This document shows positions 1 through 64,000 of a DNA stretch of 64,000 bases, piece after piece. The position numbers were made by a program, and so were the translations under genes. Each line of letters starts with the position of its first letter. The first letter of the stretch is position 1. This stretch comes from a virus. Location of the stretch: the IMG/VR virus record IMGVR_UViG_3300025018_000101, positions 32,001-96,000 of that record; one strand, 5' to 3'. A model generated the notes under the pieces. The model saw nothing but the letters and a program-made list of their open reading frames with translations, made no database searches and had not been told where the DNA came from.

Positions 1-2298
1 CTCCTGGCCACGGAGCTGGTCAACACGACCCGCTACCCCCACTACGCGCAGCAGGTCATCCCCCTGTGCCGGGCGTTCGGCAACGACCTGCACTTCGTCA
101 ACGGCGTCGTCGTCACGGCGACCTCGGCGCCGTTCCTCGAGTTCGTCATCGACCCCTCGCACGCCCAGGCCCTGCGCACCCCCGACAACTCGCTGGACAC
201 CATCACGGTGGACGCACCCACCGTGCGGGGGCAACTGTACCAACTGGCGCAGAACTTCGACGCGCTCTACCAGGGCACGTCCACTGGATTCTTCCAGTTG
301 GGTATCAACACCCCGGCGGGTCCGTCTGAGCGCCTTCACATCTACGACGAGACCACCCTCGACGCGACCATCCTCTTCCAGCAGGGCAACACGACTCCGG
401 CGTCGTCCCAGCGGTACGGCACGATCGAGTTCTCCTCGCTCGAGACCGCGGCGCCGGGCAAGGTCGCCGAAGTGCGCGTCGCCCGAGCAGGCGCCGCCGG
501 CGTGGGCCGCCTGGACTTTTACCTGGCCCCCTCCGACGCCCCGGCGGCCCCCGCGCGCCTCCTGTCCCTGGTGGACCGTGAGGTGGGCGTCTCCAACGGC
601 CTGGCGACGCTGTCGTATGACAAGGTCACCAACCCGACGCACGGGGAACTGAACTTCCATCAAGACTCGACCGCCCCCGCGCCAGGGGACGCGCTCGGAC
701 GCATCTCCTTCTTCGACACGTGGGACAACGGCGAGCGGCAGGTGGCCCTCGACGTCGTGCGCAACGCTGCCGGCGATGGGCAGGACCTGGTGTGGTGGAA
801 TCAGCCGTCCGCGGGCACGGACGTCGTGGACACGGCGACGAACGAGCGGATGCGACTGACCGCGGACGGCAGGCTCGGCATAGGCTACTACGGCGCCGCA
901 TCGATGGCGACGGCTCCCCACCTGCAAGTGTTCGGGGTCAGCAAGGCCAGCTCCGGCACGACCGACTCCCTGGCACTCGTCCGAGACGCGCCATTCTTGA
1001 CCGCGGACGCCATGGCGATCCGCCAGACCGCACTCATCCCGGACGCCAACGGGGACTTCCAGATCGCCTCCGCGTTCAAGACCACGATGGAGAACCGGAC
1101 CGCGGGCAACGAGACCTCGCGGTTTGACCTCCTGCTCTTCGCCGGGGCGACGACCTGGACGGCGCTGACTCTCAGGTCCGCGAACGGGTCGGCAGAGAGT
1201 ACGGCTGCGCACGCGGCTGCGGGGGACGACTGGGACAACACGTTTTCGGCGTTCACCCCACTCGAGCGTCACGTCCTCCAGGGTCGGAAGCCGTCCGGCG
1301 CCGGCGAGGACGAGGGCGTCGCATCGGTCGTCTACAACAGCCTCGTGTCCGCGACGGAGGGCGACCGCCGGACCTCGTTCATCCTCGGTGGGTACACCAC
1401 CGCGGGGGCGGCCTTTGAGCAGGCTGCGTTCCGCGCGGACAACCCCGCAGGGCTGGCCGACGGGAACGACAGGACGTCGCAGGTCACACTGTTCGTCAAC
1501 GACGACACGTCGAACTACGCCTTCGACGGGGCGTCGTTCAACTTCAACGCTGCGGGCAAGTTCAGCGCCACGACCGTAGACGCCACCACGCTGCAGGGCA
1601 CCTCGGTCAGCGCGACCAACGTGGACGCGACCAACGAGATGACCGCGAACTGGGTGTCCGCTCGGAACACGGCGAAGGCGCTTGCCGTCATCCAGATGGC
1701 GGCCACCTCGGTGACGGCGCACCCGAATACGGACGGCATCGTCAAGGCCCTCAACATCGACAGCGTCCAGCGCATCCAGAAGGGGTACGTCGAGGTGCAG
1801 TTCGGCCCCGCCCTCCCCCTGAGCGGGAACGCGACGATCGTGGCGACGATCTCAGACACCCTGGGAACGCTCGCCACGATCCGCGCGGTGCAGACGACCG
1901 CGACAACGGCGACGGTCCGCGCGGTGCACCTGACGGGCGGTGACGCGAATCTGTGGAACGTCGCCATCTCCAACCCCGGGAACACGGCAGACGTGCACAC
2001 CGTCACGATCCTGGGCACGGCGGTGGACTACGTCGTGCAGCCCGGCGACGTCGTCACCGACGTGGTCAACAACCTCATCGCCAACATCCAGGCGGCCGCT
2101 CTCCCTGTGTGGCTCACGGACAATGGACCGGACTTCGACATCCTGGCGAGCACGGAGGGCCTGCCACTGGGGGTGACCTACGGCGGCACTGGTGTGGCGA
2201 CTGGGGTCGCGACGGAGAGTACTCCTGAGACCGTGGGCACGCTGCAGGCGTACGACTGCCTGTTCACCCTCGCGGTCTACCATCCGAATTACCCCTGA
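1..2298 (+). CDS. Tail fibre / receptor-binding-like protein (5'-partial)
   Basis: Frame is open from base 1 to TGA at 2298. T/A/G-rich beta-strand composition, fibre-type motif TNERMRLTADGRLGIG, and fibre-tip-like NTAKALAVIQ...NIDSVQRIQKGYVEVQF. Confidence 0.6.
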   Translation, partial: LLATELVNTTRYPHYAQQVIPLCRAFGNDLHFVNGVVVTATSAPFLEFVIDPSHAQALRTPDNSLDTITVDAPTVRGQLYQLAQNFDALYQGTSTGFFQLGINTPAGPSERLHIYDETTLDATILFQQGNTTPASSQRYGTIEFSSLETAAPGKVAEVRVARAGAAGVGRLDFYLAPSDAPAAPARLLSLVDREVGVSNGLATLSYDKVTNPTHGELNFHQDSTAPAPGDALGRISFFDTWDNGERQVALDVVRNAAGDGQDLVWWNQPSAGTDVVDTATNERMRLTADGRLGIGYYGAASMATAPHLQVFGVSKASSGTTDSLALVRDAPFLTADAMAIRQTALIPDANGDFQIASAFKTTMENRTAGNETSRFDLLLFAGATTWTALTLRSANGSAESTAAHAAAGDDWDNTFSAFTPLERHVLQGRKPSGAGEDEGVASVVYNSLVSATEGDRRTSFILGGYTTAGAAFEQAAFRADNPAGLADGNDRTSQVTLFVNDDTSNYAFDGASFNFNAAGKFSATTVDATTLQGTSVSATNVDATNEMTANWVSARNTAKALAVIQMAATSVTAHPNTDGIVKALNIDSVQRIQKGYVEVQFGPALPLSGNATIVATISDTLGTLATIRAVQTTATTATVRAVHLTGGDANLWNVAISNPGNTADVHTVTILGTAVDYVVQPGDVVTDVVNNLIANIQAAALPVWLTDNGPDFDILASTEGLPLGVTYGGTGVATGVATESTPETVGTLQAYDCLFTLAVYHPNYP

Positions 2299-2306
2299 GG
2301 TTTGAC

Positions 2307-2702
2307 GTGGAAGCCTACCTCCTCCAGGCCCGCGAGACCTGGTCCACCTGGCCCCTGTGGAAGAAGCTCCTCCTGGGCATCCCCATCGGCCTCGGCCTGC
2401 TGGCCTTCGCGCTGCTCGCGGCCTCGAGCCGCAAGCCAGACCCGGCGCAGGCGGCCGTCAAGGGGTTCACCGAGCACGCCGCCAGGGATGCCGACGTCCT
2501 CGCCCGCGACCTGCGCGGCGTGAAGAAGGACGCCGCGGCCGTCGTCGTAGAGAGCGCGGCGGTGGACGACGTCGTCGACATCTACGCCGACGCGGTGGAG
2601 GACAGCGTCGAGGCGCATCGCGCCTGGGCGGAGGAGGTCAACAGGGCGTCCTCGATCCCCGAGCTGGAAGCGCTCGCAGACCGCCGTCGGAACGAAGACT
2701 GA
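2307..2702 (+). CDS. N-terminal TM + coiled-coil protein (i-spanin-like candidate)
   Basis: GAGG RBS, GTG start; hydrophobic KKLLLGIPIGLGLLAFALLAA followed by a helical A/D/E-rich tail. Confidence 0.5.
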   Translation: MEAYLLQARETWSTWPLWKKLLLGIPIGLGLLAFALLAASSRKPDPAQAAVKGFTEHAARDADVLARDLRGVKKDAAAVVVESAAVDDVVDIYADAVEDSVEAHRAWAEEVNRASSIPELEALADRRRNED

Positions 2703-2717
2703 GACAGGAGGCGAGGC

Positions 2718-3074
2718 ATGGCGGTAACGCTCACAGGCGAGGTCACCAAGACCATTGTATCGGAGACCGAGTTCCAGCTTGACTGGAGCATTACCGTGGC
2801 GTCGGAGATCCCCGCGGAGGTCTTCGTGGTGCGCGCGGAGGACGACTCGTTCTACCGCGTCGCTCAGATCGAAGACTTCGAGCTACCCACGGCGCCCGAG
2901 ATCCTGTCCTACGTGCACTACCGGCGCGCGGATATGAGCGTGACGGTGTCGTCCTACACCGCGGCCCTGGCGCACGAGGTCATCGTCCGCGCCGACCTGG
3001 CGTCGTTGGCTGCGACGTACGAGGCGGGCACGGATGCGTGGTCTGGCACCGAGCCCTTCACCTACCCGGAGTGA
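2718..3074 (+). CDS. Hypothetical virion protein (paralog of the N-terminal domain of the next gene)
   Basis: AGGAGG RBS; phage-like codon usage; motif similarity to 3084..4148. Confidence 0.7.
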   Translation: MAVTLTGEVTKTIVSETEFQLDWSITVASEIPAEVFVVRAEDDSFYRVAQIEDFELPTAPEILSYVHYRRADMSVTVSSYTAALAHEVIVRADLASLAATYEAGTDAWSGTEPFTYPE

Positions 3075-3083
3075 GGCTGACCC

Positions 3084-4148
3084 ATGCCGATCCTCGACAT
3101 CCCACCTGACCTCGTCGCTCCGTCCGGCCCCACGCTCGGGACGCAGCGTCGACGGGCGACGGCCTCGGGCGGCCGTCTCGTCTACGAGACCGAGACGTGG
3201 GTCACCTACCAGGGCGACCTGCCAGACGTCGGCGTCTTCACTTACCGCATCGCGGACCCGGCCGACCCTACGACCGACGTCCTGATGCGCGTGGCGACCC
3301 CGGCGGACCTGGTCACGTGGGGCGCCGACCGGTGGGCGGCTGTGGACGCGGGCGAGGGCTACTTCCGCCAGGGGTACCTCCTACGGCAGTTCACCGACGT
3401 TCGGGCGGCCACCCAGGACGCCCAGGTGGTCCAGGAGCTCGTCGACCTGCTCGTGACGACCTGGGCGACCTACCAGGACGAGTTCACCACTGAGGCGCTC
3501 GTCGGCGGGGTTGAGGACCTGTCCTGGCCCTTGCCTGACGCCACCCTGCTCGAGGGCCTCGTGGCGACCTACGACGAGGCGGTCACCGCTCGCGCGGCCA
3601 AGGCGGAGGAACTGGTCGACAAGGCGACGGAGGTCACCGCAGCGGCCGCTCGCGCCGCCGAACTCGACGCCGACGTCCTGGCGCTCACCGCAGCCGCGGA
3701 CCAGGCATCTGCGGTCTCCGACACGCTCACCAACTCCCTGGCGGGCTTCGTCCTGTTCTCCACGGACGCGGCCGCGTTCGCTGCCAACGTCGAGGGCGGA
3801 ACCGACGTCTACCAGGACACGGCGACGGCCTCGGACCCCGCGTGGGCGTGGTTCAAGGCCGAAGGGATCGTACCGCTGGCGAAGGCGGACTTCGACGCCA
3901 GCATCGCGAGCGCGGCGGCGTACATCGCCGAGATGCGGAGGCAGACGGCCAACGCCTCGGATGTCTACGCCGCCCTGGCGGCCCAGGTCGTGTCGCGCAC
4001 CTCAGCCCTGACGGTCGCGCGCCAGACCCTGGCGACGGCATCGACCGAGAAGATCACGCTCCAGTACGAACTCAATGCCCTTACCGCCGAGGTCGCCGCG
4101 GCTACGGCAGCCGTCCTGGCCGTGGACTCGGGCTACAGCTTCACCTAA
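3084..4148 (+). CDS. Hypothetical virion protein with C-terminal coiled coil
   Basis: GAGG RBS; Ala-rich heptad-like C-terminal half; ends at a hairpin. Confidence 0.7.
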   Translation: MPILDIPPDLVAPSGPTLGTQRRRATASGGRLVYETETWVTYQGDLPDVGVFTYRIADPADPTTDVLMRVATPADLVTWGADRWAAVDAGEGYFRQGYLLRQFTDVRAATQDAQVVQELVDLLVTTWATYQDEFTTEALVGGVEDLSWPLPDATLLEGLVATYDEAVTARAAKAEELVDKATEVTAAAARAAELDADVLALTAAADQASAVSDTLTNSLAGFVLFSTDAAAFAANVEGGTDVYQDTATASDPAWAWFKAEGIVPLAKADFDASIASAAAYIAEMRRQTANASDVYAALAAQVVSRTSALTVARQTLATASTEKITLQYELNALTAEVAAATAAVLAVDSGYSFT

Positions 4149-4180
4149 AAGAAAGCCCCCGGCAGGTGCCGGGGGCTTTC
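4145..4180 (-). terminator. Hairpin + TTTTAG terminator between convergent genes
   Basis: Inverted repeat GAAAGCCCCCGGCA / TGCCGGGGGCTTTC, followed by TTTTAG on the minus strand. Confidence 0.85.
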
Positions 4181-4196
4181 GCCCCGCTCGATGTGC

Positions 4197-5696
4197 TCAG
4201 AACCCGGCGGCGCGCGCGAGCGCGCCTGGGCCGTACCCGCCGATGACGTACACGACGCGGCCGGGCGTCTCCGTCCGTTTGGCCTTGTGCGAGAGGCCGT
4301 GGCTCACGTGCCGGATGAGCACGAAGGCCAGGTCGCCCTCGCCGAGGCGCCCGATCGCCGAGCAGACGGTGTCGTCTGGCACTCCCGAGGGGAGCCAGAC
4401 GGCGTCGTTGGCCGCGTATGCGCCCGTCAGCGCTTTCGTGATCGCCGGCCGGGCGGCGCCGCCGACGATCAGGATGTTCCGACCCTTGAAGGGCGACCCG
4501 TCGACCTCCGGGTCCTCGGCGTCCTCCTCGGCCTGCGCCGCGGCCAGGAACCTCTTGACCGCGGACTTGACGGGCTTTGCGCTCCTGGTGTTCCACACGG
4601 ACACCGGGAGGGTCGCCAGCGCCCCGAGTACGCGCTGGTCGAGGGCCATGCCCTCTTGCACGGCGTCGGCGACCGCGTCGCGGAGGGCGTTCCGCGTCAA
4701 GGTCCCGTCCTGCTCCGCGTCGAGCCACATCTCGACGCGCGCCTGCCCGGCCCCCTGCGTCACGACGTTCGGGTCGTCAACCCCGAACGCCAGCAGCTCC
4801 GACAGCGCGTACTCCGCGTCGTCGGACCAGGAGCCGCCCGAGCGCGGCTCCTGGTCACGGCCAAAGCCGTGGATGAAGCCGCATTTGAGGTCGTCCGCGA
4901 CACACCGGGTGCGGACGAACAGGTTCCACTGCTTCAACTGGGCAGTGTGCCCAGGCGTCGGAGCGCAACCGCCGAGGTGGCGGAGGCGCGCCGCGGCGTA
5001 CCGGAGCAGCTCCCGCTGCACGTCCAGGGGCTGCGACTGAGCCGCAACCCAGACTGCGGCCACCGCCTCCCGGGCTCGGCCCGCCTCGGCCTCCCAGTTG
5101 TCGGCCTTGGAGAGCCACGAGGCCGCCGGGATCCTCCCGTACCCTCGGAGGAACTCGGAGACCGCCCTGCGGTCTACGGCGGGTTCCTCCCGCCCCCTCT
5201 CCTCCGCGAGTTCGAGCTCGAGGCGCGCGAGCTCCTGGCGTCGCTCCGCCAGGAGACCGACCTGATGGCCGGCCGCTTCGAGGAGGCCGGCGACCTCCCT
5301 CTTCCGGTCGGCCTCGAGGGCCGCCGACTCCTCAAGCGCGCGCCGACCCTCCGCCGCCTCCAGGGCCGCCTCCTGGTACCTGGCCGTCGCGGCCGCCGCC
5401 AACGCCGAGGCGTTGTCGGCGTTGGCGACGAGCGCCACGGCCTCCGCCTCCAGCTCCTGGATGCGGGCGAACAGCTCCGCCTCCAGGGAGGGGTCGGCCA
5501 TCGGGGCCGCGACGGGAGGCGCAAGCACCACCTCGCCCTTGTAGACCGCGCGGCCGAGGTCCTGGAGGGCGCCCTTGAGCGCCTCCGAGGCCTCGACCAT
5601 GTCGGCCCGCTTACCGCCCCCGAGGGCGGTGTTGATGACGGCCGCTTCGCGGGCGGCGACGGCGGAGAGGAGCGCCTCGAATTTTGCCTGGGACAT
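4197..5696 (-). CDS. Coiled-coil protein with C-terminal DUF2325-like domain
   Basis: Start reset to ATG 5696 (GGAG RBS). C-terminal ILIVGG...DLAFVLIRHVSHGLS resembles DUF2325 from memory. Confidence 0.6.
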   Translation of the reverse strand: MSQAKFEALLSAVAAREAAVINTALGGGKRADMVEASEALKGALQDLGRAVYKGEVVLAPPVAAPMADPSLEAELFARIQELEAEAVALVANADNASALAAAATARYQEAALEAAEGRRALEESAALEADRKREVAGLLEAAGHQVGLLAERRQELARLELELAEERGREEPAVDRRAVSEFLRGYGRIPAASWLSKADNWEAEAGRAREAVAAVWVAAQSQPLDVQRELLRYAAARLRHLGGCAPTPGHTAQLKQWNLFVRTRCVADDLKCGFIHGFGRDQEPRSGGSWSDDAEYALSELLAFGVDDPNVVTQGAGQARVEMWLDAEQDGTLTRNALRDAVADAVQEGMALDQRVLGALATLPVSVWNTRSAKPVKSAVKRFLAAAQAEEDAEDPEVDGSPFKGRNILIVGGAARPAITKALTGAYAANDAVWLPSGVPDDTVCSAIGRLGEGDLAFVLIRHVSHGLSHKAKRTETPGRVVYVIGGYGPGALARAAGF

Positions 5697-5720
5697 GAAG
5701 ACTCCGGGGTTGTGTCCCGC

Positions 5721-5749
5721 TTGCTCAGTGCCGGCGGGACGGGTAGAGT
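5721..5749 (+). promoter_or_regulatory. sigma70-like promoter
   Basis: TTGCTC-17 nt-TAGAGT upstream of 5787. Confidence 0.6.
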
Positions 5750-5786
5750 GGCAGGGTCGAGTCAGACGTCCACGACGGAGTACGCC

Positions 5787-6824
5787 ATGCCGATCATCGA
5801 CCACACCAGGGACCGCGGCGTCATGCTGCAGCCTATCTTGCAGCGACGTCCTGACCTTGTGTCAAGGATCAAGGTCGCTGCCGAGGCGCTGAGCCAGACC
5901 AAGCGCGGGGCGTACGCATGGCCCGAAGCAGGGCTGTTCCCCGTGGACACGCCGGAGAACACCGCGCTGTCGTACCTGTACGTCGGCATGCAGGCACGCG
6001 ACGTGCCCCGGGGGGTCCAGTACAAGGTGGCTTCGGCCGCGGTGGCTTGGGGCCTCGACATAGGCGCCCTGACGAGCGCCCTGACCGAGCGCCGGGACCT
6101 GACGAAAACGGCTGCGCCTCGCGTCGACCCAGACGACTACGCGCTGCCGGCCGAGCGCCGCCTGCGCATCAAGACGGCCGACGAGGTCCAGGCTGCGCAG
6201 GCTGCGCTGGCTCGGTACTCGAGGGACCTCGGCATGATCAAGACGGCCTCGGCAGCGGTGCGGATCGTCAACCGCGCCAGGGCCATTGGCATGAGAGAGA
6301 GTGACCTCTCCCCGGCCACGAAGACCTACGCGGGCCTCGTGGCCTGCGACCTGTACAAGCTGGCCGACGCTCTCACGGCCAGGGCCGTTGCGGCGCCGAC
6401 TCCATCGTCGCGCAGCGCCTACCATGACGCGTCGACCGCTGCCCACGCCCTGGGGCGGACGGCGCGCCTGTCCACGGATCGCGCGACCCTGTCGAAGATC
6501 GCGTCTCACATCGACGCTATCGACCAGGCCTCAGGCGTCCGGAGGAAGCACCCGGGTCTGCCGGACCCGCTGATGGCCGTGTTCAACACGTCGAAGGTGG
6601 CCGGGGGGACCATCGACCTGGCGGGCGTCCAGGCAGACGTCAACAAGCTCTCGGCGCTGGACGCGGGTACCTTCGAGGACGTGCTCGGTCCCGAGTTCGT
6701 GGCCGAGATCACCGACGCCTCGGGCGCCGTCGACCCGCAGCTCATCGCCACGGTCATCCCCACCCTGCCCCTCGACATGAAGCGCGCGCTCGGGGCTGCG
6801 CTCAAGAGCGTGGTGGGGGTGTGA
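5787..6824 (+). CDS. K-x-A-rich putative head protein with DUF6582-like repeats
   Basis: ATG 5787 with GGAG RBS; the upstream part of ORF 4191 is an antisense shadow. Two repeats, YAWPEAGLFPVDT and YALPAERRLRIKT; 8 K-x-A motifs. Confidence 0.7.
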   Translation: MPIIDHTRDRGVMLQPILQRRPDLVSRIKVAAEALSQTKRGAYAWPEAGLFPVDTPENTALSYLYVGMQARDVPRGVQYKVASAAVAWGLDIGALTSALTERRDLTKTAAPRVDPDDYALPAERRLRIKTADEVQAAQAALARYSRDLGMIKTASAAVRIVNRARAIGMRESDLSPATKTYAGLVACDLYKLADALTARAVAAPTPSSRSAYHDASTAAHALGRTARLSTDRATLSKIASHIDAIDQASGVRRKHPGLPDPLMAVFNTSKVAGGTIDLAGVQADVNKLSALDAGTFEDVLGPEFVAEITDASGAVDPQLIATVIPTLPLDMKRALGAALKSVVGV

Positions 6825-6825
6825 C

Positions 6826-7539
6826 GTGCCCTTGACCGGCCTGCGAATCCCCGAGGTGTCCACCGGCCGCGCCGTGCTGATGCTCGGCCGCAAGGACACC
6901 GTCGCCCTGCTGGCCTACCGAGCGGCCTGCGCGCTGGCTGGCCAGGACGTGGCGGACTTCGACCCCGAGGCGTTCCGCATGGTCGCCACGGAGACGTACG
7001 GCGCGACCCTGGACGAGGACGTACTCGACCGCGTCGAGGCCGTCTCGACGCTGATCGTCAACCCGGCGGCCTTCCTCGACGACGCGCACACCTTCGAGAG
7101 CATCGTCCTGGCTTTGTGCGGCGAGCCCGTCAACACCAACGTCATGCAGGAGCCTGAGATCTGCTGCCTGTGTTGGGGAGTTCGGCACGGCCTGGAGCTC
7201 GTCCAGCACTTTCATCCGGCGTCGAGAGAGCTCGACGCGTACGGTGCGTTCGGCCGCGAGGTCCGGATGTACATCGCTGCCCTCCTGCACCTGGGGGGCT
7301 ACGTCGTGTGCCCCAACAGCCTGGAGTTCGCCCAGGCGGCGCTCGACATGGAGCACTACGCCCCGAGTCTGTCCGCGCGAGTGCAGTCCATGTGGGACAA
7401 TCTCGACAAGGACAATCTCGAGGACGTGACGTACGAGGACACCGCCGAGGGAGTGCAGCTCAGTCGCCTGGCGACGTGCTACCTCTACGACCTCGAGCAG
7501 CAGAAGAAGCTGACCGAGCAGGTCCTCGCCATCCTGTGA
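6826..7539 (+). CDS. Hypothetical protein
   Basis: Starts 1 nt after the previous stop; typical codon usage. Confidence 0.75.
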   Translation: MPLTGLRIPEVSTGRAVLMLGRKDTVALLAYRAACALAGQDVADFDPEAFRMVATETYGATLDEDVLDRVEAVSTLIVNPAAFLDDAHTFESIVLALCGEPVNTNVMQEPEICCLCWGVRHGLELVQHFHPASRELDAYGAFGREVRMYIAALLHLGGYVVCPNSLEFAQAALDMEHYAPSLSARVQSMWDNLDKDNLEDVTYEDTAEGVQLSRLATCYLYDLEQQKKLTEQVLAIL

Positions 7540-7545
7540 GACCTC

Positions 7546-8142
7546 ATGCCCTACATCCTCTACCTGGCCACTGACGTGGCCGAGCTCGAGCTGGTCTACC
7601 GCGACCGGCTGGCGTCTGTACTGCAGGCGTCCGTCGCCCTCGAGGAGATCCCGGATCTGGCCCTGCTGTCCCTGGCGGGCCCCGACGGGGTCACGCTCGT
7701 CGACTGGAGGCGGGACGTCGTCACGCCGAAGGTATGGCTCGTCGGCCCTGAGCTCGCCGAGCTTGAGGCGCTTCGCCACGCGCACCTGCTGCGCGAGCAG
7801 CACGCTGAGGCCCTGTCGATGCGATGGGCTACCGGGTCGACCCCGCGAGAGGCGGAACAGTCGCCCGAGGAGGCGCTCATCCGAACCTTCACGCGGATGG
7901 ACGCCCACGACCGCATCCGCCACGTGTACAAGACGGCGAGGCCGTCGGGTCGGGCCCTGACGCGCATCCAGCGCATCCGCGACTACGCCTCGGAGCTCAG
8001 TCACGTCATCAACGCGTCGATGCCCGACTGCGCGGACAAGAGCCGCGCCCTGGGACAGATCGAGGCCGCGGTAGCCACGGCCGTCATCGGCCTCTGGCAG
8101 GCGCAGGACAAGCTCGTCCCGCGGGAGGGGGAGGGGGCATGA
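7546..8142 (+). CDS. Protein with C-terminal Acb2/Tad1-like helical hairpin domain
   Basis: C-terminal IQRIRDYASELSHVINASMPDCADKSRALGQIEAAV matches the recalled pattern IR..A.ELA..I...CPDSREKSLA.T.LEEA. Confidence 0.55.
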   Translation: MPYILYLATDVAELELVYRDRLASVLQASVALEEIPDLALLSLAGPDGVTLVDWRRDVVTPKVWLVGPELAELEALRHAHLLREQHAEALSMRWATGSTPREAEQSPEEALIRTFTRMDAHDRIRHVYKTARPSGRALTRIQRIRDYASELSHVINASMPDCADKSRALGQIEAAVATAVIGLWQAQDKLVPREGEGA

Positions 8143-8594
8143 CGGCCACGCGTCGACTGGCGCCGAAGTACCTGCTTGAGGCGCTCCGAGAGTTACTCGA
8201 GACGCCCACCGACAAGCGTGCGCAGGAAGCCCTGGACCTGGTCATCGAGTACCAGGACCCTATCGCAACCGCATACGTGGTGCAGCACCTGATGGCGGCC
8301 GGGTTCAGGGTCGCCATCATTGCGGAGTCGCAGGCGGCCTTGGAGGCGCGCCTCGTCCGTGCACTCGACCTCCACTCCCGCGTCGGGGCCGAGATTCAGC
8401 AGCGGTTGCTCAACCCGCCCTACGTCTGGCGCCCGGACGCGCCGGCCAGCCCGGAACGTGTCGACGTCCCTCCCCTGAGGGGGCGGTACACGGACGACAC
8501 GCCCGTGGTGTCCGAGGAGTTCGCCCGCCTGTACGGCGGGACGCCGCCGGGGCGCAGCTCAGTCCCCGACGCAGAGGAGTGCCCCGACCCCTGA
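8139..8594 (+). CDS. Hypothetical protein
   Basis: ATGA overlap with the previous stop; GGAGG RBS. Confidence 0.7.
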   Translation: MTATRRLAPKYLLEALRELLETPTDKRAQEALDLVIEYQDPIATAYVVQHLMAAGFRVAIIAESQAALEARLVRALDLHSRVGAEIQQRLLNPPYVWRPDAPASPERVDVPPLRGRYTDDTPVVSEEFARLYGGTPPGRSSVPDAEECPDP

Positions 8595-8831
8595 AGCGCG
8601 CCGCGTGCGGGCGTCTAAAGGCGTGACCGCGCCGAGCGACTCCCGCGCGGCAGCCAGGCCGCTGCCAGGGTCTGCCCAGCGCAGTCGGCGGACCGGTGCG
8701 TTGGGGCGACCGAGCCTCTCGTTCGCACTTTCACGTTCACCCACCCCCTCCGCCCTCCGCCCGGACTGGCGGGGGAGACTAAACGCCGGCCCCGCTGGCA
8801 CACCGCTCCCTACGGGGTGCAGGAGAGACTT

Positions 8832-9068
8832 ATGGCCCGAACTGAGTGGTTTGCGTTTTGCGCCTGGGGCGCGGGGTCAGTCCCCACCCCCAGGGTCGTC
8901 ACGTCCGTGGCTGAGGCGGACAGCGCTGCGAGCCGGTGGCGTGATTCGTGCGCCAGCAAGCGCGGTGCCCCCGCTGCGGCCGACGTGCGCCTGCTGGGGC
9001 CTTTCGCGACCCGACGAGAGGCCCGCGAGGCGGACATCAGCGGTGGCCCTGTCGTCAAGACGATCTGA
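8832..9068 (+). CDS. Small hypothetical (early-type) protein
   Basis: AGGAG RBS preceded by a small hairpin; MARTEWFAFCAW... Confidence 0.6.
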   Translation: MARTEWFAFCAWGAGSVPTPRVVTSVAEADSAASRWRDSCASKRGAPAAADVRLLGPFATRREAREADISGGPVVKTI

Positions 9069-9157
9069 CGCCTACCCCGCGCGACCCGCTCATGCTGGCG
9101 CGCGAGGGTTCTTCCCCGCAACTGCCCCGTCACGGGGCACACGACAAGGACAGCAAC

Positions 9158-9682
9158 ATGGACAGCAACAGGGACATCGGCATCAACCGCCGCGTTAACA
9201 AGGCCCTGTGGGCCTTGTGGCACTCCCCCGACGACGCCAGCGCCATGGGCCTGGCCGCGGCGGAGGTCGCATCGCTGCGCGATGCGAACGTGCTCGAACT
9301 GCCGGGGGCTAGCTCCCGGCAGCGCGCCATCAAGCGCGCTATCGGAGCGATCGAGCGTGCCGTCGGGCACGCAAGGTCGCAGACGCCCCACACCTGGCAG
9401 GTCACGTCCCTGGAGGAGGGCGCGATCATCTCGGAGGGCTGGGCGGCGACCCAGCCATCCGCCAGGTTCGTGAGCCAGGCTTTGGGGGGATGGGCCCCCC
9501 GGCTCGACTGGAAGAGCTGGACCCTGTGCCACCCCAGGTGGATGGTGCTGGGGGCTCACCTGACGCCGGACCCCAGCGGCCCGGGGCGCTGGTCGTCCTT
9601 CAACGAGCACGTCCACGGCATGGGGATCGTGTCCGGGGAGGCCCTGGTCGAGGTCGACCCTGGGACCGACCCGCGCCGCTAA
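9158..9682 (+). CDS. Hypothetical Trp-rich protein
   Basis: AAGGA RBS preceded by hairpin TGCCCCGT-C-ACGGGGCA; ATG at 9158. Confidence 0.6.
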   Translation: MDSNRDIGINRRVNKALWALWHSPDDASAMGLAAAEVASLRDANVLELPGASSRQRAIKRAIGAIERAVGHARSQTPHTWQVTSLEEGAIISEGWAATQPSARFVSQALGGWAPRLDWKSWTLCHPRWMVLGAHLTPDPSGPGRWSSFNEHVHGMGIVSGEALVEVDPGTDPRR

Positions 9683-9702
9683 ATGCGTGCCACCCCGCGC
9701 CA

Positions 9703-10012
9703 CCCATCGAGGAGGGCGCGCGGGGAATCACGCCCGAGAGGGCAAGCGCCCCCCGTGGGGGCAAAGGAGTGACCGTGACTGTGACCGTGACCGCCGCAGA
9801 CCTCGAGGGCGCCGACCTCTACGGCGCCAACCTCTCCGACGCCATCCTCGAGGGCGCCAACCTCGCCGTCGCCAACCTCACCGGCGCCAACCTCCGCGGC
9901 GCCAACCTGTTCGGCGCCGACCGTTGACCCCCTCCCCTCGCGTAGCCCATCGAAGAGGGCGCGCGGGGATAACGCCCCCACGGGGGCAAGCGCCCCCACG
10001 GGGGCACAGGAG
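9703..10012 (+). repeat. Two copies of a ~67-bp leader element (9703-9769, 9946-10012)
   Basis: CCCATCGA(G/A)GAGGGCGCGCGGGGA...two hairpins...GGGGGCA(A/C)AGGAG directly upstream of two consecutive ORFs. Confidence 0.85.
9775..9927 (+). CDS. Very short pentapeptide-repeat protein (possibly truncated)
   Basis: AGGAG RBS then GTG; about 8 A(D/N)LxG-type repeats; N-terminal (VT)n encoded by GTGACC repeats. Confidence 0.65.
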   Translation: MTVTVTAADLEGADLYGANLSDAILEGANLAVANLTGANLRGANLFGADR

Positions 10013-10018
10013 CCGATC

Positions 10019-10840
10019 ATGACCGCCACCGCCACCGCCACCGCCACCGCCACCGCCACCGCCACCGCCACCGCCACCGCCCCCACGTTCAGCCGGCGGG
10101 GCGTGACGTGGGACGACGTCCGCTTCCTCCACCGCCACGGGTGGCTGCGCCACCAGCCTTCGGCCGCCTTGGCCGCCCGCGCCGCCGAGGCGGACGGCGC
10201 CATCCGCGACACCGACGACATCGTCGTCGGCCTGGCCAACTACCGCGCCTTCCGCGCGGCCACGGACGCCGTCGCCGAGATCGGTGGCCTGGACCTCGGG
10301 GGCGGGTTCATGGAGGCCAGGCATTGGCTCCGCCTGGCACGCGTCCTCCGCGGGCGCCGCGACGCCAACGAGGCGTGGGGCTCCCCCGGGGGCCGGGCCC
10401 TGTACGGCGACGTGGCGAACGCCGTGCACGCGCTTTTGGAGATGACGCCGTGGGGGCCCCACGGCGCCTCCTTCCGCGGCACGTGCTCCGCGCCGGGTTC
10501 CGGGCGGGCGTCGCTCCGGGTCGAGGTGCAGGGGCGCCTCGTGCTCAGCAGCACCCCCAACATCCTCTACGTCGCGGACGAGGCGGCGGAGGACGCGAGG
10601 TACCGGGCCACGCGCCTCGAGAGGCGTCAGGGTGCCCTGCGGTACGAGGACGCCCTCGGGCGCCTCGCCCGCGGGCTGAAGCACGCCCGGCTGACAGAGC
10701 CAGGGTCCTTCGTCGGGTGGGGCTACCGCGTGGGCCAGGAGGGCGGGTGGTTCTACCGGACCCAGGAGCACCGCTGGGTCAGCGTCTCCGCCCGCGGGGC
10801 CTTTCGGCGGGCGGGCATACCCTGGCCCGAGGGGTGGTAG
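10019..10840 (+). CDS. Hypothetical protein with N-terminal (TA)10 tract
   Basis: AGGAG RBS; (ACCGCC)10 directly after the ATG. Confidence 0.7.
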   Translation: MTATATATATATATATATATAPTFSRRGVTWDDVRFLHRHGWLRHQPSAALAARAAEADGAIRDTDDIVVGLANYRAFRAATDAVAEIGGLDLGGGFMEARHWLRLARVLRGRRDANEAWGSPGGRALYGDVANAVHALLEMTPWGPHGASFRGTCSAPGSGRASLRVEVQGRLVLSSTPNILYVADEAAEDARYRATRLERRQGALRYEDALGRLARGLKHARLTEPGSFVGWGYRVGQEGGWFYRTQEHRWVSVSARGAFRRAGIPWPEGW

Positions 10841-10852
10841 CCCCCGCCAGAC

Positions 10853-10879
10853 CTAAAGAAGGCCCCCGTGACGGGGGCC
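10853..10879 (-). terminator. Hairpin + TTCTTTAG terminator
   Basis: GGCCCCCG-TGA-CGGGGGCC with CTAAAG on the plus strand; downstream of the minus gene ending at 10930. Confidence 0.75.
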
Positions 10880-10889
10880 GGCCTGAGAC

Positions 10890-10928
10890 GCCTCTGCGGG
10901 GCTGAGCCCCGCAGGGGCCTCTCTTTAG
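10890..10928 (+). terminator. Hairpin + CTCTTTAG terminator
   Basis: GCCTCTGCGGGGCT-G-AGCCCCGCAGGGGC followed by CTCTCTTTAG. Confidence 0.75.
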
Positions 10929-10929
10929 C

Positions 10930-11904
10930 TCACGCCGGGGTGCAGCCGTGCAGCGCCAGCGAGGCTGCTTCCGCAGCCGCCTGGCCGCTGCCGTGGGGGT
11001 CGAAGACGACGACCCGTCGAGCGGAGCGCAATCGGTTGCACGCTCCGCAGGTGTTGCAGGACAGCCCGATGGTCTGGGCAGGGCACGCCAGCGCCGTGAC
11101 GCCCTCGGGCAGCAGTTCGGTCAGGGCCTCGAGCTGGTCGTGGGGCCACACGACGGCGCCGCCAGAGTCCAGCAGGTCGGAGTAGTTCACCACGATGCCC
11201 GCAGCCTCAAGGCGCGGCCGCCACGGCTCGAACTCGGCCACCTCGACATGCGTATAGGTCCAGGCCCATGCACCGGCCACGCGCCGTGTGCGGATGGGGG
11301 ACGGGTCAGCACCCGTCAGGAGGCCGAGGTGCTCGAGCCCTCGGAGGTAGACGGTGTCGAGCTCGCCGTCTCGGTAGAAGTCCCCAGAGGTGTGCAAGCG
11401 CACCAGAGACCGGGCCTTGCGCGCCATGAAGACGCCGACGACGACGGACGCCAGGGACGCGGCGACGGATTCTGTCGCCCTGACGCTGTGCATCCGGACG
11501 TTGCCGCCCGAAGCGTAGCAGCCCTTGAGGTAGGGGCAGGCGGGGCAGGTCGCCCCTACGGGCCGGTACGTGGATGGGCCGGCGACCTTGCCGTTCCCGG
11601 TCCCGACCGGATTCGCGGTCTCGCCGGCGAAGAGCCGGATGCCCCCGCGGAGCGTCGTTGCGCTCCCTCGGGCGGCGATGGTCTTGTCCATCAGGGCGTA
11701 GAGCCCGGTGGTCCACGCTCTCTCGAGCGGGCCCCAGGACGCCCAGGTGGGTCGCAGCGCGGGCAGGGCCAGCATGGCCTCCCCCATCATCTGCGTGAAG
11801 GCACCCGCGTCTCCGCGGGGCAGGAACTTCAGTTCAGGGCATCCCAGGTCGGGGTGCCCATCTTCGATCATACGGACCTCCATGGGGCGCGTCCACCGCA
11901 GCAT
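10930..11904 (-). CDS. Gp88/DUF7227-like Cys-rich (Fe-S, radical-SAM-like) protein
   Basis: Motifs NGKV, TCPACPYLKGCYA, VRLHTSGDF, AWTYTH, CPAQ...CNTCGAC, FDPHG. Confidence 0.65.
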   Translation of the reverse strand: MLRWTRPMEVRMIEDGHPDLGCPELKFLPRGDAGAFTQMMGEAMLALPALRPTWASWGPLERAWTTGLYALMDKTIAARGSATTLRGGIRLFAGETANPVGTGNGKVAGPSTYRPVGATCPACPYLKGCYASGGNVRMHSVRATESVAASLASVVVGVFMARKARSLVRLHTSGDFYRDGELDTVYLRGLEHLGLLTGADPSPIRTRRVAGAWAWTYTHVEVAEFEPWRPRLEAAGIVVNYSDLLDSGGAVVWPHDQLEALTELLPEGVTALACPAQTIGLSCNTCGACNRLRSARRVVVFDPHGSGQAAAEAASLALHGCTPA

Positions 11905-11923
11905 GCGACGGACGAGGCTTCGG

Positions 11924-11931
11924 CTTATACC
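11924..11931 (-). promoter_or_regulatory. GGTATAAG putative phage-RNAP promoter
   Basis: Same motif as in the 28.6-30.4 kb cluster; about 20 nt upstream of ATG 11904. Confidence 0.6.
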
Positions 11932-11949
11932 CGCGTTCCTCGCAGCGGA

Positions 11950-11979
11950 TTGCCGCCAGGACGCGCTTGCGTGTATGCT
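11950..11979 (+). promoter_or_regulatory. sigma70-like promoter for terminase
   Basis: TTGCCG-18 nt-TATGCT. Confidence 0.5.
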
Positions 11980-12011
11980 CCGGTAGCGACGCAGGGGTCG
12001 AGGAGGTGTTG

Positions 12012-13673
12012 ATGCGAGGTCAGGTGCCCACCGAAAAGGGGCGAGCGCGGCAGGTCAGGCTCACGCACGCGCAGTTCGCCCAGCGGGTCTACAAGCTCGG
12101 TGCAGGCCCCTACTCGCTCAAGGACTACCCCTTCGTCGCGGACGTCCTGAACCGGCGGGCCCAGCAGCTCGTGCTGCTCACGGCGCGCCAGATCAGCAAG
12201 TCGACCATCCTGGCCATCCTGGCGTTGAACGAGCTCATCTCGCGACCGTACTGGGGCGTCCTCTACCTCAGCCCGTCGAAGGCGCAGACCACGGTGTGGT
12301 CCGCGATGCGTCTCGGCAGGCTCGTGCGCCAGAGTCCGTACGTTCGGGACAACTTCACGGCCCCCGCGCTGGCCCAGGGCATCTGGCGCAAGGAGTTCAC
12401 GAACGAGTCCTACGTCATCTCGACCTACGCCTCGGACGACGGCGACCGAGCCCGAGGTAACTCCGCCGACCGCGTCAATTACGACGAGGCGCAGGACATC
12501 GTCCTCGACGAGGTCGAGCCCGTTGTCTCCGAGGCCGTGGCCAACTCCGAGTATGGCTACCTGACGTACTCAGGCACCCCGAAGACCCGCGACAACGCCA
12601 TCCAGGGCCTGTACGAGTCGAGCACCCAGCGCGAGTGGGTGATGAAGTGCCCGGCCTGCGGCTCCTGGCAGTTCATCACGCGCGCCGAGTCCATCGACCT
12701 CCAAGGCCTGAGGTGCCTCAAGAGGGGGTGCCGTGGACTGCTCAACCCCCGCGAGGGCCACTGGCACCCGATGAACCTCCGGGACCGGTCCCACGGCGAC
12801 ACGTCCTTGCAGCCCGAGGGCTACCACGTCCCGCAGGTCATCCTGCCCCGCAACCTGGAGAACCCGACGCGGTGGGCGCGTATCCTCCACAAGAAGTCCA
12901 CCTTCGGCGACGCGGAGCTCAGCAACGAGGTCCTCGGCGTGAGCGTGGCGCTCGGCGCCCGCATGTTGAGCGAGGATGACCTGCGAGCGCGCTGTCGCGC
13001 CTACGTGTGCAGCGAGCCGCCAGACCCGAGCATCTTCGAGGACATCATCACGGACATCCGCGGCCGACGCGAGGTCTACGCAGGTATCGATTGGAGCGGA
13101 GAGGGCAACGCTGGTCGCAGCACGACGTGCCTGTGGGTCTGGGGCGTGCTGCCCAACAACAAGCTCAAGACGCTGTTCTTCAGGCTCTATCCGCCCGGCA
13201 ACCCCATTGAGGCGGTCGACGACATCGCGCGCGTCTGCATGCTCTTCCAGGTCAAGCTCGTCGGGGCGGACGCGGGCAACGGCGGCGTCGCCAACCCCCT
13301 GCTCGCGCGCAAGATCGGCAGGGGGCGGGTCCTGCAGTTCCAGTACGGGTCCTTCAAGGAGCAGGTCCAGAAGGGCCCCGACCGGTTCTACGTCGACAGG
13401 ACCACGGCGATCGACAGCATGATGCTGCAGCTCTCCCTGCCACTGGTGTACTTCCCCACCGAGCAGCAGAGCGAGCAGTTCTTCCGGCATGTGCTGGCGC
13501 TGTACGAGATGGTCACGCAGAATGGAAACGGCCGTCGCATCTGGAACAAGCCCATCGACCGCCTCGACGACTACTTCCACGCCATGGTCTTCGGCTGGCT
13601 CGGGACTCGGGCAGGCCGTGGCGAGTTCGCTTTCTACGACACGGGCAAGGACGACGAGGACGTCGTCCAGTAG
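12012..13673 (+). CDS. terL: Terminase large subunit (GpA-like)
   Basis: AGGAGG RBS; Walker A-like TARQISKST, Walker B VNYDEAQD, SGTPK coupling motif, CPAC...C..C Zn ribbon, RNase H-like AGIDWSG and DDYFHA. Confidence 0.88.
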   Translation: MRGQVPTEKGRARQVRLTHAQFAQRVYKLGAGPYSLKDYPFVADVLNRRAQQLVLLTARQISKSTILAILALNELISRPYWGVLYLSPSKAQTTVWSAMRLGRLVRQSPYVRDNFTAPALAQGIWRKEFTNESYVISTYASDDGDRARGNSADRVNYDEAQDIVLDEVEPVVSEAVANSEYGYLTYSGTPKTRDNAIQGLYESSTQREWVMKCPACGSWQFITRAESIDLQGLRCLKRGCRGLLNPREGHWHPMNLRDRSHGDTSLQPEGYHVPQVILPRNLENPTRWARILHKKSTFGDAELSNEVLGVSVALGARMLSEDDLRARCRAYVCSEPPDPSIFEDIITDIRGRREVYAGIDWSGEGNAGRSTTCLWVWGVLPNNKLKTLFFRLYPPGNPIEAVDDIARVCMLFQVKLVGADAGNGGVANPLLARKIGRGRVLQFQYGSFKEQVQKGPDRFYVDRTTAIDSMMLQLSLPLVYFPTEQQSEQFFRHVLALYEMVTQNGNGRRIWNKPIDRLDDYFHAMVFGWLGTRAGRGEFAFYDTGKDDEDVVQ

Positions 13674-13693
13674 CCTACGCACGGAGACACCTC

Positions 13694-14029
13694 ATGCCCA
13701 TGCACTTCCAGAAGGTCTTCACCCAGGCGTCCGCCGCATTCACGGACACGACTCCTGACGGCGTCTTCACACTCACGCAGGCCACCGTCGGGAGGGCTCT
13801 CGACGACCAGTACAGCAAGCACCAGGTGCAACTGCAGGGCACGTCTGGCGACACCTTCGTCGTCGACATCCAGGTGTTCGGTGACACCGCTTGGAGGACC
13901 TACAACTCCGCCGCGCTGGCCGAGGATACGGTGGTCCTCATCGATGAGGTCGTCGTCACAGCGATCCGCGTGACGGTCTCGACGATCAACGCCACCACGC
14001 AGCTCCTGCTGGTGTCGAGGGCCAGCTAA
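13694..14029 (+). CDS. Small beta-rich hypothetical (virion) protein
   Basis: GGAG RBS; T/V-rich. Confidence 0.7.
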   Translation: MPMHFQKVFTQASAAFTDTTPDGVFTLTQATVGRALDDQYSKHQVQLQGTSGDTFVVDIQVFGDTAWRTYNSAALAEDTVVLIDEVVVTAIRVTVSTINATTQLLLVSRAS

Positions 14030-14092
14030 AAATACCCCCCGGAGACGCAGAGCAACGACCTGTCAGCCATGACGGTCTGGCGCTCCGGGGGG
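14026..14092 (-). terminator. Long-loop hairpin + TATTTTTAG terminator for the replication operon
   Basis: CCCCCCGGAG (14035-44) pairs with CTCCGGGGGG (14083-92); CTAAAAA on the plus strand. Confidence 0.65.
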
Positions 14093-14098
14093 CATGCG

Positions 14099-14677
14099 TC
14101 AGCTCAAGGTCGCCTCGTACAGCCGGAGCACTCGGGCGTCCGGCCGGGCGTACCCGAGCACATTCTTGAATGGGACGGAGACGCCCCTCCCTCGCAGGCC
14201 TGGCACCGACGAGCAGCGCCACCGGCGCTCTTCGCCAGGCAGCGGCGCCACCGTCAGGACGTCGGTCAGCGCGATGAGGCCCTCGGCGCGCTGCTCGTCG
14301 GTCGTGCCCCACGTGCCCACCAGCAGTGACCCCGAGGTCAAGTTGAGCGACGGCAGGGCCACGCACGTCCCGGGGGCGGAGGGGTCGAGGTCGCCCGGTG
14401 GGACGTCAACGTCTCCCACGGCCGTACGCCACGCCTCGAGGAGCGCGCACCCGGGCTCCCCGGACAGCCCGGCCCAGGCCGCGCCCGGGTGGACGCGGAG
14501 CACCTCCTCGATGCCTTCAATGGCGTAGGCCGTGTACCGCCCCTCCAGGTCCGGCACCATCACCCTCGGCGCGGTCAGCGCCAGCCACGGCGTGGGCGAC
14601 CCTGGCCCGAGGCCGCCGACCAGGAACACCTGGTTCGGCATGGAGATGGCGTGCACCGCCACGTTCTCAGTGTCCAT
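14099..14677 (-). CDS. Hypothetical protein
   Basis: Overlaps the polymerase stop; GGAGG RBS. Confidence 0.7.
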   Translation of the reverse strand: MDTENVAVHAISMPNQVFLVGGLGPGSPTPWLALTAPRVMVPDLEGRYTAYAIEGIEEVLRVHPGAAWAGLSGEPGCALLEAWRTAVGDVDVPPGDLDPSAPGTCVALPSLNLTSGSLLVGTWGTTDEQRAEGLIALTDVLTVAPLPGEERRWRCSSVPGLRGRGVSVPFKNVLGYARPDARVLRLYEATLS

Positions 14678-17600
14678 ACCCGAGCGCCTCCGCGATCTCG
14701 AGGTCGGCGGGCTTGCTCAACTCGCCGCGCGTGAGCTGGCCCCAGTCGACCATGGTCTTGTACGTCGTGCCCACGCCGAGGTCGTAGGCGTAGGGGACCG
14801 GGACCCACGGGCACGCCTCGGAGACGACGTCAAGGACGTTCCGGTCGAACAGAGGGCCGAGCGCAGGTACCTGCGCGAAGGGGATCTGGCCCGCGATGGC
14901 GTCGTGGACCAGCAGCAGCACGTCCCCGCCCAGGGCCGCGATCTCCTCCTGCATCGCTGCGGCCGCAACGACGACAGCGTCGGACGCCTCGGCCTGGATG
15001 CGGAAGTTCACCGCCTCACGGTGCGCCTTGCCGGTCTTGCGCCGGTCGTAGCCGATGAACGGGAAGCGCCGGTACCGACCGAAGTTGGTCCGGACACGTC
15101 CGAAGGCTCCGGCCTGCTTCTCCGTGGTCTTGATGTAGACCGGGACGCGCGGAAATGCGGCGAACAGATCCGCGCGCACCGAGGCAGCCTCGGCGACCTG
15201 AGACTCGCGCTCCGGTGTGCCCTCGTCCGCGAGGAAGCCGAACATCTGCGACGCGTTCTGCTCGTCCCCGGCACCGTAGATGGTGCCGTACAGGACGCGC
15301 TTGCACGCCGTCCTGTCCTTGCCCACCTGATAGTTGGTGTCCTTGTTCGCCTCGATGAAGGCGTAGACCGCCTCCGTCTGCAGCGAAGGCGACAAGCCCC
15401 TCGCCTCGGGCACGTACTGCTCGAGGTACTTCTTGCCGAACACGCGGGCGGCCACGTAGGAGGGCGCGTTCAGGCCATCACGCATGGCCTTCACCAGTGG
15501 GTCGTTGCCCATGTACCCGCACAGGATGCGAACCTCGGCCGAGCTGATGTCGCCGTTGAAGAACGCCATGCCCGGGTCGGGGATGAGCAGGCGCTTGATG
15601 GCGAACCCCTCGAACGACTCCACCTTCCACTTCGACTGCGCCAGGAGCGCCTCCTTGCACGACGCCTGGATGAGGAAGGTCTCACCGCCCACACGGAACA
15701 GGCAGACGGGCCTGCCGTCCTCCGAGACCGTGAAGACAGAGTGCTCGACGATGGCCGTCGAGGGGACCCACCAGTTCTTCCGGCACATGTAGACCGGGTA
15801 GTTCTGCAGGGACGGGCCCGACACGGACAGGCGGCCCGTGACGGTCGTGTGCTGGCCGAAGTAGGCGTGGATGCGGCCGTCGTTGATGATGGCGAGCTCG
15901 ATGCCCGAGAGGTAGGTCGACAGCGTCGTCTTGGCGCTTCGGAACAGGAGCAGCAGGTGCGCCATCAGGTCGGCCGGGGTACCGGGCATCATCCGGCCGA
16001 TCTTGGCCATGTCGGCCGCCGACGTCGACATCAGCCCGGACGGCGTCTTGCTCACCGCTGCCCAGGGCACCTCCAGCACCTCGGTGAAGACGTGCATCAG
16101 ATCCTTGTGGGAGTTCGGGTTGAAGCTCGTGCACGCCAGACTGTGCATGCGCTCGAGGGTGGCGTCGTACAGGGCCTGCGCCTCCTCCTTGTAGGTCGCC
16201 AGCAACTCCGTGTCGACGCCGATGCCCTTGTACTCCGCCCGGGCCAGGGCCTTGACGCCAGGCATGTAGACGGTGCGCAGCATGTTCTGGCAGTCCTTGA
16301 GCGTGTCGTGCTGGTCGCGGCACGCCTTCGTCTGCTCGCGCAGGGCTGTGTGCTGCGCCTGGCAGACGATCCGCGTCAGGTCGGTGTCGACGGCCGCGTA
16401 GGGGATGAGGACGTCGACGGGGAGGTCCTCGTACGAGGAGACGCCCTCCAGGCTGGTCATGACGTCGACCTTCGGCGTAGGAGGCGCCTCCCCGTCGCTG
16501 ACGTGCTTGTACCTGTTCTTGATCTTCGACCGCAATCGGGTCTTCTCCTTCGCCAGTTCCTCCTTCTTCTCCGAGGCCTTCGGTTGCAGCGCGTGCTCGA
16601 AGCACGTCCTGACGTACAGGTCCTCGAGGCTATAGAGGTCGGCGGCCTTGTCGAGGTCCACGGTCAGACCCCGCGTTCGCGCCGTCGGGTAGTCGACAAA
16701 CTCAGCCGCCCGCTCGATGAGGTCGCGCTGCAGCCCGAGAAGCACCTTCTGCAACTGCGCCTCGTACCCCCCGTACTCCGGGGCGTACTTGAACGCCAGG
16801 GGCTTGAGGCCGTACAGGCCCTGGGCGCCCTCCTCGATGTGGTGCTCGGCCAGCAGGGTGTCCCACCACGCGTGGTCGTTCTTGACGCCGAGCACCGCCC
16901 GGCCGGCCCGTAGCGCCTCCGCGGCCGCAGCGGCCGTCGGGAACGCCGCGTAGGTAGCGCCCTCGAGCCACCCCGCCACGGATGCGGCGAACGCCGGGTC
17001 GGCACCCAGCATCTCCTGCATCTTGAACTCCACCGACAGGTCGAACTTGCGGTGGTGCCAGATCTTCGGGTTCGGGCTGGTCAGCAGCGCGATGGTCGCG
17101 GCCCACACCCGAGCCCGGTCCATGGCGGATTCGCGGTGGTCGAGCAGCCACCCGGCGCTCTTGCCAGGAGCCCATGCGGCCGAGACAGCGATGGGCTTGC
17201 TCCCTGGCAGGTACATGTTCAACGAGTTGGTCTCGAAGTCCAGCGCTATCGGCCACTTCGAGGGCTTGTAGCCACCCTCGGTGTACGACATGGCCGTCTT
17301 GACCGCGGCCTCGACGCCTTCCTCGGTCGTAGGCAGCAGGTAGTCGGCGGAGATGTCCTCGATGCGTTTTGGCGTGAACGAGTCGAAGAGGATGCCCACG
17401 GCCCGACGGACGTCGGCGCACATGTGGTCGAGGATGCCCGCCTGGCCGTGCAGGTGCCGGAGGCTGTGGGCCGGCACGACGGTGTACCTGGCCCCGCGGA
17501 TGTTGGCGAAGAACGTCTTGCCGCGGGCGTTCTTGCCCGCTCGCGCGGACAGCCCCAGGGTGCGCCACGTCGGAGCACCGAAGGCGACCACGACGTGCGG

Positions 17601-17993
17601 GACGTCGTGCCCCCAGAGCTGTGTCTTGCGCTCGTACAGGTCCACGAGGCGCTCCACCGCGTAGGGCGCGCAGTGGTCGACGGCCTTGGCCAGCGGCGCC
17701 TTCATGCTCGCGCGGCCCACGGCGAACACCACGCTGTATTGCAGGGGTTTCGACATGGTCTTGTCGATCGCCCCCGTCAGCATGACGAGCATCTGGGCCA
17801 TCTTCGAGTCGATGGCGCGGCCGCGCCACATCCCGTCCTCGGTCGGCTTCTCGAACAGGAAGACGAGGTTGTAGCGCACGTCGTCGAGCGAGGGCTCGGC
17901 CTTGAGCAGGCAGACCTCGCTCTCGTGGGGGCAGCCCGCGCAGGGCTGACCCTTGTCCCGAAGTTTCCAGATCAACTTCCGGTCGGTTTCCAC
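14667..17993 (-). CDS. polA: Family A DNA polymerase with N-terminal UDG-like domain and 3'-5' exonuclease
   Basis: GTG 17993 with GGAGG RBS. Exo motifs ALDFET, HHRKFD, YAAVD; Pol motifs A GDISSAEVRIL, B KRVLYGTIYG, C VHDAI. N-terminal CAGCP...C, CAPY, VVAFG, VVPAH. Confidence 0.92.
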   Translation of the reverse strand: METDRKLIWKLRDKGQPCAGCPHESEVCLLKAEPSLDDVRYNLVFLFEKPTEDGMWRGRAIDSKMAQMLVMLTGAIDKTMSKPLQYSVVFAVGRASMKAPLAKAVDHCAPYAVERLVDLYERKTQLWGHDVPHVVVAFGAPTWRTLGLSARAGKNARGKTFFANIRGARYTVVPAHSLRHLHGQAGILDHMCADVRRAVGILFDSFTPKRIEDISADYLLPTTEEGVEAAVKTAMSYTEGGYKPSKWPIALDFETNSLNMYLPGSKPIAVSAAWAPGKSAGWLLDHRESAMDRARVWAATIALLTSPNPKIWHHRKFDLSVEFKMQEMLGADPAFAASVAGWLEGATYAAFPTAAAAAEALRAGRAVLGVKNDHAWWDTLLAEHHIEEGAQGLYGLKPLAFKYAPEYGGYEAQLQKVLLGLQRDLIERAAEFVDYPTARTRGLTVDLDKAADLYSLEDLYVRTCFEHALQPKASEKKEELAKEKTRLRSKIKNRYKHVSDGEAPPTPKVDVMTSLEGVSSYEDLPVDVLIPYAAVDTDLTRIVCQAQHTALREQTKACRDQHDTLKDCQNMLRTVYMPGVKALARAEYKGIGVDTELLATYKEEAQALYDATLERMHSLACTSFNPNSHKDLMHVFTEVLEVPWAAVSKTPSGLMSTSAADMAKIGRMMPGTPADLMAHLLLLFRSAKTTLSTYLSGIELAIINDGRIHAYFGQHTTVTGRLSVSGPSLQNYPVYMCRKNWWVPSTAIVEHSVFTVSEDGRPVCLFRVGGETFLIQASCKEALLAQSKWKVESFEGFAIKRLLIPDPGMAFFNGDISSAEVRILCGYMGNDPLVKAMRDGLNAPSYVAARVFGKKYLEQYVPEARGLSPSLQTEAVYAFIEANKDTNYQVGKDRTACKRVLYGTIYGAGDEQNASQMFGFLADEGTPERESQVAEAASVRADLFAAFPRVPVYIKTTEKQAGAFGRVRTNFGRYRRFPFIGYDRRKTGKAHREAVNFRIQAEASDAVVVAAAAMQEEIAALGGDVLLLVHDAIAGQIPFAQVPALGPLFDRNVLDVVSEACPWVPVPYAYDLGVGTTYKTMVDWGQLTRGELSKPADLEIAEALGYGH

Positions 17994-18003
17994 AGGCCCT
18001 CCG

Positions 18004-21000
18004 TTACATGGGGAGGCCGCTGTACTCGCCCTCTTCGGTTGAGTCAGTGGCATGGGCGAGGTCATCCGGCTCGCCTCCGGAAATGAAAGCCTCCGACCCG
18101 ATGAGGTCAGAGAGCTTCGCCGCAACGATGTCGTTGTACGTCACGCGGCCGACCCCCACCAGGGGTCGAACCGCCGCCGCGAGCTTCAGACGCTTCATCT
18201 CCTCGAGGGTCATGAAGGTCTCGTTCTGCTCGAGGCGGATCCGCAGGCTCTTGGCGTCCTGAGCCCCGCGATGCCGGGCGGACTCCTGGAGCAGGTTGGC
18301 CAGGACCTGCGCGCAGTGGAACACCACCACTTCGTGGCTGCGCAGGTAGTACACGCCGCAGGACGTCGTGTTGAGGTCCTCGCGCCGGCCGGGGTCCGAC
18401 AGTACGGAGGCCAGGGTGCGCTTGGAGCCCGGGTTGAGGTCGAGCGACAGGCGGATGGCTGCCGTGTACAGGATGTCGTCGAGCAGCTTGTCGGAGTCCG
18501 GCGCGACGTACTGAGCACGCAGCGTCGACTTGTACGCCAGGTACTCGGTGAAGAACGCCTCAACGTTCACCCCAGACGCCTTCAGCACGGCCAGGATGGG
18601 CATCAGGCAGTCCACGTACCGCGGCTCGATGCCCGGAGGGAAGCCCGTCTGGAAGAACCGCGCCGCCCGGAGCTCGTGGTAGTTGCGGTAGAGCTCCGGG
18701 AGCATCTGTCGCGTCGTCAGCGAGATGTCCCGCGCCAGCGCGCGCACCCCGGTCTCTCCGATCATGTTCAGGATCACCTGCCAGGGCGCCGGGCACTCCC
18801 CGACCTTCTTCTTGAACTGGTGGATGTCCCACCGCGAGAAGTCTACCTCCTCGGTGAACGGGTGGACGCCCGCCCCGGCCACGGGCATGTCGATCTTGCG
18901 AGTCTGGGCCGACCCGCCGCTCGTACCGCGGACGCCTTCAACACCGCGGTTGATGTTGCCGCGCAGGTACTCGAGCAGGAGCTGAGACTCCTTGGCCTTG
19001 CGCGACCCCTGGCTGCGCTCGGGGCTCTCGAACTCGTCCAGGCACGCCAGTAGCGTCGACCGGTTGTGGGCCTGCATGATGCCGGCGGCCGACCAGTCCT
19101 CCCAGCCCCTGGAGGCGTAGACGAGGCGGACGAGCGGTTGCTGGACGCCGCACAGAAGCCCCATCAGGAACGAGCTCTTGCCGCACTGCGGCGGCCCGTT
19201 CAGGTAGACCTGCGCCTTGGTGTCGAAGAGCGACGCGATGCCGGCGTACATGATGTAGGCCGACAGGTACGTCGCCATCAGGCGGTGGTGCTCAGGGACG
19301 GCGGAGAAGCTCCAGCCTGCGATCAGCAGCGCCAGGATGCGGTCGAAGACCTCCTTCAGGGTCACCATCGTGGGCTCGTTCAGGGCCTTGAGGTTGATGA
19401 ACGGGTCCCACGGCTCCCCAGAGGGCTGGCACAGGATGTTGCCGATGATGGGCTGGTCCAGCTCCTCGTAGACGAGCAGGTCGTCCTCAGGCTCGAGAAC
19501 AGCGTGGTACACCCTCTTGCCGTTGACGAGCAGCACCCTGAAGCGCTCGTCCTCCGGCACCGTCGGGTCGGTGCGCCGGAGGTCGACGAAGTGCAGGCCC
19601 TGCGCCTTGAGCTCCATCGTCGACAGGTCCGGCGCGCGGGCGCACATCTGCTTGGTGGCCTCATAGACGTACTCGTCCGCCTTGAGGGTCTGCTGCATGA
19701 CGGGCCGGTTGGCCTCGGTGCCGTCGGGTTTGGTGACGTGGCTGAACCACTGCGGCACCCCGATGATGTCCCGCAGCCACTCGAAGGGGGTCATGTTCAG
19801 CGCCTGCTGCGCCAGGGTCGTGACGCAGTCCACGCGCCGCGTCAGTAGCACCTCCACCAGCGCGCCGGTCTTCTTGGCGTACAGGTAGCCCTTGGGGCCG
19901 TCGTATGCCACGGGCGTCAGGATGGCCTCAAGCTGGGCCCGGACGAGCTCGAGGAACTCCGCCTCCGACGCCCGAGCGGCCTTGTTGCTCTTGAGCAGCG
20001 GCTCGGGCACCAGCCCGTCCTTGCGCAGGAGCTCGAAGACCGTGTCTCGCACCGCTTGCGACCGCATGGTGTCGTGGTACCGAACCAGTACCTCCTGGAT
20101 CTCCTCGACGTCGTGCCGGGCATCGCTGTTGATCCTGCCCAGGTCCATCGAGATGGCTTCGAAGACCCACTGCGCCCTGTCCGTCAACAGCGCCGTGTCC
20201 GCGATCGCCGACAGGAACGTCGTCCCACGCTGCAGCTTGTGGATGACGTCGTCCGGGTCGACGCCCGGCTGGTCGAGGAAGGGGCTTCGGTGCCATGCGA
20301 AGACGCCCGCCTTGAGCCCGCGGGCCCGCTCCAGCGCCAGGCGCGCGAACCCGGTCCCGCCGTCGTCGTAGTCCGGCACGACGACGAGTCGCTTGACACC
20401 GTGCCCCGCCAGGAACCCAAGGTTCGGCATCCCGCTCCCGGACAGGCCGATGATGGCCATGTCCGTGACGCCGTGCGCGCCGAGCAGCGCCTGGTAGCTC
20501 GAGATGGTGTCCATCTCGCCCTCGACCGCCCAGCAGTTCTCCGCGAGCTTCGAGCCCCAGACGGCGCGGTAGAGCCCCATGCCGAAGGCGCCGTGACCGT
20601 CGGTCGGAGGTCCTATCCAGATGGGCTCCACGCCCTCCTCCAGGCTCTTGAGCTTGAACCGGGCGATCTGCCCGAAGCCCTTGTGGTAGGGGAAGACGAC
20701 GCCGCCGACGTACTGGTTGACGTCGGCGGGGTTGGCTGGGAGCAGGTCGGCCTTCTCCTCCTTGCCCTGCCGGTCGTTGACGTAGGCGCGCACCCGAGCG
20801 CGCATGTCCTTGTCCTCGATGGCGCTCTCGAGGTGCCGGCGGGTCGGCAGGACGCCGAGGGGGAGCCTCCCGAGCTGGCTCATGTCCACGCCGCGCTCCG
20901 TCAGCCAGCGCACGGCCTTGGAGCAGTAGGCGTACTCCTTGTCGGAGGGGTGGTTGACGGCGTTCGTCAACGTCTTGACCGCGGCGGACATGAGCGCCTC

Positions 21001-21378
21001 CTTCATGGCCTGCTCGTTCTTGTCCGTCTGGATGTCCGCGACCACCCTCTGGTTCAACTTCAGCGCGGCGTACTCGATGAAGCCGACGCGCAGGGCCTCC
21101 ATGTAGGGCAGCGACATGACCTGCGCGAACAGCGCCACGGGGTCGCTCTCGTACGCCTGGCACCGGGCGCTCAGGCACTTGGCAAACCCCTTGTCGGGGT
21201 GGATGGCGAACGCGCCGGGGTCGACCTCCTGGTGGTAGGGGCACAGGCCGACCACCTTCCCCCCGACGCGGCGCCAACGGCCCTCGGCCGCGAAGTGCTG
21301 GAGCATCTGGCCCCAGAGATGAGACGACGTCTGCGCCCAGATGCTGCGGGCGTCCAGTGTCCGCTTGTTGTCTTCCAC
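18004..21378 (-). CDS. Primase-helicase (CHC2 Zn finger, TOPRIM, P-loop)
   Basis: GTG 21378 with GGAG RBS; CPYH...CLSARC, AVEGEMD, PDYDDGG, GPPQCGKS, LDEFE. Confidence 0.85.
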   Translation of the reverse strand: MEDNKRTLDARSIWAQTSSHLWGQMLQHFAAEGRWRRVGGKVVGLCPYHQEVDPGAFAIHPDKGFAKCLSARCQAYESDPVALFAQVMSLPYMEALRVGFIEYAALKLNQRVVADIQTDKNEQAMKEALMSAAVKTLTNAVNHPSDKEYAYCSKAVRWLTERGVDMSQLGRLPLGVLPTRRHLESAIEDKDMRARVRAYVNDRQGKEEKADLLPANPADVNQYVGGVVFPYHKGFGQIARFKLKSLEEGVEPIWIGPPTDGHGAFGMGLYRAVWGSKLAENCWAVEGEMDTISSYQALLGAHGVTDMAIIGLSGSGMPNLGFLAGHGVKRLVVVPDYDDGGTGFARLALERARGLKAGVFAWHRSPFLDQPGVDPDDVIHKLQRGTTFLSAIADTALLTDRAQWVFEAISMDLGRINSDARHDVEEIQEVLVRYHDTMRSQAVRDTVFELLRKDGLVPEPLLKSNKAARASEAEFLELVRAQLEAILTPVAYDGPKGYLYAKKTGALVEVLLTRRVDCVTTLAQQALNMTPFEWLRDIIGVPQWFSHVTKPDGTEANRPVMQQTLKADEYVYEATKQMCARAPDLSTMELKAQGLHFVDLRRTDPTVPEDERFRVLLVNGKRVYHAVLEPEDDLLVYEELDQPIIGNILCQPSGEPWDPFINLKALNEPTMVTLKEVFDRILALLIAGWSFSAVPEHHRLMATYLSAYIMYAGIASLFDTKAQVYLNGPPQCGKSSFLMGLLCGVQQPLVRLVYASRGWEDWSAAGIMQAHNRSTLLACLDEFESPERSQGSRKAKESQLLLEYLRGNINRGVEGVRGTSGGSAQTRKIDMPVAGAGVHPFTEEVDFSRWDIHQFKKKVGECPAPWQVILNMIGETGVRALARDISLTTRQMLPELYRNYHELRAARFFQTGFPPGIEPRYVDCLMPILAVLKASGVNVEAFFTEYLAYKSTLRAQYVAPDSDKLLDDILYTAAIRLSLDLNPGSKRTLASVLSDPGRREDLNTTSCGVYYLRSHEVVVFHCAQVLANLLQESARHRGAQDAKSLRIRLEQNETFMTLEEMKRLKLAAAVRPLVGVGRVTYNDIVAAKLSDLIGSEAFISGGEPDDLAHATDSTEEGEYSGLPM

Positions 21379-21433
21379 GTCCACTCCGGTTTTATGGGAA
21401 GCCGCCCCCGGGAGGTCGGCAGGGTAGTACGGC

Positions 21434-21934
21434 TCAGCCCAACGTCCTGGCGACCACCTCCTGAATGGCGCGCACGAAGGACAGACCGAGTTCGAGCGGG
21501 TCGAGCCCGCCAATGACACCGTCGACGCCGCGGAAGAGGAGTTCGACGGCCGCGGCGGCCACGCGTGCCCAACGCCGGGGCACGGCGCGCAACACCTCGA
21601 GCAGGAGCTGCGTCAGGGGAGACCGGTCCGGGTGGAGCCCGGAGAGGTCCTTGAGCAGGTCCAGGACAGAGACGTCCGGACGCTGCTGCTGCTGCCACAG
21701 GGCGTAGGCCGCAGCCAGGGAGACCAGTACCGCCGAAGCGGACGCCCAGACGAGCTCGGGCGTAGGGCCGGAGGCCACGTAGGTCTCCGCATCAGGGCCG
21801 CCGTACAGGCCGTCGGCCACCGCCCTGGCTTCATCCCCGTGTCCGAAGACCGAAGCTGCCAGGCCGTAGTGCCGTCGCCAGGCGACGGAGTCTCGATCGG
21901 GGCGCGCCTGCGCCCCCGGTTCCCGACCGTCCAT
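21434..21934 (-). CDS. Hypothetical protein
   Basis: GAGG RBS; part of the minus-strand operon. Confidence 0.6.
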   Translation of the reverse strand: MDGREPGAQARPDRDSVAWRRHYGLAASVFGHGDEARAVADGLYGGPDAETYVASGPTPELVWASASAVLVSLAAAYALWQQQQRPDVSVLDLLKDLSGLHPDRSPLTQLLLEVLRAVPRRWARVAAAAVELLFRGVDGVIGGLDPLELGLSFVRAIQEVVARTLG

Positions 21935-21940
21935 TGACGA

Positions 21941-22441
21941 TCACCTCGTAATGAGGTACGCGACGAGCGCCGTTCCAACCATCCCGACGATCACGCCAGT
22001 GCCAAAGAACACCGTCTCCGCCCACGCCGGGGAACGCCCCGCCTCTGTCAGGCTCGCCGCGCACAGTCGGAGGGCTGAGGCCAACTCGGTGGCGGTGTGC
22101 GAGGCGTTATCCACTTGTGCCACCGTCTTGGACAGCGTCTCACGGAGACGCAGTCGGTCCTCGTCGATCGACAGGGCGACCCCCGTCAAGAGCCTGAGCC
22201 GGCCGTAGAGGTCCACGTAGCCGTCGAAGAGCTGCAACACCAGGCGCGTGTTCTCCAGGTCGAAGCAGGCGAACTCCCGCCCCCCGCGCGTGCACGCCGA
22301 GAACACCGGCGGCCCTGCCTCCGACAGGTCCCTCGGCAGGGAGACGTGGAGCCCGTCAGCGGCCGGGCGGCTTGTCGCGGGGAGCAGGGACAGCGCGGCC
22401 ACCATCACCGCCGCCACGACGCTCAAACGGTGCGCTACCAC
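21941..22441 (-). CDS. Signal/TM + coiled coil + C-terminal TM protein (spanin-like candidate)
   Basis: Hydrophobic N-terminus, coiled coil, C-terminal VFFGTGVIVGMVGTALVAYLI; start position uncertain. Confidence 0.5.
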   Translation of the reverse strand: MVAHRLSVVAAVMVAALSLLPATSRPAADGLHVSLPRDLSEAGPPVFSACTRGGREFACFDLENTRLVLQLFDGYVDLYGRLRLLTGVALSIDEDRLRLRETLSKTVAQVDNASHTATELASALRLCAASLTEAGRSPAWAETVFFGTGVIVGMVGTALVAYLITR

Positions 22442-22565
22442 ACCGCTCGCAGCGCTGTACCGGACCCGTGCGGGTGACCTCTCCGCCGCACACGGGGCAC
22501 GCCCCGGGCGCTCCCGCCTTCTTGTCGTTGCCGTCATGGGTGTCCACTCCGTACTTCTCCATCAT
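22356..22565 (-). CDS. Small Zn-ribbon protein
   Basis: AGGAG RBS; CPVCG...CERCG..PFE. Confidence 0.7.
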   Translation of the reverse strand: MMEKYGVDTHDGNDKKAGAPGACPVCGGEVTRTGPVQRCERCGSAPFERRGGGDGGRAVPAPRDKPPGR

Positions 22566-22917
22566 GGGAGGACTCCTGGTGTTGTCGCCGAGCGCACCCG
22601 CAGGAGCGGGTGGCGCCGGTGACGAGATTGGTTTGGAAAGCGGTCACGGTCTGCCCGCAGTCGCATTGGCACACCCACTGGCTCCGGCTGCGGCCGGCGA
22701 CCCGGCGCATCGGTCGGAGCCTCCCAAAGCGCTCCTGGGACAGGTCGCGCCGCAGCGATCGCGCCGCCTCGGGCTGTGACCGCACGGTCACGCCCATGGC
22801 GCGCAGGACCCGGTAGACGGACGCCTTGGACACGCCGAATCGGGCGGCGATCTTGTACGCGCCGACCCCAGACCGGTACCAGTTGGCCACCTCGGCGTCG
22901 AAGTCCGTCACCCCCAT
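22534..22917 (-). CDS. HTH + Cys-rich (CxC...SCGC) DNA-binding protein
   Basis: HTH YKIAARFGVSKASVYRVL, then DLSQERFGRL...WVCQCDCG...TRSCGC, a domain known from phage HNH/AP2 endonucleases; no nuclease domain present. Confidence 0.7.
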   Translation of the reverse strand: MGVTDFDAEVANWYRSGVGAYKIAARFGVSKASVYRVLRAMGVTVRSQPEAARSLRRDLSQERFGRLRPMRRVAGRSRSQWVCQCDCGQTVTAFQTNLVTGATRSCGCARRQHQESSHDGEVRSGHP

Positions 22918-23588
22918 GTCCCCCCCTCCTCCTGGCCGGAGACGTTCGGGTCCTCGACGTAGTCCGCGTCCTCTTCGCCCGGCGACGGTTCCTTCGGAAG
23001 CCCGAGGGTCATGCGGAACCTCTCGAGCTTCTTCAGGTACGCCTTGCGCTCGTCAGCGGCCGCCGCGAACGTACCCACGTCCATGTCGAAGCCGTCGGCG
23101 CCCGTCCCCTCCTTGAGGGAGGACAAGGTGAACGCCCGCAGGGCCTTGGCCTCGTCGGTGTCGCGGATGGTCGACTCGATGAAGGGCTCGTTGTCCCCAG
23201 GGATGATCCACCGGCCCTTGCGATCGAGCTCGTCCTGGCCGTTGGCCGCAACGGCCTTGCGCACCGCCGGGACCACGACGGCCTCATCAAACGCCGAGGT
23301 GGCCCCTGCGGCCGCCGCCAGGCGGGCGACCGCATCGGGCACCGGAGCCGATACGACGCGGGAGACCGGTGCCGGCTCCGGCACCGCCGCCACCTTCGGC
23401 TCCTCCAGCGCTGAGGCCATCCGAGCGGCCTGCGTCATGTCGAACCAGATGATGAATGCCACCCCGTCGGCGCTCTGCTCGAGCGCGCCGTCGGCGTGCA
23501 GATCGACCTCAATCCCGTACTTCGCTCTGAACGCGAACTCCAAAAGGTCGGCCAGGACCTCCCTGGTGACCACCGCTGCTGCTTGCAT
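22908..23588 (-). CDS. Hypothetical protein
   Basis: GGAGG RBS; first gene of the minus-strand operon. Confidence 0.7.
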   Translation of the reverse strand: MQAAAVVTREVLADLLEFAFRAKYGIEVDLHADGALEQSADGVAFIIWFDMTQAARMASALEEPKVAAVPEPAPVSRVVSAPVPDAVARLAAAAGATSAFDEAVVVPAVRKAVAANGQDELDRKGRWIIPGDNEPFIESTIRDTDEAKALRAFTLSSLKEGTGADGFDMDVGTFAAAADERKAYLKKLERFRMTLGLPKEPSPGEEDADYVEDPNVSGQEEGGTWG

Positions 23589-23628
23589 ACTGCCTCCCTC
23601 TGGGCCATGCTGGCGTTGCCTGATGCAG

Positions 23629-23657
23629 ACTGTACGCCTTGCTATGCGAGGTGTCCA
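23629..23657 (-). promoter_or_regulatory. sigma70-like promoter of the replication operon
   Basis: TGGACA-17 nt-TACAGT on the minus strand. Confidence 0.55.
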
Positions 23658-23701
23658 GGCAGCGCAAACAACCCCGGTGCGATTTTGAAAGGAGCGCGTG
23701 C

Positions 23702-25447
23702 ATGAGCCTCAGCGACCCCCTCGACCTGATGGGTCGGAGTAACGCGCACACCCACCCCATGTACGACTTCCTGACGGGCTTCATGCCGAGGAAGCTCAAG
23801 GACCTGTTCCGGTGGTGTGAATACCTCTACTACCGGAGCCCTCAGATCTTCCGCGCCGCTCAGCGCCTGGCGGACTACGTCATCACCGAGGTGATCTTCT
23901 CGACGGACAACGAGCGCGAGCAGGAGCAGTACGAGAACCTGCTGCTCGAGCACGTCGGCATCATGAGTGCGTTAAAGACCGCGGCGCGCGACCGCGTGAT
24001 CTACGGCAACGGCTTCTACTCGATGTTCTTCCCGAGCAAGAAGATGATTGCCTGCGCGGGGTGCTCTACGGAGTTCGACCTGACGAAGCTGGACTTCGAG
24101 TACGACGGCAAGAAGATGACGTTCGCGGTCATCTGCCCGAAGTGCGGCAAGAACACCAAGCACCCAGCCGAGTCCATCGTCGAGCGCAAGAGCTACGACA
24201 AGAGCGCCATCCGGGTCATCGCGTGGGACCCGAAGCTGATGGACATCGAGTACAACCCGGTGTCTGGAAAGAGCAGGTTCTTCTACAACATTCCTACCTC
24301 GGTCCGGACCGAAGTCGAGCGCAACAACCAGTGGTTCATCTCGCAGTTGCCGATCGGCTTCCTGCGCGCGGTGAGCTTGAACCAGGTGTTCGAGTTCGCC
24401 CCCGGCGCCATCTTCCAGCTCAAGGAGGAGGGCCCGTCGGGGATGCAGTCCCAGTGGGGCATCCCGCCGCTGGCCAGCGTGATGAAGGACTTCTTCTACG
24501 CCGGCGTGCTCCGCAAGGCGAACGAGGCCATCGCGCTCGAGTACACGGTGCCATTCCGGGTCCTGTCCCCTGACGTCGGTGGCGGCGGCGGCTCTCTCAT
24601 CCAGTACTTGAACATCACGAACTGGAAAGAGAACACGATGAGCGAGGTCCGCAAGTGGCGCCGGGACCCGCTCCACATGATGTTCGCTCCCGTCCCTCTA
24701 CTGGTCACCCAGATGGGCGGCCAGGCCCGCTCCCTGCTAGCGACCCCGGAGGTGGAGCAGGCGGAGAACAACATCATGGCGGGCATTGGCATCCCGCGCG
24801 AGTTCGTCTACGGCGGCCTGCAGTTCACCGGGTCGTCGGTGACGCTGCGGATGCTCGAGAACCAGCTCCTGAACGACCGCCGGGATCTGATCCGCCTGGC
24901 GAAGTGGGTCACGGATCGGTGCCGTCGGCACATGGGGTGGGGGCACGTCGGGGTGGACCTGAAGAGCTTCCGCTTCGTCGACGACGTGGCGCAGAAGGGC
25001 ATGCTGTTGCAGGCGGACGCCCAGTACCAGCTCATGTCGAAGGGCACGGTGGCGGAGCTCTTCGACCTGGACCTCAAGCGCGAGGGCGAGCGCAAGGTCC
25101 AGGAGCAGATCGACGACATGGCGCTGCAGACGCGCATGGCCCAGAAGCAGCAGGAGACGACGGGGACGCTGCTGCAGCAGACCCGGGATGAGGCCTCGCA
25201 GATGGCCCAGCAGCAGGCTGGCCAGGGCCAGGCGTTGCCTCCCGAGGACGCCTTCATCACCATGGCACAGCAGATGGTCCCGCAGCTCCTGGCCATGGAG
25301 GAGGGTGACCGCCAGAGCCAGATGTACGGCTTGCGCGGCCAGTCCCTCGTGCTCTACTCCCTGGTGACCGAGATGCTCCAGGAGCAGGACCGCGCGGCGA
25401 AGCAGCAGGTCAGTAGCCAGGTGAAACAGGAGGCCGTGGCGCAATGA
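23702..25447 (+). CDS. Portal protein with Zn-ribbon insertion
   Basis: AAGGAG RBS; portal-like DRVIYGNGFY, WGIPPL, IMAGIGIPREFV; CAGC...CPKC insert; Gln-rich C-terminus. Confidence 0.75.
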   Translation: MSLSDPLDLMGRSNAHTHPMYDFLTGFMPRKLKDLFRWCEYLYYRSPQIFRAAQRLADYVITEVIFSTDNEREQEQYENLLLEHVGIMSALKTAARDRVIYGNGFYSMFFPSKKMIACAGCSTEFDLTKLDFEYDGKKMTFAVICPKCGKNTKHPAESIVERKSYDKSAIRVIAWDPKLMDIEYNPVSGKSRFFYNIPTSVRTEVERNNQWFISQLPIGFLRAVSLNQVFEFAPGAIFQLKEEGPSGMQSQWGIPPLASVMKDFFYAGVLRKANEAIALEYTVPFRVLSPDVGGGGGSLIQYLNITNWKENTMSEVRKWRRDPLHMMFAPVPLLVTQMGGQARSLLATPEVEQAENNIMAGIGIPREFVYGGLQFTGSSVTLRMLENQLLNDRRDLIRLAKWVTDRCRRHMGWGHVGVDLKSFRFVDDVAQKGMLLQADAQYQLMSKGTVAELFDLDLKREGERKVQEQIDDMALQTRMAQKQQETTGTLLQQTRDEASQMAQQQAGQGQALPPEDAFITMAQQMVPQLLAMEEGDRQSQMYGLRGQSLVLYSLVTEMLQEQDRAAKQQVSSQVKQEAVAQ

Positions 25448-25824
25448 GCAGCAACCACCACCGGTTCAACGAGTCCTTCAAGTGGTCCGAGCACATGGCG
25501 ACCGCCGGCTACAACGGCAACCCGTCCATTCCTCCGGACCACCCGCTGGCCAGGCTCTTCTCCGACGGGGCGCCCTCGGCTCCAGTCGGACCCGGGTTCG
25601 ACCCGAAGACGTCCAAGGTGCGCTTCCGGCGCTTCGACCTGGACGACGAGGAGGAGCGCGAGGACCTGGAGAACATCCTGACGGACTGCATGCGCGGCCA
25701 GGGCAAGTTCCTCGACAGCCAGACCCTACACACCACCCCTGACGGCCGTGCGATCGTCACGATCTGCTGGGTCGAGTGGGAGGTCCAAACGGCGAAACGG
25801 CCCAAGGGTCTGGACGACGTCTGA
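25444..25824 (+). CDS. Hypothetical protein
   Basis: ATGA overlap with portal; AGGAGG RBS. Confidence 0.7.
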   Translation: MSSNHHRFNESFKWSEHMATAGYNGNPSIPPDHPLARLFSDGAPSAPVGPGFDPKTSKVRFRRFDLDDEEEREDLENILTDCMRGQGKFLDSQTLHTTPDGRAIVTICWVEWEVQTAKRPKGLDDV

Positions 25825-25840
25825 GGAGAGGCAGGTCACG

Positions 25841-28261
25841 ATGGCACTGAAACCCGACGTCGTTCTTCAGCCGCACCAGGAGTCGGCACGCACGCGGTTT
25901 CGCGCCAAGCCTGGCTTGCTGATCAACCACGGCCTGGGCTCCGGCAAGACCTTGACGTCGATGGCGCTGGCGGAGGATGTCGGCGGCCGCGCCCTCGTCG
26001 TCGTGCCAGCGTCGCTGCAGGCGAACTACCGGGACCAGTTGCAGAAGTTCGTCACCGAGGACCGACACGGCGACTACGACATCGTCTCCTACGACAAGTT
26101 CAGGGCGGACCCCGAGTCCTATCTCGACAAGGAGCCGTCCGTCCTGATCGTCGATGAGGTCCACCGCCTGCGCAATCCGGGTAAGAACCGGGACGCCATC
26201 GAGATGGCCCGCAAGCGCATCCCGCGCATGGTAGGGATGACGGCCTCGCTCGCCTCGAACACGCCGCTCGAGTCCGTACCCCTGATCAACCTCGTCGCCG
26301 GCAAGAGCGTCATCTCGCAGGCTAAGTTCAAGAGGGATCACATCGGCGAGATCGAGGTGAAGCCTGGCCTCGCGGGCCGACTGCTCGGCGCCGAGTCGGG
26401 CTATGTGCCGGTCATCATCAACCGCAAGGGCCTGCACGACAAGCTCGCCCCCTTCGTCGACAGGTACACGGGCAGCGACGCGTACCGGAAGTCGCTGCCT
26501 GGTCGCGTCGACGAGGTCGTCGAAGTGCCCATGTCGGCCCACCAGAAGGACGTCTACGAGGGCATCATCAACACGAGCCCGGCGCTGGCGTACAAGATCC
26601 GGCAGAACCTCCCGCCGAGCAAGAAGGAGCTCAAGGACCTCAACGCCTTCCAGACCGCGGCGCGTCAGGTCATGAACGCCACCGAGCCGTACGTCGACGT
26701 CCGCGAGGGCCAGGACCTGCCCTCGATGTCGCCGAAGCTCCAGCGCGTCGCGGACGACCTGGCGGCACTGGCGAAGGACGACCCCAACTTCCGCGCCGTC
26801 GTCTACAGCAACTTCCTCGATGCGGGTACGCGCCCCGTGCTGCGCGCCACCGAGACGGCCTCCGGCCTGTACGAGGGCTCGGTGTCCCAGAAGGAGCGCC
26901 AGAGGGTCCTCGCGCGCTACCACTCCGGCGAGGCCCCCGTCCTCGGGCTCAGCCCGGCGGGTGGCGAGGGTCTCGACCTGAAGGGCACCAAGATGATGGC
27001 GGTGCTCGAGAGTCACTGGAACCCCGAGGTCACCAACCAGGCCATCGGCCGCGCCATCCGCTACAAGTCCCACGATCACCTCCCCGAGGACGAGCGCTCT
27101 GTCATCGTCCGCCAGTATCGGTCGGTCTACCCCGACTCGTGGCGCCACCGCATCTCAGGCCGCCCCACGTCCATGGACGAGTACATCGCCACTCGCGCCC
27201 AGGAGAAGGCCACCTTCAACGAGGACTTCATGAACGCACTCGACTCCAAGCCGCGCTCCCGCGGCGTCAAAGCCGCCTTCAAGGTCGCGGGCATCCCCGA
27301 GATGGCCGCGCGCCTGATGGACAGCGACCTCGTCAACTCCAACAGCCTCGGCTACTCCCTGCTCCGCGCCGCCCCCGGCGCCGCCCTCAGCGTCGCCAGC
27401 CTCGGCCTCGGAGCTGGCGTGGCCAGCAGTGAGGACCCCAACGCCCCGCCCCAGTACCGAGCCCAGGGCATGCTCGGCGCGGGCATCGGCATGGGACTGG
27501 CGGGCGCCTTCGCCCCCGCCGTGCTCAAGTCCATCGCGCTCCGTCCAAAGGGACTGATGCTGAACGCAGAGGGCATCGCGGCCGCCCCGCTCGGCGCCCG
27601 GGGCCGGGCGCTCCACCTGGACCCGGCGTTCCTCGACGCGCCGATTCACCCGTCGCACCCCCTGTCGTGGCGCGGGATGCCCTCGGTGGCGGAAGAGCTG
27701 GAGATGAACGGTGGCCGGACCGACAGGCTCCCTGTGACCGGGAACACGGTGCTCGACCTCATGGGCCGGCTCCAGGGTGACCGGCCTCACATCGACGGCC
27801 GCCTGCCCTGGACGGGCGAGAACGCCTTCGACGGCGTCAGGCCGTGGGAGGGGGAGCGCCTCCCTGCCGGCGCTCTGGGCGCAGACCTGGGCGACTACGG
27901 CGCGGAGATCCCTGTGCTCGGCACGTACGGCGACAGGCGCACGATGTCCGCCGCCTACAACACCTCGCGGCGCCAGACCGAAGCGGCCGTCGACGCCGCA
28001 CGAGCCGCCATCGCGAACGCTCCCGAGGGCGCTGACCTGGCCTCGCTCCAGGACGCCCTGGACGAGGCGGAGAGCTCCCACACCCCAGGGGTCTGGTCCT
28101 CGGACGCTACGAAGGCCGTCATGGAGACCAACCCAGAGACGGCCCTCGGCGTGGGCGGCCAACTCGCGAGCCTGGCTGCCAGTGGCCTCGCAGGCATCGG
28201 CGGCTGGTTCGGCGGCAAGGCCCTCGGCCGAGCCCGGGCTGAGCGAGGCGAAGGGACCTAA
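25841..28261 (+). CDS. SNF2-like SF2 helicase fused to a Gly-rich/hydrophobic C-terminal extension
   Basis: LQPHQ, HGLGSGKT, VDEVH, GGEGLDLK, QAIGRAIRYKSH; then KAAFKVAG and glycine-zipper-like segments. Confidence 0.85.
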   Translation: MALKPDVVLQPHQESARTRFRAKPGLLINHGLGSGKTLTSMALAEDVGGRALVVVPASLQANYRDQLQKFVTEDRHGDYDIVSYDKFRADPESYLDKEPSVLIVDEVHRLRNPGKNRDAIEMARKRIPRMVGMTASLASNTPLESVPLINLVAGKSVISQAKFKRDHIGEIEVKPGLAGRLLGAESGYVPVIINRKGLHDKLAPFVDRYTGSDAYRKSLPGRVDEVVEVPMSAHQKDVYEGIINTSPALAYKIRQNLPPSKKELKDLNAFQTAARQVMNATEPYVDVREGQDLPSMSPKLQRVADDLAALAKDDPNFRAVVYSNFLDAGTRPVLRATETASGLYEGSVSQKERQRVLARYHSGEAPVLGLSPAGGEGLDLKGTKMMAVLESHWNPEVTNQAIGRAIRYKSHDHLPEDERSVIVRQYRSVYPDSWRHRISGRPTSMDEYIATRAQEKATFNEDFMNALDSKPRSRGVKAAFKVAGIPEMAARLMDSDLVNSNSLGYSLLRAAPGAALSVASLGLGAGVASSEDPNAPPQYRAQGMLGAGIGMGLAGAFAPAVLKSIALRPKGLMLNAEGIAAAPLGARGRALHLDPAFLDAPIHPSHPLSWRGMPSVAEELEMNGGRTDRLPVTGNTVLDLMGRLQGDRPHIDGRLPWTGENAFDGVRPWEGERLPAGALGADLGDYGAEIPVLGTYGDRRTMSAAYNTSRRQTEAAVDAARAAIANAPEGADLASLQDALDEAESSHTPGVWSSDATKAVMETNPETALGVGGQLASLAASGLAGIGGWFGGKALGRARAERGEGT

Positions 28262-28310
28262 AGAAAAGCACCCCCACCCCCGGAGGGGCGGGGGTGGGGG
28301 TGCTTTTCTT
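28258..28310. terminator. Bidirectional terminator (TTTAG tail on minus strand)
   Basis: 22-bp inverted repeat AAGAAAAGCACCCCCACCCCCG / CGGGGGTGGGGGTGCTTTTCTT. Confidence 0.9.
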
Positions 28311-28311
28311 T

Positions 28312-28533
28312 CTAGACCGGCGCGGGCGCCGGCGTCGTCGTCGTCGTCGCCGGGCCGGCGGGGCCGGCGGGGGCGGCTGCGGCTGCGGCCGCAGCCGCAA
28401 CCACCGCCCCCGCCGCCGCCGCCGTCAGGCGACGACGCCGACGCCTGACGGCGACGACGGCGACGGTGGTTGCGGCGACGACGGCGACGGTGGTTGCGGC
28501 GGCTACCGCGACGACTACAGTTCGCTTTTCCAT
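28312..28533 (-). CDS. Small Ala/Thr/Val-rich membrane-like protein
   Basis: GGAGG RBS after a TTCG hairpin; repeated VAATTVAV, then poly-Arg. Confidence 0.55.
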   Translation of the reverse strand: MEKRTVVVAVAAATTVAVVAATTVAVVAVRRRRRRLTAAAAGAVVAAAAAAAAAPAGPAGPATTTTTPAPAPV

Positions 28534-28673
28534 GGTGTCCTCCTGTCCCCGAAGGGACATACGGGCGCCGCCTGGAATAGCGACGCCCCACCTTTCACCC
28601 TGTCCAGCACCCGACGACATGTCGAGCGCCTCCAGGGCGGACTTCCAGACCATCTAGGTCCTTCAGTCAAACT

Positions 28674-28681
28674 CTTATGCC
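28674..28681 (-). promoter_or_regulatory. GGCATAAG putative phage promoter
   Basis: Recurrent motif, followed by AG. Confidence 0.65.
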
Positions 28682-28812
28682 AGTTTTGTCCCGCCATTTG
28701 ACACTTTTCAGTGCCATCTAAAAGAGAGTCACCCATCACACGCTCCGCGGACGACGCGGGCAGTGGTTGTTTGGGTGCGCTCTTCTGCCTTGGGGTGTCG
28801 GCGCCAGCCCCT

Positions 28813-28899
28813 CTACGCCACGCGTGTCGTCCACGCGTCTTGTAGTCCCTGCCATTTTTCTAAGCGCCAGCAGGCGGCGCGTGGCATGCGTTTCATCAT
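28813..28899 (-). CDS. Possible 28-aa micropeptide MMKRMPRAACWRLEKWQGLQDAWTTRVA
   Basis: AGGAGG directly upstream of tandem ATGs. Confidence 0.3.
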   Translation of the reverse strand: MMKRMPRAACWRLEKWQGLQDAWTTRVA

Positions 28900-29179
28900 G
28901 CCTCCTGTTCTGATGCTCGTTGCCTTCATGTCGGTGGCATCATCGCCGACAGGGGGAGCCGTACGCCGGCAGCGGTCCAGTCATGACGCTCGGCATGGCT
29001 GGGGCTGGGTGGTTATTTGTTACCGCGCCGGCCACCGGGCGCGTGGAGTCAGGCTCATGGCCCCTCCTGTGACGCGCCCCCGGCAGGGGGAGCGCGGTAA
29101 CTTCGCTGTCTGCCTCGGCCTGCCCCGAGGTGGGTCTTGTTTACGCCTGGGCGCCGACCCTATGTCGTCCAGGACCCAG

Positions 29180-29240
29180 GCACTACTTCGGGAATCGAAC
29201 CCGACTCGGAGCGAACAGCTCCGGCGCTCCAGCGCAGTGC
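29180..29240 (-). ncRNA. Minimal tRNA-like element (GUU in anticodon position, reduced D-arm)
   Basis: 7-bp acceptor GCACTGC/GTAGTGC; CGGAG-CTGTTCG-CTCCG arm; T-arm TCGGG-TTCGATT-CCCGA. Confidence 0.55.
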
Positions 29241-29295
29241 GTAATGTGGGGGTATAGCAGAGGACATGCTATAGTCTACACCCCTCACACAATCT

Positions 29296-29314
29296 CTTAT
29301 GCCTACTTTATACC
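29296..29314 (-). promoter_or_regulatory. Tandem GGTATAAA / GGCATAAG putative phage promoters
   Basis: Motifs at 29307-14 and 29296-303. Confidence 0.6.
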
Positions 29315-29327
29315 TCATTATTGCAAT

Positions 29328-29353
29328 CTAAAAGAGGGCGCCACTGCGCCCTC
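29328..29353 (-). terminator. Hairpin + TTTTAG
   Basis: GAGGGCGC-4 nt-GCGCCCTC followed by TTTTAG. Confidence 0.8.
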
Positions 29354-29373
29354 ATGAACCCGCGCGGAGAGCC

Positions 29374-29607
29374 CTATGTGGGCTCCGCCTGCGCGGCCTC
29401 GGCGGCCGCGGACACCAGGACGGCGTCCTCCGGCGCGCCGGGCTCGACGCGCGCCCACCCGCGCGTCGCCGAGGCGGCGCGCAGGGCCGACCGCTGTCGG
29501 TGCTGCTCGGCCGCAGCACCGATGACGATCCCCGTCCCGAGGGCGCCGAGAACCGCGGCGACGCCCCCTACCACGAGGGCCACTACCGAACCGATCGGTC
29601 TATCCAT
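29374..29607 (-). CDS. Small single-TM protein
   Basis: AGGAG RBS, ATG 29607; hydrophobic SVVALVVGGVAAVLGALGTGIVIGAAA. Confidence 0.65.
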   Translation of the reverse strand: MDRPIGSVVALVVGGVAAVLGALGTGIVIGAAAEQHRQRSALRAASATRGWARVEPGAPEDAVLVSAAAEAAQAEPT

Positions 29608-29661
29608 ACCCGGCCCTCCTTCGGCCAGGTGCGACCGCGGCATGCGGTCACTGTTCAGAGG

Positions 29662-29669
29662 CTTGTACC
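29662..29669 (-). promoter_or_regulatory. GGTACAAG putative phage promoter (variant)
   Basis: One mismatch to GGTATAAG; upstream of 29607. Confidence 0.5.
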
Positions 29670-29727
29670 AACACGAGGGGTGTTGCCGACGGCCGCATCA
29701 GGGCCTTGTTCCGTGAGGCCGCCTCAT

Positions 29728-29765
29728 CTAAAGAAACGCCCCCCCGGAGGAGAGGGTGGCGTTTC
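29728..29765 (-). terminator. Hairpin + TTTAG
   Basis: GAAACGCC...GGCGTTTC followed by TTTAG. Confidence 0.75.
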
Positions 29766-30026
29766 CCCCGCCGCCCCGTCGGGCGACAGTGGGACCGAGC
29801 GTCCAGCGCTCGCTTCGAGACAGGGCCTCTCTTCCCTGCCTCGGGCCTCCCTGAGGCCCAACACCCCCTCCGTCGAGGGGGTCGGCCCTGCCACGTCTGA
29901 CAGGGCCGGACGACCGTCGCCATCGAGAAGACGCACCCCGCGAGCTCGTCCCGGGGAAGGAGATTCCACCGACCTCCTGGGGTGCGTCTTGTCGACGGCG
30001 GCGAGACTAATTGCCTCGCTCATACT
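29766..30026 (-). ncRNA. Putative structured ncRNA (hairpin array)
   Basis: About 8 consecutive stem-loops, including a ~21-bp stem (29918-39 with 29979-30000) and three GACG-loop hairpins, lying between a promoter motif and a terminator. Confidence 0.55.
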
Positions 30027-30034
30027 CTTATACC
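30027..30034 (-). promoter_or_regulatory. GGTATAAG putative phage promoter
   Basis: Recurrent motif, followed by AG. Confidence 0.65.
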
Positions 30035-30063
30035 TGTCCAGATGCGATGATTGGCACTACCTG

Positions 30064-30101
30064 CTAAAAGAGAGCGACGGGGCAGAAGCCCCGCCGCTCT
30101 C
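30064..30101 (-). terminator. Hairpin + TTTTAG
   Basis: GAGAGCGGCGGGGC-TTCT-GCCCCGTCGCTCTC-TTTTAG. Confidence 0.85.
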
Positions 30102-30107
30102 CTCCGC

Positions 30108-30290
30108 CTACGCCGCCCGCCTCCTGACGGCGACGTAGGCGCCCACGGCCCTTTGAGGCACGTGGGGCCCGCCCGCTCGGGGCGGGCAATACCGGCGCCA
30201 GACGAGTCTGGCGCCGGCGAATTTCTGGGCGGCGTCGAGGGTGCTGAACACCGCGACGCCGCCCGGGGCCTGGACGCAGTACAGAATCAT
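30108..30290 (-). CDS. Small hypothetical protein (MILYCVQAPGG...)
   Basis: AAGGAGG RBS before ATG 30290. Confidence 0.55.
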   Translation of the reverse strand: MILYCVQAPGGVAVFSTLDAAQKFAGARLVWRRYCPPRAGGPHVPQRAVGAYVAVRRRAA

Positions 30291-30362
30291 GACGGCCTCC
30301 TTGGCCTCCGGCGAGTTCGACAGCCCCATGCTGTCGTCCCATCTCGCCGGGTGTGTCAAAGC

Positions 30363-30370
30363 CTTATGCC
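30363..30370 (-). promoter_or_regulatory. GGCATAAG putative phage promoter
   Basis: Recurrent motif upstream of 30290. Confidence 0.6.
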
Positions 30371-30372
30371 AC

Positions 30373-30401
30373 TCGACTGAGACAGCGGCAGGACGTACAG
30401 T
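30373..30401 (+). promoter_or_regulatory. sigma70-like promoter of the RNAP/head operon
   Basis: TCGACT-17 nt-TACAGT. Confidence 0.5.
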
Positions 30402-30437
30402 AAGCGAGGAGCGCGTTCTTGCCACGGGAGATCATCG

Positions 30438-33400
30438 ATGGGCGACTGGGGATTCACGAAGCTGGCCGAAGAGGTGCGACGGCTTGTCCAGGAGACGCAG
30501 GCCGAGACTCCCGAGGGGGAGGGGCCGGCGTTCCACGGTAAGATCAGCGACATCAAGGGGCTGCGCTCCGTGCTGGCCCCGGCGTCCGAGCGACGCGATG
30601 CCATCCGCAAGCAGGCCGTGGCCTCGATGTACAACGTCTTCCCGATCAAGGGGACGAACTACGACGTCACCGTGCACGACGTCAGGGTCGACGCGGCCGA
30701 CTACACCCTCGAGGACATGAAGGAGGCGGTGCTGGCCCGCAAGTCGCTGACCGAGCCCATCAAGGCCACGGTCCGCATCACCGACAAGGCCTCCGGCAGG
30801 GTACTGGACGAGCAGAAGAAGACGCTCGGCCACCTGCCGTTCATGACGGACCACCACACCTTCATCCTCGACGGGAACCCGTACGCCCTCTCGAGTCAGT
30901 TGCGAGTCAAGCCGGGGGTGTACACCCGGATGCGCAGCAACGGGGACCTCGAGAGCGCGTTCAACCTGGGGCGCGGGGCGAACTTCCGCCTGTTCATGGA
31001 CCCGATGCGCGGCGTCTTCCACATCCAGTACGGGGCGACCAAGACGCCCCTGTACCCGATCCTGGTCGCACTCGGCGTGCAGGAGTCGGTCATCGCGCAG
31101 GCGTGGGGCAAGGACCTGGCGGACGCCAACCGCGCGGCATCCCGCGGCAAGGAGCGCCTCGCCCTGGCGACGCTCTACGCCAAGGTCGTCCCGATGTCGA
31201 AGCGCTCGAAGGCCCCCAGCGAGGCTGACATGGTGGCGGCCATCCGGGAGGCGTATGGCAACACCGTGCTCGACCCGGCGGTGACCAAGGCCACGCTGTC
31301 CATGGCGGTCTCCTCGGTGACGCCCCTGGCCCTGCTGGCCGCCAGCAAGAAGATCCTCGGCGTCTACAACGAGACCGAGCAGGAGGACGACCGCGACGAC
31401 CTCCAGTTCAAGACGCTGCACACCCCGGACACCTTCGTCAAGGAGCGCATCGAGAAGGATGCCGCTCGGGGTGTCCTGCTGCGGAGCCGCTTCAAGCTCA
31501 ACCGCACCGCCGACCCGAAGGTGAAGGACGTCCTGCCTTCGGCGCCGTTCTCCGGAGCGCTTCGGAGCCTCATCACCCAGAGCTCCCTGGCGCAGGCCCC
31601 CAGCCAGATCAACCCTGTCGAGCTCATCGATGGCGCGGTCAAGGTCACCAGCCTCGGCGAGGGCGGCATCTCCTCGCTGCGCTCGGTCCCCGAGTCCACG
31701 AGGTCGCAGCACGCCAGTCACCTCGGCATGCTCGATCCGGTGCGCACTGCAGAGTGCTACGACGACCAGACGGAGGTCTACACGCGCGCGGGGTGGGTGC
31801 GCTGGCCTGACGTCGATGAGAACGCGGAGTTCGCCTGCCTCATCGACGGCCGCCTGGCGTTCCATCCGCCCCTGCGCCTGATCTCCGCGCCCTACGACGG
31901 TGAACTGCTGTGCGTGACGACGAGTCGGCGCGTCGGGTACGCGGTTACGCCCAACCACCGCCTCCACGTTCGGCCCACGGACCTGCGCGGCAATGCGTCG
32001 TGGCGCATTGTCACCGCGGACGTAGCACACACGCGCGCGGGGTGGCAGTACCAGATCGGACACGAGCCGCTGGAGGGGGACGGGACTACGGAGTTCCACC
32101 TTCCGGCCGTCACGCAGACGCTGGTCTCGGATGACGCCGCCGGGAGTCGGGCTACGCTCGGCACACGCCGCCTGGCGACACAGGCAGCGCCGCCGATCCC
32201 CCTCGAAGTGTGGGCGGAGTTCCTCGGGTGGTACATCTCCGGGGGCAACACGGTGTACAAAAGTGCGGGGATGGATTCTCGGTACGCGGTCAGGATCACG
32301 CAGCGTGAGAGCGCCAACCCCGCCGAGTGCTCGCGGATTGAGGCCCTGCTCGACGCCCTCCCGTGGACGTGGTCGAAGTACGCCGACGCGTACTCCATTC
32401 CTTCCAAGCAGCTCGCTGAGTACTGCCGCCGCTTCGGCCGGTCGGTGGACAAGTTCCTCCCGTCAGAAGTCTTCACCTGGCCGGTCGCTGCCCGTGAGCG
32501 CCTCCTGTCGGCGCTCATGGCCGGTGACGGGCGCACGTACTCCAAGCGCAAGGTCGGGCACAGTTACACGGAGGCGGTATACAGTACCGTGAGTCCCCAG
32601 CTCGCACGGGATGTCGAGGCGCTCGCCATAGGCCTCGGGAGCGCCGTGAGCATCACGACGCAAGTCGACAACCGGGAGGAGCGGTACCGGGACGTCTACG
32701 ACGTCAGGGTCATCCAGGCGAAGGTAGCACCGGTCCGGACACGCAGGCACATGACGCGGCCTGACGGGAGTCGCGGCTACGTGGCGAACGCGGCGTTCAC
32801 GACGCTCGACTATCACGGCACGGTGTACTGCGCTACGGTACCGGGAGGGCTCCTGTACGTCCGCCGGGGTACGCCCAGCGGCCACTGGAACGGGAACTCG
32901 GGCGCGGTCGGCGTCGACCTGCGGTCGGCGTCCTACCTGCACGTCGACGAGCGCGGCAACATGTACACGCCGCTCATCAACGTCCGCACGAAGAAGGTGG
33001 AGCTCGTCTCGGCCGCGACGATGAGCAAGAGCAAGGTCGCGTTCGAGGGGACGGACCTGAAGAAGACGCGGGTCCCGGCGATGGACGGCGGGCAGGTCCG
33101 CGACGTCCTGTCGAAGGACGTCGCCTTCATGCTGCCGTCCACCCTGTCGAAGCACTCCCCGTCGAGCTCGCTCGTGCCGATGATGGGGGGCTCCCAGGGC
33201 AACCGCCTCATCATGGGCAGCAAGCATCAGACCCAGGCGGTGCCCCTGAAGCACCGCCAGGCGCCGCTCGTCCAGGTGGCCGCCGGTGATGGCACGTCCA
33301 TGGAGGCCAAGTTCGCCGAGTGGCACATCCCCAAGGCCCTCGAGGCGGGCACCGTCCAGAAGATCGACATGAGCCGCGGCCGCATCATCATCGCGCCCAA

Positions 33401-36149
33401 GAGCGGCGGAGACCCCGTGGCCTACGAGTTCGCCAACAACTACCCACTGGCCAGCAAGACCCGACTCCACCATGACGTCACGCTCAAGCCCGGCGATACG
33501 GTGACGAAGGGCCAGGTCCTGGCCGACAGCAACTTCACCCAGGGCGGGGTGATGGCCAACGGCCGGAACCTCCACACGGCCTACATGGCCTACCACGGCC
33601 TGAACAGCAACGACGCCTTCGTCATCTCCGAGAGCGCCTCGGAACTCCTGACGTCCGAGCACATGTACCGAGAGACCCTGAGCCTGCAGCGCGGGGTCGA
33701 GACGAGCGTCGAGATCCACAAGCGCCACTTCGGCTCCCGCTTCCCCGCCACCGCCTATGGCAACCTGGACGCGGACGGGGTGGTCAAGAGCGGCACCGTC
33801 ATCAAGACCGGCGACCTCATCGTCGCCGCCGTGGTCAAGCGGACGCCCTCGGCCGAGGACGCCATGCTCGGCCGCCTGAACAAGTCCCTCGTCAAGCCCT
33901 ACGGCGACGCATCGATCACCTGGACCCACGGCGGCGACGGCAGGGTCACTGAGGTCCACAAGTCGAAGAGCTCGGTCACCGTTCTGGTGTATACTGAGGA
34001 AAAGATGAAGGTCGGGGACAAGCTCTCTGGCAGGTTCGGCAACAAGGGGGTCGTCTCGAAGATCATCCCCGACGACCAGATGCCACGGGATGAGTCCGGC
34101 AGGCCTATCGAGTTGATCGCGACGTCCGCGGGCGTGGTCTCGCGCATCAACCCTGCCCAGGTCCTCGAGCGGGCGTATGGCAAGGTGGCGCTCAAGACGG
34201 GGCAGCCGATCCTGGTCGACCAGTACCCGAAGCACAGCATGGTGGAGCACGCCACCGCGCTGCTGAAGGAGCACGGCGTCAAGGACAAGGAGACGCTCTA
34301 CGACCCCATCTCGGGCAGGTCGGTGCCAGGCATCGCGGTCGGGCCGACGTTCCAGATGAAGATGTTCAAGTCCACGGACACGAACTTCTCGACGCGGTCC
34401 ACGGGGTCGTACGACGTCAACGAGCAGCCAACCAAGGGCGGCGAGGCGGGCGCCAAGAGCATCGGCCGTATGGACTTTTACGCCCTGGTGGGTCACGGCG
34501 CGACGAACCTGCTCAAGGAGAGCGCGTCGATCAAGGGCCAGCGCAACGACGAGTACTGGAAGCGGGTCCAGATGGGACTGCCCGAGGGCCCCGTGAAGAC
34601 CCCCTTCGCCTGGAGCAAGTTCCAGTCGATGTTGACTGGCGCCGGCATCAACGTGACGAAGAAGGGCAACACCCTGACCCTGGCTCCGCTGACGGACAAG
34701 GACGTGATGGCGCTGGCGCCACGAGCCATCCAGAACGCTGGTGTCGTCAAGCCGAAGGTGACTCGCGAGGGCACGCAGGTGGTCCCGGAGACGGGTGGCC
34801 TCTTCGACCCGGTGGCGACAGGCGGCGTGTCCGGAACGAAGTGGAGCCGCATCGACCTCGTCGAGCCTGTGGTGAACCCCATCTTCGAGGACACGGTCAA
34901 GACGCTGACCGGGATGGGAGGCAAGGAGTTTGACGCCTTCCAGCACGGAGCTGGCGGCCACGAGATGCGCAAGCGCTTGAACGCCATCGATCTGGACGAC
35001 AAGAGCGCGGAGCTGGAGGCGTCCATCAGGAGGAACCTGCGCGGGGGTCCCGGCAGGGAGGCGCTGGTCGACCGCGACGTCAAGACGCTCAAGTCGGTCC
35101 GGGCGCTGAAGAAGATGGGCATGCAGGCCGGGGATGCCTACGTCATCTCCACGGTGCCGGTCGTGCCTCCTGTCATGCGCGGGGTGGTGTCGGGGACGGG
35201 CGGGGCGGTGATGGTGTCGGACGCGAACTTCCTCTACAAGGACCTGCTGCTGACCAACAACGCCATCCGTGACATGCCGCAGGAGCTCCGGGCCATCGAG
35301 GACATGAGCGACCATCGCCGCAACCTGTCCGCCGCAGTCGCGGCCGTCGTGGGCACCGGCGACCCCATCAACGACAAGACGAAGGCGCGGGCCGTGCGCG
35401 GGTTCATGCAGCAGGCCGCCGGCATCCGGAGTCCGAAAGAGGGCTACTTCCAGAGCCGGCTCATCAAGCGGCGCCAGGACCTGTCGGGTCGCGGCACCAT
35501 CGCTCCGGACCCGAGCCTGGGCATTGACTCGGTCGGTCTGCCGGAAGAGATGATGTGGACGCAGTTCAAGCCGTTCGTCATCAAGAACCTGGTCAAGCGG
35601 GGCTACTCAACCAACGACGCCCTCCGCATGGTCGACGAGAAGCACCCGACGGCGAAGATCGAGCTCCTTGAGGAGGCCAAGCGGCGCCCCATCCTGATGA
35701 ACCGGGCCCCGACGCTGCACCGCTACAACATGGTCGCGGCCTACGCCACGCCGGTCGACGGCAAGACCATCTTCATCAGCCCCTTCTACGAGAAGTTGGG
35801 CAACGCGGACTACGATGGCGACGCCATGCAGGTCCACGTCCCGGTCACGGACAAGGGCATCGCGGACGCCAGGCGCATGACCATCAGCGCCCTGGCCATG
35901 CACGACGGGAGCAAAGGCGTCGCCATCGCAACTCCGCAGCACGAGGCGATCATCGGCACGTACATGGCGACCAAGCCGATGCTGCCCGGCCCTGCGCGCG
36001 CCTTCAAGACGCGTGGCGATGCGCTGGCCGCCTACGGGCGGGGCGAGATCAAGATCAACTCCCCCATCACGGTGGATAAGACAACCCAGACGGCCATCGA
36101 GGCCCCGGTGACCGTCTTCCCCGCCGCGGGGACCGGCAAAGCGCACTGA
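30438..36149 (+). CDS. rpoBC: Phage RNA polymerase: beta fused to N-terminal beta', intein-containing
   Basis: beta motifs SQLRVKPGVY, GNRLIMGSKHQTQAVPL, GDKLSGRFGNKGVVS; beta' motifs GGLFD, DLSGRGTI, NRAPTLHR, catalytic NADYDGD. Confidence 0.93.
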   Translation: MGDWGFTKLAEEVRRLVQETQAETPEGEGPAFHGKISDIKGLRSVLAPASERRDAIRKQAVASMYNVFPIKGTNYDVTVHDVRVDAADYTLEDMKEAVLARKSLTEPIKATVRITDKASGRVLDEQKKTLGHLPFMTDHHTFILDGNPYALSSQLRVKPGVYTRMRSNGDLESAFNLGRGANFRLFMDPMRGVFHIQYGATKTPLYPILVALGVQESVIAQAWGKDLADANRAASRGKERLALATLYAKVVPMSKRSKAPSEADMVAAIREAYGNTVLDPAVTKATLSMAVSSVTPLALLAASKKILGVYNETEQEDDRDDLQFKTLHTPDTFVKERIEKDAARGVLLRSRFKLNRTADPKVKDVLPSAPFSGALRSLITQSSLAQAPSQINPVELIDGAVKVTSLGEGGISSLRSVPESTRSQHASHLGMLDPVRTAECYDDQTEVYTRAGWVRWPDVDENAEFACLIDGRLAFHPPLRLISAPYDGELLCVTTSRRVGYAVTPNHRLHVRPTDLRGNASWRIVTADVAHTRAGWQYQIGHEPLEGDGTTEFHLPAVTQTLVSDDAAGSRATLGTRRLATQAAPPIPLEVWAEFLGWYISGGNTVYKSAGMDSRYAVRITQRESANPAECSRIEALLDALPWTWSKYADAYSIPSKQLAEYCRRFGRSVDKFLPSEVFTWPVAARERLLSALMAGDGRTYSKRKVGHSYTEAVYSTVSPQLARDVEALAIGLGSAVSITTQVDNREERYRDVYDVRVIQAKVAPVRTRRHMTRPDGSRGYVANAAFTTLDYHGTVYCATVPGGLLYVRRGTPSGHWNGNSGAVGVDLRSASYLHVDERGNMYTPLINVRTKKVELVSAATMSKSKVAFEGTDLKKTRVPAMDGGQVRDVLSKDVAFMLPSTLSKHSPSSSLVPMMGGSQGNRLIMGSKHQTQAVPLKHRQAPLVQVAAGDGTSMEAKFAEWHIPKALEAGTVQKIDMSRGRIIIAPKSGGDPVAYEFANNYPLASKTRLHHDVTLKPGDTVTKGQVLADSNFTQGGVMANGRNLHTAYMAYHGLNSNDAFVISESASELLTSEHMYRETLSLQRGVETSVEIHKRHFGSRFPATAYGNLDADGVVKSGTVIKTGDLIVAAVVKRTPSAEDAMLGRLNKSLVKPYGDASITWTHGGDGRVTEVHKSKSSVTVLVYTEEKMKVGDKLSGRFGNKGVVSKIIPDDQMPRDESGRPIELIATSAGVVSRINPAQVLERAYGKVALKTGQPILVDQYPKHSMVEHATALLKEHGVKDKETLYDPISGRSVPGIAVGPTFQMKMFKSTDTNFSTRSTGSYDVNEQPTKGGEAGAKSIGRMDFYALVGHGATNLLKESASIKGQRNDEYWKRVQMGLPEGPVKTPFAWSKFQSMLTGAGINVTKKGNTLTLAPLTDKDVMALAPRAIQNAGVVKPKVTREGTQVVPETGGLFDPVATGGVSGTKWSRIDLVEPVVNPIFEDTVKTLTGMGGKEFDAFQHGAGGHEMRKRLNAIDLDDKSAELEASIRRNLRGGPGREALVDRDVKTLKSVRALKKMGMQAGDAYVISTVPVVPPVMRGVVSGTGGAVMVSDANFLYKDLLLTNNAIRDMPQELRAIEDMSDHRRNLSAAVAAVVGTGDPINDKTKARAVRGFMQQAAGIRSPKEGYFQSRLIKRRQDLSGRGTIAPDPSLGIDSVGLPEEMMWTQFKPFVIKNLVKRGYSTNDALRMVDEKHPTAKIELLEEAKRRPILMNRAPTLHRYNMVAAYATPVDGKTIFISPFYEKLGNADYDGDAMQVHVPVTDKGIADARRMTISALAMHDGSKGVAIATPQHEAIIGTYMATKPMLPGPARAFKTRGDALAAYGRGEIKINSPITVDKTTQTAIEAPVTVFPAAGTGKAH
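31755..32897 (+). mobile_element. Intein (381 aa) with LAGLIDADG-type endonuclease domain
   Basis: Starts CYDDQTEVYT; block B VTPNHRL; FLGWYISGG and LMAGDG; VYCATVP...WNGN followed by Ser. Removal restores DPVRTAE-SGAVG, equivalent to the beta TPEG motif. Confidence 0.9.
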
Positions 36150-36164
36150 CCCCTGGAGGTTCGC

Positions 36165-37040
36165 ATGAACGGTGTCAACGACTGGATCGCACGCGTGGAG
36201 GCCGGCCGCCAGGCGCACCCCTCGGTGCTCATGAACCGGCCTCAGGGTCGCCGCGAGGACCCCGTCACATGGGGGGCCTCAACGCACTACGGCGACAACG
36301 CCCTGGGACGCAACGGCATGGGCGCGCGCAAGCAGGCGGCCGCGGAGGAAGCGGAGGAACCGAGCCGCTGGGCCGGCGCCTGGCGCGGGCTCAAGGGCGG
36401 CCTCCGTGGCGGCGCTCTCGCGGGGGGGCTCGCTGGCGCGGGCTCGGGTCTCGTCCACAGCATCGCCGAAGGAGACGCGGGGAGTGCTCCCGCCTACGCA
36501 CTGTTCGGTGGCCTCGGCAGCGGCATCGTTGGGGGTCTCGCAGGCATGGGATACGGGGCCATCCTGGGCGCGGGCTACCCGGACCCTGCCGCGGAGAAGG
36601 ACCTGCCGTGGTACAGGAGCCCCGCGGTCGCGGGTGCCGTGCTTGGGACGGGCATCGGAACCGCTCGGGGCGTGAAAGGGCTGCTCGACAAGAAGCATGA
36701 CTGGGGGGCCGCTGCCGAGGGCGCAGCACTGTCCGGCGCGATCGCCGCCGGCGCTGGCTTGGGCGTCAGTAAGGCCAACGAGCGCTACCTCGCCCAGCAG
36801 GCGGAGAAGTCTGCCTTCGTGGGCGCGGTCGCCCGCAAGCTCGTCTCCAGCCTCGGCGGGAGGGCCCTGGGGACTGCGGGCGCTCAGGGGGCCGCTGCCG
36901 TCGGCGAGGGCCTGGCGACCAAGGCGGCCCCGAGCCTGCTCCGCAAAGCCACCGCCCCCGTGCTCTCGGCCGCGTCGCTCGGCTCGTCCATGGCGACGAT
37001 GCGCCCGACGGCTGCCACCTTCGCTCCGGTGAAGTACTGA
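36165..37040 (+). CDS. Glycine-zipper, K-x-A-containing putative internal virion protein
   Basis: GGAGG RBS; repeated GxxxG hydrophobic segments; KQAA, KSAF. Confidence 0.7.
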   Translation: MNGVNDWIARVEAGRQAHPSVLMNRPQGRREDPVTWGASTHYGDNALGRNGMGARKQAAAEEAEEPSRWAGAWRGLKGGLRGGALAGGLAGAGSGLVHSIAEGDAGSAPAYALFGGLGSGIVGGLAGMGYGAILGAGYPDPAAEKDLPWYRSPAVAGAVLGTGIGTARGVKGLLDKKHDWGAAAEGAALSGAIAAGAGLGVSKANERYLAQQAEKSAFVGAVARKLVSSLGGRALGTAGAQGAAAVGEGLATKAAPSLLRKATAPVLSAASLGSSMATMRPTAATFAPVKY

Positions 37041-38863
37041 TGGCCACTCGCGACAACAACAAGCACACTACGCTCGGCCGTCTGCTCATCAACGACTCGC
37101 TGCCGCCGGAGCTCCGTACGGATGAGCAGCTCGGCAAGAAACAGATCAACCGCATCCTGTCCAGCGTGGCCAGGAACACGCCCGAGCAGTACGGCTCGGT
37201 CGCCCAGAACGTGAAGCGGTCGGGCGACTACGTTGCCACGCTGGCCGGGCTCAGCGTCGGCCTTGAGGACGTCGCCCCCCAGCGTGCACGACGCGACCCG
37301 ATCGTCAAAGACGCCCTCGGCCGCTTGCGCAAGGCCACGACGGACGCCCAACGGAGAGTCATCCTGTCGGAGGCGCAGGGCAAGATGATGAAGATCACGC
37401 CCGACCACCCATCGGACATGGCGCTGATGGCAGCCGCCGGCGGCCGCGGCTCCACGGCGCAGTTGATGCGCACGGTGGCCGCACCTGTCGCGGCCGCGGA
37501 CAAGAACGGGGCGCCCCTGCCGTGGCTGATTCAGCGGTCGTACTCCGAGGGGCTCAGACCGGATGAGTCCTGGGTGGCCGGGATCGAATCCCGCAACCTC
37601 GCCATCCAGACGAAGGAGTCCGTGCAGGAGCCCGGCGCGTTCGGCAAGGTCTTGATCGCCAACATGAGCGACATGGTCATCTCGTCGGAAGACTGCGGTA
37701 CCCGCAACGGCACCATCATGCACGTCTCCGACCCGCAGCTCGTCGACCGCGTCCTGGCCGCGGCCGCCGGTCCTGTTGCCGCCGGGACCATCGTCACCGC
37801 GCAGGTCGTCCGAGACCTGCGCAAGGCCGACGTCAAGGACGTCAAGGCCAGGACCCCCCTGACGTGCGAGATGGGCTCCGGCGTGTGCTCGGTATGTATG
37901 GGCGCCGACGAGTGGGGCAAATTGCCCCGTCTGAACACGAACGTCGGTGTCCGCGCCGCCCAGGCCATGAGCGAGCCCCTGACGCAGTTCGCCCTCTCCG
38001 CCAAGCACGGGGCGGGGACACTGAGTGGCGCCGGTAGGCCCTCCATGCAGGGCCTGACGGGCTTGAAGAACTTCCTCGACTTCCCGAAGTCGTTCTCTGA
38101 CCGAGCGATTCTGACGAGCCGGACCGGCGTGGTCACCCGCGTGGCCAAAGCCCCCCAGGGCGGGTGGTACGTCGACGTCGACCGCGTCGAGCACTACCTG
38201 TCGCCGCGGACGCCTCCGACGGTTCATCAGGGGCAGCACGTGGACGTCGGCGACGTACTGTCCGAGGGCGTCCCGACGCCAGACGACGTCGTACGGCTCA
38301 AGGATATGGGGGCAGGCCGGCAGCACGTCGCCGACGTCGTGCACGGCATCTACGCCGCCCAGGGGGCGAACCTTGACAAACGCCACATGGAGCTGCTCGC
38401 CAAGAGCCACCTGAACTGGGTGCGCGTAGTCGACGACCCCGACGGCGACCTGCTGCCGGGCGAGATCGTGCCTTACTCCTCGACGATGAGCCGCTACGGC
38501 GAGAGCAACACCGAGATGGCCGTGCAGGCCGCCACGGGCAAGGTCCTGTCCGTGCCAGCGCTTCAGTACACGGCAGGCACCACCCTGACGCCGCAGATCG
38601 TGGCGTCGCTCAAGGGTGGCGGTGTGTCGAAAGTGCGTGTATACAATGGGAACCTCAGGACTCGTCCTGTCGTCAAGTCCCTTACGCGGAGCCCGCTGCT
38701 CGATGCGCGCTGGATGAGGCGGCTCGGGCACCGGTACCTGAAGAAGTCTCTTGTCGAGGGAGCGGCTGCTGGCGATGAATCATCGATCCACGACACAGAC
38801 CCTATCGCCGCCTACGCTTACGGGGCGGAGTTCGGGGACAATCCCTCTGGCGTTGGCTATTGA
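37040..38863 (+). CDS. rpoC: RNA polymerase beta' C-terminal subunit
   Basis: TTLGRLLIN, GGRGS, SYSEGL, bridge-helix region ending EDCGT, Zn site C...CSVC, trigger loop AAQAMSEPLTQFALSAKHGAG. Confidence 0.9.
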   Translation: MATRDNNKHTTLGRLLINDSLPPELRTDEQLGKKQINRILSSVARNTPEQYGSVAQNVKRSGDYVATLAGLSVGLEDVAPQRARRDPIVKDALGRLRKATTDAQRRVILSEAQGKMMKITPDHPSDMALMAAAGGRGSTAQLMRTVAAPVAAADKNGAPLPWLIQRSYSEGLRPDESWVAGIESRNLAIQTKESVQEPGAFGKVLIANMSDMVISSEDCGTRNGTIMHVSDPQLVDRVLAAAAGPVAAGTIVTAQVVRDLRKADVKDVKARTPLTCEMGSGVCSVCMGADEWGKLPRLNTNVGVRAAQAMSEPLTQFALSAKHGAGTLSGAGRPSMQGLTGLKNFLDFPKSFSDRAILTSRTGVVTRVAKAPQGGWYVDVDRVEHYLSPRTPPTVHQGQHVDVGDVLSEGVPTPDDVVRLKDMGAGRQHVADVVHGIYAAQGANLDKRHMELLAKSHLNWVRVVDDPDGDLLPGEIVPYSSTMSRYGESNTEMAVQAATGKVLSVPALQYTAGTTLTPQIVASLKGGGVSKVRVYNGNLRTRPVVKSLTRSPLLDARWMRRLGHRYLKKSLVEGAAAGDESSIHDTDPIAAYAYGAEFGDNPSGVGY

Positions 38864-40319
38864 CCGTAGCCGCGGCAAGGAGGCAGGGATCGCGGACATG
38901 ATGGCGCGGGTCAAGACCCTCGCGCAGGGGACGCGCCCCATGGAGCTGGTGGACCGGGCACAGTCGGCCCTCCGCGCGCTACCGGCGGGCAAGCAGCTCT
39001 TCGGCCGTGGTGCCCTCAGCCAGTTCATCCCAAAGTCGCAGCAGGTAGTCTCGCGCCTGGGCGCGTTCGACGACCACCTCTATGAAGCCAAGAAGATCGT
39101 GGCCGACTTCGAGAGGGCCGGCGTCCGGCCCCCGCCCGGACTGATCGGGCCCAACAACGAGGTGGACCTCGACCTGCTCCGCAAGCTGACCCCCTCCATG
39201 CCCGGCCTCGGCATCGGGGAGCGCATCACCCGGGCGGTGACGGGTGGACCGAAGGTCGACAAGCTGAAGGCAACTGCCACCGAGGCCGAGGCGCGCCTCG
39301 CTCAGTTCTCCAAGGCCGGGCCCCGAGACGCGTCCGAGGCCGCCACGCGCACGCACGCCGCGCAGTTGCGCCAGCTCGAGGCAGAGGCCGCGCAGGCACG
39401 CCAGCTCCACGAGATCAACGCCAGCGGCGTCTCGATGTCGCCGCAAGCCCTCTCGCAAATGCAGGCGATTCGGGCAGCCGGCCACGACATCTCGCCGCAG
39501 GAGTTCCAGCAGCTCGCCCGGGTCCGAGGCGACATCCGGTCGGGCGGCCGCGAGGCCAAAGACATGGTCATCGGCGAGGCGCCGCTGGAGGTCACGCGCC
39601 AGCGGTACATCCAGGGCGGCCTCATCGGTCCAGGCGGAGTACTGCTCGGGGACATGGCGCCGAACGTCGCTCTCCAACGGGTGGCGAAGAGGACGTGGGA
39701 CGCGGCCAAGGCGGGAGACCTCGCGACCTTCGAGAAGGAGCTCAAACCCACTCTCGGCCGTGGCCTCGGCTACGCCCTCGGCGCCGGGTTCACGTACGGC
39801 ATGATCCCGGGCAGCGCCAAAGACACCTACGACATGGCCCAGGAGTCAGGGGAGAGCCCTGGCAGGGCCGTGGCGGCCAACCTCGCGGGCTCGGTGCTGA
39901 ACGTGGTCTCGTCGCCGCTCGGCATGGGACAGATGCTGCTCTACGACCCGGCCATGAAGCTCGTCAATCGCGGCTTCGGCACCAAGAGCTACGACGAGAT
40001 GTCTCAGGCCGTGGCGAACCGGGCCGTGGCGCAGCAAGCGACTACCCGGGCGTCTGCGGCCACGTCCGCGTTTCCGGGGCGCGCCCGCGCGGCTGCACCA
40101 CCCGCAACCGGGGCCCCTATGGCGCCGCAGGGCGCTGCGCCTACGCCCCCTATGCCCCTCCTTCGCGCACCCGGTGGTGCCGCCCCGGCCTATCCAGCGA
40201 CACCCGCACCCGCCGTACCCCGGCCGTCGCTACCCACACCGCCTGTACTCGCGCCGCAGCGGCCGCCCACGTTGAGCGGCCCTCGGCCTGTTATTGTACC
40301 GCCACGTCAACCCATGTAG
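38853..40319 (+). CDS. Putative internal virion protein with Pro-rich C-terminus
   Basis: Start uncertain (TTG 38853 or ATG 38898); KEAG near the N-terminus. Confidence 0.65.
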   Translation: MAIDRSRGKEAGIADMMARVKTLAQGTRPMELVDRAQSALRALPAGKQLFGRGALSQFIPKSQQVVSRLGAFDDHLYEAKKIVADFERAGVRPPPGLIGPNNEVDLDLLRKLTPSMPGLGIGERITRAVTGGPKVDKLKATATEAEARLAQFSKAGPRDASEAATRTHAAQLRQLEAEAAQARQLHEINASGVSMSPQALSQMQAIRAAGHDISPQEFQQLARVRGDIRSGGREAKDMVIGEAPLEVTRQRYIQGGLIGPGGVLLGDMAPNVALQRVAKRTWDAAKAGDLATFEKELKPTLGRGLGYALGAGFTYGMIPGSAKDTYDMAQESGESPGRAVAANLAGSVLNVVSSPLGMGQMLLYDPAMKLVNRGFGTKSYDEMSQAVANRAVAQQATTRASAATSAFPGRARAAAPPATGAPMAPQGAAPTPPMPLLRAPGGAAPAYPATPAPAVPRPSLPTPPVLAPQRPPTLSGPRPVIVPPRQPM

Positions 40320-40322
40320 TAT
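40294..40322 (+). promoter_or_regulatory. sigma70-like promoter
   Basis: TTGTAC-17 nt-TAGTAT. Confidence 0.55.
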
Positions 40323-40371
40323 GGGCCCGGGCGTGAGCAGCGCTCGGTCCCCGACCCACAGGAGCACCCTC

Positions 40372-41460
40372 ATGAGCAGCCTCTCCCTGACCAAGATCGC
40401 CTTTGCCCGCGGCGTTGCCAATTACCTCCAGGTGAACGGTCTGACGCGCTTCCCTGACGAGGCCCACATCAAGGCGGCCTCGACGTACGTCGCCGAGCGC
40501 GTGATGCGGGCCGACCCTCTGGACACCGCGTACACCCCCACGGATGCGCAACGCGTCGCCGAGGGGGTCTACAAGGTGAGCCAGGCGTACGCCAGGACCG
40601 GCAAGGTCGCGGCCGCCGGTGCTCCCGTGGCCGCTATCCGGACCCACGACGCCGCCTACGGCGACCTCATCCGGTGGGCGTACAAGACCGCCATGGACGA
40701 GAGCGACAACGGCGGCGGTCTCGTGGCGACGAGCCCCGAGCAGAACTCGCCGGCGAACGCCTCGACGCTACTGGGTCAGATCGAGAACAGCGAGCGTCCC
40801 GAGGGCTATGCGACCGTCCCGATGGGTGGCGCGAACATCCAGGACACCCCGTCGTCGGCGATCATCGGCACCGAGATGCCCGCCCCGGGCCAGGACGCCG
40901 GTACCGTGGCCGGTGGCGCCACCAACTCGCTGCAGCAGGTCTCCGACAAGGAGGCCCGCGCGCGGGGTCGCGCTCCCCTGTCCAGCCTCGAGCGCCTGCT
41001 GCGGAAGGTGGCCGAGGGTGAGAGCGACAACGGAGGCGGTCTCGTGGCGACGAGCCCCGAGCAGAACTCGCCGGCGAACGCCTCGACGCTGCTGGGTCAG
41101 ATCGAGAACAGCGAGCGTCCCGAGGGCTATGCGACCGTCCCGATGGGTGGCGCGAACATCCAGGACACCCCGTCGTCGGCGATCCTCGGCACCGAGATGC
41201 CCGCCCCGGGCCAGGACGCCGGTACCGTGGCCGGTGGCGCCACCAACTCGCTGCAGCAGGTCTCCGACAAGGAGGCTGCTGATCGGCGCTTCCTGGCGCT
41301 CAGCGCTGAGATCCTCCCGTGGCTGCCGCGCAACCTGACGGCGGCCGAGAAGGTGGCCGAGTGCCAGGCGTACGTCAACGCGTCGCCGTCGGCGCGTCTG
41401 CTCCACCGGAGCCTGCGCGCTCAGGAGTCCAAGCAGGCCTCGGCGCGCTCGCAGTACTGA
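40372..41460 (+). CDS. K-x-A-rich head/core protein with an internal duplicated domain
   Basis: AGGAG RBS; 9 of 10 lysines are in K-x-A. Confidence 0.75.
   Translation: MSSLSLTKIAFARGVANYLQVNGLTRFPDEAHIKAASTYVAERVMRADPLDTAYTPTDAQRVAEGVYKVSQAYARTGKVAAAGAPVAAIRTHDAAYGDLIRWAYKTAMDESDNGGGLVATSPEQNSPANASTLLGQIENSERPEGYATVPMGGANIQDTPSSAIIGTEMPAPGQDAGTVAGGATNSLQQVSDKEARARGRAPLSSLERLLRKVAEGESDNGGGLVATSPEQNSPANASTLLGQIENSERPEGYATVPMGGANIQDTPSSAILGTEMPAPGQDAGTVAGGATNSLQQVSDKEAADRRFLALSAEILPWLPRNLTAAEKVAECQAYVNASPSARLLHRSLRAQESKQASARSQY
40699..41276 (+). repeat. 257-bp direct repeat (40699-40955, 41020-41276)
   Basis: Near-identical copies (about 3 substitutions), period 321 bp. Confidence 0.95.
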
Positions 41461-41540
41461 CGCGGCCAGGATCGGGCGACACTCACGGTTGATGAGGGCG
41501 TTGGCACCCGCTCGCGCCCTGGACCAGCAGGAGACCTACG

Positions 41541-44099
41541 ATGTCCTTCGGAACGCCCGCCCCCGCGCCCGTGGCTGCACCCGACCCGCAGACCCTGTTC
41601 AAGGAGCGCTTCGCGCAGATGGCGCACGACAACCTCGCGTCGCGTCTGCCCGACGTCTCCGACCGCATCTCGGCCTTCGAGGTGCTGGACGTGGACGAGA
41701 ACACGGGCCAGGCCGTGGGTGTCTTCGCCTTCACGGCGGGGAACTCCGAGGTGCACATCCCGGTCATCCTCTCCGGGATTCAGATCGAGCCCATCGATGT
41801 CATGTACCTGCCGGACTCCCGGCAGTGGCTGCCGCTGACCCCGAAGTGGGTGGAGTTCCTGGACTCCGTCGACGCGAACTACCTCGGCAACGCCCGCAAG
41901 GCGCCCACGGGCCTCCAGACGGACATGGACATCCGCAACGTCATGGTGCCGCCGATGACCGGGCGGTACAGTTACGCGTCGGCGAACGGCTGCCTGCTCG
42001 ACTATCTCCGCCGCGCCGGCAACCGTGCCCGCAAGCACGCGGTGGCCGTGATGACGGCTCGGCCTACCCTGGCCAAGCTGGCGTTTGACCTGTACGGCGT
42101 CGCGGAGCTCACCGAGGCGGTGCGGCACCGCGAGCCACCTCCTGCTGTCGAGAAGATCGCCTTCTACGACGGGGACTCCGACTGGGGTGAAATGGCGACG
42201 GCCTTCGGCCAGCACGCCCCGCGGGCGATGTCCCAACTGACAGCGCTCGGGTACGCGGTCCTTGACCGGCGGCCCCGGACGAAGACCGCGGTGTACGTCG
42301 AGACCCTGTCGCGCCGCATCACGCCGAACGAGCCCGGCGTCTACCGCCTCTATCTCAAGGACCGGAGGAGCCGCCTGGCGCTGATCATCCCCGCGCCTCA
42401 GGAGCTCTCCAGGACCACCCGGTACGGCACTACGCCTACGCGCGTGACGACCCCGCCCGTCGACATCTGGGAGACGCGTCCGACGTCTCCGTCGGAGAAC
42501 GTCACCTACCTCATCTACACGCAAGATGGGGAGGCCGAGCAGGTGCGAGGGCCGATTCTGGCGCGACCGGTCGAGCGCGAGGCGGCCAACGTGGCCGCCT
42601 GGCTGGCGGAGGTCTTCGCGCGCAACGACCCGCCAGCGCCTGGTCGAGGCACGTTCCTCCGCTTCAAGGACGGCCGTCTCCAGGCCACGACGCTGATCAA
42701 GATCGTGAACGTGTCCGACCTCGGCGACGGGGAGAAGCTCATCAAGGCATACTCGAACTCAGGCGGCCAGACCTACATCCGCATGGGGCCCTCGTACCGC
42801 TACAAGCAGATCTCGGTGATGTCGACGGGCGAAGGCGCGGACGTTTGGGGCGGCGGCGGCAGCGACAGTGCCGAGGTGCGCATCCCCGACACCTACTGCT
42901 GGGTACCTGTCAAGGACCTCGACGCCGCGCTCGTCGTGCGGACGGCCAACGACGTCGTAGGCGTCGCGGCGGCCGACCCGAAGATGGCCACAGCCGTGGT
43001 CGTGCGCGTCGTCCACAACGCCGGTTCGTACCGAGTCAACGGCTCTTCGGTCGGGTCCCGCGCGAAGGCCGCTCACGTCCTGCTCCGGGACTTCGGACTC
43101 TCGGTGGTGTCGGCCGAGAACATGCTCAAGCGCGCGGCGGTCGAAGGACAGGCCGAGGCAGCCGCGATGGACTCCGCCCAGCTCGCGGCCGGCGACCAGG
43201 CCGGTGTGGTCGGCGGCGACCCCGGCATGGACCCGTCGATGATGGACCCGGCCACGATGGATCCATCGATGATGGACCCCTCGATGACGGCGCCCGACCC
43301 GACGGCGATGGCGCTGCAGTCTGCTCAACAGGAGGTCATGACGCTGATCCAGATGCAGCAGCAGGAAGTGACGCGTCGCCTCGAGGAGCAGCAGCGCATC
43401 CTTGCGGCGCAGCAGGAGGCCATCGACCTGGTGATGCAGCGTAGCCAGGAGCTCCTCGGCGGTGCGCCACCGATGGACCCGCTGAGCGCGTCCATGATGT
43501 CGCAGCAGCTCACCGACCAGAACATGGCCCAGGCGCCCCCTGCGGGCCTGGGTGGCGGCGCGGCGTACGCTGACGCCGGACCTTCGCCTGAGCCGGTGCC
43601 TGAAGGGTCCTTGGCGGCCGGGGCTCCGACGCTCGGTGCTGGCGACGTCCCGGTCGGGCCCTCGACTGGCATGCCGTCAGGCATGCCCGCGGACATGGGC
43701 CCTGGCCAGCCGGCGGGCCTTGGTCCGAGCTCCGGCATGTCCCCCGTGCCCCCGAGCACGCCGGAGGATGTGGCTCAGGCCGCCCCCGGGGCGCTGGACG
43801 CGAGCATGCTCGCGTCCATGGCCACCAGCGAGGGCCTCGAGTCCCTCGGCGTGGACTACCTGCCGCAGCTCCGGGAGGCAGTGTCGATTCTGGCCCGCAC
43901 CTTGACGGACCTTCGCATCAAGGCTCCTACGCTGCGCGACCAGCTCGGCGACAGGGCCTACGAGGAGCAGGTCGAGCGCCTTCGACGGGGTCTCACGAAC
44001 CTCGGTCCTCTGACCCTGGACCTCCACAGGAACGCGCTGCTGTTCCGCGGCTCCGGCGCGACTGCCGGCGACCAGGACTCGGTGCACGACTCGGTGTAA
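41541..44099 (+). CDS. Large putative head/core protein
   Basis: AGGAG RBS; several K-x-A motifs; MDPSM repeats, Gln coil and Pro/Gly linker. Confidence 0.75.
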   Translation: MSFGTPAPAPVAAPDPQTLFKERFAQMAHDNLASRLPDVSDRISAFEVLDVDENTGQAVGVFAFTAGNSEVHIPVILSGIQIEPIDVMYLPDSRQWLPLTPKWVEFLDSVDANYLGNARKAPTGLQTDMDIRNVMVPPMTGRYSYASANGCLLDYLRRAGNRARKHAVAVMTARPTLAKLAFDLYGVAELTEAVRHREPPPAVEKIAFYDGDSDWGEMATAFGQHAPRAMSQLTALGYAVLDRRPRTKTAVYVETLSRRITPNEPGVYRLYLKDRRSRLALIIPAPQELSRTTRYGTTPTRVTTPPVDIWETRPTSPSENVTYLIYTQDGEAEQVRGPILARPVEREAANVAAWLAEVFARNDPPAPGRGTFLRFKDGRLQATTLIKIVNVSDLGDGEKLIKAYSNSGGQTYIRMGPSYRYKQISVMSTGEGADVWGGGGSDSAEVRIPDTYCWVPVKDLDAALVVRTANDVVGVAAADPKMATAVVVRVVHNAGSYRVNGSSVGSRAKAAHVLLRDFGLSVVSAENMLKRAAVEGQAEAAAMDSAQLAAGDQAGVVGGDPGMDPSMMDPATMDPSMMDPSMTAPDPTAMALQSAQQEVMTLIQMQQQEVTRRLEEQQRILAAQQEAIDLVMQRSQELLGGAPPMDPLSASMMSQQLTDQNMAQAPPAGLGGGAAYADAGPSPEPVPEGSLAAGAPTLGAGDVPVGPSTGMPSGMPADMGPGQPAGLGPSSGMSPVPPSTPEDVAQAAPGALDASMLASMATSEGLESLGVDYLPQLREAVSILARTLTDLRIKAPTLRDQLGDRAYEEQVERLRRGLTNLGPLTLDLHRNALLFRGSGATAGDQDSVHDSV

Positions 44100-44105
44100 G
44101 CTGGC

Positions 44106-44828
44106 ATGGCGGTTCCACGGCACAGATACGAAGCGCTACTGGCCCTCTCCGGCCGGGGCGCCGACGTTTGGCCCGCCGACCCGGTGCTCGACGCCATGCT
44201 CCGTGCGGCCCGGGGAGACCGGCTCGTGCCGGGTGAAGTGCTGCACTGCATGTCCCTGGCGCAGTCAGCGCTCAAGAGCGCGATCGTCGACGCCTTCTTG
44301 CTCGCGGGAGCGACGAGCGCCGACCTTCGGATATCGCTGGGCGTCGACCCTGACGTCGCCGATCTCTATCGGACGTACGTCTTTGACACGGCCGTATTCC
44401 GAGACGTGCTCGACCGCTACGAGTACGTCCACGCCATCAAGCGCCGTGCCGACGCGGCAACATGCGACAGCGACCGACACGCGCTGGAGGAAGCGTACAA
44501 GTGGGCGTGGTGGGGCCTGAGCCACGGCCTGCAGTACCTGAAGCTCCGACTGAACGCGGACGCGGAGGTCCTGTCTACCGCGATGGTGAACAGGGTCATC
44601 AACATGGCGTACCTCCAGACGGTCGACGCGTTCAACGGCCGCAGTCCAGCCGAGGCCCGTAGCTGCGCGGGGACCTTCCTCGCGGCGGTGCGTACGGGGG
44701 CAGCACTTGTCGACACGGAAAAATCCGGGCAAGATGTCGAGTGGGAAGTGGTACTGTCAACGCCAGCCGAGAGCGAGGCGGGCACAGGTCCGCCACTGCA
44801 GCTCGATACGGCGTCCATCCTCACGTAG
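44106..44828 (+). CDS. Hypothetical HTH-like protein (terminase small subunit candidate)
   Basis: GATSADLRISLGVDPDVADLY is HTH-like; function is speculative. Confidence 0.45.
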   Translation: MAVPRHRYEALLALSGRGADVWPADPVLDAMLRAARGDRLVPGEVLHCMSLAQSALKSAIVDAFLLAGATSADLRISLGVDPDVADLYRTYVFDTAVFRDVLDRYEYVHAIKRRADAATCDSDRHALEEAYKWAWWGLSHGLQYLKLRLNADAEVLSTAMVNRVINMAYLQTVDAFNGRSPAEARSCAGTFLAAVRTGAALVDTEKSGQDVEWEVVLSTPAESEAGTGPPLQLDTASILT

Positions 44829-44840
44829 AGGCACAGGTTC

Positions 44841-45761
44841 ATGAGCATGCACGACACGATGGTGGAGACGTCCCGGAGGGTCATCGACGCGTTCGATGCG
44901 AAGGGCATCCCCCTGACCGACGGCGTGATCAAGGAGGCTCGGGAGCTAAATTTTAGCCCCGAGCAGACGGAGAAGCTGCTGCAGTTCGTCAACGTCGGCG
45001 CCCACCTGCGCAAGTTCTCCGCGGCCACCGGCCCCGACCGCGTGGTGGAGTTTGACGTCGCTCAACCCTCCGAGGTCATGGCCGCGCTCTTTCCTGCGCG
45101 CCTCGCCGTCAAGGCTGCGGCCGCGCCGCTGACCAGCGTTGACAACTTCGACGCGTCCTACGACTACTGGGGGCCCGCGCCCAAGGCGAGGCGGCGCTCC
45201 AAGGTCGCAGGGGACGGCGGCATGGACGACGACGACGACTGCGAGGACGACTGCGAGGTCGACTACGGAGGTAGCGACGACGACGACGACGACGACGAGG
45301 GGGAGGAGGAAGGCGCCGAGGAGTCCACGGCCGCCGACTACGCCCCGGTGGACGAGGCGGCGTTCCGCCGTCTGCTCGACTCCGCGTCCAAGACTGCTGC
45401 GGACCTCAAGAACGCCGCTCACATCGCGTCCTTCCGTTACGAGGACGCGGTCGGCGTCCTGGTCACGGCCGTGAGCCGCGGGGCTATCTCGTCAGAGAAG
45501 ATGGCGCAGGATCTCCACGCGCTGCACGGCCGGGCGGGGGTGGAAGTGGCCGGCGCCGTTTTCAAACGCCTGCGCCAGGAGCACCTGCCGAGCAAGACGG
45601 CGTCCCTGGCGCCCTCCGCGGGCGTGGTGTTGTCCCACCCGACCCACGGGCTCATGCAGGCGGCGGTTGCCGCAGCGGATGACCTCCTTGTGAAGGTCTC
45701 GGCGTGGCAGTACCACCACGGCCAGGTCAGGCAACTCGCCGTGAAGTTGGGGTACCGCTGA
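44841..45761 (+). CDS. K-x-A-rich head protein with acidic tract
   Basis: 7 K-x-A motifs; D/E-rich segment. Confidence 0.7.
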   Translation: MSMHDTMVETSRRVIDAFDAKGIPLTDGVIKEARELNFSPEQTEKLLQFVNVGAHLRKFSAATGPDRVVEFDVAQPSEVMAALFPARLAVKAAAAPLTSVDNFDASYDYWGPAPKARRRSKVAGDGGMDDDDDCEDDCEVDYGGSDDDDDDDEGEEEGAEESTAADYAPVDEAAFRRLLDSASKTAADLKNAAHIASFRYEDAVGVLVTAVSRGAISSEKMAQDLHALHGRAGVEVAGAVFKRLRQEHLPSKTASLAPSAGVVLSHPTHGLMQAAVAAADDLLVKVSAWQYHHGQVRQLAVKLGYR

Positions 45762-47017
45762 TGCGTGGACTCGGCCGCACCATCCTGGACCTCGCGCACG
45801 ACCGACCCGTGGCTGCGACTGCGGCTGCGGCCGGCGCAGTGGCTGTGCCCGTGGGCGTCTCTACGCTCGTGGGTGCCCCGGGGCAATCTCGTGCGGCCTA
45901 CGACGACGACGCCTTCCACGTCCAGGAACAGGCGCGACTGATGAGCCAGCCCTCCAACACCGAGGAGCCCCACATGCGACGCCTACCCTCCCCCGCGGCC
46001 TACTACAAGTCGGGCTGCGTCCTCGACAAGCTCGCCGCCCCGAAGCCCGCCTCCGGGGGCAAGAGCATGCTGTTCGGCGGCATCCAGAGCCTCCTCGACG
46101 AGGTCTTTGGGCCCGCCTCGCGCACCCCGACCGCCCGGGAGATCCTCGGGCACGGCTCGGTGCAGGACGCGCTCCGGGCGACGACCGGCTCGGTGAGCCG
46201 CCCGTTCTCCCAGGCGGTTGAGCCCGCGGTCCACGACGTCCTGGACGACGGCATCGTGCGCTCCTTCGTGTCCAACATGCAGCACTCGGTCCCGGAGCCC
46301 TTCTCCCGAGACGGGTACGGCACACACCCTGAAGTCGCGCGCAGGCGACTCCGGGCAGCAGCCGCGGCGGGGGTGGCGGGCGCCCGACAGGAGCTCGACA
46401 AGCTCCTCAGCCAGGAGCCGGGTCTGGCGAACGCCTACGCCACGGCGCACCAGGAACTCAGCGGTATGCTCAACCCTCAGCAGGACGTCCGAGACGCCCT
46501 CGGCCACGTGGTCAGCGCGGTGGACGCGGGCGTCGTTGGCGCTGACAAGCAGCTCCACGAGATCCTGTCCCAGAACCCAGACCTGGCCCAGGCGTGGGCG
46601 GGTGCTCACATGGACGCCTCCGCGCCGAACGCCGGCAGGCGCTACGGCCTGCCGGCGGCGCTGGTGGGAGGCGGCCTCGCGTTGGGTCTGGCAGAGCCCA
46701 TGATGGAAGTGGCCAGGCCCACCGCCGAGTCGTTCGGCACGCGCCTCGCCGACCGCTTCGCGCCGCGGCCGGACGACGGGGCAGCGCAGTTCAACGAGAT
46801 GCTCAGGACGGACCCGATGCTGTCGCAGGCCTCGCCCGAGGAGCGCCTGCTCATGCACAAGGCGTACGGCAGTATGCGCTCCGTGGCGCCCACGCTCGCG
46901 CAAGACCCGTTCGCGTCGCAGAACTACCTCCGGACCATCATGTCCACGGGCGCAGGCCCCGACTACGCCACCATCGGCCAGCTCGCTCGCGTCGAGCGGG
47001 ACCTCACCAAGGACTGA
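45761..47017 (+). CDS. Putative internal virion protein
   Basis: TGATG coupling to the previous gene; internal repeat; possible second start at 45974. Confidence 0.65.
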   Translation: MRGLGRTILDLAHDRPVAATAAAAGAVAVPVGVSTLVGAPGQSRAAYDDDAFHVQEQARLMSQPSNTEEPHMRRLPSPAAYYKSGCVLDKLAAPKPASGGKSMLFGGIQSLLDEVFGPASRTPTAREILGHGSVQDALRATTGSVSRPFSQAVEPAVHDVLDDGIVRSFVSNMQHSVPEPFSRDGYGTHPEVARRRLRAAAAAGVAGARQELDKLLSQEPGLANAYATAHQELSGMLNPQQDVRDALGHVVSAVDAGVVGADKQLHEILSQNPDLAQAWAGAHMDASAPNAGRRYGLPAALVGGGLALGLAEPMMEVARPTAESFGTRLADRFAPRPDDGAAQFNEMLRTDPMLSQASPEERLLMHKAYGSMRSVAPTLAQDPFASQNYLRTIMSTGAGPDYATIGQLARVERDLTKD

Positions 47018-47020
47018 CCC

Positions 47021-48304
47021 ATGTCCGAAGAAGACTTCAACCTGTTCCTGGCCAACGTCCTGGCCTCCGTCCACGGGGCGGGCAAGGTGGCGTCCCTGAT
47101 GCGGCGCCCCATCAGCGAGGTCTACGCCGCGAAGCTGTCGGCCTACTACGGCCAGCCGGTCTCGCCCGACTTCAGTCTCGCCGACGTGGTCAAGCACGTG
47201 AGCGAGAAGTTGGGGCGCGCGCGCACCGTTCACCGCCAGACGCTCGACGGCATCGAGGCGATCCGCGAACTGTCCAAGGTCGGTGGCTCCGACCCCGACC
47301 CCGACCCCGACCCCGGCCCGTCGCGCTTCCGAGGCGCCCTGGCGGGCTGGGGCGCAGGCGGTGCTGCGGGCTCCGTCCTTGGCGCCGGTCTAGGGGTGGC
47401 AGGCGGACTGGCGGGCCTGCATTACATGAGGCGCGCTGGGGACGAGCGTCTGGTGGAGGCCCTCGCGGACAACCCCGAACTGTCCTCAAGGGCGCTGGCG
47501 GCAGGCGTAGGCGTGGCCGGTGGCGGCGCCGGCGCGCTCCTGGGCGGAACCGTCTCCGGCGCTACGGGCCTCATGGCGGGCGCGAGTCGCCCCGGCGGCG
47601 CCGACCCGGACGCGCCCTGGTACGCGGGACACGGCGCGGCGGGCGCCCTACTCGGAGGCGCGGCGGGCGCCCTACTCGGAGGCGCGGCGGGCGGCGTGCT
47701 GTCCGCCCCACCCCGGGAGGGCGTCTCCGCGCTGGGGCGCCTCGGTGCTGGAGCCCTCATCGGCGCGGGGCTCGGCGCGGCGGGCGCCGTGGCCGCGGAC
47801 CGCGCCACCTCCTGGCTCGCGCCCCGAGACGCCGAGCGCCAGAAGACCGGCGGCGAAGCCCTCCGCTACGACGCAGGTCGTGGTGCCGAGGCGGGCGGCA
47901 TGGTTGGCGGGATCGGTGGCGGACTCGCCGGTGCGGGCCTGGGGGCTTACACGGGCAGCGGCTGGAAGAGCCGCCTCGCCCGAGGAGCTGCTGGTGGTCT
48001 CGCCGGGGCGATCGGAGGGGGCACGGTCGGCATGGGCGTCGGTGCGCACACGGGTGCCGGCGCCAGCGTCATCGACCCTCAGGGCGTCACCCCGGAGTGG
48101 CAGCGGCACGCGGTAGGCGGCGGCGCACTCGGCGCCGGTCTGGGAGTGGCCGGCGGGGCTGCGACTGGGGCCCTGCTGGGCCGTGGGTGGCGCGATGCAC
48201 TGACCGCCGGTCTTGGGGCGGGCCTCGCCGGAGGAGTCGCTGGCGGCCTCGGGGGAGCAGTGGTGGGTGGCCAGCGTCAAGCCATGGACAACGTCGGCCT
48301 CTGA
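47021..48304 (+). CDS. Multi-glycine-zipper protein
   Basis: Roughly 10 GxxxG hydrophobic segments after a (DP)4 linker. Confidence 0.75.
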   Translation: MSEEDFNLFLANVLASVHGAGKVASLMRRPISEVYAAKLSAYYGQPVSPDFSLADVVKHVSEKLGRARTVHRQTLDGIEAIRELSKVGGSDPDPDPDPGPSRFRGALAGWGAGGAAGSVLGAGLGVAGGLAGLHYMRRAGDERLVEALADNPELSSRALAAGVGVAGGGAGALLGGTVSGATGLMAGASRPGGADPDAPWYAGHGAAGALLGGAAGALLGGAAGGVLSAPPREGVSALGRLGAGALIGAGLGAAGAVAADRATSWLAPRDAERQKTGGEALRYDAGRGAEAGGMVGGIGGGLAGAGLGAYTGSGWKSRLARGAAGGLAGAIGGGTVGMGVGAHTGAGASVIDPQGVTPEWQRHAVGGGALGAGLGVAGGAATGALLGRGWRDALTAGLGAGLAGGVAGGLGGAVVGGQRQAMDNVGL

Positions 48305-48327
48305 GAGGCCCGTAAGGAGACCCGGAT

Positions 48328-49086
48328 ATGACACAGCCCTTGTACCTGACCCGACTGCTCCAGAAGACCGCCGCCCGCAAGGAAGAGCCGGCGTGGGACC
48401 CCGCCATGGAGGTCGACCTGACGCCGGCCGAGCAGGCGCGGTTTGACAGGGCCGCCGCCGAAGAGGCGCGGCGCGGCGGCTACGCCGGCGGCCTCATCGG
48501 CGCAGGTGCTGGCGCGCTGATGGGCGGTGCCGGCGCCGCCGCCTGGGGCCGCTCGAGGGGTCACGGCCTCGGCCGTGTCGTGGGCGAGGGAGCGCTCGGA
48601 GCGCTTGGCGGCGCAGCGGCTGGGTTCTTCGAAGGAGACGTAGCGGGTGGAGCGGTCGGCGGGCTCTCCATGTACGCGGACCGGGACTCAAAGCCGAACT
48701 TGCGCGACCAGTACGGATTTGGAGCGGCCCTCCCTGCGGGCTTCGCCGGGGGTCTCATGGGCGCTGGCGCCGGTGCTGTTGGTGCGCACGAACTGTTACG
48801 GGGCGCGCCGGCGCGGATCCTGGTGCCGGCTACGCTGGTGGGCGGCGGTCTGGGCGCCCTGGCTGGCGGAGCCTTGAGCGGGCTCTCCGGGTACGGCGCG
48901 GGCTACGGGCTGGGTCTGGTGCGCGAGGGTATGGACGCCGCCACGGGGTCGAGGCCGCCAGCCAACCCGCTCGAGGGCATCGACACGGTCGCCAGGGAGC
49001 GGGCCGTCGAGGAGTACCTCGCCAACGGAGGCAAGGAGGCTTCGGCCGCCCCCGTCTATCTCAATCGCCTGCTGCGGAGGCTGTAG
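48328..49086 (+). CDS. Glycine-zipper protein, copy 1
   Basis: AAGGAG RBS; KTAA near the N-terminus and KEAS near the C-terminus. Confidence 0.75.
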   Translation: MTQPLYLTRLLQKTAARKEEPAWDPAMEVDLTPAEQARFDRAAAEEARRGGYAGGLIGAGAGALMGGAGAAAWGRSRGHGLGRVVGEGALGALGGAAAGFFEGDVAGGAVGGLSMYADRDSKPNLRDQYGFGAALPAGFAGGLMGAGAGAVGAHELLRGAPARILVPATLVGGGLGALAGGALSGLSGYGAGYGLGLVREGMDAATGSRPPANPLEGIDTVARERAVEEYLANGGKEASAAPVYLNRLLRRL

Positions 49087-49243
49087 TGGCGCACGACAAG
49101 GCCATCGAGTTCGGTCAGTACGCCCCGACAGGCGAGCCGTCGATGCAGGTCATCGACCGGCGCGACGTTGGCCTGCGGAAGTACGCCTCGGCCGAAGCCA
49201 TGGACAACGTCGGCCTCTGAGAGGCCCGTAAGGAGACCCGGAT

Positions 49244-50002
49244 ATGACACAGCCCTTGTACCTGACCCGACTGCTCCAGAAGACCGCCGCCCGCAAGGAA
49301 GAGCCGGCGTGGGACCCCGCCATGGAGGTCGACCTGACGCCGGCCGAGCAGGCGCGGTTTGACAGGGCCGCCGCCGAAGAGGCGCGGCGCGGCGGCTACG
49401 CCGGCGGCCTCATCGGCGCAGGTGCTGGCGCGCTGATGGGCGGTGCCGGCGCCGCCGCCTGGGGCCGCTCGAGGGGTCACGGCCTCGGCCGTGTCGTGGG
49501 CGAGGGAGCGCTCGGAGCGCTTGGCGGCGCAGCGGCTGGGTTCTTCGAAGGAGACGTAGCGGGTGGAGCGGTCGGCGGGCTCTCCATGTACGCGGACCGG
49601 GACTCAAAGCCGAACTTGCGCGACCAGTACGGATTTGGAGCGGCCCTCCCTGCGGGCTTCGCCGGGGGTCTCATGGGCGCTGGCGCCGGTGCTGTTGGTG
49701 CGCACGAACTGTTACGGGGCGCGCCGGCGCGGATCCTGGTGCCGGCTACGCTGGTGGGCGGCGGTCTGGGCGCCCTGGCTGGCGGAGCCTTGAGCGGGCT
49801 CTCCGGGTACGGCGCGGGCTACGGGCTGGGTCTGGTGCGCGAGGGTATGGACGCCGCCACGGGGTCGAGGCCGCCAGCCAACCCGCTCGAGGGCATCGAC
49901 ACGGTCGCCAGGGAGCGGGCCGTCGAGGAGTACCTCGCCAACGGAGGCAAGGAGGCTTCGGCCGCCCCCGTCTATCTCAATCGCCTGCTGCGGAGGCTGT
50001 AG
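49244..50002 (+). CDS. Glycine-zipper protein, copy 2
   Basis: Identical translation to copy 1. Confidence 0.7.
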   Translation: MTQPLYLTRLLQKTAARKEEPAWDPAMEVDLTPAEQARFDRAAAEEARRGGYAGGLIGAGAGALMGGAGAAAWGRSRGHGLGRVVGEGALGALGGAAAGFFEGDVAGGAVGGLSMYADRDSKPNLRDQYGFGAALPAGFAGGLMGAGAGAVGAHELLRGAPARILVPATLVGGGLGALAGGALSGLSGYGAGYGLGLVREGMDAATGSRPPANPLEGIDTVARERAVEEYLANGGKEASAAPVYLNRLLRRL

Positions 50003-51975
50003 TGGCGCACGACAAGGCCATCGAGTTCGGTCAGTACGCCCCGACAGGCGAGCCGTCGATGCAGGTCATCGACCGGCGCGACGTTGGCCTGCGGAAGTAC
50101 GCCTCGGCCGATGTGGAATCACTTGAGGTCTTGCGCACCGCGCCGTCCCTGCCCGGCCACACCATGGCGCTCGTCCTGGCGATGACCGCCTACGAGTTCT
50201 ACGGCTTCAACCGCAACGGCGACGGCTTCCACGAACGGAAGTACGACGCCACCCTCTGTGACGGTCGGCGCGTGACGCTCTGTACCGACGCCGAGTCCTT
50301 GCCTGCGTGGCACAAAACCTTCGAGACGGTCGGAAAGAACTTCTTGTTCCACGCCAACAAGGACCCGAGCAAGGCGGTCGGTCGCATCGCCCGGTCGATC
50401 TACAACTGGAAAATGCACCGCGTCGAGCTCATCGTAGCGGTCGACAACGGCCGAGCCGACAAGATCGTCCAGCGCTTGCGGGACCGCGAGTACCCAGCCG
50501 TCAGTATGGGCTGTAGGATACCCGCAGACGTGTGCGTATACTGCGGCAACCGGGCACCAACTCGCGCTCAGTACTGCATCCACGTCAGCGGCCACGACCC
50601 GCGCTACGGCCTCGGCACGATCCTGGACAGCGGCATCGAGATGGGTGTGCTCAACCCGTGCCCGGAGCTCTTCGACTTGTCGTGGGTGTGGAAGCCGGCC
50701 GATCGGGTGGCGTACACCATGCGGCACCTCGACGGGGTGGGAGCGGCCTCCGACTTGCTGAAGGCTGCTTCGGAGCGGCCGTACGCCATACGCCGCCCCG
50801 GGGCGGAAACCAAGGTGGCGTCCGTGACTCCCCGTACCTCGAAGGACCAGGAGCTCGACGCCGCCAAGTGCGCCGCGCTCAAGAAGCTGTCCGAGATCGA
50901 CAAGATGGTCGACGGCGAGCTCAGCGCAGCCCCTTACGCCGGCGGCACGCCGGCGGTCATGAAGGCGCTGGCGCAGTCATACGCGAAGGACTTCGAGCCT
51001 GTCGGTGACGACGTCATCGAGGAGATGGCCCGGCGTCCGCTCCGTGACAGCGTGGCGACGTTCTCGTCTATGGACATGTCGCCGTCGGCCGACGAGCTGC
51101 TCCGCCTCTTCTCTCACTGGTCCGGAGGTGGGTCGGACGACGTCCAGGCGGTTCCGGTGGGCTCCATCCGCAGGGTCATCCTCCGTGTGTTCGGCGACAG
51201 TCCCGACCTCGTGGACGTCTGTCAGGGCGCGGCCGGGGTGGGGGTGGGGGCGGCGCCGGGGGACGCGAGCTTGAAGCTCGCGAGCCTGCTCGCGCCGATG
51301 ATGGAGAAGCGCGCACTCGCTGGCGACCTCCTGATGCGCAAGTACGTCCCGGAGAACGCGGGGGTGTGGACGGGACTGGTCGGAGGGGACCCCGGAGCCG
51401 CGTACTACGGCCGGGCGCAGCAACCCCTGCACGCCACCGACCCCTCCACGGGGGACCGCTACGCCACGACGCGTAACGTCGCCGAGCAGACCGACTTGAA
51501 CAACGTCAAGCACAAGGCCCTCGAGGCCGGCGTCCTGGCGGGGGCCACGGGCATCGGCGTCGGCGCGATGAGTCTGATGGGCCGGAAGAACAAGGCGCTT
51601 CGCGTCGCGCGATGGCCGGTGGGAGCTGTCGGCATGGGCCTGGCGGGGTACGCTGGCCTGCGCAAGATCCCCGAGTTCAAGACCGACGAGGGCGTGTCGG
51701 TACCGCACAACACGCCCATGTCCAAGATGAGCGCAGCCGACACCGACGCCGGGCTGTACCTGATGGCAGCGGCCGCTGGCGGCCGGCGTCACTTCGCGTT
51801 TGAGAAGAGCGCGGAGGCGGAGCTCGACAGACTCCGTTCGCAACTTGTATACACGGACCCTTCGGGGTACTCACGTTTGCGTGCCTCGTCTTCGGAGTTC
51901 CTCTCGAAGGTGTCCGAGGCGCTTGTGCGAGCCGTGCGCCGCTGCGGGCTTGCGCCTTCGATTCGACCGACGTAG
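50002..51975 (+). CDS. Prohead maturation protease (HK97/assemblin-like) with Zn finger and C-terminal extension
   Basis: NRNGDGF, His motif FLFHANK, Ser motif VSMGC, CVYC...CIH, FDLSWVWKPAD (equivalent to E-v-S-x-V-x-x-PA); lies upstream of scaffold and capsid genes. Confidence 0.75.
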   Translation: MAHDKAIEFGQYAPTGEPSMQVIDRRDVGLRKYASADVESLEVLRTAPSLPGHTMALVLAMTAYEFYGFNRNGDGFHERKYDATLCDGRRVTLCTDAESLPAWHKTFETVGKNFLFHANKDPSKAVGRIARSIYNWKMHRVELIVAVDNGRADKIVQRLRDREYPAVSMGCRIPADVCVYCGNRAPTRAQYCIHVSGHDPRYGLGTILDSGIEMGVLNPCPELFDLSWVWKPADRVAYTMRHLDGVGAASDLLKAASERPYAIRRPGAETKVASVTPRTSKDQELDAAKCAALKKLSEIDKMVDGELSAAPYAGGTPAVMKALAQSYAKDFEPVGDDVIEEMARRPLRDSVATFSSMDMSPSADELLRLFSHWSGGGSDDVQAVPVGSIRRVILRVFGDSPDLVDVCQGAAGVGVGAAPGDASLKLASLLAPMMEKRALAGDLLMRKYVPENAGVWTGLVGGDPGAAYYGRAQQPLHATDPSTGDRYATTRNVAEQTDLNNVKHKALEAGVLAGATGIGVGAMSLMGRKNKALRVARWPVGAVGMGLAGYAGLRKIPEFKTDEGVSVPHNTPMSKMSAADTDAGLYLMAAAAGGRRHFAFEKSAEAELDRLRSQLVYTDPSGYSRLRASSSEFLSKVSEALVRAVRRCGLAPSIRPT

Positions 51976-51978
51976 AAT
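51950..51978 (+). promoter_or_regulatory. sigma70-like promoter of the capsid operon
   Basis: TTGCGC-17 nt-TAGAAT. Confidence 0.65.
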
Positions 51979-52015
51979 GCAACCCGATGCGGTCCAACCC
52001 GACCCAGGAGCGAGT

Positions 52016-52717
52016 ATGTCTAAGCAAATGACCATCGAGCAGGCCCTCTCGGCGCTTCAGGGCGCGTCCGACCCGAAGACGGCCGCGGCCCATACACCTG
52101 GGGCGGCCGGCAACAACGTCTACCAGGCGCAGGCCGCGGTGTCCGCGTCGGCGCAGAATCTCCAGAAGGTCGCGGGCGCTCCTGGCCTCCAGCAGGGCAG
52201 CGCCCAAGTGGACGCTGACGTCCTGCTCAAGATCGCCAGTCGCATCGCGGCCGCCGAGGAGCAGGCCATCGTCGCCGAGGGTTCCGCCCTTGGTGCGGCC
52301 ATCTTCGACGGCTTCATGAAGGCGGCCGGTTCGACCATCCACGCGGTGGACCAGCACGCGCCCCAGTACCGTCCGGCTCGCCAGCAGACGATCGACGACG
52401 TCGCTTACAAGGTGGCGTCGGCCTCGGCGGCCGACGCGTGGGACGTCATCGACGCGCTGCAGCCGCCGGCTCGCCAGCAGACGATCGACGACGTCGCTTA
52501 CAAGGTGGCGTCGGCCTCGGCGGCCGACGCGTGGCAGGCCCTCGACGCGCTCGGCGCTCCTTCCGAGAGTCGGGCCTACCAGATGAAGGTCGCGGCGGCT
52601 GAGCGGCAGGAGTTCTCGGAGGGTCTGGTGAGCGGTCTCGACAAGGTCGCCGAGTTCTGTGCGGCCGCGTTCGAGCAGGGCAACGAGCTGGCCGCGGCGG
52701 CGCTCGCTCCGCGCTAG
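52016..52717 (+). CDS. Scaffold/core-like protein, K-x-A-rich
   Basis: AGGAG RBS; 8 of 9 lysines are in K-x-A; 69-bp internal repeat (52373-441, 52466-534). Confidence 0.7.
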   Translation: MSKQMTIEQALSALQGASDPKTAAAHTPGAAGNNVYQAQAAVSASAQNLQKVAGAPGLQQGSAQVDADVLLKIASRIAAAEEQAIVAEGSALGAAIFDGFMKAAGSTIHAVDQHAPQYRPARQQTIDDVAYKVASASAADAWDVIDALQPPARQQTIDDVAYKVASASAADAWQALDALGAPSESRAYQMKVAAAERQEFSEGLVSGLDKVAEFCAAAFEQGNELAAAALAPR

Positions 52718-52728
52718 AGGGTACGTGC

Positions 52729-53160
52729 ATGTCGTCCGCCCTCCACATCCTGACGGTGGTCGCGCCTCAGGCGCACAATCGTTTCGAGCTCCGCTCCAAA
52801 GTGGCGAACGAGCTCGGCCATGAGATAGGCGCCGTGGCGAACCACTGGGCGGCGCGAGCTGGCCTGGCGGGTCTCGGCGCTACGGGTCTGGGCCTGGGTG
52901 CGTACCATTTCGGGGCGTCGAGGGAGCGCAAACGCAATGCGGAGGCGCTCCGGTCTGAGCAGGAGAAGGCTCAGCAGGAGAAGCTGCTGGCCTTCGGCGG
53001 AGGTCTGGCGGCGGGCATGGCAGGGCCTCGCCTCAACGGGGCCACACGCGGCCTTGTCCACAGGTCGACAGCTCCCACGCTGAACGACCTCGACTACGCG
53101 TACGGCGACTACAATCAGGCACCGCCGGGTCCCGTGCCTGAGTACGGAGGCATGTCATGA
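52729..53160 (+). CDS. Small Gly-rich putative internal protein
   Basis: GAGG RBS; two Gly-rich hydrophobic segments. Confidence 0.65.
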   Translation: MSSALHILTVVAPQAHNRFELRSKVANELGHEIGAVANHWAARAGLAGLGATGLGLGAYHFGASRERKRNAEALRSEQEKAQQEKLLAFGGGLAAGMAGPRLNGATRGLVHRSTAPTLNDLDYAYGDYNQAPPGPVPEYGGMS

Positions 53161-53378
53161 CGACTCGAAGGGAGTCCGCATTGCTTGAAGCGTTTGACGC
53201 GGCGCGACAGCGCCTGGCGTCCGCGGAGGCGCAGGAGAAGCAGGCTTCGTCGTCGGGCCAGCCCGAGGACGTGGCGGCCGCTCTGGAGGCTGTGGCCGGC
53301 GGTCTCCGCCACGAGAAGGCAGCTTCGGTGAAGGTGCCTCTCCTGGGCGTCGTCATCTGCGCGGAGGTGCTCCCGTGA
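53157..53378 (+). CDS. Small K-x-A protein
   Basis: ATGA overlap; KQAS, KAAS. Confidence 0.6.
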   Translation: MTTRRESALLEAFDAARQRLASAEAQEKQASSSGQPEDVAAALEAVAGGLRHEKAASVKVPLLGVVICAEVLP

Positions 53379-53548
53379 GCCAACAGCAGCCCAGCTCGGT
53401 TGCGGACGTAATGCTCAAGACAGCGGAGGCGATGCGTGAACGTGCCCGCCTCTTGCGCGCGGGCGACAATCAGCGTACTGTCAAGGTCGCGAAGGCACTC
53501 CGGGCCCTCGGGCACTTGAACAACTCCCTCCGGGAGGGCCAGCGATGA
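53375..53548 (+). CDS. 57-aa K-x-A protein (absent from the ORF track)
   Basis: GGAGG RBS; GTGA and ATGA overlaps at both ends; MSQQQPSSVADVMLKTAEAM...VKVAKAL. Confidence 0.65.
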   Translation: MSQQQPSSVADVMLKTAEAMRERARLLRAGDNQRTVKVAKALRALGHLNNSLREGQR

Positions 53549-53937
53549 TCATCCTCGACACCCCCGAAGCCCTGGAAGCGGCTGCGGACCTCCTTGAGAA
53601 GTCCGCGGCGTACGTCCGGCAGCTCGAGGCGTCCGTCATCGCGCGCTCCCAGACTGAGGCGTCGGAACGTCAGTCCAAGGAAGCGGCGGATCAGGCGGCC
53701 CTCGCCCTTCGCCTGTCGTCCGTGCTCGGCAACGTCTTTGACGCCGAGAAGGTCGCCCGCGACCTCGCTCAGCTCGCGCCGTCCGTCCGCGCTGTCTACG
53801 AGGACCTGGTCGAGAAGGCGTCCGCTGCGTCTGATCAGCTCGGGGGCCCTCGTACGAACGAACGCTACACCGCCCCGACCGCTGAGCAAGAGTTCGATGC
53901 CTATCTCGCGCGCATGGCGCGGGAGTCCCACTACTGA
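53545..53937 (+). CDS. Coiled-coil scaffold-like protein
   Basis: Helical; KSAA, KEAA, KVAR; upstream of the capsid genes. Confidence 0.6.
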   Translation: MIILDTPEALEAAADLLEKSAAYVRQLEASVIARSQTEASERQSKEAADQAALALRLSSVLGNVFDAEKVARDLAQLAPSVRAVYEDLVEKASAASDQLGGPRTNERYTAPTAEQEFDAYLARMARESHY

Positions 53938-53957
53938 CCCTGACAGGGAGACCGACC

Positions 53958-54485
53958 ATGTCCATTCTCGACCCCCAGGAGCACTACGACATCATCTTCG
54001 GCGGCGGCAGCCCCGAGGATTCGGCGAGCTTCCTCCAGGACTACACGCCGGCGACCGGCGTCGAGCTCACCATCGGCGACGTCGTCGAGGTCGTCTCGGA
54101 GGGCGGCTTGCCGCGCGTCTCGAAGCTGACCTACGCGGCCTTCGTGAGCGCGTGCGCTGGCGGTGCGACGCCGACGGCGGCGCAGGCCGACACCGCCATC
54201 ATGGCGGCGTGGGACGCCCTCATGGCCAAGAAGCGCGCCCTCGTCGTGTGGGAGGGCAACTCCGAACTGGAGGGTGGTTACCTCGCGAACACCGTCACCA
54301 CGATCTTCGGGTCGTACGTCATGGAGACGACCAACTTCGCCGCGGGCGTCTACGCGCCGGGCGTGAAGGTCAGCGTGGCGTCCGGCGCGGTCAAGGTCAA
54401 GGCGACCGGTGAGCCGACCTTCGGCGAGGTCGTGGCGTACGACTCCACGGCGGCGGTGTTGACCGTCGCCGTCCCTGGTCTGTAA
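53958..54485 (+). CDS. Capsid decoration/cement-like protein
   Basis: Beta-rich, 175 aa, immediately before the MCP. Confidence 0.55.
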   Translation: MSILDPQEHYDIIFGGGSPEDSASFLQDYTPATGVELTIGDVVEVVSEGGLPRVSKLTYAAFVSACAGGATPTAAQADTAIMAAWDALMAKKRALVVWEGNSELEGGYLANTVTTIFGSYVMETTNFAAGVYAPGVKVSVASGAVKVKATGEPTFGEVVAYDSTAAVLTVAVPGL

Positions 54486-54565
54486 TCCAAGGGGAGACCC
54501 CGAGGGGGGGGCTCCCCTCCCGTGACACCAGCCCTGCTCAGCGGGGTGACGCAGGAGAAGACATC

Positions 54566-55507
54566 ATGAGCATGGGCGGTTACCAGGGGTACCAGACCGA
54601 GACCCCGAAGATCAGCGAGGCCCAACTGGCGGCGACGTGGCTTGGCCTCCTCGACGGCGGTCCTCACCAGAAGGAGGCGTCCGAGAGGACCAACTCCTTC
54701 ATCCGCGACAAGATGCGCGAGAAGTCGTTCGCGCGCCTCATCCTGACTCCGCAGACGCTGGGCGACGAGGAGGTCGACCGCCGGGTCGAGAGCGATCTCC
54801 CGATCAAGATCGTCGAGAAGGAGCCGGACTCCCGCGCGACGTTCGTGACGTTCAAGGGCGCGGGCCCTCGCGCCTGGATCAAGGGTCAGCGGTACGCGGT
54901 GCACTTCGGCTACATCTCCAGCCAGCGGTGGCGGAAGAACAAGCTCGAACTGATGACCTCGCGCACCGACCTGAAGGAGCTCCTGGCGGACAACGCCGTC
55001 AAGGACTGCGCCGCCCAGGAGGATGGCAAGTTCCTCGAGACGGCGCTGGAGATCACGGCGGCCGCGGCGGCCACCCAGGTCATCAACTTCACGTCCCGCC
55101 TGTCGAAGGACGGGATCGTGTCCGGCATCCAGGCGATGCTGGCGAACCAGATCCCCGCCGGGGTGATGCTGTGCACGCAGCAGCTTTGGTGGGACCTCGC
55201 GCGTCTCCAGGCCAACAACATCGGCGACCCGGCGACGGACCGCCTGTGGCAGAACGGCGTGGAGAAGACCGAACTGTTCGGGATGCGCTGCATCACGACG
55301 ATCAAGAACGACATCGTCGACCCGAACGACCTCTGGATCTTCGCGCCCGAGCAGTACCTGGGGAACTTCTTCCTCCTCCAGGACGCCACCTTGTTCATCA
55401 AGCAGGAGGGCCCCGAGATCATGTTCTACGTGTACGAAGCCCCGGGTATCGGCTTCGGCAACACCAAGGGCATCATCCGGATCCGCTTCAACCGCGCCGT
55501 GGCGTAA
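54566..55507 (+). CDS. Major capsid protein
   Basis: AGGAG RBS; strong codon bias; 313 aa; position after protease, scaffold and decoration genes; HK97-like C-terminus FYVYEAPGIGFGNTKGIIRI. Confidence 0.75.
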   Translation: MSMGGYQGYQTETPKISEAQLAATWLGLLDGGPHQKEASERTNSFIRDKMREKSFARLILTPQTLGDEEVDRRVESDLPIKIVEKEPDSRATFVTFKGAGPRAWIKGQRYAVHFGYISSQRWRKNKLELMTSRTDLKELLADNAVKDCAAQEDGKFLETALEITAAAAATQVINFTSRLSKDGIVSGIQAMLANQIPAGVMLCTQQLWWDLARLQANNIGDPATDRLWQNGVEKTELFGMRCITTIKNDIVDPNDLWIFAPEQYLGNFFLLQDATLFIKQEGPEIMFYVYEAPGIGFGNTKGIIRIRFNRAVA

Positions 55508-55541
55508 TCCGTCCTGGGCGTGCCACGATCAACAACGCGTG

Positions 55542-55570
55542 AACGGCGGGGAGAAGCCCCGCCGTTTCCA
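55542..55570 (+). terminator. Hairpin after MCP (weak terminator or stabiliser)
   Basis: AACGGCGGGG-AGAAG-CCCCGCCGTT. Confidence 0.5.
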
Positions 55571-55581
55571 TTGGAGGACGC

Positions 55582-56331
55582 ATGCACAAGTACATCGAGA
55601 ATCGCCTGCAGGGCGCGCTCAGCCTCACCATCCGGGCCATGGACCGTTCTGGCATCGACCGCGAGGTCGAGCTTACGCTCGGGTCACGGAACACGGTCTC
55701 GGCCCTGGCGCGCCTGGACGCGGTGCTGGCCGATACGCCGACCGTCCGCAACCTCGCCGTGCTCGGGAGGGTTCGCGTGATGAACGACGAAGCCGGTGCT
55801 CAGCGCCTGGCGGAGCTGAGCGCACCGCAGGCTGTCCCAGGGCGCGGGCGCGGGGCTGCGCCTGCCGTATGGGAGGCCGAGAAGGCCGAGCTCACGGGCG
55901 TCGTCCGGACGCAGGGGACCCGGCTCACCGAGCTCCAGGCCGAAGTGGCACGCCTGTCGGAGGCGCTCGCGGAGAAGTCTGACGCCTTGAGGTCCCTGAC
56001 CGAGGCTCCGACGAGGCCCGAGACCGAGCCCGCGCCCGAGCCCGCGCCCGAGCCCGAGCCCGAGCCTGCGCCTGCGCCTGCGCCTGCGCCTGCGCCTGAG
56101 CCCGCGCCTCCCCTGTACACCCCGGTCGTGGACGACCGGCCCGACCCTGCCGCGGCGGCCGCGGCAACCACGCGCCCGTCCTGGGCCGTGACCCCCGAGG
56201 AGTTCAAGCAGTTGTCGATGGCTGAGATGCGCGCCATGGCGGCCGAGCACGACATCGACATCCCGCTCGGCAGTAAGGCTGCGGCCTCCGAGGGCTACGA
56301 CGCCTGGTACGGCCCGCGAGGCCAGGCGTAG
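55582..56331 (+). CDS. Hypothetical protein with (PE/PA)n linker and small C-terminal helical domain
   Basis: GGAGG RBS; coiled coil; C-terminal LSMAEMRAMAAEHDIDIP is Rho-N/HeH-like. Confidence 0.65.
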   Translation: MHKYIENRLQGALSLTIRAMDRSGIDREVELTLGSRNTVSALARLDAVLADTPTVRNLAVLGRVRVMNDEAGAQRLAELSAPQAVPGRGRGAAPAVWEAEKAELTGVVRTQGTRLTELQAEVARLSEALAEKSDALRSLTEAPTRPETEPAPEPAPEPEPEPAPAPAPAPAPEPAPPLYTPVVDDRPDPAAAAAATTRPSWAVTPEEFKQLSMAEMRAMAAEHDIDIPLGSKAAASEGYDAWYGPRGQA

Positions 56332-56385
56332 ACATCTCGGCGGGGGCGTGTCACACTGGTGCAGGTCTCTTGCCTGGAGCCGCCC

Positions 56386-56979
56386 ATGCCCGTCATGAGA
56401 ATCGCAGCGCTCGACAGCGTGAACCACCCTGGCGTGTCCTACCGCCTGACGGTGTACCGCCCCTCCGACGGGCTGTACCTGGACTTCGATGACGCCACGT
56501 TCAAGGCGTTCGTCGCCGTGGTGACGTCGTACCAGGCACTGCTCGAGGTCGCGGAGGCGCCGGGCGTCTGGGAGGTCGACTGGATGATTGAGGCTGGGAC
56601 GACGGACATCGTCGAGCTCTACGTCCACCAGACGCCGACGACGGAGCTCCACTCAGTCCGCAGTGTGGCGTTCAGCGCCGGCGAGCCCCTGGTCGACCTC
56701 GTACGACCAGAGGTCCTGCTCGGGACGCACTTCCGGTCGTTCGGTGCCTACCAGGTGGTGGACACGTCGGGCACGGCCGTGCAGGATGCCGTTGTCCGTG
56801 TATACGTGGCCGACGACTACAACGCGGACGCTGAGTCGGCGGTGCCTGTCGGCATGACGACCACCGACGCAGACGGATACTGGCTGGCTCCCGTCCCCGT
56901 GTCTGCGGGCCAGACGTACGTCATCCACGTCCACAAGCCCGCGGTCGTCGGCCCGGTCGCGACGACCGTGACGGTCTAG
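56386..56979 (+). CDS. Ig/transthyretin-like beta virion protein
   Basis: GGAG RBS; VQDAVVRVY...TTTDADGYW motif. Confidence 0.6.
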   Translation: MPVMRIAALDSVNHPGVSYRLTVYRPSDGLYLDFDDATFKAFVAVVTSYQALLEVAEAPGVWEVDWMIEAGTTDIVELYVHQTPTTELHSVRSVAFSAGEPLVDLVRPEVLLGTHFRSFGAYQVVDTSGTAVQDAVVRVYVADDYNADAESAVPVGMTTTDADGYWLAPVPVSAGQTYVIHVHKPAVVGPVATTVTV

Positions 56980-56989
56980 GGGGTAGCGC

Positions 56990-57475
56990 ATGCCCATCAC
57001 CGCACCCACGCTGGAACTCCCGGCCACGCTGCTGGCCGAGATCACCATCGCCGTCCAGGCGCTCCTCATGGACTACGGCCCGCGGAACAACCTCCTCCGC
57101 GTGCCGGAATTCGCGCCGTCGGACTACGCCGCGGCCGCAGTCCAAGTGCTGCGCGAGTTCAACCACGCCCCGCCGCAGCACATCCGGGCCACTTCCTTCG
57201 AGGAGGTGCCCGAGTACGTCCAGGTTGTCGGCACCGCGAAGTGGCTCCTGTTCGCGGCGATGACGAACAAGCTCCGCAACGCGGTGCAGATCTCTTCTGA
57301 CGACGACGAGGTCATCGGCCTCGACTCGCAGGGCCCCGCGTACCAGGGCTTGTTCGGGCAGCTCAGCCAGATGGCCGACAAGGCCGTCACGGACTACAAG
57401 ATCCAGCTCAACCTCAACAGCGCCTACGGCGGGATGGGATCGGGCTACGCGTACACCCTCAGGTCGAGGAACTAG
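56990..57475 (+). CDS. Head-tail adaptor (neck) protein candidate
   Basis: Helical, 161 aa; position downstream of the MCP. Confidence 0.5.
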   Translation: MPITAPTLELPATLLAEITIAVQALLMDYGPRNNLLRVPEFAPSDYAAAAVQVLREFNHAPPQHIRATSFEEVPEYVQVVGTAKWLLFAAMTNKLRNAVQISSDDDEVIGLDSQGPAYQGLFGQLSQMADKAVTDYKIQLNLNSAYGGMGSGYAYTLRSRN

Positions 57476-57478
57476 GAC

Positions 57479-58018
57479 ATGAGCATCGGTACCTTCAAGG
57501 CGACGGTCGGCGGCAACTTCGTGGAGCATCGCCTGGACAGCGGCCAGCAGTTCACCGGCGTGAAGTTCCCGCAGGGCGTGGGCGACAACGACATCTACGG
57601 CGCCACGGCGGGCATCACTCCGGTGCAGGAGGGCTTCATCTACCCGAAGCCCCTCGATGCGCTCGGGGCCCCCGCCGACGGCATGGGCCTGTTCGAACTC
57701 CTCGAGTTCTTCGGGTCGGACGCGCGTGCTCTCTCCGCCGTCTACGCCCACATCCGCGTGGCCGCCGGCGTGTCGTGGTCACTCTACCTGACGGACGGCC
57801 TCGGCGACGGCGACCCGGACACCACGGTTGATGACCCGACGTACGACGCTCTGCTGGCGTCGGGCACAGGGACGAGCATCATCTACGTGATGCGGCCGAT
57901 CACGCCCACGTCGTACATCCGCTTCAAGACCGACGCTGCCGTCGGTGTGGACGACGCCTACTGTCGCATCTGGTTCGCGGGCATCCTCTACGGTGCGTGG
58001 GGCTCACTGGCCCCGTAG
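57479..58018 (+). CDS. Hypothetical virion protein
   Basis: Operon context and codon usage. Confidence 0.65.
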   Translation: MSIGTFKATVGGNFVEHRLDSGQQFTGVKFPQGVGDNDIYGATAGITPVQEGFIYPKPLDALGAPADGMGLFELLEFFGSDARALSAVYAHIRVAAGVSWSLYLTDGLGDGDPDTTVDDPTYDALLASGTGTSIIYVMRPITPTSYIRFKTDAAVGVDDAYCRIWFAGILYGAWGSLAP

Positions 58019-58025
58019 GACGGAC

Positions 58026-58421
58026 ATGATCAAGCTGTCGGCCCCATCATCCTACATGAACCCCCGCATCACCGACCGGGACCTCCTGGTGCCCTACACC
58101 GAGCGGGGGGTCCGCGTCGCGGCATGGTGGAAGCAGGCAAGCGCGTCGAGCAAGGGCGCGATGCTCGACGTAGCCTCCCTGCTCCCGGGCGACGACCGCC
58201 TCATGAAGGCTGCCCACTACGTCCGGTGCGCGAGGGGCGATGCTCGGCGGGCCGCGGGGCTCGTGAAGGCTGCCGTGGCGCGAGCCGGTGCCCGGGAGTG
58301 CGACGACCACCTCGACCCGGAGGTCATCTCCGTGGAAGTGGACGACGACGACGACGACATCCATCGTGCAGATATGATGGGCGACGCCGACCCCGACGAG
58401 TACGAGGAGGACTACCCGTGA
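58026..58421 (+). CDS. K-x-A protein with acidic tail
   Basis: AGGA RBS; KQAS, KAAH, KAAV. Confidence 0.6.
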   Translation: MIKLSAPSSYMNPRITDRDLLVPYTERGVRVAAWWKQASASSKGAMLDVASLLPGDDRLMKAAHYVRCARGDARRAAGLVKAAVARAGARECDDHLDPEVISVEVDDDDDDIHRADMMGDADPDEYEEDYP

Positions 58422-59107
58422 CAGGATGGACCCCGCCGCCATCGGACCCGTACGAGGAGGCGTACCGCCGGGCCGCTATAGAGGACTTCATGGTAGCGTC
58501 CCCCGGCCCCGCGCCTCCCCCGCGGCACCCGTCCGCCCGGGAGTCGGCCGATGAAGTCGTGGCTCCCGCCAGGCGGGTGATGCGAACCGTCAAGCTGCTC
58601 GGGAAGCTCGGGGAGCATGCGGGCGGGTTCTCGGGCGACGTGCAGTTTGACATGGACAGGGCGCACGAGTTGCTCCGGGAGTCCGGGTCTGGACCGTCCG
58701 TCAACTCGTGGCGCAACGACGAGAACTCTCCCGCGTTCACCCAGCGCATGGTGCCCGGTGACACGAGCTCGAACATGGACACGTCGAGGGCAGCCCGCAC
58801 CGCGATCTCGCAGGGGTTTGACCTCGACGCCGATGGCGTGGATGTCTCGAAGACGGCGAGCTGGCGCAGGGGGTACGCGGCCGCGATGGCGGTGGCGTTC
58901 GGCAAGCTGGCCGATACGATGTCGGACCCGCTACGTGCGGGCACCGACGACCTCCGCCGGGGCGACGGGAGTGAAGAGCCGCTCGTCCCGGACCGCCGTG
59001 TAGTGGCCAACCCCAACACGCGGATGAGCACGTCACAGGCCCTGCGCAGCATCGACAACACGCCCTCGTGCAGTGACGACCCTCCCATCGAAGAGCCACT
59101 GCCGTAG
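58418..59107 (+). CDS. K-x-A protein
   Basis: GTGA overlap with GGAGG RBS; KTAS, KLAD. Confidence 0.6.
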   Translation: MTGWTPPPSDPYEEAYRRAAIEDFMVASPGPAPPPRHPSARESADEVVAPARRVMRTVKLLGKLGEHAGGFSGDVQFDMDRAHELLRESGSGPSVNSWRNDENSPAFTQRMVPGDTSSNMDTSRAARTAISQGFDLDADGVDVSKTASWRRGYAAAMAVAFGKLADTMSDPLRAGTDDLRRGDGSEEPLVPDRRVVANPNTRMSTSQALRSIDNTPSCSDDPPIEEPLP

Positions 59108-59114
59108 GAGCACC

Positions 59115-60044
59115 ATGCCGACGCCCGCGATGGTACAGGTCATGCGCTACTCCGTGAACAGGGTGTACCTCCTGTGGACGGTGGTCGGCGTCACGCCGCA
59201 GACGCCCTCGACGACGTTCACCGTCCAGAGGTCACCTACGGGGCACTCAGACTGGGAGACGCTGGCGGAGGGCGTGGATGCCGCGCTCTGGATCGATGAG
59301 ATGGTCGGCGACATCAACATCCTCTCGGCATCCAGGTTCCTGGTCTACCGCGTGGGCCTTGAGGGCGCCGGGCCCGCAGCCGCGACCATCTGGAGCGCGC
59401 CCATGGACCTGACGTCGACGACACCACAGACGTGGGTGTCGAGCTCGACCGACGGTATTCAGATCGATGACGACACACAGGGCGAGCCGTCGCCGGAGGG
59501 TCCCTTCTACGCGCGTCCTGCGCGTGACGCGCGCATCGAACGCATCGCGGCCATTCGTGGCCGCAGGCACGCCTTCTACCTCGACAGGTACGTCGGGGAC
59601 CGCGTGGCGGTGCTCAAGCGCAAGCGCTTCGGGACGCGGTGCCCGGACTGCTACTCGCCCCACGCCAGGGTCGGCGTCATTGGCAAGTGCTGGACGTGTT
59701 ACGGCACGACGTGGACTGGCGGCTACCACACGCCTCTGATCACCGCAGCGCGCGTCCGCGAGCAGCCGGCCCAGCAGGCGCTGCAGCAGGACGGCGCGAT
59801 GAACGTCCGCCAGGCGCAAGTGTCGATGGTGGCGTTCCCCTGGCTCGAGGTGGATGACGTGGTCGTGGAACTCGAGACCGACAAGCGCTGGCGCGTCCTG
59901 GCGTCGGATGAGCGCGTCCTGCACAGCAGGCGCTACAAGCAGAGCCTGACCGTGCAGGAGATCCCTCGGAGCGCGGTGGAGTACAGGGTGCGCGCCCACG
60001 GCGACGGAGCAGGCATCCTCCTGTTGGACGGGGTGCTCCCATGA
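59115..60044 (+). CDS. Neck/head-closure-like protein with FN3-like N-terminus and Zn finger
   Basis: AGGAG RBS; RCPDC...CWTCYGTTWTGGY; beta-barrel-like C-terminus. Confidence 0.55.
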   Translation: MPTPAMVQVMRYSVNRVYLLWTVVGVTPQTPSTTFTVQRSPTGHSDWETLAEGVDAALWIDEMVGDINILSASRFLVYRVGLEGAGPAAATIWSAPMDLTSTTPQTWVSSSTDGIQIDDDTQGEPSPEGPFYARPARDARIERIAAIRGRRHAFYLDRYVGDRVAVLKRKRFGTRCPDCYSPHARVGVIGKCWTCYGTTWTGGYHTPLITAARVREQPAQQALQQDGAMNVRQAQVSMVAFPWLEVDDVVVELETDKRWRVLASDERVLHSRRYKQSLTVQEIPRSAVEYRVRAHGDGAGILLLDGVLP

Positions 60045-61180
60045 CCGAGCCCTACATCCACAACCACAGCGCTCTCTGGCTCACCGGGGCCTTCGTGGCC
60101 TTCCTCAGGGAGCGCTTCTCGATCAAGAACGCCACGCCGTGGGTGGCCTTCGACGACCTCAACAACCCCGGCCAGGTGCTCACCGGCAGAGACGGACTGC
60201 CGTACGAGGCCATCCCGCTGTACATCATCACCGAGTTCGACTCCTCGACCGAGACCGACAACCTCTACCCTCGCATCGTCGTCACTGCGGGGCAGGACAT
60301 CGGAGGCCGGCACGAGGTGATCGGCGACCTGGGTGTGGCCGACTTCACGCCGTTCCGGACCGGAGAGCGGACGAAGTGGGGCACGTCGGAGCTGGACATC
60401 GAGTTCCACGTCTACGGGGAGGAGCTCGGCGAGGCCCGGTACATCTCCGAGATCGCAGGCAACGCGGTTCGGATGACGCAGCAGTCCATCACGGAGAAGT
60501 TCACGCTCCGGGACCTGACGCCCGTGGTGGTGCAGGCCCCGCGCCCGGACGCGATGGGCAAGTGGATGGGCGCGGTCAGCATGCGCCTCTTCAAGGAGGA
60601 CCGCTGGTTCACCATCCCTGACGCCAGTCGGCTCCAGAGGCTGGCGACGGTCATCGACATGGACAACGTCGTCGCTCAGACCAACGCGTCGCTGCGCGAG
60701 GTCGGGCGGGTCTCGGTAGGGTTCCCACGGTCCGCACCAGACGACCCAAGCTCCGGGGGAGGCGTCTACCCGCCGTCGTCTGCTGCGGCCGCCGCTGTCG
60801 ATACCCTCGACCTCGTCGCCGCGGTCGACATTGGGGCGGGGCGCCTCGTCGCCGTCGACGTGGCGGGCAAGGCGGCCCTGGCTTCAAACCTCGACGGCGA
60901 CAACCTGTGGCGTATCGTAGGGGTCGCCATCGACGCAGCCCTGCCCGGCCAGACGACGCGCGTTCACACGATGTTCTCCGCCGTACCTGTCACTTTCCAG
61001 GCCGCTCCGGCTCTCGGGACGGCCGGCAGCTACGTCTATGCGGACACGGATGGATTTGCTACATTGACCGCGCCATCCGACCCCGGGACGGTCGTCGTTC
61101 GCGTGGGTGTACTGCTCGACCCAGATGGTGCGGAGACCTCTCCGCGCGTGTTGTTCCAGCCCCTGGTGCCGTTGACATGA
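60041..61180 (+). CDS. Tail terminator/completion-like protein with C-terminal beta domain
   Basis: Directly before the sheath gene; YPRIVV motif; C-terminal cement-like IVGVAIDAALPG. Confidence 0.5.
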   Translation: MTEPYIHNHSALWLTGAFVAFLRERFSIKNATPWVAFDDLNNPGQVLTGRDGLPYEAIPLYIITEFDSSTETDNLYPRIVVTAGQDIGGRHEVIGDLGVADFTPFRTGERTKWGTSELDIEFHVYGEELGEARYISEIAGNAVRMTQQSITEKFTLRDLTPVVVQAPRPDAMGKWMGAVSMRLFKEDRWFTIPDASRLQRLATVIDMDNVVAQTNASLREVGRVSVGFPRSAPDDPSSGGGVYPPSSAAAAAVDTLDLVAAVDIGAGRLVAVDVAGKAALASNLDGDNLWRIVGVAIDAALPGQTTRVHTMFSAVPVTFQAAPALGTAGSYVYADTDGFATLTAPSDPGTVVVRVGVLLDPDGAETSPRVLFQPLVPLT

Positions 61181-61236
61181 CGCGCAGGGCCTGAGTCTGA
61201 AGAAGCACCGACCTCGCGAGGGCGTCTCCTGCCTTG

Positions 61237-61265
61237 TTGCACCCGCAGCGGCTATGGCGTATCCT
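61237..61265 (+). promoter_or_regulatory. sigma70-like promoter of the tail operon
   Basis: TTGCAC-17 nt-TATCCT. Confidence 0.6.
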
Positions 61266-61306
61266 CCTGCGAGGAGCCGTAGACCGCCCACGAGGAGTCA
61301 TTCGCC

Positions 61307-64000
61307 ATGGCCATCACACGTCCCAAGGTCCGAGTGTTCGAGGCGTTCGCCGCGACGACCCCCATCGTGGCAACGCCCACCCTGGCGGCCTTCCTGGTTG
61401 GCCCTGCCTACCACATCGCCGACTACGACAACGCCGACCTCCAGGCGTCGTTGTTGATCGGCACGTACGGGGACGCCTCGGCGGCCAGCGACGGCGCTCA
61501 GAACGGCCGCCCCCTGCCGGCGTCCACCGCGATCACCGTGGCCGACCCGCCCGCCAACGCCATCGGAGCGCTGCTCGACGCCGCCAGCGTGCAGATCGTC
61601 CTCGAGGACCCGATGGTCGAGCTCGACACGGGAACCGACGGTGTCCGGACGAACACGTCCCCTGACGAGGACCTCTTGACGTGCGCCTCGGCGACCTTCG
61701 TCACGACCGGCGTCCTCGCTGGCGACCGCGTCGTCCTCACCGACGACGCCGGTGACACCGTCGTGAAGTTCGTCAACACGGTCGTCTCCGAGACCTCGAT
61801 TCGCCTGCGGTCGAACCTGCTCTCGTCCGAGCTCTCCGGCTCGCTGACGGGCATCTTCTGGCGCATCGAGCGCGCGGTCGCCACCGACGTGGCCCCGGAC
61901 AGCTTCGTGGGCGTGTCCGGCCAGACGGTCTACCTGTACGGCGGCCTGACGCTGAGCGTGGACGTGAACGGCGACGGCGTGGACGAGACGGTGTTCGTGG
62001 CCTCGGCTTCGGCCTACGTCCAGTACCGGTCGCTGCGCCAGGACCTGGCGGATGTCAACGAGGTCTCCTCGGTGGGCGACATCCTCGCCAACGTCGGCAA
62101 CATTGATGAGCGGAATCCCATGGCAGTGGCGCTGTCCATCGCGCTGGCCAACTCCGGCACGACGGTGAAGTACTACGGCAGCACGTCGGACACGGGGGTG
62201 GGCGCCGAGAGCCTCCTCACGGCGCACACGCAGGCCAAGGACGCGATCGAGAGCCGGGACGACATCTACGCCATCGTGCCACTGACGGGCGACCTGTCGG
62301 TGCTGGGTATGTGGAAGACCTCCGTACTGTCCCAGTCGGACCCTGACCAGAGCAACTTCCGCGTCCTCATCGGTTCGGCCGAGGAGCTCCCGACGGACCT
62401 TGAGGTGGCCGCGTCGTCGGCCACGGGTTTCGCCGAGGCCTACGGCGACGCGACCATCTTCGCTGCCACCGGTGCGGACTTCGAGACCTCGGGCGTGGCG
62501 GTGGGCGACGTCCTCGTGCTTCTTGAGAACCTGGCGGCCGACGTGGTCCTGGCCCCGGACGGCTACGAGCAGCACACGGTGGCCTCGGTCGTCCGCGGCA
62601 CGACGCTGCGCCTGCTCGCCGACGCTGGGCACACCGACATCCTGTCGACCCTGTACTACGTCCGCAAGCCTGCGCCTGCGACGCTGCTGAGCCTGGCTGC
62701 CTGCTACCTCGTCGAGGCGGCGGGCAACCTCGTGGTCCTCGGCATGGACAACGCCGTCTCGAGCCCCGACAGTTACGTCGGGCAGTACTTCACCTTCACG
62801 GGCGGCACGTTGGACACGTGGGACGGCGACTACCTGATCGTCGACGTCCAGGACGAGGTCGCTGCTTCCGTGACCTTCCTCAGCGGTGGGGCTGCGGAGA
62901 ATATCACGGCGACGGCCGTGACGGGTCAGGGTCTGGACGGTCTCGGCCTGTCGCTGGTGATCGACGCCACGGACCCGGACAAGGCTGCGGCCGCGGTCTC
63001 CGTGCTCGGCGACGTCGTCACGGTGGAGTGCGAGACCGCTGGCGGGGCTATCCTGACCACGGCGGACGAGCTCGTCACGCTGATCTCCGGCACTCCCCTG
63101 GCCGCGGCCCGCATGGTCATCACGACCGCGTCCGTGGGGACCCTCGCCGCGGGGGCCAACTCGCTCATCGGCGGCGCCAGTCCGGGCTTCACCGCGGTCG
63201 GCGTCACGGACGGACCGCTCGCCTCCGTCCCCCAGGAGGGCTCGGCGGTCATCAAGCGCACCGTGACGTCGGTCGTCGCGGACACGGTCACGGCCTTCCG
63301 GCCTCCGTATCGTCGCCTGCTCGACAACTCGGCCGCCTTCCAGTCCGGCGCCATCCCGGTCCAGGTCGGCGACCGCGTGGCGGTTCCTGCGGACGACACG
63401 TCGGACACCGTGCAGGTGGAGTCCATCATCTCGGACAACCGCCTGCTGTTGGACGCGTCCGATGAACTGCCGGTGGCGAGCCCGATGAGCATCACGACGC
63501 CTCAGGCCCTCGCGAGCTACAACGTGCTTCGCGCGCTGAGCAAGTCGCAGCAGGTGGACGCGGTCGCCGCGATCCCGGTCGACTTCTCGAGTCACCGCGC
63601 GGTGCTGATCTGGCCCCCGCTGGTGGACCTGGACGGTGTGACGAACGCCCGCACGGCCGAGGCGACGCCTCAGCCGGCGTTCTACCTCGCGGCCGCTGTG
63701 GGTGGCCTGGTGCAGGGCTTGCCGAGCCAGAAGCCGCTCACCTCGCTGGGGGTGAGCGGCATCTCGAAGCTGTACTACAGCAACTTCTACTTCAGTCGGA
63801 CGCAGATCGACACGATCCTGGCCGCGGGCTGGATGGTGTTCCAGCAGCGGACGGCGGCGGGTCAGCCGTACATCCTCCGCCAGGTCACCACCGACGTGTC
63901 CACGCTCGAGGCGGCCGAACTCTCGGTGGTCAAGAACTACGACTTCGTCGCGCTGGCCTACAAGGAGGGGCTCGACAAGTTCAAGGGCGGCCACAACATC
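61307..64000 (+). CDS. Contractile tail sheath protein (3'-partial; absent from the ORF track)
   Basis: GAGGAG RBS; starts MAITRPKVRVFE...FLVGPAY; open to the window end; sheath-like YLAAAVGGL...PLT...RQVTT...ELSVVKNYDFV. Confidence 0.85.
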   Translation, partial: MAITRPKVRVFEAFAATTPIVATPTLAAFLVGPAYHIADYDNADLQASLLIGTYGDASAASDGAQNGRPLPASTAITVADPPANAIGALLDAASVQIVLEDPMVELDTGTDGVRTNTSPDEDLLTCASATFVTTGVLAGDRVVLTDDAGDTVVKFVNTVVSETSIRLRSNLLSSELSGSLTGIFWRIERAVATDVAPDSFVGVSGQTVYLYGGLTLSVDVNGDGVDETVFVASASAYVQYRSLRQDLADVNEVSSVGDILANVGNIDERNPMAVALSIALANSGTTVKYYGSTSDTGVGAESLLTAHTQAKDAIESRDDIYAIVPLTGDLSVLGMWKTSVLSQSDPDQSNFRVLIGSAEELPTDLEVAASSATGFAEAYGDATIFAATGADFETSGVAVGDVLVLLENLAADVVLAPDGYEQHTVASVVRGTTLRLLADAGHTDILSTLYYVRKPAPATLLSLAACYLVEAAGNLVVLGMDNAVSSPDSYVGQYFTFTGGTLDTWDGDYLIVDVQDEVAASVTFLSGGAAENITATAVTGQGLDGLGLSLVIDATDPDKAAAAVSVLGDVVTVECETAGGAILTTADELVTLISGTPLAAARMVITTASVGTLAAGANSLIGGASPGFTAVGVTDGPLASVPQEGSAVIKRTVTSVVADTVTAFRPPYRRLLDNSAAFQSGAIPVQVGDRVAVPADDTSDTVQVESIISDNRLLLDASDELPVASPMSITTPQALASYNVLRALSKSQQVDAVAAIPVDFSSHRAVLIWPPLVDLDGVTNARTAEATPQPAFYLAAAVGGLVQGLPSQKPLTSLGVSGISKLYYSNFYFSRTQIDTILAAGWMVFQQRTAAGQPYILRQVTTDVSTLEAAELSVVKNYDFVALAYKEGLDKFKGGHNI

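What the first reader, a model, noticed from the sequence alone, without database searches (positions are those of the whole stretch)
29728..30034. Candidate ~300-nt hairpin-array ncRNA with repeated GACG loops and GGA motifs
Seen on the minus strand, in order: GCGAGGC/GTCTCGC hairpin; ~21-bp stem CGCCGTCGA-C-AAGACGCACCCC / GGGGTGCGTCTT-C-TCGATGGCG enclosing an AGGAGGT/ATCTCCT hairpin; CGGCCCTGTCA-GACG-TGGCAGGGCCG; ACCCCCTC-GACG-GAGGGGGT; TGGGCCTC-AGG-GAGGCCCG; GGCAGGG/CCCTGTC; CGAGCG-CTGGA-CGCTCG; TGTCGCCC-GACG-GGGCGGCG; terminator. Mismatches are mostly G-U compatible on this strand. The 99-aa ORF here lacks an RBS and runs through the terminator. Inference: a protein-sponge RNA; ACGGA/AGGGA/CAGGA words recall CsrB/RsmZ-type decoys.
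Basis: partly seen in the sequence, partly recalled or inferred. Interest (0 to 1): 0.72.

Follow-up and report, generated by a model that had tools for sequence, protein, structure and literature searches.

The report
Orphan phage hairpin-array RNA, GACG loops
A 155-kb uncultivated groundwater phage carries a short unit, with its own promoter and terminator and no gene, whose ~290-base transcript would fold into a row of nine or ten hairpins, three or four of them capped by the same GACG loop; it looks like a new non-coding RNA, but it is not a CsrB-type sponge, and neither its expression nor its function has been shown.

Summary
The minus strand of 29728-30034 folds at -195 kcal/mol, z = -8.6 against dinucleotide shuffles, and is among the most structured stretches of the 155-kb genome.

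The stretch is one of five back-to-back minus-strand mini-units. Each opens with a promoter-like word, GGYAYAAG-N3-DTG, which distant relatives of the phage also carry. Each closes with a hairpin followed by TTTAG.

The 99-aa ORF is not a gene:
- GC3 is 0.69, against 0.81-0.91 in the neighbouring small genes.
- The codon score is negative in all frames.
- It has no relative among 1.84 billion protein representatives.
- Its ATG is part of the promoter word.

The CsrB/RsmZ reading fails. GGA is not enriched (8 found, 6.4 expected; 2 fully unpaired), no Rfam family matches, and the phage has no CsrA.

The unusual feature is a cluster of GACG-tetraloop hairpins. All three long-stem examples on this strand of the genome lie here, two of them abutting. 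GACG tetraloops are the self-complementary kissing loops of retroviral packaging signals.

Caveats:
- No relative carries the element, so covariation cannot be tested.
- The neighbouring coding unit is just as structured.
- Function is inferred only.

The scan has noted other phage hairpin-array RNAs, but none like this one.

The parts
30021..30056 (-). Promoter-like region. The core word GGTATAAGAGTATG lies at 30034-30021, with a TGCCAA word 18 nt upstream of the TATAAG hexamer. The likely transcript start is at or near the G at 30021.
   Evidence: The pattern GGYAYAAGNNNDTG occurs 4 times in the window against 0.09 expected, all on the minus strand in this cluster. The 8-mer is 15 minus vs 1 plus in the genome. 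The extended word is 24 minus vs 2 plus in 80 relatives, mostly just upstream of the RNAP gene and divergent from it. The start site is inferred, not mapped.
30001..30019 (-). H1: a 7-bp hairpin at the 5' end, two bases after the inferred start.
   Evidence: MFE and centroid folds. A similar 5' hairpin follows the same promoter word at window 71763.
29919..29999 (-). H2: a long helix of 8 bp, a 1x1 C/C mismatch, then 12 bp. Its apical part holds an AGGAGG word and a complementary pyrimidine word.
   Evidence: inverted repeat I1.
29909..29924 (-). An alternative 6-bp mini-hairpin (two G-U pairs) capped by a fourth GACG loop. It competes with the base of H2.
   Evidence: Hairpin scan with stem >= 5. 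The MFE fold instead draws a 3-bp hairpin at 29918-29909.
29883..29908 (-). H3: an 11-bp hairpin with a GACG tetraloop.
29863..29882 (-). H4: an 8-bp hairpin with a GACG tetraloop. It abuts H3 with no linker, forming a tandem GACG hairpin pair.
29843..29859 (-). H5: a 7-bp hairpin with a 3-nt AGG loop.
29817..29842 (-). H6: a 9-bp hairpin with a purine-rich 8-nt loop. Its arms repeat the arms of H3 in swapped order.
   Evidence: direct repeat D2 and inverted repeats I5 and I8.
29796..29812 (-). H7: a 6-bp hairpin with a CUGGA loop, the only apical hairpin loop holding a whole GGA.
29764..29794 (-). H8: a 9-bp hairpin (two G-U pairs) with a GACG tetraloop, extended by 4 outer pairs.
29728..29763 (-). 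Intrinsic-terminator-like hairpin (6 + 5 bp) followed by UUUCUUUAG. Its pyrimidine-rich loop (CCUCUCCUCC) is 9/10 complementary to the H6 loop.
   Evidence: Terminator scan. TTTAG is 20 minus vs 3 plus in the genome, and 17 of the 20 sit behind a strong hairpin. I8. Two near-identical contigs differ here only by 1 nt in the G-run.

Best explanation
The stretch is a self-contained transcription unit of the phage that makes a ~290-nt non-coding RNA rather than a protein.

Transcription would start at the family-wide promoter word GGYAYAAG-N3-DTG, at about 30021. It would stop at the hairpin + TTTAG terminator, at about 29730. The RNA folds co-transcriptionally into nine or ten abutting hairpins, with a 5'-terminal and a 3'-terminal hairpin that should make it long-lived.

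Its working parts are most likely the three or four hairpins capped by the same GACG tetraloop, two of them stacked end to end. I propose that the RNA is a multivalent platform. The GACG hairpins would be bound either by each other, through loop-loop kissing via the self-complementary CG as in gammaretroviral packaging signals, or by a host or phage hairpin-binding protein that is thereby titrated.

The unit lies in a hypervariable cluster of small, separately promoted genes next to the phage RNA polymerase gene. That is the kind of place where host-takeover functions sit.

Shown: the anatomy, the non-coding status, the promoter and terminator grammar, and the uniqueness of the GACG cluster. 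Inferred: transcription, the start site, stability, and the whole mode of action.
For: Structure:
- z = -8.6 and -8.2, with a well-defined fold.
- Among the most structured windows of the genome.
- The minus strand is 27 kcal/mol more stable than the plus strand, with 7 G-U pairs against 3.

Unit bounds:
- The promoter word occurs 4 times against 0.09 expected, only on this strand of this cluster.
- It is conserved in relatives that share only ~40-56% RNAP identity, 24 minus vs 2 plus.
- The terminator signature TTTAG is 20 vs 3, with 17 copies behind strong hairpins.

Non-coding status:
- GC3 is 0.69 and the codon score is negative in all frames. Neighbouring small genes have GC3 0.81-0.91 and positive in-frame scores.
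- The ORF has no relative among 1.84 billion representatives.
- No gene was called here on two other assemblies.
- The ATG is the DTG of the promoter word.

GACG cluster:
- The only 3 minus-strand hairpins in the 155 kb with a stem >= 7 and a GACG tetraloop are all here.
- With stem >= 5 there are 4 within 140 nt. No pair lies within 200 nt anywhere in 2.8 Mb of relatives' loci.
- GACG tetraloops are documented kissing loops, and tandem GACG hairpins are a known motif (PMC7357161, PMC5874298, PMC516450, PMC7599994).
Against: - No relative with this element exists in the collections searched, so there is no covariation or conservation evidence.
- The neighbouring coding unit is even more structured (z = -11.6). 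Hairpin richness is therefore a property of the cluster and does not itself mark a functional ncRNA.
- The G-U asymmetry of this unit alone (7 vs 3) is not significant.
- The kissing or protein-binding role of the GACG loops rests on analogy with retroviral RNAs, not on any test.
- The host is unknown.
Confidence: 0.4

Rival explanations
1. The unit has structure but no trans-acting function. It is an ORF-less or decayed member of a cluster whose transcripts, or DNA, are all selected or prone to be hairpin-rich. The hairpins would then serve nuclease resistance, insulate closely packed promoter-terminator cassettes, or block read-through from the flanking plus-strand genes.
For: - The coding unit next door is as structured or more so (z = -11.6).
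- Units C and E are structured too, and the whole of 28.1-30.4 kb ranks top in the genome.
- In relatives the same promoter almost always drives small ORFs, not RNAs.
- The plus strand also folds far better than chance (z = -6.6).
Against: - The unit keeps a complete promoter and terminator and near-perfect stems, which is not expected of a decaying remnant.
- Three or four hairpins with unrelated stems share one loop, a coincidence of roughly 1e-5 or less given loop usage in the genome.
- No remnant of protein similarity to relatives' small proteins was found.
Confidence: 0.3
2. It is a base-pairing regulatory sRNA. The pyrimidine-rich loop of the terminator hairpin (CCUCUCCUCC) acts as an anti-Shine-Dalgarno seed that blocks ribosome binding sites of host or phage mRNAs, in the manner of CcsR ('cuckoo') or C-rich Gram-positive sRNAs. 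The hairpin array only provides stability.
For: - A C/U-rich word is exposed in the last hairpin.
- There is a weak Rfam match to CcsR1 at 29731-29807 (14.3 bits, E = 1.4).
Against: - The CcsR1 score is far below its gathering score of 65.3, so the match is at chance level.
- Only one such loop is present, and it is 9/10 complementary to the H6 loop of the same RNA, which suggests an internal contact.
- No extended complementarity to any phage transcript was found beyond chance 11- to 16-mers.
- The host is unknown.
Confidence: 0.1
3. It is a DNA-level element. The palindromes would act in the double- or single-stranded genome, for example as protein binding sites, as a replication or packaging signal, or as an injection pause, and the RNA would be irrelevant.
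For: Both strands fold far better than chance, and most stems are perfect Watson-Crick palindromes.
Against: - The element sits exactly between a promoter word and a terminator.
- The minus strand is favoured by 27 kcal/mol through G-U pairs.
- Stems differ in sequence, so there is no common operator.
- There are no iterons and no AT-rich unwinding stretch, and the GC skew has no inflection here.
- There is no second copy in the genome.
Confidence: 0.1
4. It is a CsrA/RsmA-sequestering sponge of the CsrB/RsmZ kind.
For: There are several hairpins in a row and a few GGA-containing words. One GGA lies wholly in a hairpin loop, at 29804.
Against: - GGA is not enriched (8 vs 6.4 expected), and only 2 of the 8 are fully unpaired.
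- No Csr/Rsm Rfam family matches even at E <= 10.
- The phage has no CsrA.
- The recurrent loop is GACG, not A(N)GGA.
Confidence: 0.03
5. It encodes a small protein: the 99-aa ORF from the ATG at 30023, or an 81-aa form from the GTG at 29969 behind an AGGAGG word.
For: The frame is open. AGGAGG lies 3 nt before an in-frame GTG. One gene-calling pipeline did predict the 99-aa product.
Against: - GC3 is 0.66-0.69 and the codon score is negative in every frame, unlike the three neighbouring small genes.
- The only hit among 1.84 billion representatives is itself.
- No Pfam family matches.
- The ATG belongs to the promoter word and probably precedes the transcript start.
- The SD spacing is 3 nt, against 5-7 nt in the real genes here.
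- The ORF runs through the terminator.
- Two assemblies have no gene call at this place.
Confidence: 0.04

Closest known systems
GACG-hairpin pair (SL-C/SL-D) of gammaretroviral packaging/dimerisation signals (MoMuLV/MoMuSV; PDB 1F5U, 2L1F as cited in PMC7357161)
   Same: Two abutting stem-loops each carry a GACG tetraloop, with further structured hairpins around them. GACG is self-complementary through its CG, and in retroviruses it gives loop-loop kissing that helps RNA dimerise.
   Different: This is a DNA phage of bacteria, and the element is a free-standing ~290-nt transcript, not a genome leader. It has three or four GACG hairpins rather than two, and none of the PAL/DIS palindromes of the retroviral signal. 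Kissing has not been tested. Common descent is not suggested; this is at most convergence on a loop.
CsrB/CsrC/RsmX/Y/Z protein-sponge sRNAs
   Same: It is a non-coding RNA made of many consecutive hairpins ending in a terminator, and titration through repeated motifs is a possible mode of action.
   Different: The defining repeated A(N)GGA loop motif is absent, no covariance model matches, and no CsrA is in view.
CcsR1-4 ('cuckoo') RNAs, Rfam RF02791
   Same: It has GC-rich hairpins and a CCUCC-type pyrimidine word in the last hairpin loop.
   Different: The match is 14.3 bits against a gathering score of 65.3. There is one such loop rather than several. The RNA is four times longer, and the context differs.
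Small stable or scaffold RNAs of phages (from memory: T4 species 1/2 RNAs, T5 RNA1-3, phi29 pRNA, which multimerises by loop-loop pairing)
   Same: It is a phage-encoded non-coding RNA with compact structure. For pRNA, function depends on intermolecular loop-loop contacts.
   Different: There is no sequence or architectural similarity. It is not in a tRNA array and is not linked to the packaging genes by any evidence.

Membership tests
CsrB/RsmZ-type CsrA sponges | Many GGA (A(N)GGA) motifs, mostly in hairpin loops or single-stranded linkers | tested here: not met
   8 GGA against 6.4 expected from composition. Two are fully unpaired and one is in an apical loop.
CsrB/RsmZ-type CsrA sponges | Match to a Csr/Rsm covariance model | tested here: not met
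   There is no gathering-score hit in the window, and no Csr/Rsm family among the 11 weak hits at E <= 10.
CsrB/RsmZ-type CsrA sponges | A CsrA/RsmA partner protein is present | tested here: inconclusive
   PF02599 is absent from the 155-kb phage record. The host is unknown, so its CsrA status cannot be tested.
CcsR1 (RF02791) | Score at or above the family's gathering threshold | tested here: not met
   14.3 bits against 65.3, E = 1.4.
Retroviral-type GACG hairpin pair (functional analogy only) | Two adjacent stem-loops, each capped by a GACG tetraloop | tested here: met
   H3 (29908-29883) and H4 (29882-29863) abut with no linker, and both have GACG loops in the MFE and centroid folds.
Retroviral-type GACG hairpin pair (functional analogy only) | Loop-loop kissing or dimerisation through the CG of GACG | not testable with these tools
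   This needs native gels, AUC or NMR of the transcript and of loop mutants.
Independent sRNA gene (promoter, no ORF, intrinsic terminator) | Own promoter and own terminator | tested here: met
   At the sequence level only. The promoter word is enriched and conserved in the family. The hairpin + U-tract + TTTAG signature is present. Transcript ends are not mapped.
Independent sRNA gene (promoter, no ORF, intrinsic terminator) | No protein-coding signal | tested here: met
Independent sRNA gene (promoter, no ORF, intrinsic terminator) | Structure conserved through compensatory changes in relatives | not testable with these tools
   The only other copies are 99.9% identical. The next relatives share 56% RNAP identity and lack the element.
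REP/REPIN-like dispersed palindromic repeats | Multiple dispersed copies in the genome | tested here: not met
   BLAST against the phage's own genome finds only the element itself and its own internal inverted repeat.

The most novel reading that the evidence does not exclude
A bacteriophage makes a dedicated RNA that self-assembles through retrovirus-style GACG kissing tetraloops. With three or four loops per molecule it would be multivalent and could form dimers, chains or a condensate. That assembly would serve as a scaffold or decoy during host takeover. It would be the first natural use of this minimal two-base-pair kissing motif outside retroviruses, and a rare case of a functional RNA homo-oligomer in a phage.
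Probability: 0.1. Interest if true: 0.8.

Novelty: new variant of a known kind. Interest (0 to 1): 0.5.

Why it matters
Phage non-coding RNAs are few and mostly unexplained. This one has clean bounds, an extreme fold and a repeated loop with a known physical behaviour, namely self-complementary kissing. That gives a concrete bench test which is cheap to run.

The work also supports a promoter word and a terminator signature shared across a large, uncultivated family of phages that encode a fused beta/beta' RNA polymerase. Those signals would help annotate early units in that family.

If the RNA proves to be a structured filler, the finding still shows that transcripts of this early cluster, coding or not, are under unusual pressure to be hairpin-rich.

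Tried and rejected
- **Rfam.** There was no hit at gathering scores in the whole window, and only chance-level hits at E <= 10. There is no tRNA or tmRNA.
- **Relatives.** The phage collection by blastn, IMG/VR by the RNAP N-terminus, by both flanking small proteins and by an exact 24-mer of H3 found nothing. Two other contigs are 99.9% identical and are useless for covariation. Five syntenic loci at ~55% RNAP identity and 80 IMG/VR loci hold no counterpart and no GACG hairpin cluster. BLAST against the whole records of the five nearest relatives gave only chance hits, plus the shared promoter and terminator words.
- **Decayed gene.** tblastn of the relatives' small proteins against 28200-30450 found nothing.
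- **Expression.** Three aquifer metatranscriptome runs, held as assembled contigs, cover only 28780-29164, which is the neighbouring unit. They do not cover this element.
- **Antisense targets.** Within the phage genome there are only chance 11- to 16-mers.
- **GACG as a bare word.** It is common in this GC-rich DNA. Only its use as a tetraloop on long stems is unusual.
- **Origin reading.** There is no skew inflection, no iterons and no AT-rich stretch.
- **Covariance model.** I did not build one. A single-sequence model of ~300 positions was unlikely to calibrate in time or to add to the direct hairpin scan.

Full report
**Where it lies.** The window is bases 32001-96000 of a 155,236-bp uncultivated virus record of about 68% G+C. 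DNA runs from groundwater and aquifer metagenomes hold it. The flagged stretch lies in a 2.2-kb region between two plus-strand genes. One is an SNF2-type helicase (25748-28261). The other is a 1903-aa fusion of RNA polymerase beta with the first half of beta', carrying a LAGLIDADG-like insert (30438-36149).

**Observation.**
- The 307-nt stretch folds at -195.3 kcal/mol, against -145.6 ± 5.8 for dinucleotide shuffles (z = -8.56).
- From the likely start (30021) to 29728, z is -8.18 with 200 shuffles.
- 108 base pairs involve 72% of the bases, and the mean probability of the MFE pairs is 0.91.
- In a scan of the whole genome with 300-nt windows, corrected for G+C, these windows rank among the top five of 1550 on the minus strand.
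- The plus strand folds less well (-169, z = -6.56). The 27 kcal/mol gap comes partly from G-U pairs, 7 on minus against 3 on plus. For this unit alone that asymmetry is suggestive, not significant.

**Context: a cluster of mini-units.** I tested this.
- The 8-mer occurs 15 times on the minus strand and once on the plus strand of the genome.
- The extended word GGYAYAAGNNNDTG occurs 4 times in the window against 0.09 expected, all on the minus strand within 28668-30370.
- The same word, usually TGGTATAAG-N3-RTG, recurs in relatives whose RNAP is only 40-56% identical and whose G+C ranges from 0.40 to 0.67. The count is 24 on the minus strand against 2 on the plus strand in 80 IMG/VR loci. It typically lies 50-80 nt upstream of the RNAP gene and divergent from it, and several copies lie in the five syntenic loci fetched first.
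- TTTAG occurs 20 times on the minus strand against 3 on the plus strand, and 17 of the 20 follow a strong hairpin.

So the flagged stretch, here called unit B, is bounded by a family-conserved promoter-like word (30034-30021) and by the genome's typical terminator (29763-29728). Which polymerase reads the word is not known. It resembles an extended -10 element but ends in G instead of the critical T. Being invariant across hosts of very different G+C, it fits the phage's own enzyme. That last point is inference.

**Not a gene.** Six lines of evidence argue against the 99-aa ORF.
- GC1/2/3 is 0.71/0.67/0.69, and a codon-usage score trained on 47 long genes of this genome is negative in all three frames (-0.32, -0.52, -0.39 bits per codon).
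- The small genes of the neighbouring units have GC3 0.81-0.91 and positive in-frame scores (frame plot).
- Among 1.84 billion protein representatives the ORF matches only itself, and it has no Pfam family.
- Gene callers left the place empty on two other assemblies.
- Its ATG is the conserved DTG of the promoter word. That DTG sits about 50-80 nt upstream of the downstream genes' start codons in L005 and several other relatives' units, so it is a promoter or initiation feature. If transcription starts at its G, the ATG is not even in the RNA.
- An in-frame GTG behind AGGAGG has a 3-nt spacer, where the real genes here have 5-7 nt and use ATG.

**The distinctive feature.** Strong folding alone does not set unit B apart. 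The coding unit A next door (30064-30357) folds with z = -11.6, and units C and E are structured too. What is unique to unit B is loop identity.
- The genome has 354 minus-strand hairpins with a stem of at least 7 pairs and a 4-nt loop. Only three are capped by GACG, and all three are here (29908-29883, 29882-29863, 29789-29768).
- With stems of at least 5 pairs, a fourth appears at 29924-29909. It competes with the base of the long helix.
- That gives four GACG hairpins within 140 nt, the first three spaced 21 and 23 nt apart.
- In 2.8 Mb of relatives' loci (both strands) such hairpins occur at 0.046 per kb, and never two within 200 nt.
- The stems share no sequence, so the common element is the loop.

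In the literature, GACG tetraloops are the conserved apical loops of the tandem SL-C/SL-D hairpins of gammaretroviral packaging signals. They are self-complementary. They form kissing dimers held by only two intermolecular G-C pairs with flanking adenine stacking, and they contribute to RNA dimerisation and packaging (PMC7357161, PMC5874298, PMC516450, PMC7599994). H3 and H4 abut without a linker, which is the same tandem arrangement.

Two further internal relations were seen. The H6 loop is 9/10 complementary to the pyrimidine-rich loop of the terminator hairpin. H6 also carries the arm sequences of H3 in swapped order.

**The CsrB/RsmZ reading.**
- GGA occurs 8 times against 6.4 expected. 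Two copies are fully unpaired, and one lies in an apical loop.
- No Csr/Rsm model appears even at E <= 10.
- The phage has no CsrA.
- The one weak family hit that touches the element, CcsR1, scores 14.3 bits against a threshold of 65.3.

Membership in these families is rejected. A decoy function using another motif is not excluded.

**Comparative evidence.** The only other copies are 99.9% identical. Within the element they differ by a 1-nt deletion in the G-run of the terminator. The next relatives share 56% identity in the RNAP N-terminus. They keep small minus-strand genes under the same promoter at this position but have no counterpart of unit B. Covariation therefore cannot be tested, and the element is an orphan of this lineage, sitting in a hypervariable accessory slot.

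**Mechanism.** I commit to this reading: a stable, non-coding, promoter-to-terminator RNA whose repeated GACG hairpins are its recognition modules. It would act as a multivalent platform, through GACG-GACG kissing or by titrating a hairpin-binding protein.
- I put about 0.65 on 'it is a non-coding RNA gene'.
- I put about 0.4 on the package including a GACG-based mode of action.

The main rival (0.3) is that the hairpins only reflect the cluster-wide pressure for structured transcripts, or insulation, and that unit B has no trans function. Smaller rivals are an anti-Shine-Dalgarno sRNA acting through the terminator loop (0.1), a DNA-level element (0.1), a small protein (0.04) and a CsrA sponge (0.03).

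**Novelty.** No described family fits. The general kind, a phage-encoded structured RNA, is known, and this scan has noted other phage hairpin-array RNAs on unrelated DNA. A cluster of GACG tetraloop hairpins in a phage transcript appears to be new. The case is limited by the lack of expression and conservation data.

Noticed in passing
window 28718-29303 (minus): The neighbouring unit D is also ORF-poor and structured (z = -3.9). It contains a tRNA-like element at 29180-29240 with a perfect T-arm (weak Rfam tRNA-Sec hit of 18.9 bits, not called by ARAGORN). Contigs from three aquifer metatranscriptome libraries cover exactly 28780-29164, at 100% identity and nothing else in the 2.4 kb laid. 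This suggests an abundant RNA just downstream of the tRNA-like element.
   Followed up: partly
window 28668-30370 (minus); also L005-L008, L011-L072: The promoter-like word TGGYAYAAG-N3-DTG is conserved across a large family of uncultivated phages with a fused beta/beta' RNAP. It usually lies divergent from the RNAP gene and just upstream of it.
   Followed up: yes
whole genome; in the window e.g. 28258-28262, 28718-28722, 29328-29332, 29728-29732, 30064-30068: Terminators of minus-strand units end in a hairpin followed by YYTTTAG. TTTAG is 20 minus vs 3 plus in the 155 kb, and 17 of the 20 follow a strong hairpin. The same 'TTTAG, then promoter' grammar is seen in a relative at 48% RNAP identity.
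   Followed up: partly
window 30064-30357 (minus): Unit A encodes a 73-aa protein with good codon statistics, yet its mRNA is itself an array of long perfect hairpins (z = -11.6), several of them inside the reading frame. The arginine-rich C-terminal half of the protein is encoded by those hairpins.
   Followed up: partly
window 71577-71763 (minus): This is another mini-unit with the same promoter word. It has a 5' hairpin resembling H1 of unit B, an RBS, a 17-codon ORF and a strong TTTAG terminator.
   Followed up: no
window 30438-36149 (plus): The RNAP beta/beta'-N fusion is 1903 aa, against ~1450-1570 aa in most relatives. The extra ~400 aa include a weak LAGLIDADG_3 match at residues 689-761, so an intein-like insert is likely.
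   Followed up: no
window 48346 and 49262 (minus): Two identical 60-nt contexts around a GGTACAAG word lie 916 bp apart, so there is a direct repeat in this part of the window.
   Followed up: no
window 28315-28500: This is a very GC-rich (0.78) low-complexity stretch with GACGAC/GCCGCC-type repeats inside and after the small unit-E ORF. It gives the strongest folding signal of the region, and assemblies appear to be cut there.
   Followed up: no

Follow-up and report, generated by a model that had tools for sequence, protein, structure and literature searches.

A two-chain, bacterial-type RNA polymerase with beta joined to the N-terminal half of beta' in an uncultured phage and its relatives

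What kind of transcription enzyme is specified by the RNA polymerase (RNAP) genes of this viral DNA, and how a phage might use it, are the questions raised by the locus analyzed here, which lies in a 64-kb stretch (the window). A preliminary description had proposed a streamlined RNAP in which beta ran on into the N-terminal half of beta', the zinc domain of the clamp was deleted, and the remainder of beta' was encoded separately. Translation of positions 30438-36149 gave one 1903-aa frame, with an SD-like GGGAG 8 nt upstream of its ATG, in which RNAP beta continued into beta' and the beta' part ended ~100 residues past the catalytic loop. The features of the region were as follows:

23639..25447, + strand: portal protein (tblastn with Arash gp204 portal, 29% identity, E 7e-72)
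25748..28261, + strand: SNF2-type helicase (Pfam SNF2-rel_dom and Helicase_C; PHROG DNA helicase)
30438..36149, + strand: gene for RNAP beta plus the N-terminal half of beta' (translation, Pfam, NCBIfam, Arash gp206, homologues across the junction)
31755..32897, + strand: intein with LAGLIDADG homing-endonuclease domain, aa 440-820, 381 aa (precise insertion relative to intein-free relatives)
34029..34049, + strand: beta active-site motif GRFGNKG, E. coli GRHGNKG (motif at aa 1198)
34641..34658, + strand: end of the beta part, GAGINV, beta' starting without a break (alignment with E. coli beta plus beta')
34794..34859, + strand: 22-residue link without Cys, found where E. coli has the N-terminal Zn-binding domain of beta' at residues 64-95 (alignment)
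35802..35822, + strand: catalytic loop NADYDGD, aa 1789 (sequence motif)
36165..37040, + strand: intervening 291-aa Gly/Ala-rich ORF (translation)
37040..38863, + strand: gene for the C-terminal half of beta' (beta'C), 607 aa (Pfam, NCBIfam, motifs, homologues)
38898..40319, + strand: 473-aa protein, function unknown (GC3 0.85, AAGGAGG before ATG)

Profile searches placed beta and the first half of beta' in a single protein. Pfam recognized Rpb2_6 at aa 1033-1334 followed by Rpb1_1 and Rpb1_2 to aa 1815, and the NCBIfam rpoB (301 bits), rpoC (198 bits), and fused beta/beta' models all matched the same 1903-aa product; E-values against RNAP models ranged from 1e-46 to 1e-95, which excludes a chance match. 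In alignment with E. coli rpoB plus rpoC, the ...GINV end of beta (aa 1401-1406) met approximately residue 15 of beta', with just 18 residues absent at the joint (beta 1339 to beta' 14), no extra linker, and a joint length that was constant in the family alignment. The 607-aa second chain matched Pfam Rpb1_5 and rpoC model positions 545-1075, its bridge helix beginning at nt 37589 and its trigger loop lying at nt 37970-38008. The fusion, and the split that leaves bridge helix and trigger loop on a separate protein, were both as first described, as was the bacterial character of the motifs, given that the window proteins scored 96 and 56 bits against jumbo-phage PHROGs compared with 198-301 bits against bacterial models.

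The long frame is not continuous RNAP, because aa 440-820 are an intein. It is inserted between the E and S of a beta motif (TPE/S in intein-free relatives, TAE/S here) and has Cys1, block B TPNH at aa 504, and a ...GN end followed by Ser. The LAGLIDADG_3 match (22.5 bits) equaled the Pfam cut-off, the first LAGLIDADG motif is without an acidic residue, and the terminal Asn is preceded by Gly, not His; another member of the family, P0075, has an intein at the identical site. Spliced chain 1 comes to ~1522 aa. The intein, the 291-aa ORF between the RNAP genes, and a sigma gene upstream (below) had been missed by the preliminary description.

The deletion of the clamp zinc domain was confirmed. 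The Cys4 domain of E. coli beta' (residues 64-95) had no counterpart in chain 1, GGLFD (aa 1453) being linked to WSRIDL (aa 1469) without any Cys, and there was no cysteine in aa 1408-1903, that is, in all of the beta' carried by chain 1. The link was 22 residues long and Cys-free in 41/41 family members, and it was also Cys-free in those fully fused relatives where a motif search located it. Other absent blocks of at least 12 aa were largely beta 933-1044 and beta' 965-1199 (E. coli numbering), which we take to be E. coli lineage-specific insertions, and smaller ones occurred at beta' 149-180 and at other places in beta. The beta part is ~1026 aa and beta' ~1103 aa, and "streamlined" is only mildly true. 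Both docking sites for sigma, the clamp helices and the flap-tip helix of beta, are retained, and their segments align with E. coli.

Both active-site motifs were found where first noted, at aa 1789 and aa 1198. All three Asp of NADYDGD and the active-site Lys were invariant among the 41 members, as were the Arg, Lys, and final Gly of GRFGNKG. The His replaced in the latter corresponds to E. coli beta His1070 by count along the alignment; its change to Phe holds for this protein and is not a family trait, the position being F in 16 members, Y in 16, H in 4, V in 3, E in 1, and L in 1. On the second chain, exactly four Cys (219, 276, 283, 286) all fall at Zn2 positions, the trigger loop keeps its His and not the Arg of E. 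coli, and the bridge helix is strongly divergent. Identity of beta'C was 45% to its counterpart in the close relative L010 and 30% to Salmonella phage Arash gp216.

The uniqueness implied by the preliminary description did not survive comparison with relatives. The beta/beta' junction was spanned by over 120 proteins from metagenomes at 47-57% identity (E below 1e-162, aa 1200-1750 fully covered); every one has both Rpb2 and Rpb1 domains, and the contigs that encode them reach 188 kb. A phmmer search with beta'C returned 1093 cluster representatives with E-values no higher than 1e-30. The order of fused gene, small ORF, beta'C, and the same downstream genes recurred in two close relatives, L010 and L011. 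The two-chain layout is real and recurs in hundreds of phages related to this one; among them is the cultured phage Arash (OQ632216), in which gp206 (1525 aa) likewise joins beta to the N-terminal half of beta' and gp216 (606 aa) is a separate beta'C of ~600 aa. Arash also has the Cys-free link, an AADYDGD catalytic loop, a sigma (gp10, ~234 aa), an SNF2 helicase (gp217) encoded beside its RNAP, and, upstream, a portal gene. Its identity to this phage is only 30-34% (gp206 versus chain 1, 34% over aa 42-1879), and it differs in having no intein, in keeping His (GLHGNKG), in a stand-alone sigma gene, and in having nine genes, some on each strand, between its RNAP genes rather than one ORF. In its available text, the Arash paper labels the proteins "beta" and "beta prime" and carries no remark on fusion, split, or lost zinc domain and no enzymology (PMC10585845). 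We found no description of the two-chain layout in the searchable literature; as for the N-terminal zinc domain, its loss was already known from the AR9 nvRNAP (PMC7618050).

Some metagenomic relatives, such as P0160 (2077 aa), are fully fused single chains with all Rpb2 and Rpb1 domains in order; they belong to the same family and share the zinc-domain-less link, but their beta' is unbroken. In the beta'C tree, fully fused forms were basal, whereas the window protein fell in an almost entirely split clade (117/150 tips, support 0.98). Judged from these sequences, the beta' split looks derived, because the basal relatives are single chains.

The phiKZ/AR9 jumbo-phage RNAPs are also phage-encoded and without alpha or omega, break beta' in the same region between domains as judged from PHROG coordinates, include an injected virion enzyme, and have an SNF2-type helicase linked to the RNAP genes (PMC7824862). 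However, as first noted, their organization differs: beta is cut into two or three pieces and never joined to beta', the enzymes consist of four or five pieces rather than two chains, there are two paralogous sets (virion and non-virion), and their sequences lie much farther from bacterial ones; they use no sigma and recognize promoters via gp68/gp226 (PMC7598289, PMC7824862). Fused beta/beta' models gave the best NCBIfam match to the window protein (321 bits). In these cellular classes (PRK09603 and PRK14844, presumably Helicobacter- and Wolbachia-type RpoBC), as in an engineered E. coli fusion, the beta C-terminus likewise runs into the beta' N-terminus; the cellular proteins nevertheless hold complete beta' in one ~2900-aa chain, keep the zinc domain, and use alpha and omega. 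The cyanobacterial/plastid rpoC1 (gamma)/rpoC2 break falls no more than a few tens of residues from the one here (rpoC1 model matched to position 553 of 619; beta'C residue 128 aligned to rpoC2 position 122), but that split is of independent origin, with beta separate, zinc domain, alpha, and omega present, and a very large rpoC2 insertion. The mReC group of Weinheimer and Aylward (2020), Caudovirales that encode an RNAP, is another set of uncultured tailed phages, drawn from IMG/VR and metagenomes, whose bacterial-like beta and beta' branch outside cellular clades; in the available text and supplementary rows of that study of 97 contigs, the subunits are separate (900-1560 aa each) and fusion is mentioned for crAss-like phages only (PMC7481178).

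The reported lack of alpha, omega, and sigma genes holds within the 64-kb window, where none was seen. Across the whole 155-kb record, profile searches with PF01000, PF01193, PF01192, PF04542, and PF04545 were all negative, and one RNAP set was found, although with the record estimated to be 88% complete the absence of alpha, omega, and a second set is not absolute. The claim fails for sigma beyond the window: a sigma-70-family factor is encoded ~10 kb upstream as the ~235-aa C-terminal domain of a Nudix-containing polyprotein (ORF L004:4045-6549). Its final 234 aa were 32% identical to Arash gp10 (E 1e-39), its family profile matched solved SigA/RpoD/RpoS chains at 3e-12, and its AF2 model (pLDDT 87) matched sigma chains over ~250 columns; searches of the genome with Pfam Sigma70_r2 and r4 missed the domain. 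The longest contigs of the top sigma homologue and of fused-RNAP protein P0116 are both 169,387 bp, which suggests that the two come from one genome. Complex prediction for beta'N (aa 1440-1903) with sigma scored 0.56 (best control, 0.00), where the score mark was reached by 58/80 solved complexes and 2/110 mismatches and scores of at most 0.60 by just 7 of those 80 and both mismatches; at least 47% of contacts were common to the runs and partner pLDDT was at least 68. This lends the pairing weak support, and the pass may reflect likeness only, since sigma and beta' are a solved textbook pair.

By sequence, the core is best read as a phage-owned, bacterial-type multisubunit RNAP of two chains without alpha or omega. 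The intein would have to leave the conserved beta motif of the precursor, giving a chain 1 with complete beta and with beta' to just beyond the Mg-binding loop; chain 2 would add the remaining beta' (bridge helix, second zinc site, trigger loop), and the covalent joint plausibly replaces the assembly role of the cellular alpha dimer and omega. With the ~235-aa sigma the chains would form a holoenzyme, the enzyme probably being sigma-dependent. RNAP and sigma, by analogy with the Arash particle proteome, would be packed in the capsid and injected, early genes being transcribed independently of host polymerase, so that the enzyme is probably virion-delivered. Taken whole, from holoenzyme to early transcription after injection, this reading seems to us reasonably likely. 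The divergent bridge helix, the lost trigger-loop Arg, and the atypical intein residues were counted against it, and the sigma could instead redirect host polymerase.

The RNAP genes lie on one strand between portal and protease/major capsid genes, in the order portal, helicase, RNAP, head genes. Their place in a same-strand block with late head genes points to late expression, and it is conceivable, though unlikely, that the enzyme is made during infection as a middle/late transcriptase while sigma retargets host polymerase and nothing is delivered by the virion; the single RNAP set, where phiKZ has separate virion and non-virion enzymes, also fits this. Yet a packaged enzyme needs precisely late expression within the head module. 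In the available text of the Arash study (PMC10585845), gp206 was the top particle protein by spectra (3516), above the major capsid protein, with 100% peptide coverage, and gp216, gp10, and gp217 were detected as well. The same particle list includes ribonucleotide reductases and RNA ligases, and the authors allow for carry-over of abundant intracellular proteins (PMC10585845), so packaging is not proven even in Arash. The sigma as a polyprotein tail here, together with beta'C fused to a neighboring head-module protein in sister lineages and to a Nudix domain in the P0173 lineage, fits co-packaging with proteolytic maturation.

Those fusions, the Nudix-sigma polyprotein, and a head maturation protease encoded at 50002-51975 could also mean that a phage protease cuts the long product near the beta/beta' joint, yielding separate beta, beta'N, and beta'C as in jumbo-phage enzymes. 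We judge this improbable: the joint is short, direct, and conserved in length, there is no K-x-A site (a candidate cleavage motif) between GAGINV and GGLFD, and fused cellular beta/beta' is a recognized class (PRK09603). An assembly or frameshift artifact, or a decaying captured bacterial rpoBC, might be suspected from the single metagenomic contig, the divergent bridge helix, and the missing zinc domain, but has hardly any probability left and is effectively refuted. Members of the P0001 cluster (at least 90% sequence identity) are present on 5 contigs, hundreds of relatives preserve the frames, catalytic residues, and gene order, the Arash peptides cover all of gp206, GC3 values of 0.87-0.92 indicate coding selection, and SD sequences precede each start.

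The helicase was 34% identical to gp217, whose gene adjoins that for beta'C in Arash (tblastn, E 5e-76). The 291-aa ORF, whose stop overlaps the beta'C start (TGATG), had no match in Pfam or PHROG; L010 and L011 carry genes of 260 and 384 aa at its position, with no detectable sequence similarity to it. A homologue of the 473-aa protein forms the C-terminal extension of beta'C in a sister clade (the extension of P0124 is 31% identical to it over 191 aa), and the class "C" proteins with this fusion make up the sister group in the tree.

Two RNA polymerase (RNAP) genes lie on the plus strand of the window, which has a G+C content of 68% and corresponds to bases 32001-96000 of its IMG/VR record. 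The preliminary description had correctly assigned the span 30438-38863 to RNAP but had overlooked an intein and a 291-aa ORF inside it, as well as the plus-strand gene that comes next.

Features of the RNAP region
30438-36149, plus strand: beta + beta'N fused gene (chain 1), 1903 aa, no internal stop
31755-32897, plus strand: intein (aa 440-820 of chain 1, 381 aa), an exact insertion between E and S
36165-37040, plus strand: Gly/Ala-rich ORF between the two RNAP genes (P0002), 291 aa, no family match
37040-38863, plus strand: beta'C gene (chain 2), 607 aa, Rpb1_5, rpoC model positions 545-1075
38898-40319, plus strand: gene after beta'C, called from the frame-specific GC3 profile and homology

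The fusion of beta to the N-terminal part of beta' (beta'N) in one stop-free frame was borne out by Pfam, NCBIfam and the E. coli alignment. RNA_pol_Rpb2_6 (aa 1033-1334) is followed by Rpb1_1 and Rpb1_2 to aa 1815; chain 1 scored 301 bits against rpoB, 198 bits against rpoC (model positions 155-536) and 321 bits against the NCBIfam model of cellular fused beta/beta'. When both chains were aligned with E. coli rpoB+rpoC (from NC_000913), identity was 25.5% over 2046 columns, and the end of beta (...GINV, aa 1401-1406) ran directly into approximately residue 15 of beta'. Between GGLFD and WSRIDL, a short link stands where E. coli beta' has its Cys4 zinc-binding domain (residues 64-95); 32 residues are gone and aa 1408-1903 contain no Cys, which upholds the earlier claim that the clamp zinc domain is absent. 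The second beta' zinc site was kept, as the only four Cys of chain 2 (219, 276, 283 and 286) match E. coli C814, C888, C895 and C898. The Mg-binding loop NADYDGD (aa 1789; NADFDGD in the bacterial type) and GRFGNKG (aa 1198), where Phe takes the place of E. coli beta His1070 by alignment count, read exactly as first given. The beta-barrel lysines (GDK...GNKG) are present, with GDKLSGRFGNKG pairing with E. coli beta 1063-1074, and the clamp helices, rudder and flap-tip helix are all retained. As the preliminary description had stated, bridge helix and trigger loop reside on the separate 607-aa protein, where both can be aligned with E. coli; the trigger loop retains its His and the bridge helix is strongly diverged. 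Each gene is preceded by a Shine-Dalgarno-like sequence, and tblastn and PF00562 detected one RNAP set in the genome. The genome-wide search for alpha genes that had been suggested returned none: in the 155-kb record, which is 88% complete (CheckV, 155,236 bp), no match to PF01000, PF01193 or PF01192 (alpha/omega) was obtained even with an E limit of 10, with the controls detected. The two-gene core is conserved and coding, with its catalytic residues intact, and we hold with high confidence that it is a real, functional two-chain enzyme.

The chain 1 intein was delimited by intein-free relatives, which read DPIRTPE|S ungapped where the 381-aa block splits E from S. Its first residue is Cys440, block B (TPNH) lies at 504, Asn820 is last and Ser821 occupies the +1 position. 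The penultimate residue is Gly819 rather than His; GN ends also occur in the allelic intein of P0075, the one other family member with an intein at the same TPE|S site, and in inteins of the GDKL site with ends shown. The putative homing-endonuclease domain scored 22.5 bits with LAGLIDADG_3, exactly the Pfam cut-off, and a phmmer search of PDB sequences with the intein gave no match.

A search with chain 1 aa 1200-1750, which span the joint, retrieved at least 120 proteins at E < 1e-162 with full coverage and 47-57% identity, all carrying Rpb2 and Rpb1 domains and encoded on contigs that reach 188 kb. These proteins typically measure 1440-1620 aa, reaching 2465 aa with inteins or other insertions. 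In all 41 members aligned, the link that replaces the zinc-binding domain is 22 residues long and free of Cys; the catalytic Asp triad, the active-site Lys and both beta-barrel Lys are invariant, and the His position of GRHGNKG is occupied by F (16), Y (16), H (4), V (3), E (1) or L (1). The order fused gene, small ORF, ~600-aa beta'C and the same downstream genes recurs in two relatives, whose contigs measure 158 and 177 kb. A related-locus search with a single beta'C sequence found one locus only. With an E limit of 1e-30, phmmer matched beta'C to 1093 cluster representatives, a set that may include cellular beta'. Among the best 150 of these 1093, stand-alone beta'C of ~600 aa predominated (108, 49 of them with large insertions), followed by fully fused single chains on a scale of 2.0-2.6 thousand aa with every Rpb2 and Rpb1 domain (18), beta'C extended at its C-terminus (10), forms extended at length at the N-terminus (5) and one Nudix-beta'C fusion. 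P0171, of the N-terminally extended class, is a complete unsplit beta', and P0176 of the same class looks like a truncated fused chain.

In a FastTree phylogeny of the beta'C region (150 tips, with E. coli beta' as sole outgroup), fused and unsplit forms were placed at the base, and the window, the close relatives L010 and L011 and the cultured Salmonella phage Arash (OQ632216) fell within an almost purely split clade of 117 of the 150 tips (support 0.98). From this arrangement the beta' split appears to be derived, perhaps with a single origin, a tentative reading since the tree is rooted on E. coli beta' alone. The zinc domain is already missing in those fully fused forms in which a motif search found the link.

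The stop codon of P0002 overlaps the beta'C start (TGATG), and L010 and L011 each have an ORF at the corresponding place; a conserved extra subunit was rejected, because these ORFs share no similarity with P0002 and the sequence is not conserved. Downstream of beta'C, two minus-strand ORFs at 39.1-39.8 kb, called from GC3, were replaced by the plus-strand gene 38898-40319. Its identification as the helicase gp217 of Arash was rejected; the gp217 homologue is encoded upstream at 25748-28261. In the window's sister group in the tree, beta'C is fused to a homologue of this downstream gene product (P0124-P0130 and P0132, 938-1096 aa), a fusion that may, in the Rosetta-stone sense, point to a physical link, or may reflect polyprotein maturation. 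The RNAP genes themselves lie in a conserved module that runs from terminase to capsid.

Conserved module surrounding the RNAP genes
11967-13673: terminase
18004-21519, minus strand: primase
23639-25447: portal, homologue of Arash gp204
25748-28261: SNF2 helicase, homologue of Arash gp217 (E 5e-76)
30438-38863, plus strand: RNAP genes
41541-44099: Arash gp218-like structural protein
50002-51975: head protease
54566-55507: major capsid protein

The earlier statement that no sigma gene is present holds for the window but not for the genome, since an ORF lying some 10 kb before the window encodes a sigma-70-family factor.

Sigma-encoding ORF outside the window
Genome 20045-22549 (locus L004, 4045-6549), ~9.5-10 kb before the window: Nudix + sigma ORF, 834 aa

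The last 234 aa of this ORF, encoded at genome 21.8-22.5 kb, are 32% identical to Arash gp10 over its full length (E 1e-39). Fifty sigma homologues were found, mostly of 231-247 aa and apparently stand-alone; the longest contig of the top homologue measures 169,387 bp, the same as for a fused-RNAP protein, which suggests that the two share one genome. The Pfam models Sigma70_r2 and Sigma70_r4 had no match in the genome and Sigma70_r3 matched the 834-aa ORF just below its cut-off. The assignment is founded on family profile and fold: the profile matched solved SigA, RpoD and RpoS chains at 3e-12, and an AF2 model of the domain (pLDDT 87) matched sigma chains over ~250 columns. When beta'N and sigma were modelled as a complex, the prediction scored 0.56 against 0.00 for controls, a score that may reflect likeness alone given that sigma/beta' is a solved pair, and it lends weak support to their pairing. 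The second sigma of Arash, gp196, has no homologue in the genome. Upstream of sigma in the 834-aa ORF lies an RppH-like Nudix domain, and a Nudix domain is likewise fused to the N-terminus of beta'C in P0173 (826 aa); this recurrence suggests that the Nudix hydrolase travels with the fused-RNAP transcription machinery.

Among sequenced isolates, the window's layout of a beta-beta'N fusion with a separate beta'C of ~600 aa recurs in Arash. Arash gp206 (1525 aa) is 34% identical to chain 1 and intein-free, gp216 (606 aa) is 30% identical to beta'C, and a companion sigma (~235 aa) and an SNF2 helicase both occur in the present genome as they accompany the Arash-like RNAP, the sigma here being a domain of the 834-aa ORF. 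In the particle protein list of PMC10585845, gp206 has the most spectra of all proteins (3516), with 1210 for gp216, 467 for gp10 (100% coverage) and 1148 for gp217. That list also includes ribonucleotide reductases and RNA ligases, and its authors allow for carry-over; this particle proteome is the only source from which the virion presence of an Arash-like RNAP is known (PMC10585845). Matches to the fused RNAP gene were likewise obtained in Vibrio phages D69, D148 and D181. In D181 (OZ196140; locus L002, 949-8341) and D148 the match covers four 'hypothetical protein' genes and a free-standing homing endonuclease gene, and in D69 it falls short of that by ~900 nt and is covered by one annotated gene.

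To our knowledge, phage multisubunit RNAPs have been described almost only as the fragmented, sigma-less phiKZ/AR9 enzymes. Like these, the window RNAP is of phage origin, lacks alpha, has beta' split at approximately the same site and is linked to SNF2. As the preliminary description had maintained, its organisation is otherwise different: in phiKZ/AR9 the beta cognate is divided among two or three polypeptides, two paralogous sets (virion and non-virion) occur and a gp68/gp226-type fifth subunit is present without a sigma, whereas here beta is continuous and joined to beta'N, a single set is present and a sigma-70-family factor is encoded. The phiKZ/AR9 enzymes are also far more diverged than the window RNAP (sigma-less, with fragmented beta; PMC7598289, PMC7824862), and the AR9 non-virion RNAP likewise has no zinc domain (PMC7618050). 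With cellular fused RpoBC only the joint is held in common, and with cyanobacterial rpoC1/rpoC2 only the approximate split site. The table rows considered from PMC7481178 on RNAP-encoding Caudovirales (mReC) give separate beta and beta' proteins, and that paper mentions fusion for crAss-like phages only. An already characterised architecture of this kind would have removed the novelty, and no paper describing one was found in the literature searched, which excludes most subscription journals; absence is not proven. Sequences of the fused architecture are already public, and the window is one more member, distinctive by its intein.

The fused family represents a trend opposite to that of phiKZ/AR9, with near-bacterial sequences, beta joined to beta', and the clamp zinc domain dropped together with alpha and omega; it retains sigma docking sites, and the phage encodes a sigma too. 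In the mechanism that we propose, the intein would have to splice out of chain 1, the two chains would assemble without alpha by virtue of the covalent beta-beta' contact, the phage sigma would direct the two-chain RNAP, and the set would be packed in the head, injected and used to transcribe early genes. We lean slightly towards sigma dependence, and give about the same narrow preference to delivery by the virion. Somewhat less probable, and proposed tentatively, is the full combination of a self-contained kit injected from the capsid, comprising a two-chain core without alpha/omega whose assembly is wired by the fusion, a sigma released from a Nudix polyprotein, the SNF2 helicase and maturation gated by splicing; if true, the enzyme would be the first multisubunit virion RNAP that depends on a sigma, and no bacterial-type holoenzyme known would be smaller. 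Because Arash is cultured on Salmonella, several questions are directly testable there: whether the fused core assembles without alpha, whether the zinc domain is dispensable for sigma-dependent initiation, and whether a sigma holoenzyme can be injected. Subunit boundaries shift along the tree and so offer a natural series for the evolution of RNAP subunit boundaries; the family is large, and the gain from the window alone is smaller.

The fused RNAP family is also an intein hot spot. Inteins occupy two sites, one in the TPE|S beta motif and the other inside GDKxxGRxGNKG (GDKL|C...N|S/C, interrupting GDKL|SGRxGNKG; P0018, P0051, P0055, P0101, P0119 and others), and NADYDGD is immediately followed by insertions of ~480-545 aa in P0050, P0069, P0085, P0110 and others, with Pfam intein domains in some of these insertions; some proteins carry more than one such element. 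Many members (relatives P0020-P0117) contain a non-intein insertion of 125-283 aa at one fixed beta site, equivalent to P0007 aa 577-594. Precomputed Pfam matches within it include PF18823, PF00719 (which we take to be pyrophosphatase) and GNAT acetyltransferase families, and one such protein bears the JGI name 'RNAP beta subunit/predicted GNAT family acetyltransferase'.

The motif GGYAYAAG occurs 10 times in the window (11924-49262) against an expectation of 2.8, all on the minus strand; across the genome, that strand carries 15 of the 16 copies. Five copies fall in the 2 kb immediately ahead of the RNAP gene. Roughly half continue as GGYAYAAGnnnTTGnc, frequently following a TCTTTTAG-like stretch that ends the preceding unit. 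The motif is a candidate phage promoter; as the promoter of the fused RNAP it was set aside, for despite strand bias and extended consensus no link to the RNAP was found. Two of its copies (48346 and 49262) lie within surroundings identical over at least 90 nt in adjacent 252-aa ORFs of the head module (48328-49086 and 49244-50002), a pair that looks like a recent tandem duplication. Both contig ends (genome 1-60 and 155141-155236) are made up of GGCAAC/GGCTAC-type hexamer repeats, and a second copy of the first 50 bases is found 95 nt before the end. The two ends may therefore join inside a repeat-rich gene, in which case the genome, at ~155 kb, may be nearly complete.

Follow-up and report, generated by a model that had tools for sequence, protein, structure and literature searches.

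Organization of the head genes

The window analyzed here, a stretch of 64,000 nucleotides, belongs to the 155-kb genome of an uncultured phage with 69% GC and a proteome of 13.5% Ala and 2.9% Lys. Genes were called with GC3/codon guidance, K-x-A was counted per protein, and window positions 40372-54000 are referred to as the head block. The features considered are the following:

5787-6824, + strand: K-x-A-rich protein of 345 aa, close to the terminase cluster and not part of the head block
40372-41460, + strand: 362-aa protein with two 107-aa repeat units
41541-44099, + strand: 852-aa protein with two clusters of K-x-A sites (residues 165-248 and 481-530); 7/18 Lys in the motif (p 0.005)
44841-45761, + strand: 306-aa protein; 7/14 Lys in K-x-A
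48328-49086 and 49244-50002, + strand: two identical 252-aa glycine-zipper proteins; 2/4 Lys in K-x-A in each
50002-51975, + strand: prohead protease, 657 aa, with an N-terminal core and a C-terminal extension of ~400 aa
50095-50103, + strand: candidate N-terminal autoprocessing site K32-Y-A34
50350-50676, + strand: candidate catalytic residues H117, S168 and D225 and a Cys/His cluster, invariant in 115 orthologues
50761-50820, + strand: candidate release sites K254-A-A256 and K271-V-A273, just after the protease core
52016-52717, + strand: scaffold-like protein, 233 aa, directly 3′ of the protease; eight K-x-A sites, 19-31 residues apart
53157-53378, 53375-53545 and 53545-53937, + strand: small ORFs between scaffold and capsid protein; 2/3, 2/3 and 3/4 Lys in K-x-A
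54566-55507, + strand: major capsid protein (MCP), 313 aa; phrog_2522 'major head protein', E 5e-7
54671-54679, + strand: candidate MCP maturation site K36-E-A38, which would take off a 38-residue N-terminal propeptide
58026-59107, + strand: ORFs 58026-58421 and 58418/58580-59107; 4/5 and 2/4 Lys in K-x-A

The MCP profile also matched the phage G capsid protein (6wkk, E 2.5e-4), and 596 MCP homologues and 258 protease homologues were found. Residues 113-202 of the protease matched phrog_18299, 'head maturation protease' (E 1.7e-7); Pfam returned no family for the whole ORF at E 0.01. Most head-region ORFs remain unnamed by PHROGs and Pfam, and the two ORFs at 58026-59107 have no PHROGs family match.

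A 93-nt tandem repeat (52373-52551) in the scaffold-like ORF carries one site per copy. A 321-nt tandem repeat (40690-40955 and 41011-41276, 97% identity) lies within the 40372 gene, where sites at residues 105, 193, 212 and 300 bracket both repeat units. The glycine-zipper pair stems from a perfect tandem duplication, and in each copy the Gly-rich core lies between K13-T-A15 and K236-E-A238.

Enrichment of K-x-A in the head block

An unbiased scan that covered every pair of residues at offsets 1-4 placed lysine followed by alanine at +2 first in the head block (z 7.7), with 56 occurrences observed versus 20.8 expected. Lysines lay in K-x-A in 44% of cases (56/128) in the block versus 13.6% (165/1217) elsewhere (Fisher p 8e-15). 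A sequence-only reading of this DNA had first pointed to the motif and had named correction for Ala content as the way to check it; the enrichment remains when per-protein Ala is taken into account. Its counts of 8 of 9 lysines in the scaffold-like protein (26% Ala, binomial p 1.5e-4) and 9 of 10 in the 40372 protein (p 8e-7) were reproduced exactly, as was recurrence in the protease (8/31 Lys) and in the proteins starting at 41541, 44841, 48328, 53157, 53375, 53545, 58026 and 58418. The motif likewise recurs in the 5787 protein, for which the reading gave eight occurrences and we count 9 of 14 lysines (p 1.4e-4). It was also right that DNA polymerase (9/62 Lys), primase (4/49), large terminase (0/19) and the putative sheath (3/16) are unenriched. 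Its statement that the motif saturates the head proteome holds as to enrichment but was too strong as to saturation, since the mature MCP and several head-region proteins are unenriched; the proteins without enrichment are the mature MCP, those at 45761, 47021, 52729, 53958 and 55582-58018, and the RNA polymerase pieces.

An Ala-rich, Lys-poor proteome of high GC, in which the most enriched proteins contain 17-26% Ala, might be expected to produce such a pattern by composition or chance, or the pattern might reflect a motif in the DNA. Both readings are refuted, and we give them next to no weight: the signal survives Ala correction, is particular to Lys rather than Arg (R-x-A, 14.8%, is not enriched) and to offset +2, and recurs in relatives of 44-65% GC. 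Codons for Ala and Lys in the motif match genome usage, and the middle position draws on 26 different codons; the signal therefore lies in the protein and not in the DNA.

The same spaced-pair scan, applied as a positive control to T4 gp67, gp68, gp21 and gp22, recovered I..E and L..E at +2, which is the known (L/I)-x-E motif of gp21. In the head block [LI]-x-E occurs at 3.7% versus 5.4% Glu and is thus unenriched, and A-x-E and [SAG]-x-E are likewise at or below Glu frequency, figures that speak to motif enrichment and not to cleavage.

Recurrence of the motif in related phages

No relative came from a blastn search of phage records with the head region or from a related-loci search with the single protease sequence, while the MCP alignment yielded 42 distinct viral contigs from IMG/VR (GC 44-65%). 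A search with the scaffold-like protein against 1.8 billion representatives gave only 5 matches, so ORFs were matched by synteny. Lysine with alanine at +2 was the top pair in 36 of the 42 loci (z 4.2-8.4). In the ORF that follows the protease, 432 of 532 lysines (81%) lie in K-x-A. The proportion is 51% when every ORF lying between protease and MCP is counted, and it is 11% for the region 3′ of the MCP and 7% for the MCP itself. A like pattern was seen in loci L002-L004, the cultured Salmonella phage Arash and Vibrio phage D69 (44% GC), which share with the 42 IMG/VR loci the gene order protease, scaffold-like protein, small ORFs and MCP. In the Bxz1-like phage Cali K-x-A is not among the top pairs, and in phage G the protease itself is enriched and no other protein is, so it is for the clade defined by the MCP alone that the saturated code is shown.

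The sites also show positional conservation. Those of the scaffold-like protein align across orthologues despite diverged flanks. Orthologues of the 44841 protein have 8/14, 11/17 and 8/17 lysines in K-x-A (10/21 in Arash gp220), and their first site (around residue 31) is kept in all five proteins compared. For the 5787 protein, six homologues (28-33% identity) have 9-14 sites apiece; many of these sites align, with the middle residue free. No homologue of it was detected in Arash or D69. The MCP site, located correctly near residue 36 by the earlier reading and followed by Ser (K36-E-A38-S), is K-x-A in 119 of 120 MCP homologues; among the 2490 other lysines of these proteins, just 48 form the motif (1.9%, versus 7.3% Ala). 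Because sites align in diverged orthologues of the 52016, 44841 and 5787 proteins with the middle residue free, and because the MCP site is almost invariant while the motif is rare elsewhere in that protein, the sites are likely under purifying selection. The AF2 model of the MCP (pLDDT 58) was too poor for locating K36-E-A38 on the fold.

Just beyond the window, after the putative sheath gene and hence outside the head block, lies another K-x-A-rich protein (64268-64942), with zero homologues in the related loci compared; its position counts against the cleavage reading put forward below.

Fold and candidate processing sites of the protease

An AF2 model of protease residues 1-300 shows a core at residues 38-243 with block-mean pLDDT mostly >90. 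Foldseek of this model against the PDB gave no significant match, and phmmer and profile searches of PDB sequences did not retrieve T4 gp21 (5jbl). VIA-align ranked gp21 first among structures (Z 10.0; 129 residues with rmsd 2.8) and herpesvirus assemblin second (VZV 1vzv, Z 9.2; HCMV 6.6; KSHV 6.1), with unrelated structures at ≤6.5. Judged from the model, the protease ORF shares the fold of the gp21/assemblin capsid maturation proteases (clan SH).

The serine of the SMG motif singled out by the sequence-only reading is S168 (codon 50503-50505, motif V-S-M-G), invariant in 115 orthologues, as is H117 (50350-50352); the two stand in the catalytic His-Ser order, and S168 lines up with gp21 S140 in a core-profile alignment of weak score. 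For the third residue, H194 and D225 (50674-50676) are each invariant in the 115 orthologues. H194 possibly belongs to an inserted cluster, C178/C181/C192/H194 (50533-50583), that is equally invariant. A herpes-like Ser-His-His triad through H194 was considered and reduced to standing no better than D225, because gp21 V-D-A-V...P-D-A resembles D225...P-A-D234 here and because the extra residues form the Cys/His cluster. From sequence comparison, the T4-like candidate D225 is at least as likely.

Two near-invariant K-x-A sites flank the conserved core, both in low-confidence stretches of the model. K32-Y-A34 (K-x-A in 112/115 orthologues) sits on the margin of the stretch 22-33 and precedes the first helix (38-46), and column 254 (K-x-A in 108/115; K254-A-A256-S here) lies with the K271 site inside the linker 246-277.

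K-x-A as a predicted cleavage motif

We propose that the phage's own gp21/assemblin-fold prohead protease recognizes and cleaves K-x-A, a prediction that we consider probable. The sequence-only reading had inferred that the protease cleaves at K-x-A and had also named the motif a candidate packaging code. Indirect support for the cleavage comes from the specificity for Lys and for +2, the siting around the protease gene, the conservation of aligned sites in orthologues that evolve fast, the near-invariant MCP site, the sites on either side of the protease core in stretches modelled as disordered, and the protease fold; the part of the claim that put the motif in all head-region proteins did not stand. 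If the proposal is correct, the following would take place inside the assembled prohead. The protease would free its own core (approximately residues 35-256) by cuts at K32-x-A34 and K254-x-A256; the scaffold-like protein would be chopped into pieces of ~19-31 residues, small enough to exit the shell; the capsid protein would lose its 38-residue N-terminal propeptide; and the 40372, 41541, 44841, 5787 and glycine-zipper proteins and the small ORFs preceding the MCP would be trimmed or divided.

Given cleavage, analogy with known proteases somewhat favors a cut after Ala, with Lys at P3, Ala at P1 and Ser/Ala at P1′. The typical form is K-[T/V/L/I/E]-A-[S/A], often with Leu two residues before Lys, and in the related loci S/A is enriched directly after the motif Ala. 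The same protease might instead cut after Lys, at L-x-K followed by x-A, with a hydrophobic P3, Lys at P1 and Ala at P2′. Such a cut would be T4-like, (L/I)-x-E being cleaved in T4 (PMC5694885), and the head-block ORFs of the 42 loci show a 2.1-fold enrichment of Leu at -2 relative to Lys. However, information around Lys is maximal at +2 (KL 0.50) and much lower at -2 (KL 0.16), and the invariant MCP site has R, Q or H, not Leu, at -2. The two strongest positions are spaced like P3 and P1 of the T4 and SPN3US motifs, and S/A after Ala parallels the Ser preferred at P1′ in SPN3US (PMC10052503). We therefore regard a cut after Lys as unlikely.

Alternatively, K-x-A might not be cleaved, serving as a docking or incorporation motif for the shell interior, portal or protease, or as a scaffold-type structural repeat. 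T4 internal proteins do bear targeting leaders (PMC5694885). In addition, Arash gp223, which is scaffold-like, was detected at 100% coverage in a virion preparation (Arash proteomics paper), which is unexpected if the protein is fully degraded and expelled. That preparation may not have been clean, because 116 of its proteins were termed 'structural'; gp218, the counterpart by position of the 41541 protein, was also detected in it. Weighing against docking, in ~94% or more of 115 orthologues the protease core has sites precisely at its borders, within disordered linkers; single proteins carry up to 9 sites, which bracket repeat units; the MCP N-terminus has a near-invariant site and the rest of the MCP almost none; and Arg never substitutes for Lys at conserved sites. 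As to a structural repeat, Ala around Lys is flat at +1, -1 and -2 and only slightly raised at +3 (×1.3) in 183 head-block ORFs of related loci. Helical periodicity is ruled out by these flat offsets and by the flat Arg. The i/i+2 pattern differs from a helical repeat and would fit a peptide bound in extended form. An uncleaved role thus seems to us improbable, and cleavage by the prohead protease is the reading we prefer.

In the literature we found no K-x-A or Lys-x-Ala prohead cleavage motif, no report of proteolysis, mature N-termini or semi-specific peptides for members of the clade, and no mature N-termini for the capsids of Myrna and phage G; neither a protease nor cleavage is mentioned in the proteomics paper on Arash virions.

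Comparison with known capsid maturation proteases

The background given in the sequence-only reading is sound: the prohead proteases of T4 and phiKZ, and likewise that of SPN3US, recognize x-x-E and cleave on the C-terminal side of the Glu (PMC5694885, PMC10052503). T4 gp21 (MEROPS S77) acts on gp22, gp67, gp68, gp23, gp24 and internal proteins. As here, the T4 gene order is protease, scaffold, MCP, and the scaffold and core proteins are saturated with the motif, and one statistic finds both systems; the MCP here would lose an N-terminal propeptide in T4-like fashion. Unlike T4, where (L/I)-x-E is cut after Glu, K-x-A is the enriched motif here, and the protease differs from gp21 in its length and its ~400-aa extension and in the Cys/Cys/Cys/His insertion, the gp21 sequence being without Cys. 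Among sequence models, PHROG 18299 was the sole match, and none assigned the protease to S77.

The S80 proteases phiKZ gp175 and SPN3US gp245, with the motifs (S/A/G)-x-E and A-x-E, also use a three-residue motif in many head proteins. Their phages have extra sites within propeptides, C-terminal protease autocleavage (in both SPN3US and phiKZ; PMC5694885) and a preference for Ser at P1′, and specificity in the T4 and SPN3US motifs is determined by P3 and P1 (PMC10052503). They too encode a multisubunit RNA polymerase beside the head genes. They differ from the phage described here in that P1 is Glu, whereas Lys and Ala form the invariant pair here. Two further differences are the small size of the MCP here (313 aa) and a genome below the 200-kb jumbo-phage threshold.

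Herpesvirus assemblin (S21) has release and maturation sites of the form (V/L/I)-x-A followed by Ser. As here, the protease domain is the N-terminal part of a larger protein and is directly followed by a conserved site; a further likeness is the Ala followed by Ser/Ala. Assemblin differs in its hydrophobic P3, which is Lys here, and in its Ser-His-His triad, for which D225 or H194 is the candidate third residue here. The HK97 gp4-type proteases (S78) belong to the same fold clan and have the role proposed for the protease here, the maturation of a capsid protein of HK97 fold, although the protease here has no Pfam match at the threshold used; we know of no saturated short motif described for HK97 substrates.

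Evolutionary implications

We tentatively suggest, as something a little short of an even call, that the gp21-fold proteases with V-S-M-G-C and an inserted CxxC...CxH (this clade, Arash, D69, Bacillus phage G and the Bxz1-like mycobacteriophages) form one widespread lineage, of which at least this clade switched from cutting after Glu to Lys-x-Ala before Ser/Ala, with an assemblin-like P1. The motif would then be a universal punctuation, with repeats and glycine-zipper modules as duplicable or swappable cassettes, and sequence alone could show which head proteins are processed in hundreds of uncultured phages. The experimentally defined T4-type prohead protease motifs found in the literature all cut after Glu; a Lys-x-Ala code, if true, would be a new specificity class in a clan common to tailed phages and herpesviruses. 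It would flag scaffold, core and processed internal proteins that now lack any family match, in a clade that is large and uncultured, with contigs up to ~200 kb among the MCP relatives. Arash, the Vibrio phages D69, D181 and D148 and possibly phage G are in culture, making the prediction directly testable, and the sites might serve for fusing cargo to be released inside capsids.

Results

Lysines in the head proteins of this phage lie unusually often in K-x-A (lysine, any residue, alanine). The window spans bases 32001-96000 of an IMG/VR viral contig (155,236 bp, about 69% GC, completeness rated at about 88%), which carries 163 genes, called over its whole length by a codon-usage score. PHROG and Pfam comparison found no family for most head-region ORFs other than those listed.

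Recognisable genes in the window
12012-13673, large terminase
30438-36149, RNA polymerase beta plus beta'-N fusion, 1903 aa
37040-38863, RNA polymerase beta' C-terminal piece
50002-51975, head maturation protease
54566-55507, major capsid protein (MCP)
within the window, DNA polymerase, primase and a helicase

Genome-wide, 16.4% of lysines are in K-x-A and alanine frequency is 13.5%. A sequence-only reading had proposed that the motif saturates the head proteins, and the check for alanine content upheld an enrichment, for which 'saturates' is too strong a word: 44% of lysines (56/128) are in K-x-A in the head block (40372-54000), versus 13.6% elsewhere (Fisher p = 8e-15). Its per-protein counts were reproduced on recount with small differences only, as were the motif near MCP residue 36 (K36-E-A38-S) and the lack of enrichment in DNA polymerase, primase, terminase and probable sheath. 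Enrichment is also absent from both RNA polymerase pieces.

Lysines in K-x-A, by protein (ORFs named by window start)
52016 (scaffold-like protein, directly after the protease), 8/9
40372, 9/10
5787, 9/14
41541, 7/18
44841, 7/14
50002-51975 (protease), 8/31
58026, 4/5
53545, 3/4

When every residue pair at offsets 1-4 was scanned, with expected values computed per protein, lysine with alanine at +2 ranked first (z 7.7) and lysine with serine at +3 ranked third, while R-x-A, Q-x-A and E-x-A stayed at background level. As a positive control, the same scan of T4 gp67, gp68, gp21 and gp22 returned I..E and L..E at +2 as top pairs; this is the experimentally known I/L-x-E motif of gp21 (PMC5694885), which indicates that the statistic detects real protease codes. 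A motif at the DNA level was ruled out, because the alanine and lysine codons at K-x-A sites are used as in the genome at large and the middle codon takes 26 different forms.

The pattern extends to related phages. MCP homologues number 596, mostly at 44-52% identity, the longest of their contigs measuring about 200 kb. Three related contigs (GC 53-60%) keep both gene order and enrichment: K-x-A holds 10/11, 10/10 and 11/15 of the lysines in the ORF that follows the protease, and 8/14, 11/17 and 8/17 in the 44841 orthologue. Across 42 distinct IMG/VR loci (GC 44-65%), the motif accounts for 81% of lysines in the ORF that follows the protease and for 51% over the whole set of ORFs separating protease and MCP; its share is 28% for the 10 kb upstream, 7% for MCP itself and 11% downstream. 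Lysine-alanine at +2 ranks first among pairs at 36 of the 42. Information around lysine is maximal at +2 (Ala), followed by +1 (T, L, V), -2 (Leu) and +3 (Ser, Ala); none of it was seen in proteins encoded downstream. Two cultured, more distant relatives share the pattern: Salmonella phage Arash (MCP 36% identical; gp220 10/21, gp223 8/16, gp225 7/13) and Vibrio phage D69 (44% GC), where the same pair is again on top (z 6.8). The saturated code was not seen in Cali, a Bxz1-like mycobacteriophage, and in phage G enrichment is confined to the protease itself.

Individual sites are also conserved. Alignment of the scaffold-like protein family, and likewise of the 44841 and 5787 families (the last at 28-33% identity), places K-x-A sites in common columns, with variable middle residues and flanks. 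The N-terminal K-x-A is present in 119/120 MCPs; only 1.9% of the remaining MCP lysines are in the motif versus 7.3% alanine, a depletion that is weak evidence given the relatedness of the sequences. In the protease, K-x-A occupies residues 32-34 in 112/115 orthologues and residues 254-256 in 108/115, the two sites bracketing the conserved core. Residues 1-300 were modelled with AF2 from 61 sequences; the model has a confident core at 38-243 and low confidence for 22-33 and 246-277, stretches at or within which the flanking sites lie.

A structural search independent of Foldseek ranked T4 gp21 first for this model (Z 10.0) and VZV protease second (Z 9.2), followed by the HCMV and KSHV proteases. 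Invariant in the 115 orthologues are H117, S168 (in V-S-M-G), D225 and D234, together with a C178/C181/C192/H194 cluster (50533-50583) inserted between the catalytic serine and the next conserved strand. This cluster resembles a metal-binding insertion, possibly a zinc knuckle; T4 gp21 lacks it, but Cali gp93 has it, as does phage G gp19.

Discussion

In T4, phiKZ and SPN3US, a three-residue motif marks where the prohead protease cuts many of the head proteins; the scaffold is degraded, MCP trimmed and the protease's own C-terminus cleaved (PMC5694885, PMC10052503). The K-x-A evidence fits this logic, although the motif differs from the x-x-E of those phages and the T4-type pattern is not enriched here. 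From the analogous P3/P1 spacing and the preference for serine at P1', we infer a cut after the alanine, which would resemble herpes assemblin sites; that the cut instead follows the lysine of the motif seems less probable. In Arash gp226, a cut after the alanine of L-V-K-E-A would leave a mature N-terminus at G30. No report of the K-x-A motif was found in the literature searched. The Arash proteomics preparation speaks neither for nor against processing, because its 116 'structural' proteins include the scaffold-like gp223 with full coverage.

Distant homologues of the protease domain occur in 229 phage records, mostly of Bxz1-like mycobacteriophages. Cali gp93 (L089 8974-12834, 1286 aa), labelled 'tape measure' in the record note, has an N-terminus homologous to the protease core at 29.5% identity; it carries both the V-S-M-G and the CxxC...CxH signature, and its gene directly precedes that of the major head protein. 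Some orthologues, each longer than 1000 aa, contain Pfam domains of intein or LAGLIDADG type (P0212, P0214, P0223, P0226, P0236), which indicates that inteins interrupt the protease gene in related phages.

A perfect tandem duplication at 48279-50111 (917 identical bases, offset 916), which could be recent or an assembly artefact, produces a pair of identical glycine-zipper ORFs of 252 aa each. The duplicated stretch includes the first ~36 protease codons, so that the 44-aa ORF at 49086-49220 repeats the protease N-terminus in truncated form. In-frame tandem repeats occur in the 40372 protein (321 nt, 97% identity, within 40690-41276), where K-x-A sites bound each unit, and in the scaffold-like protein (93 nt, 95% identity, 52373-52551), where one site lies inside each copy. 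Copy number varies in the latter, since a database variant (P0248, 202 aa) lacks one repeat and is otherwise identical. Gly/Ala-rich GxxxG-type segments, with K-x-A sites at their edges, dominate the products of 36165-37040, 47021-48304, 48328-50002 and contig 96268-96942 (L092), one such protein being encoded after the putative sheath gene; in the head block, glycine pairs at +4 reach z 6.1. These proteins may act on membranes as internal or ejection proteins.

The multisubunit-type RNA polymerase genes (30438-38863) lie directly upstream of the head genes, the 1903-aa fusion joining beta (Rpb2 domain 6) to an N-terminal beta' portion (Rpb1 domains 1-2). Because the corresponding Arash proteins rank among the most abundant in virion preparations, this enzyme may be a virion RNA polymerase. 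Residues 689-761 weakly match LAGLIDADG, which points to an insertion of homing-endonuclease or intein-like type. The 969-aa protein at 61307-64000 (the ORF runs to 64216) has no PHROG or Pfam match; tail sheath clusters were nearest in a protein-language-model search, with a score of 0.91 that serves as a lead only. Outside the window, an 834-aa ORF (L090, contig 20045-22549) that is not K-x-A-enriched (5/57 lysines) combines a NUDIX domain (210-272) with a sigma-70 region 3 match (707-745), and carries K-x-A at 371 and 588, between the two domains.
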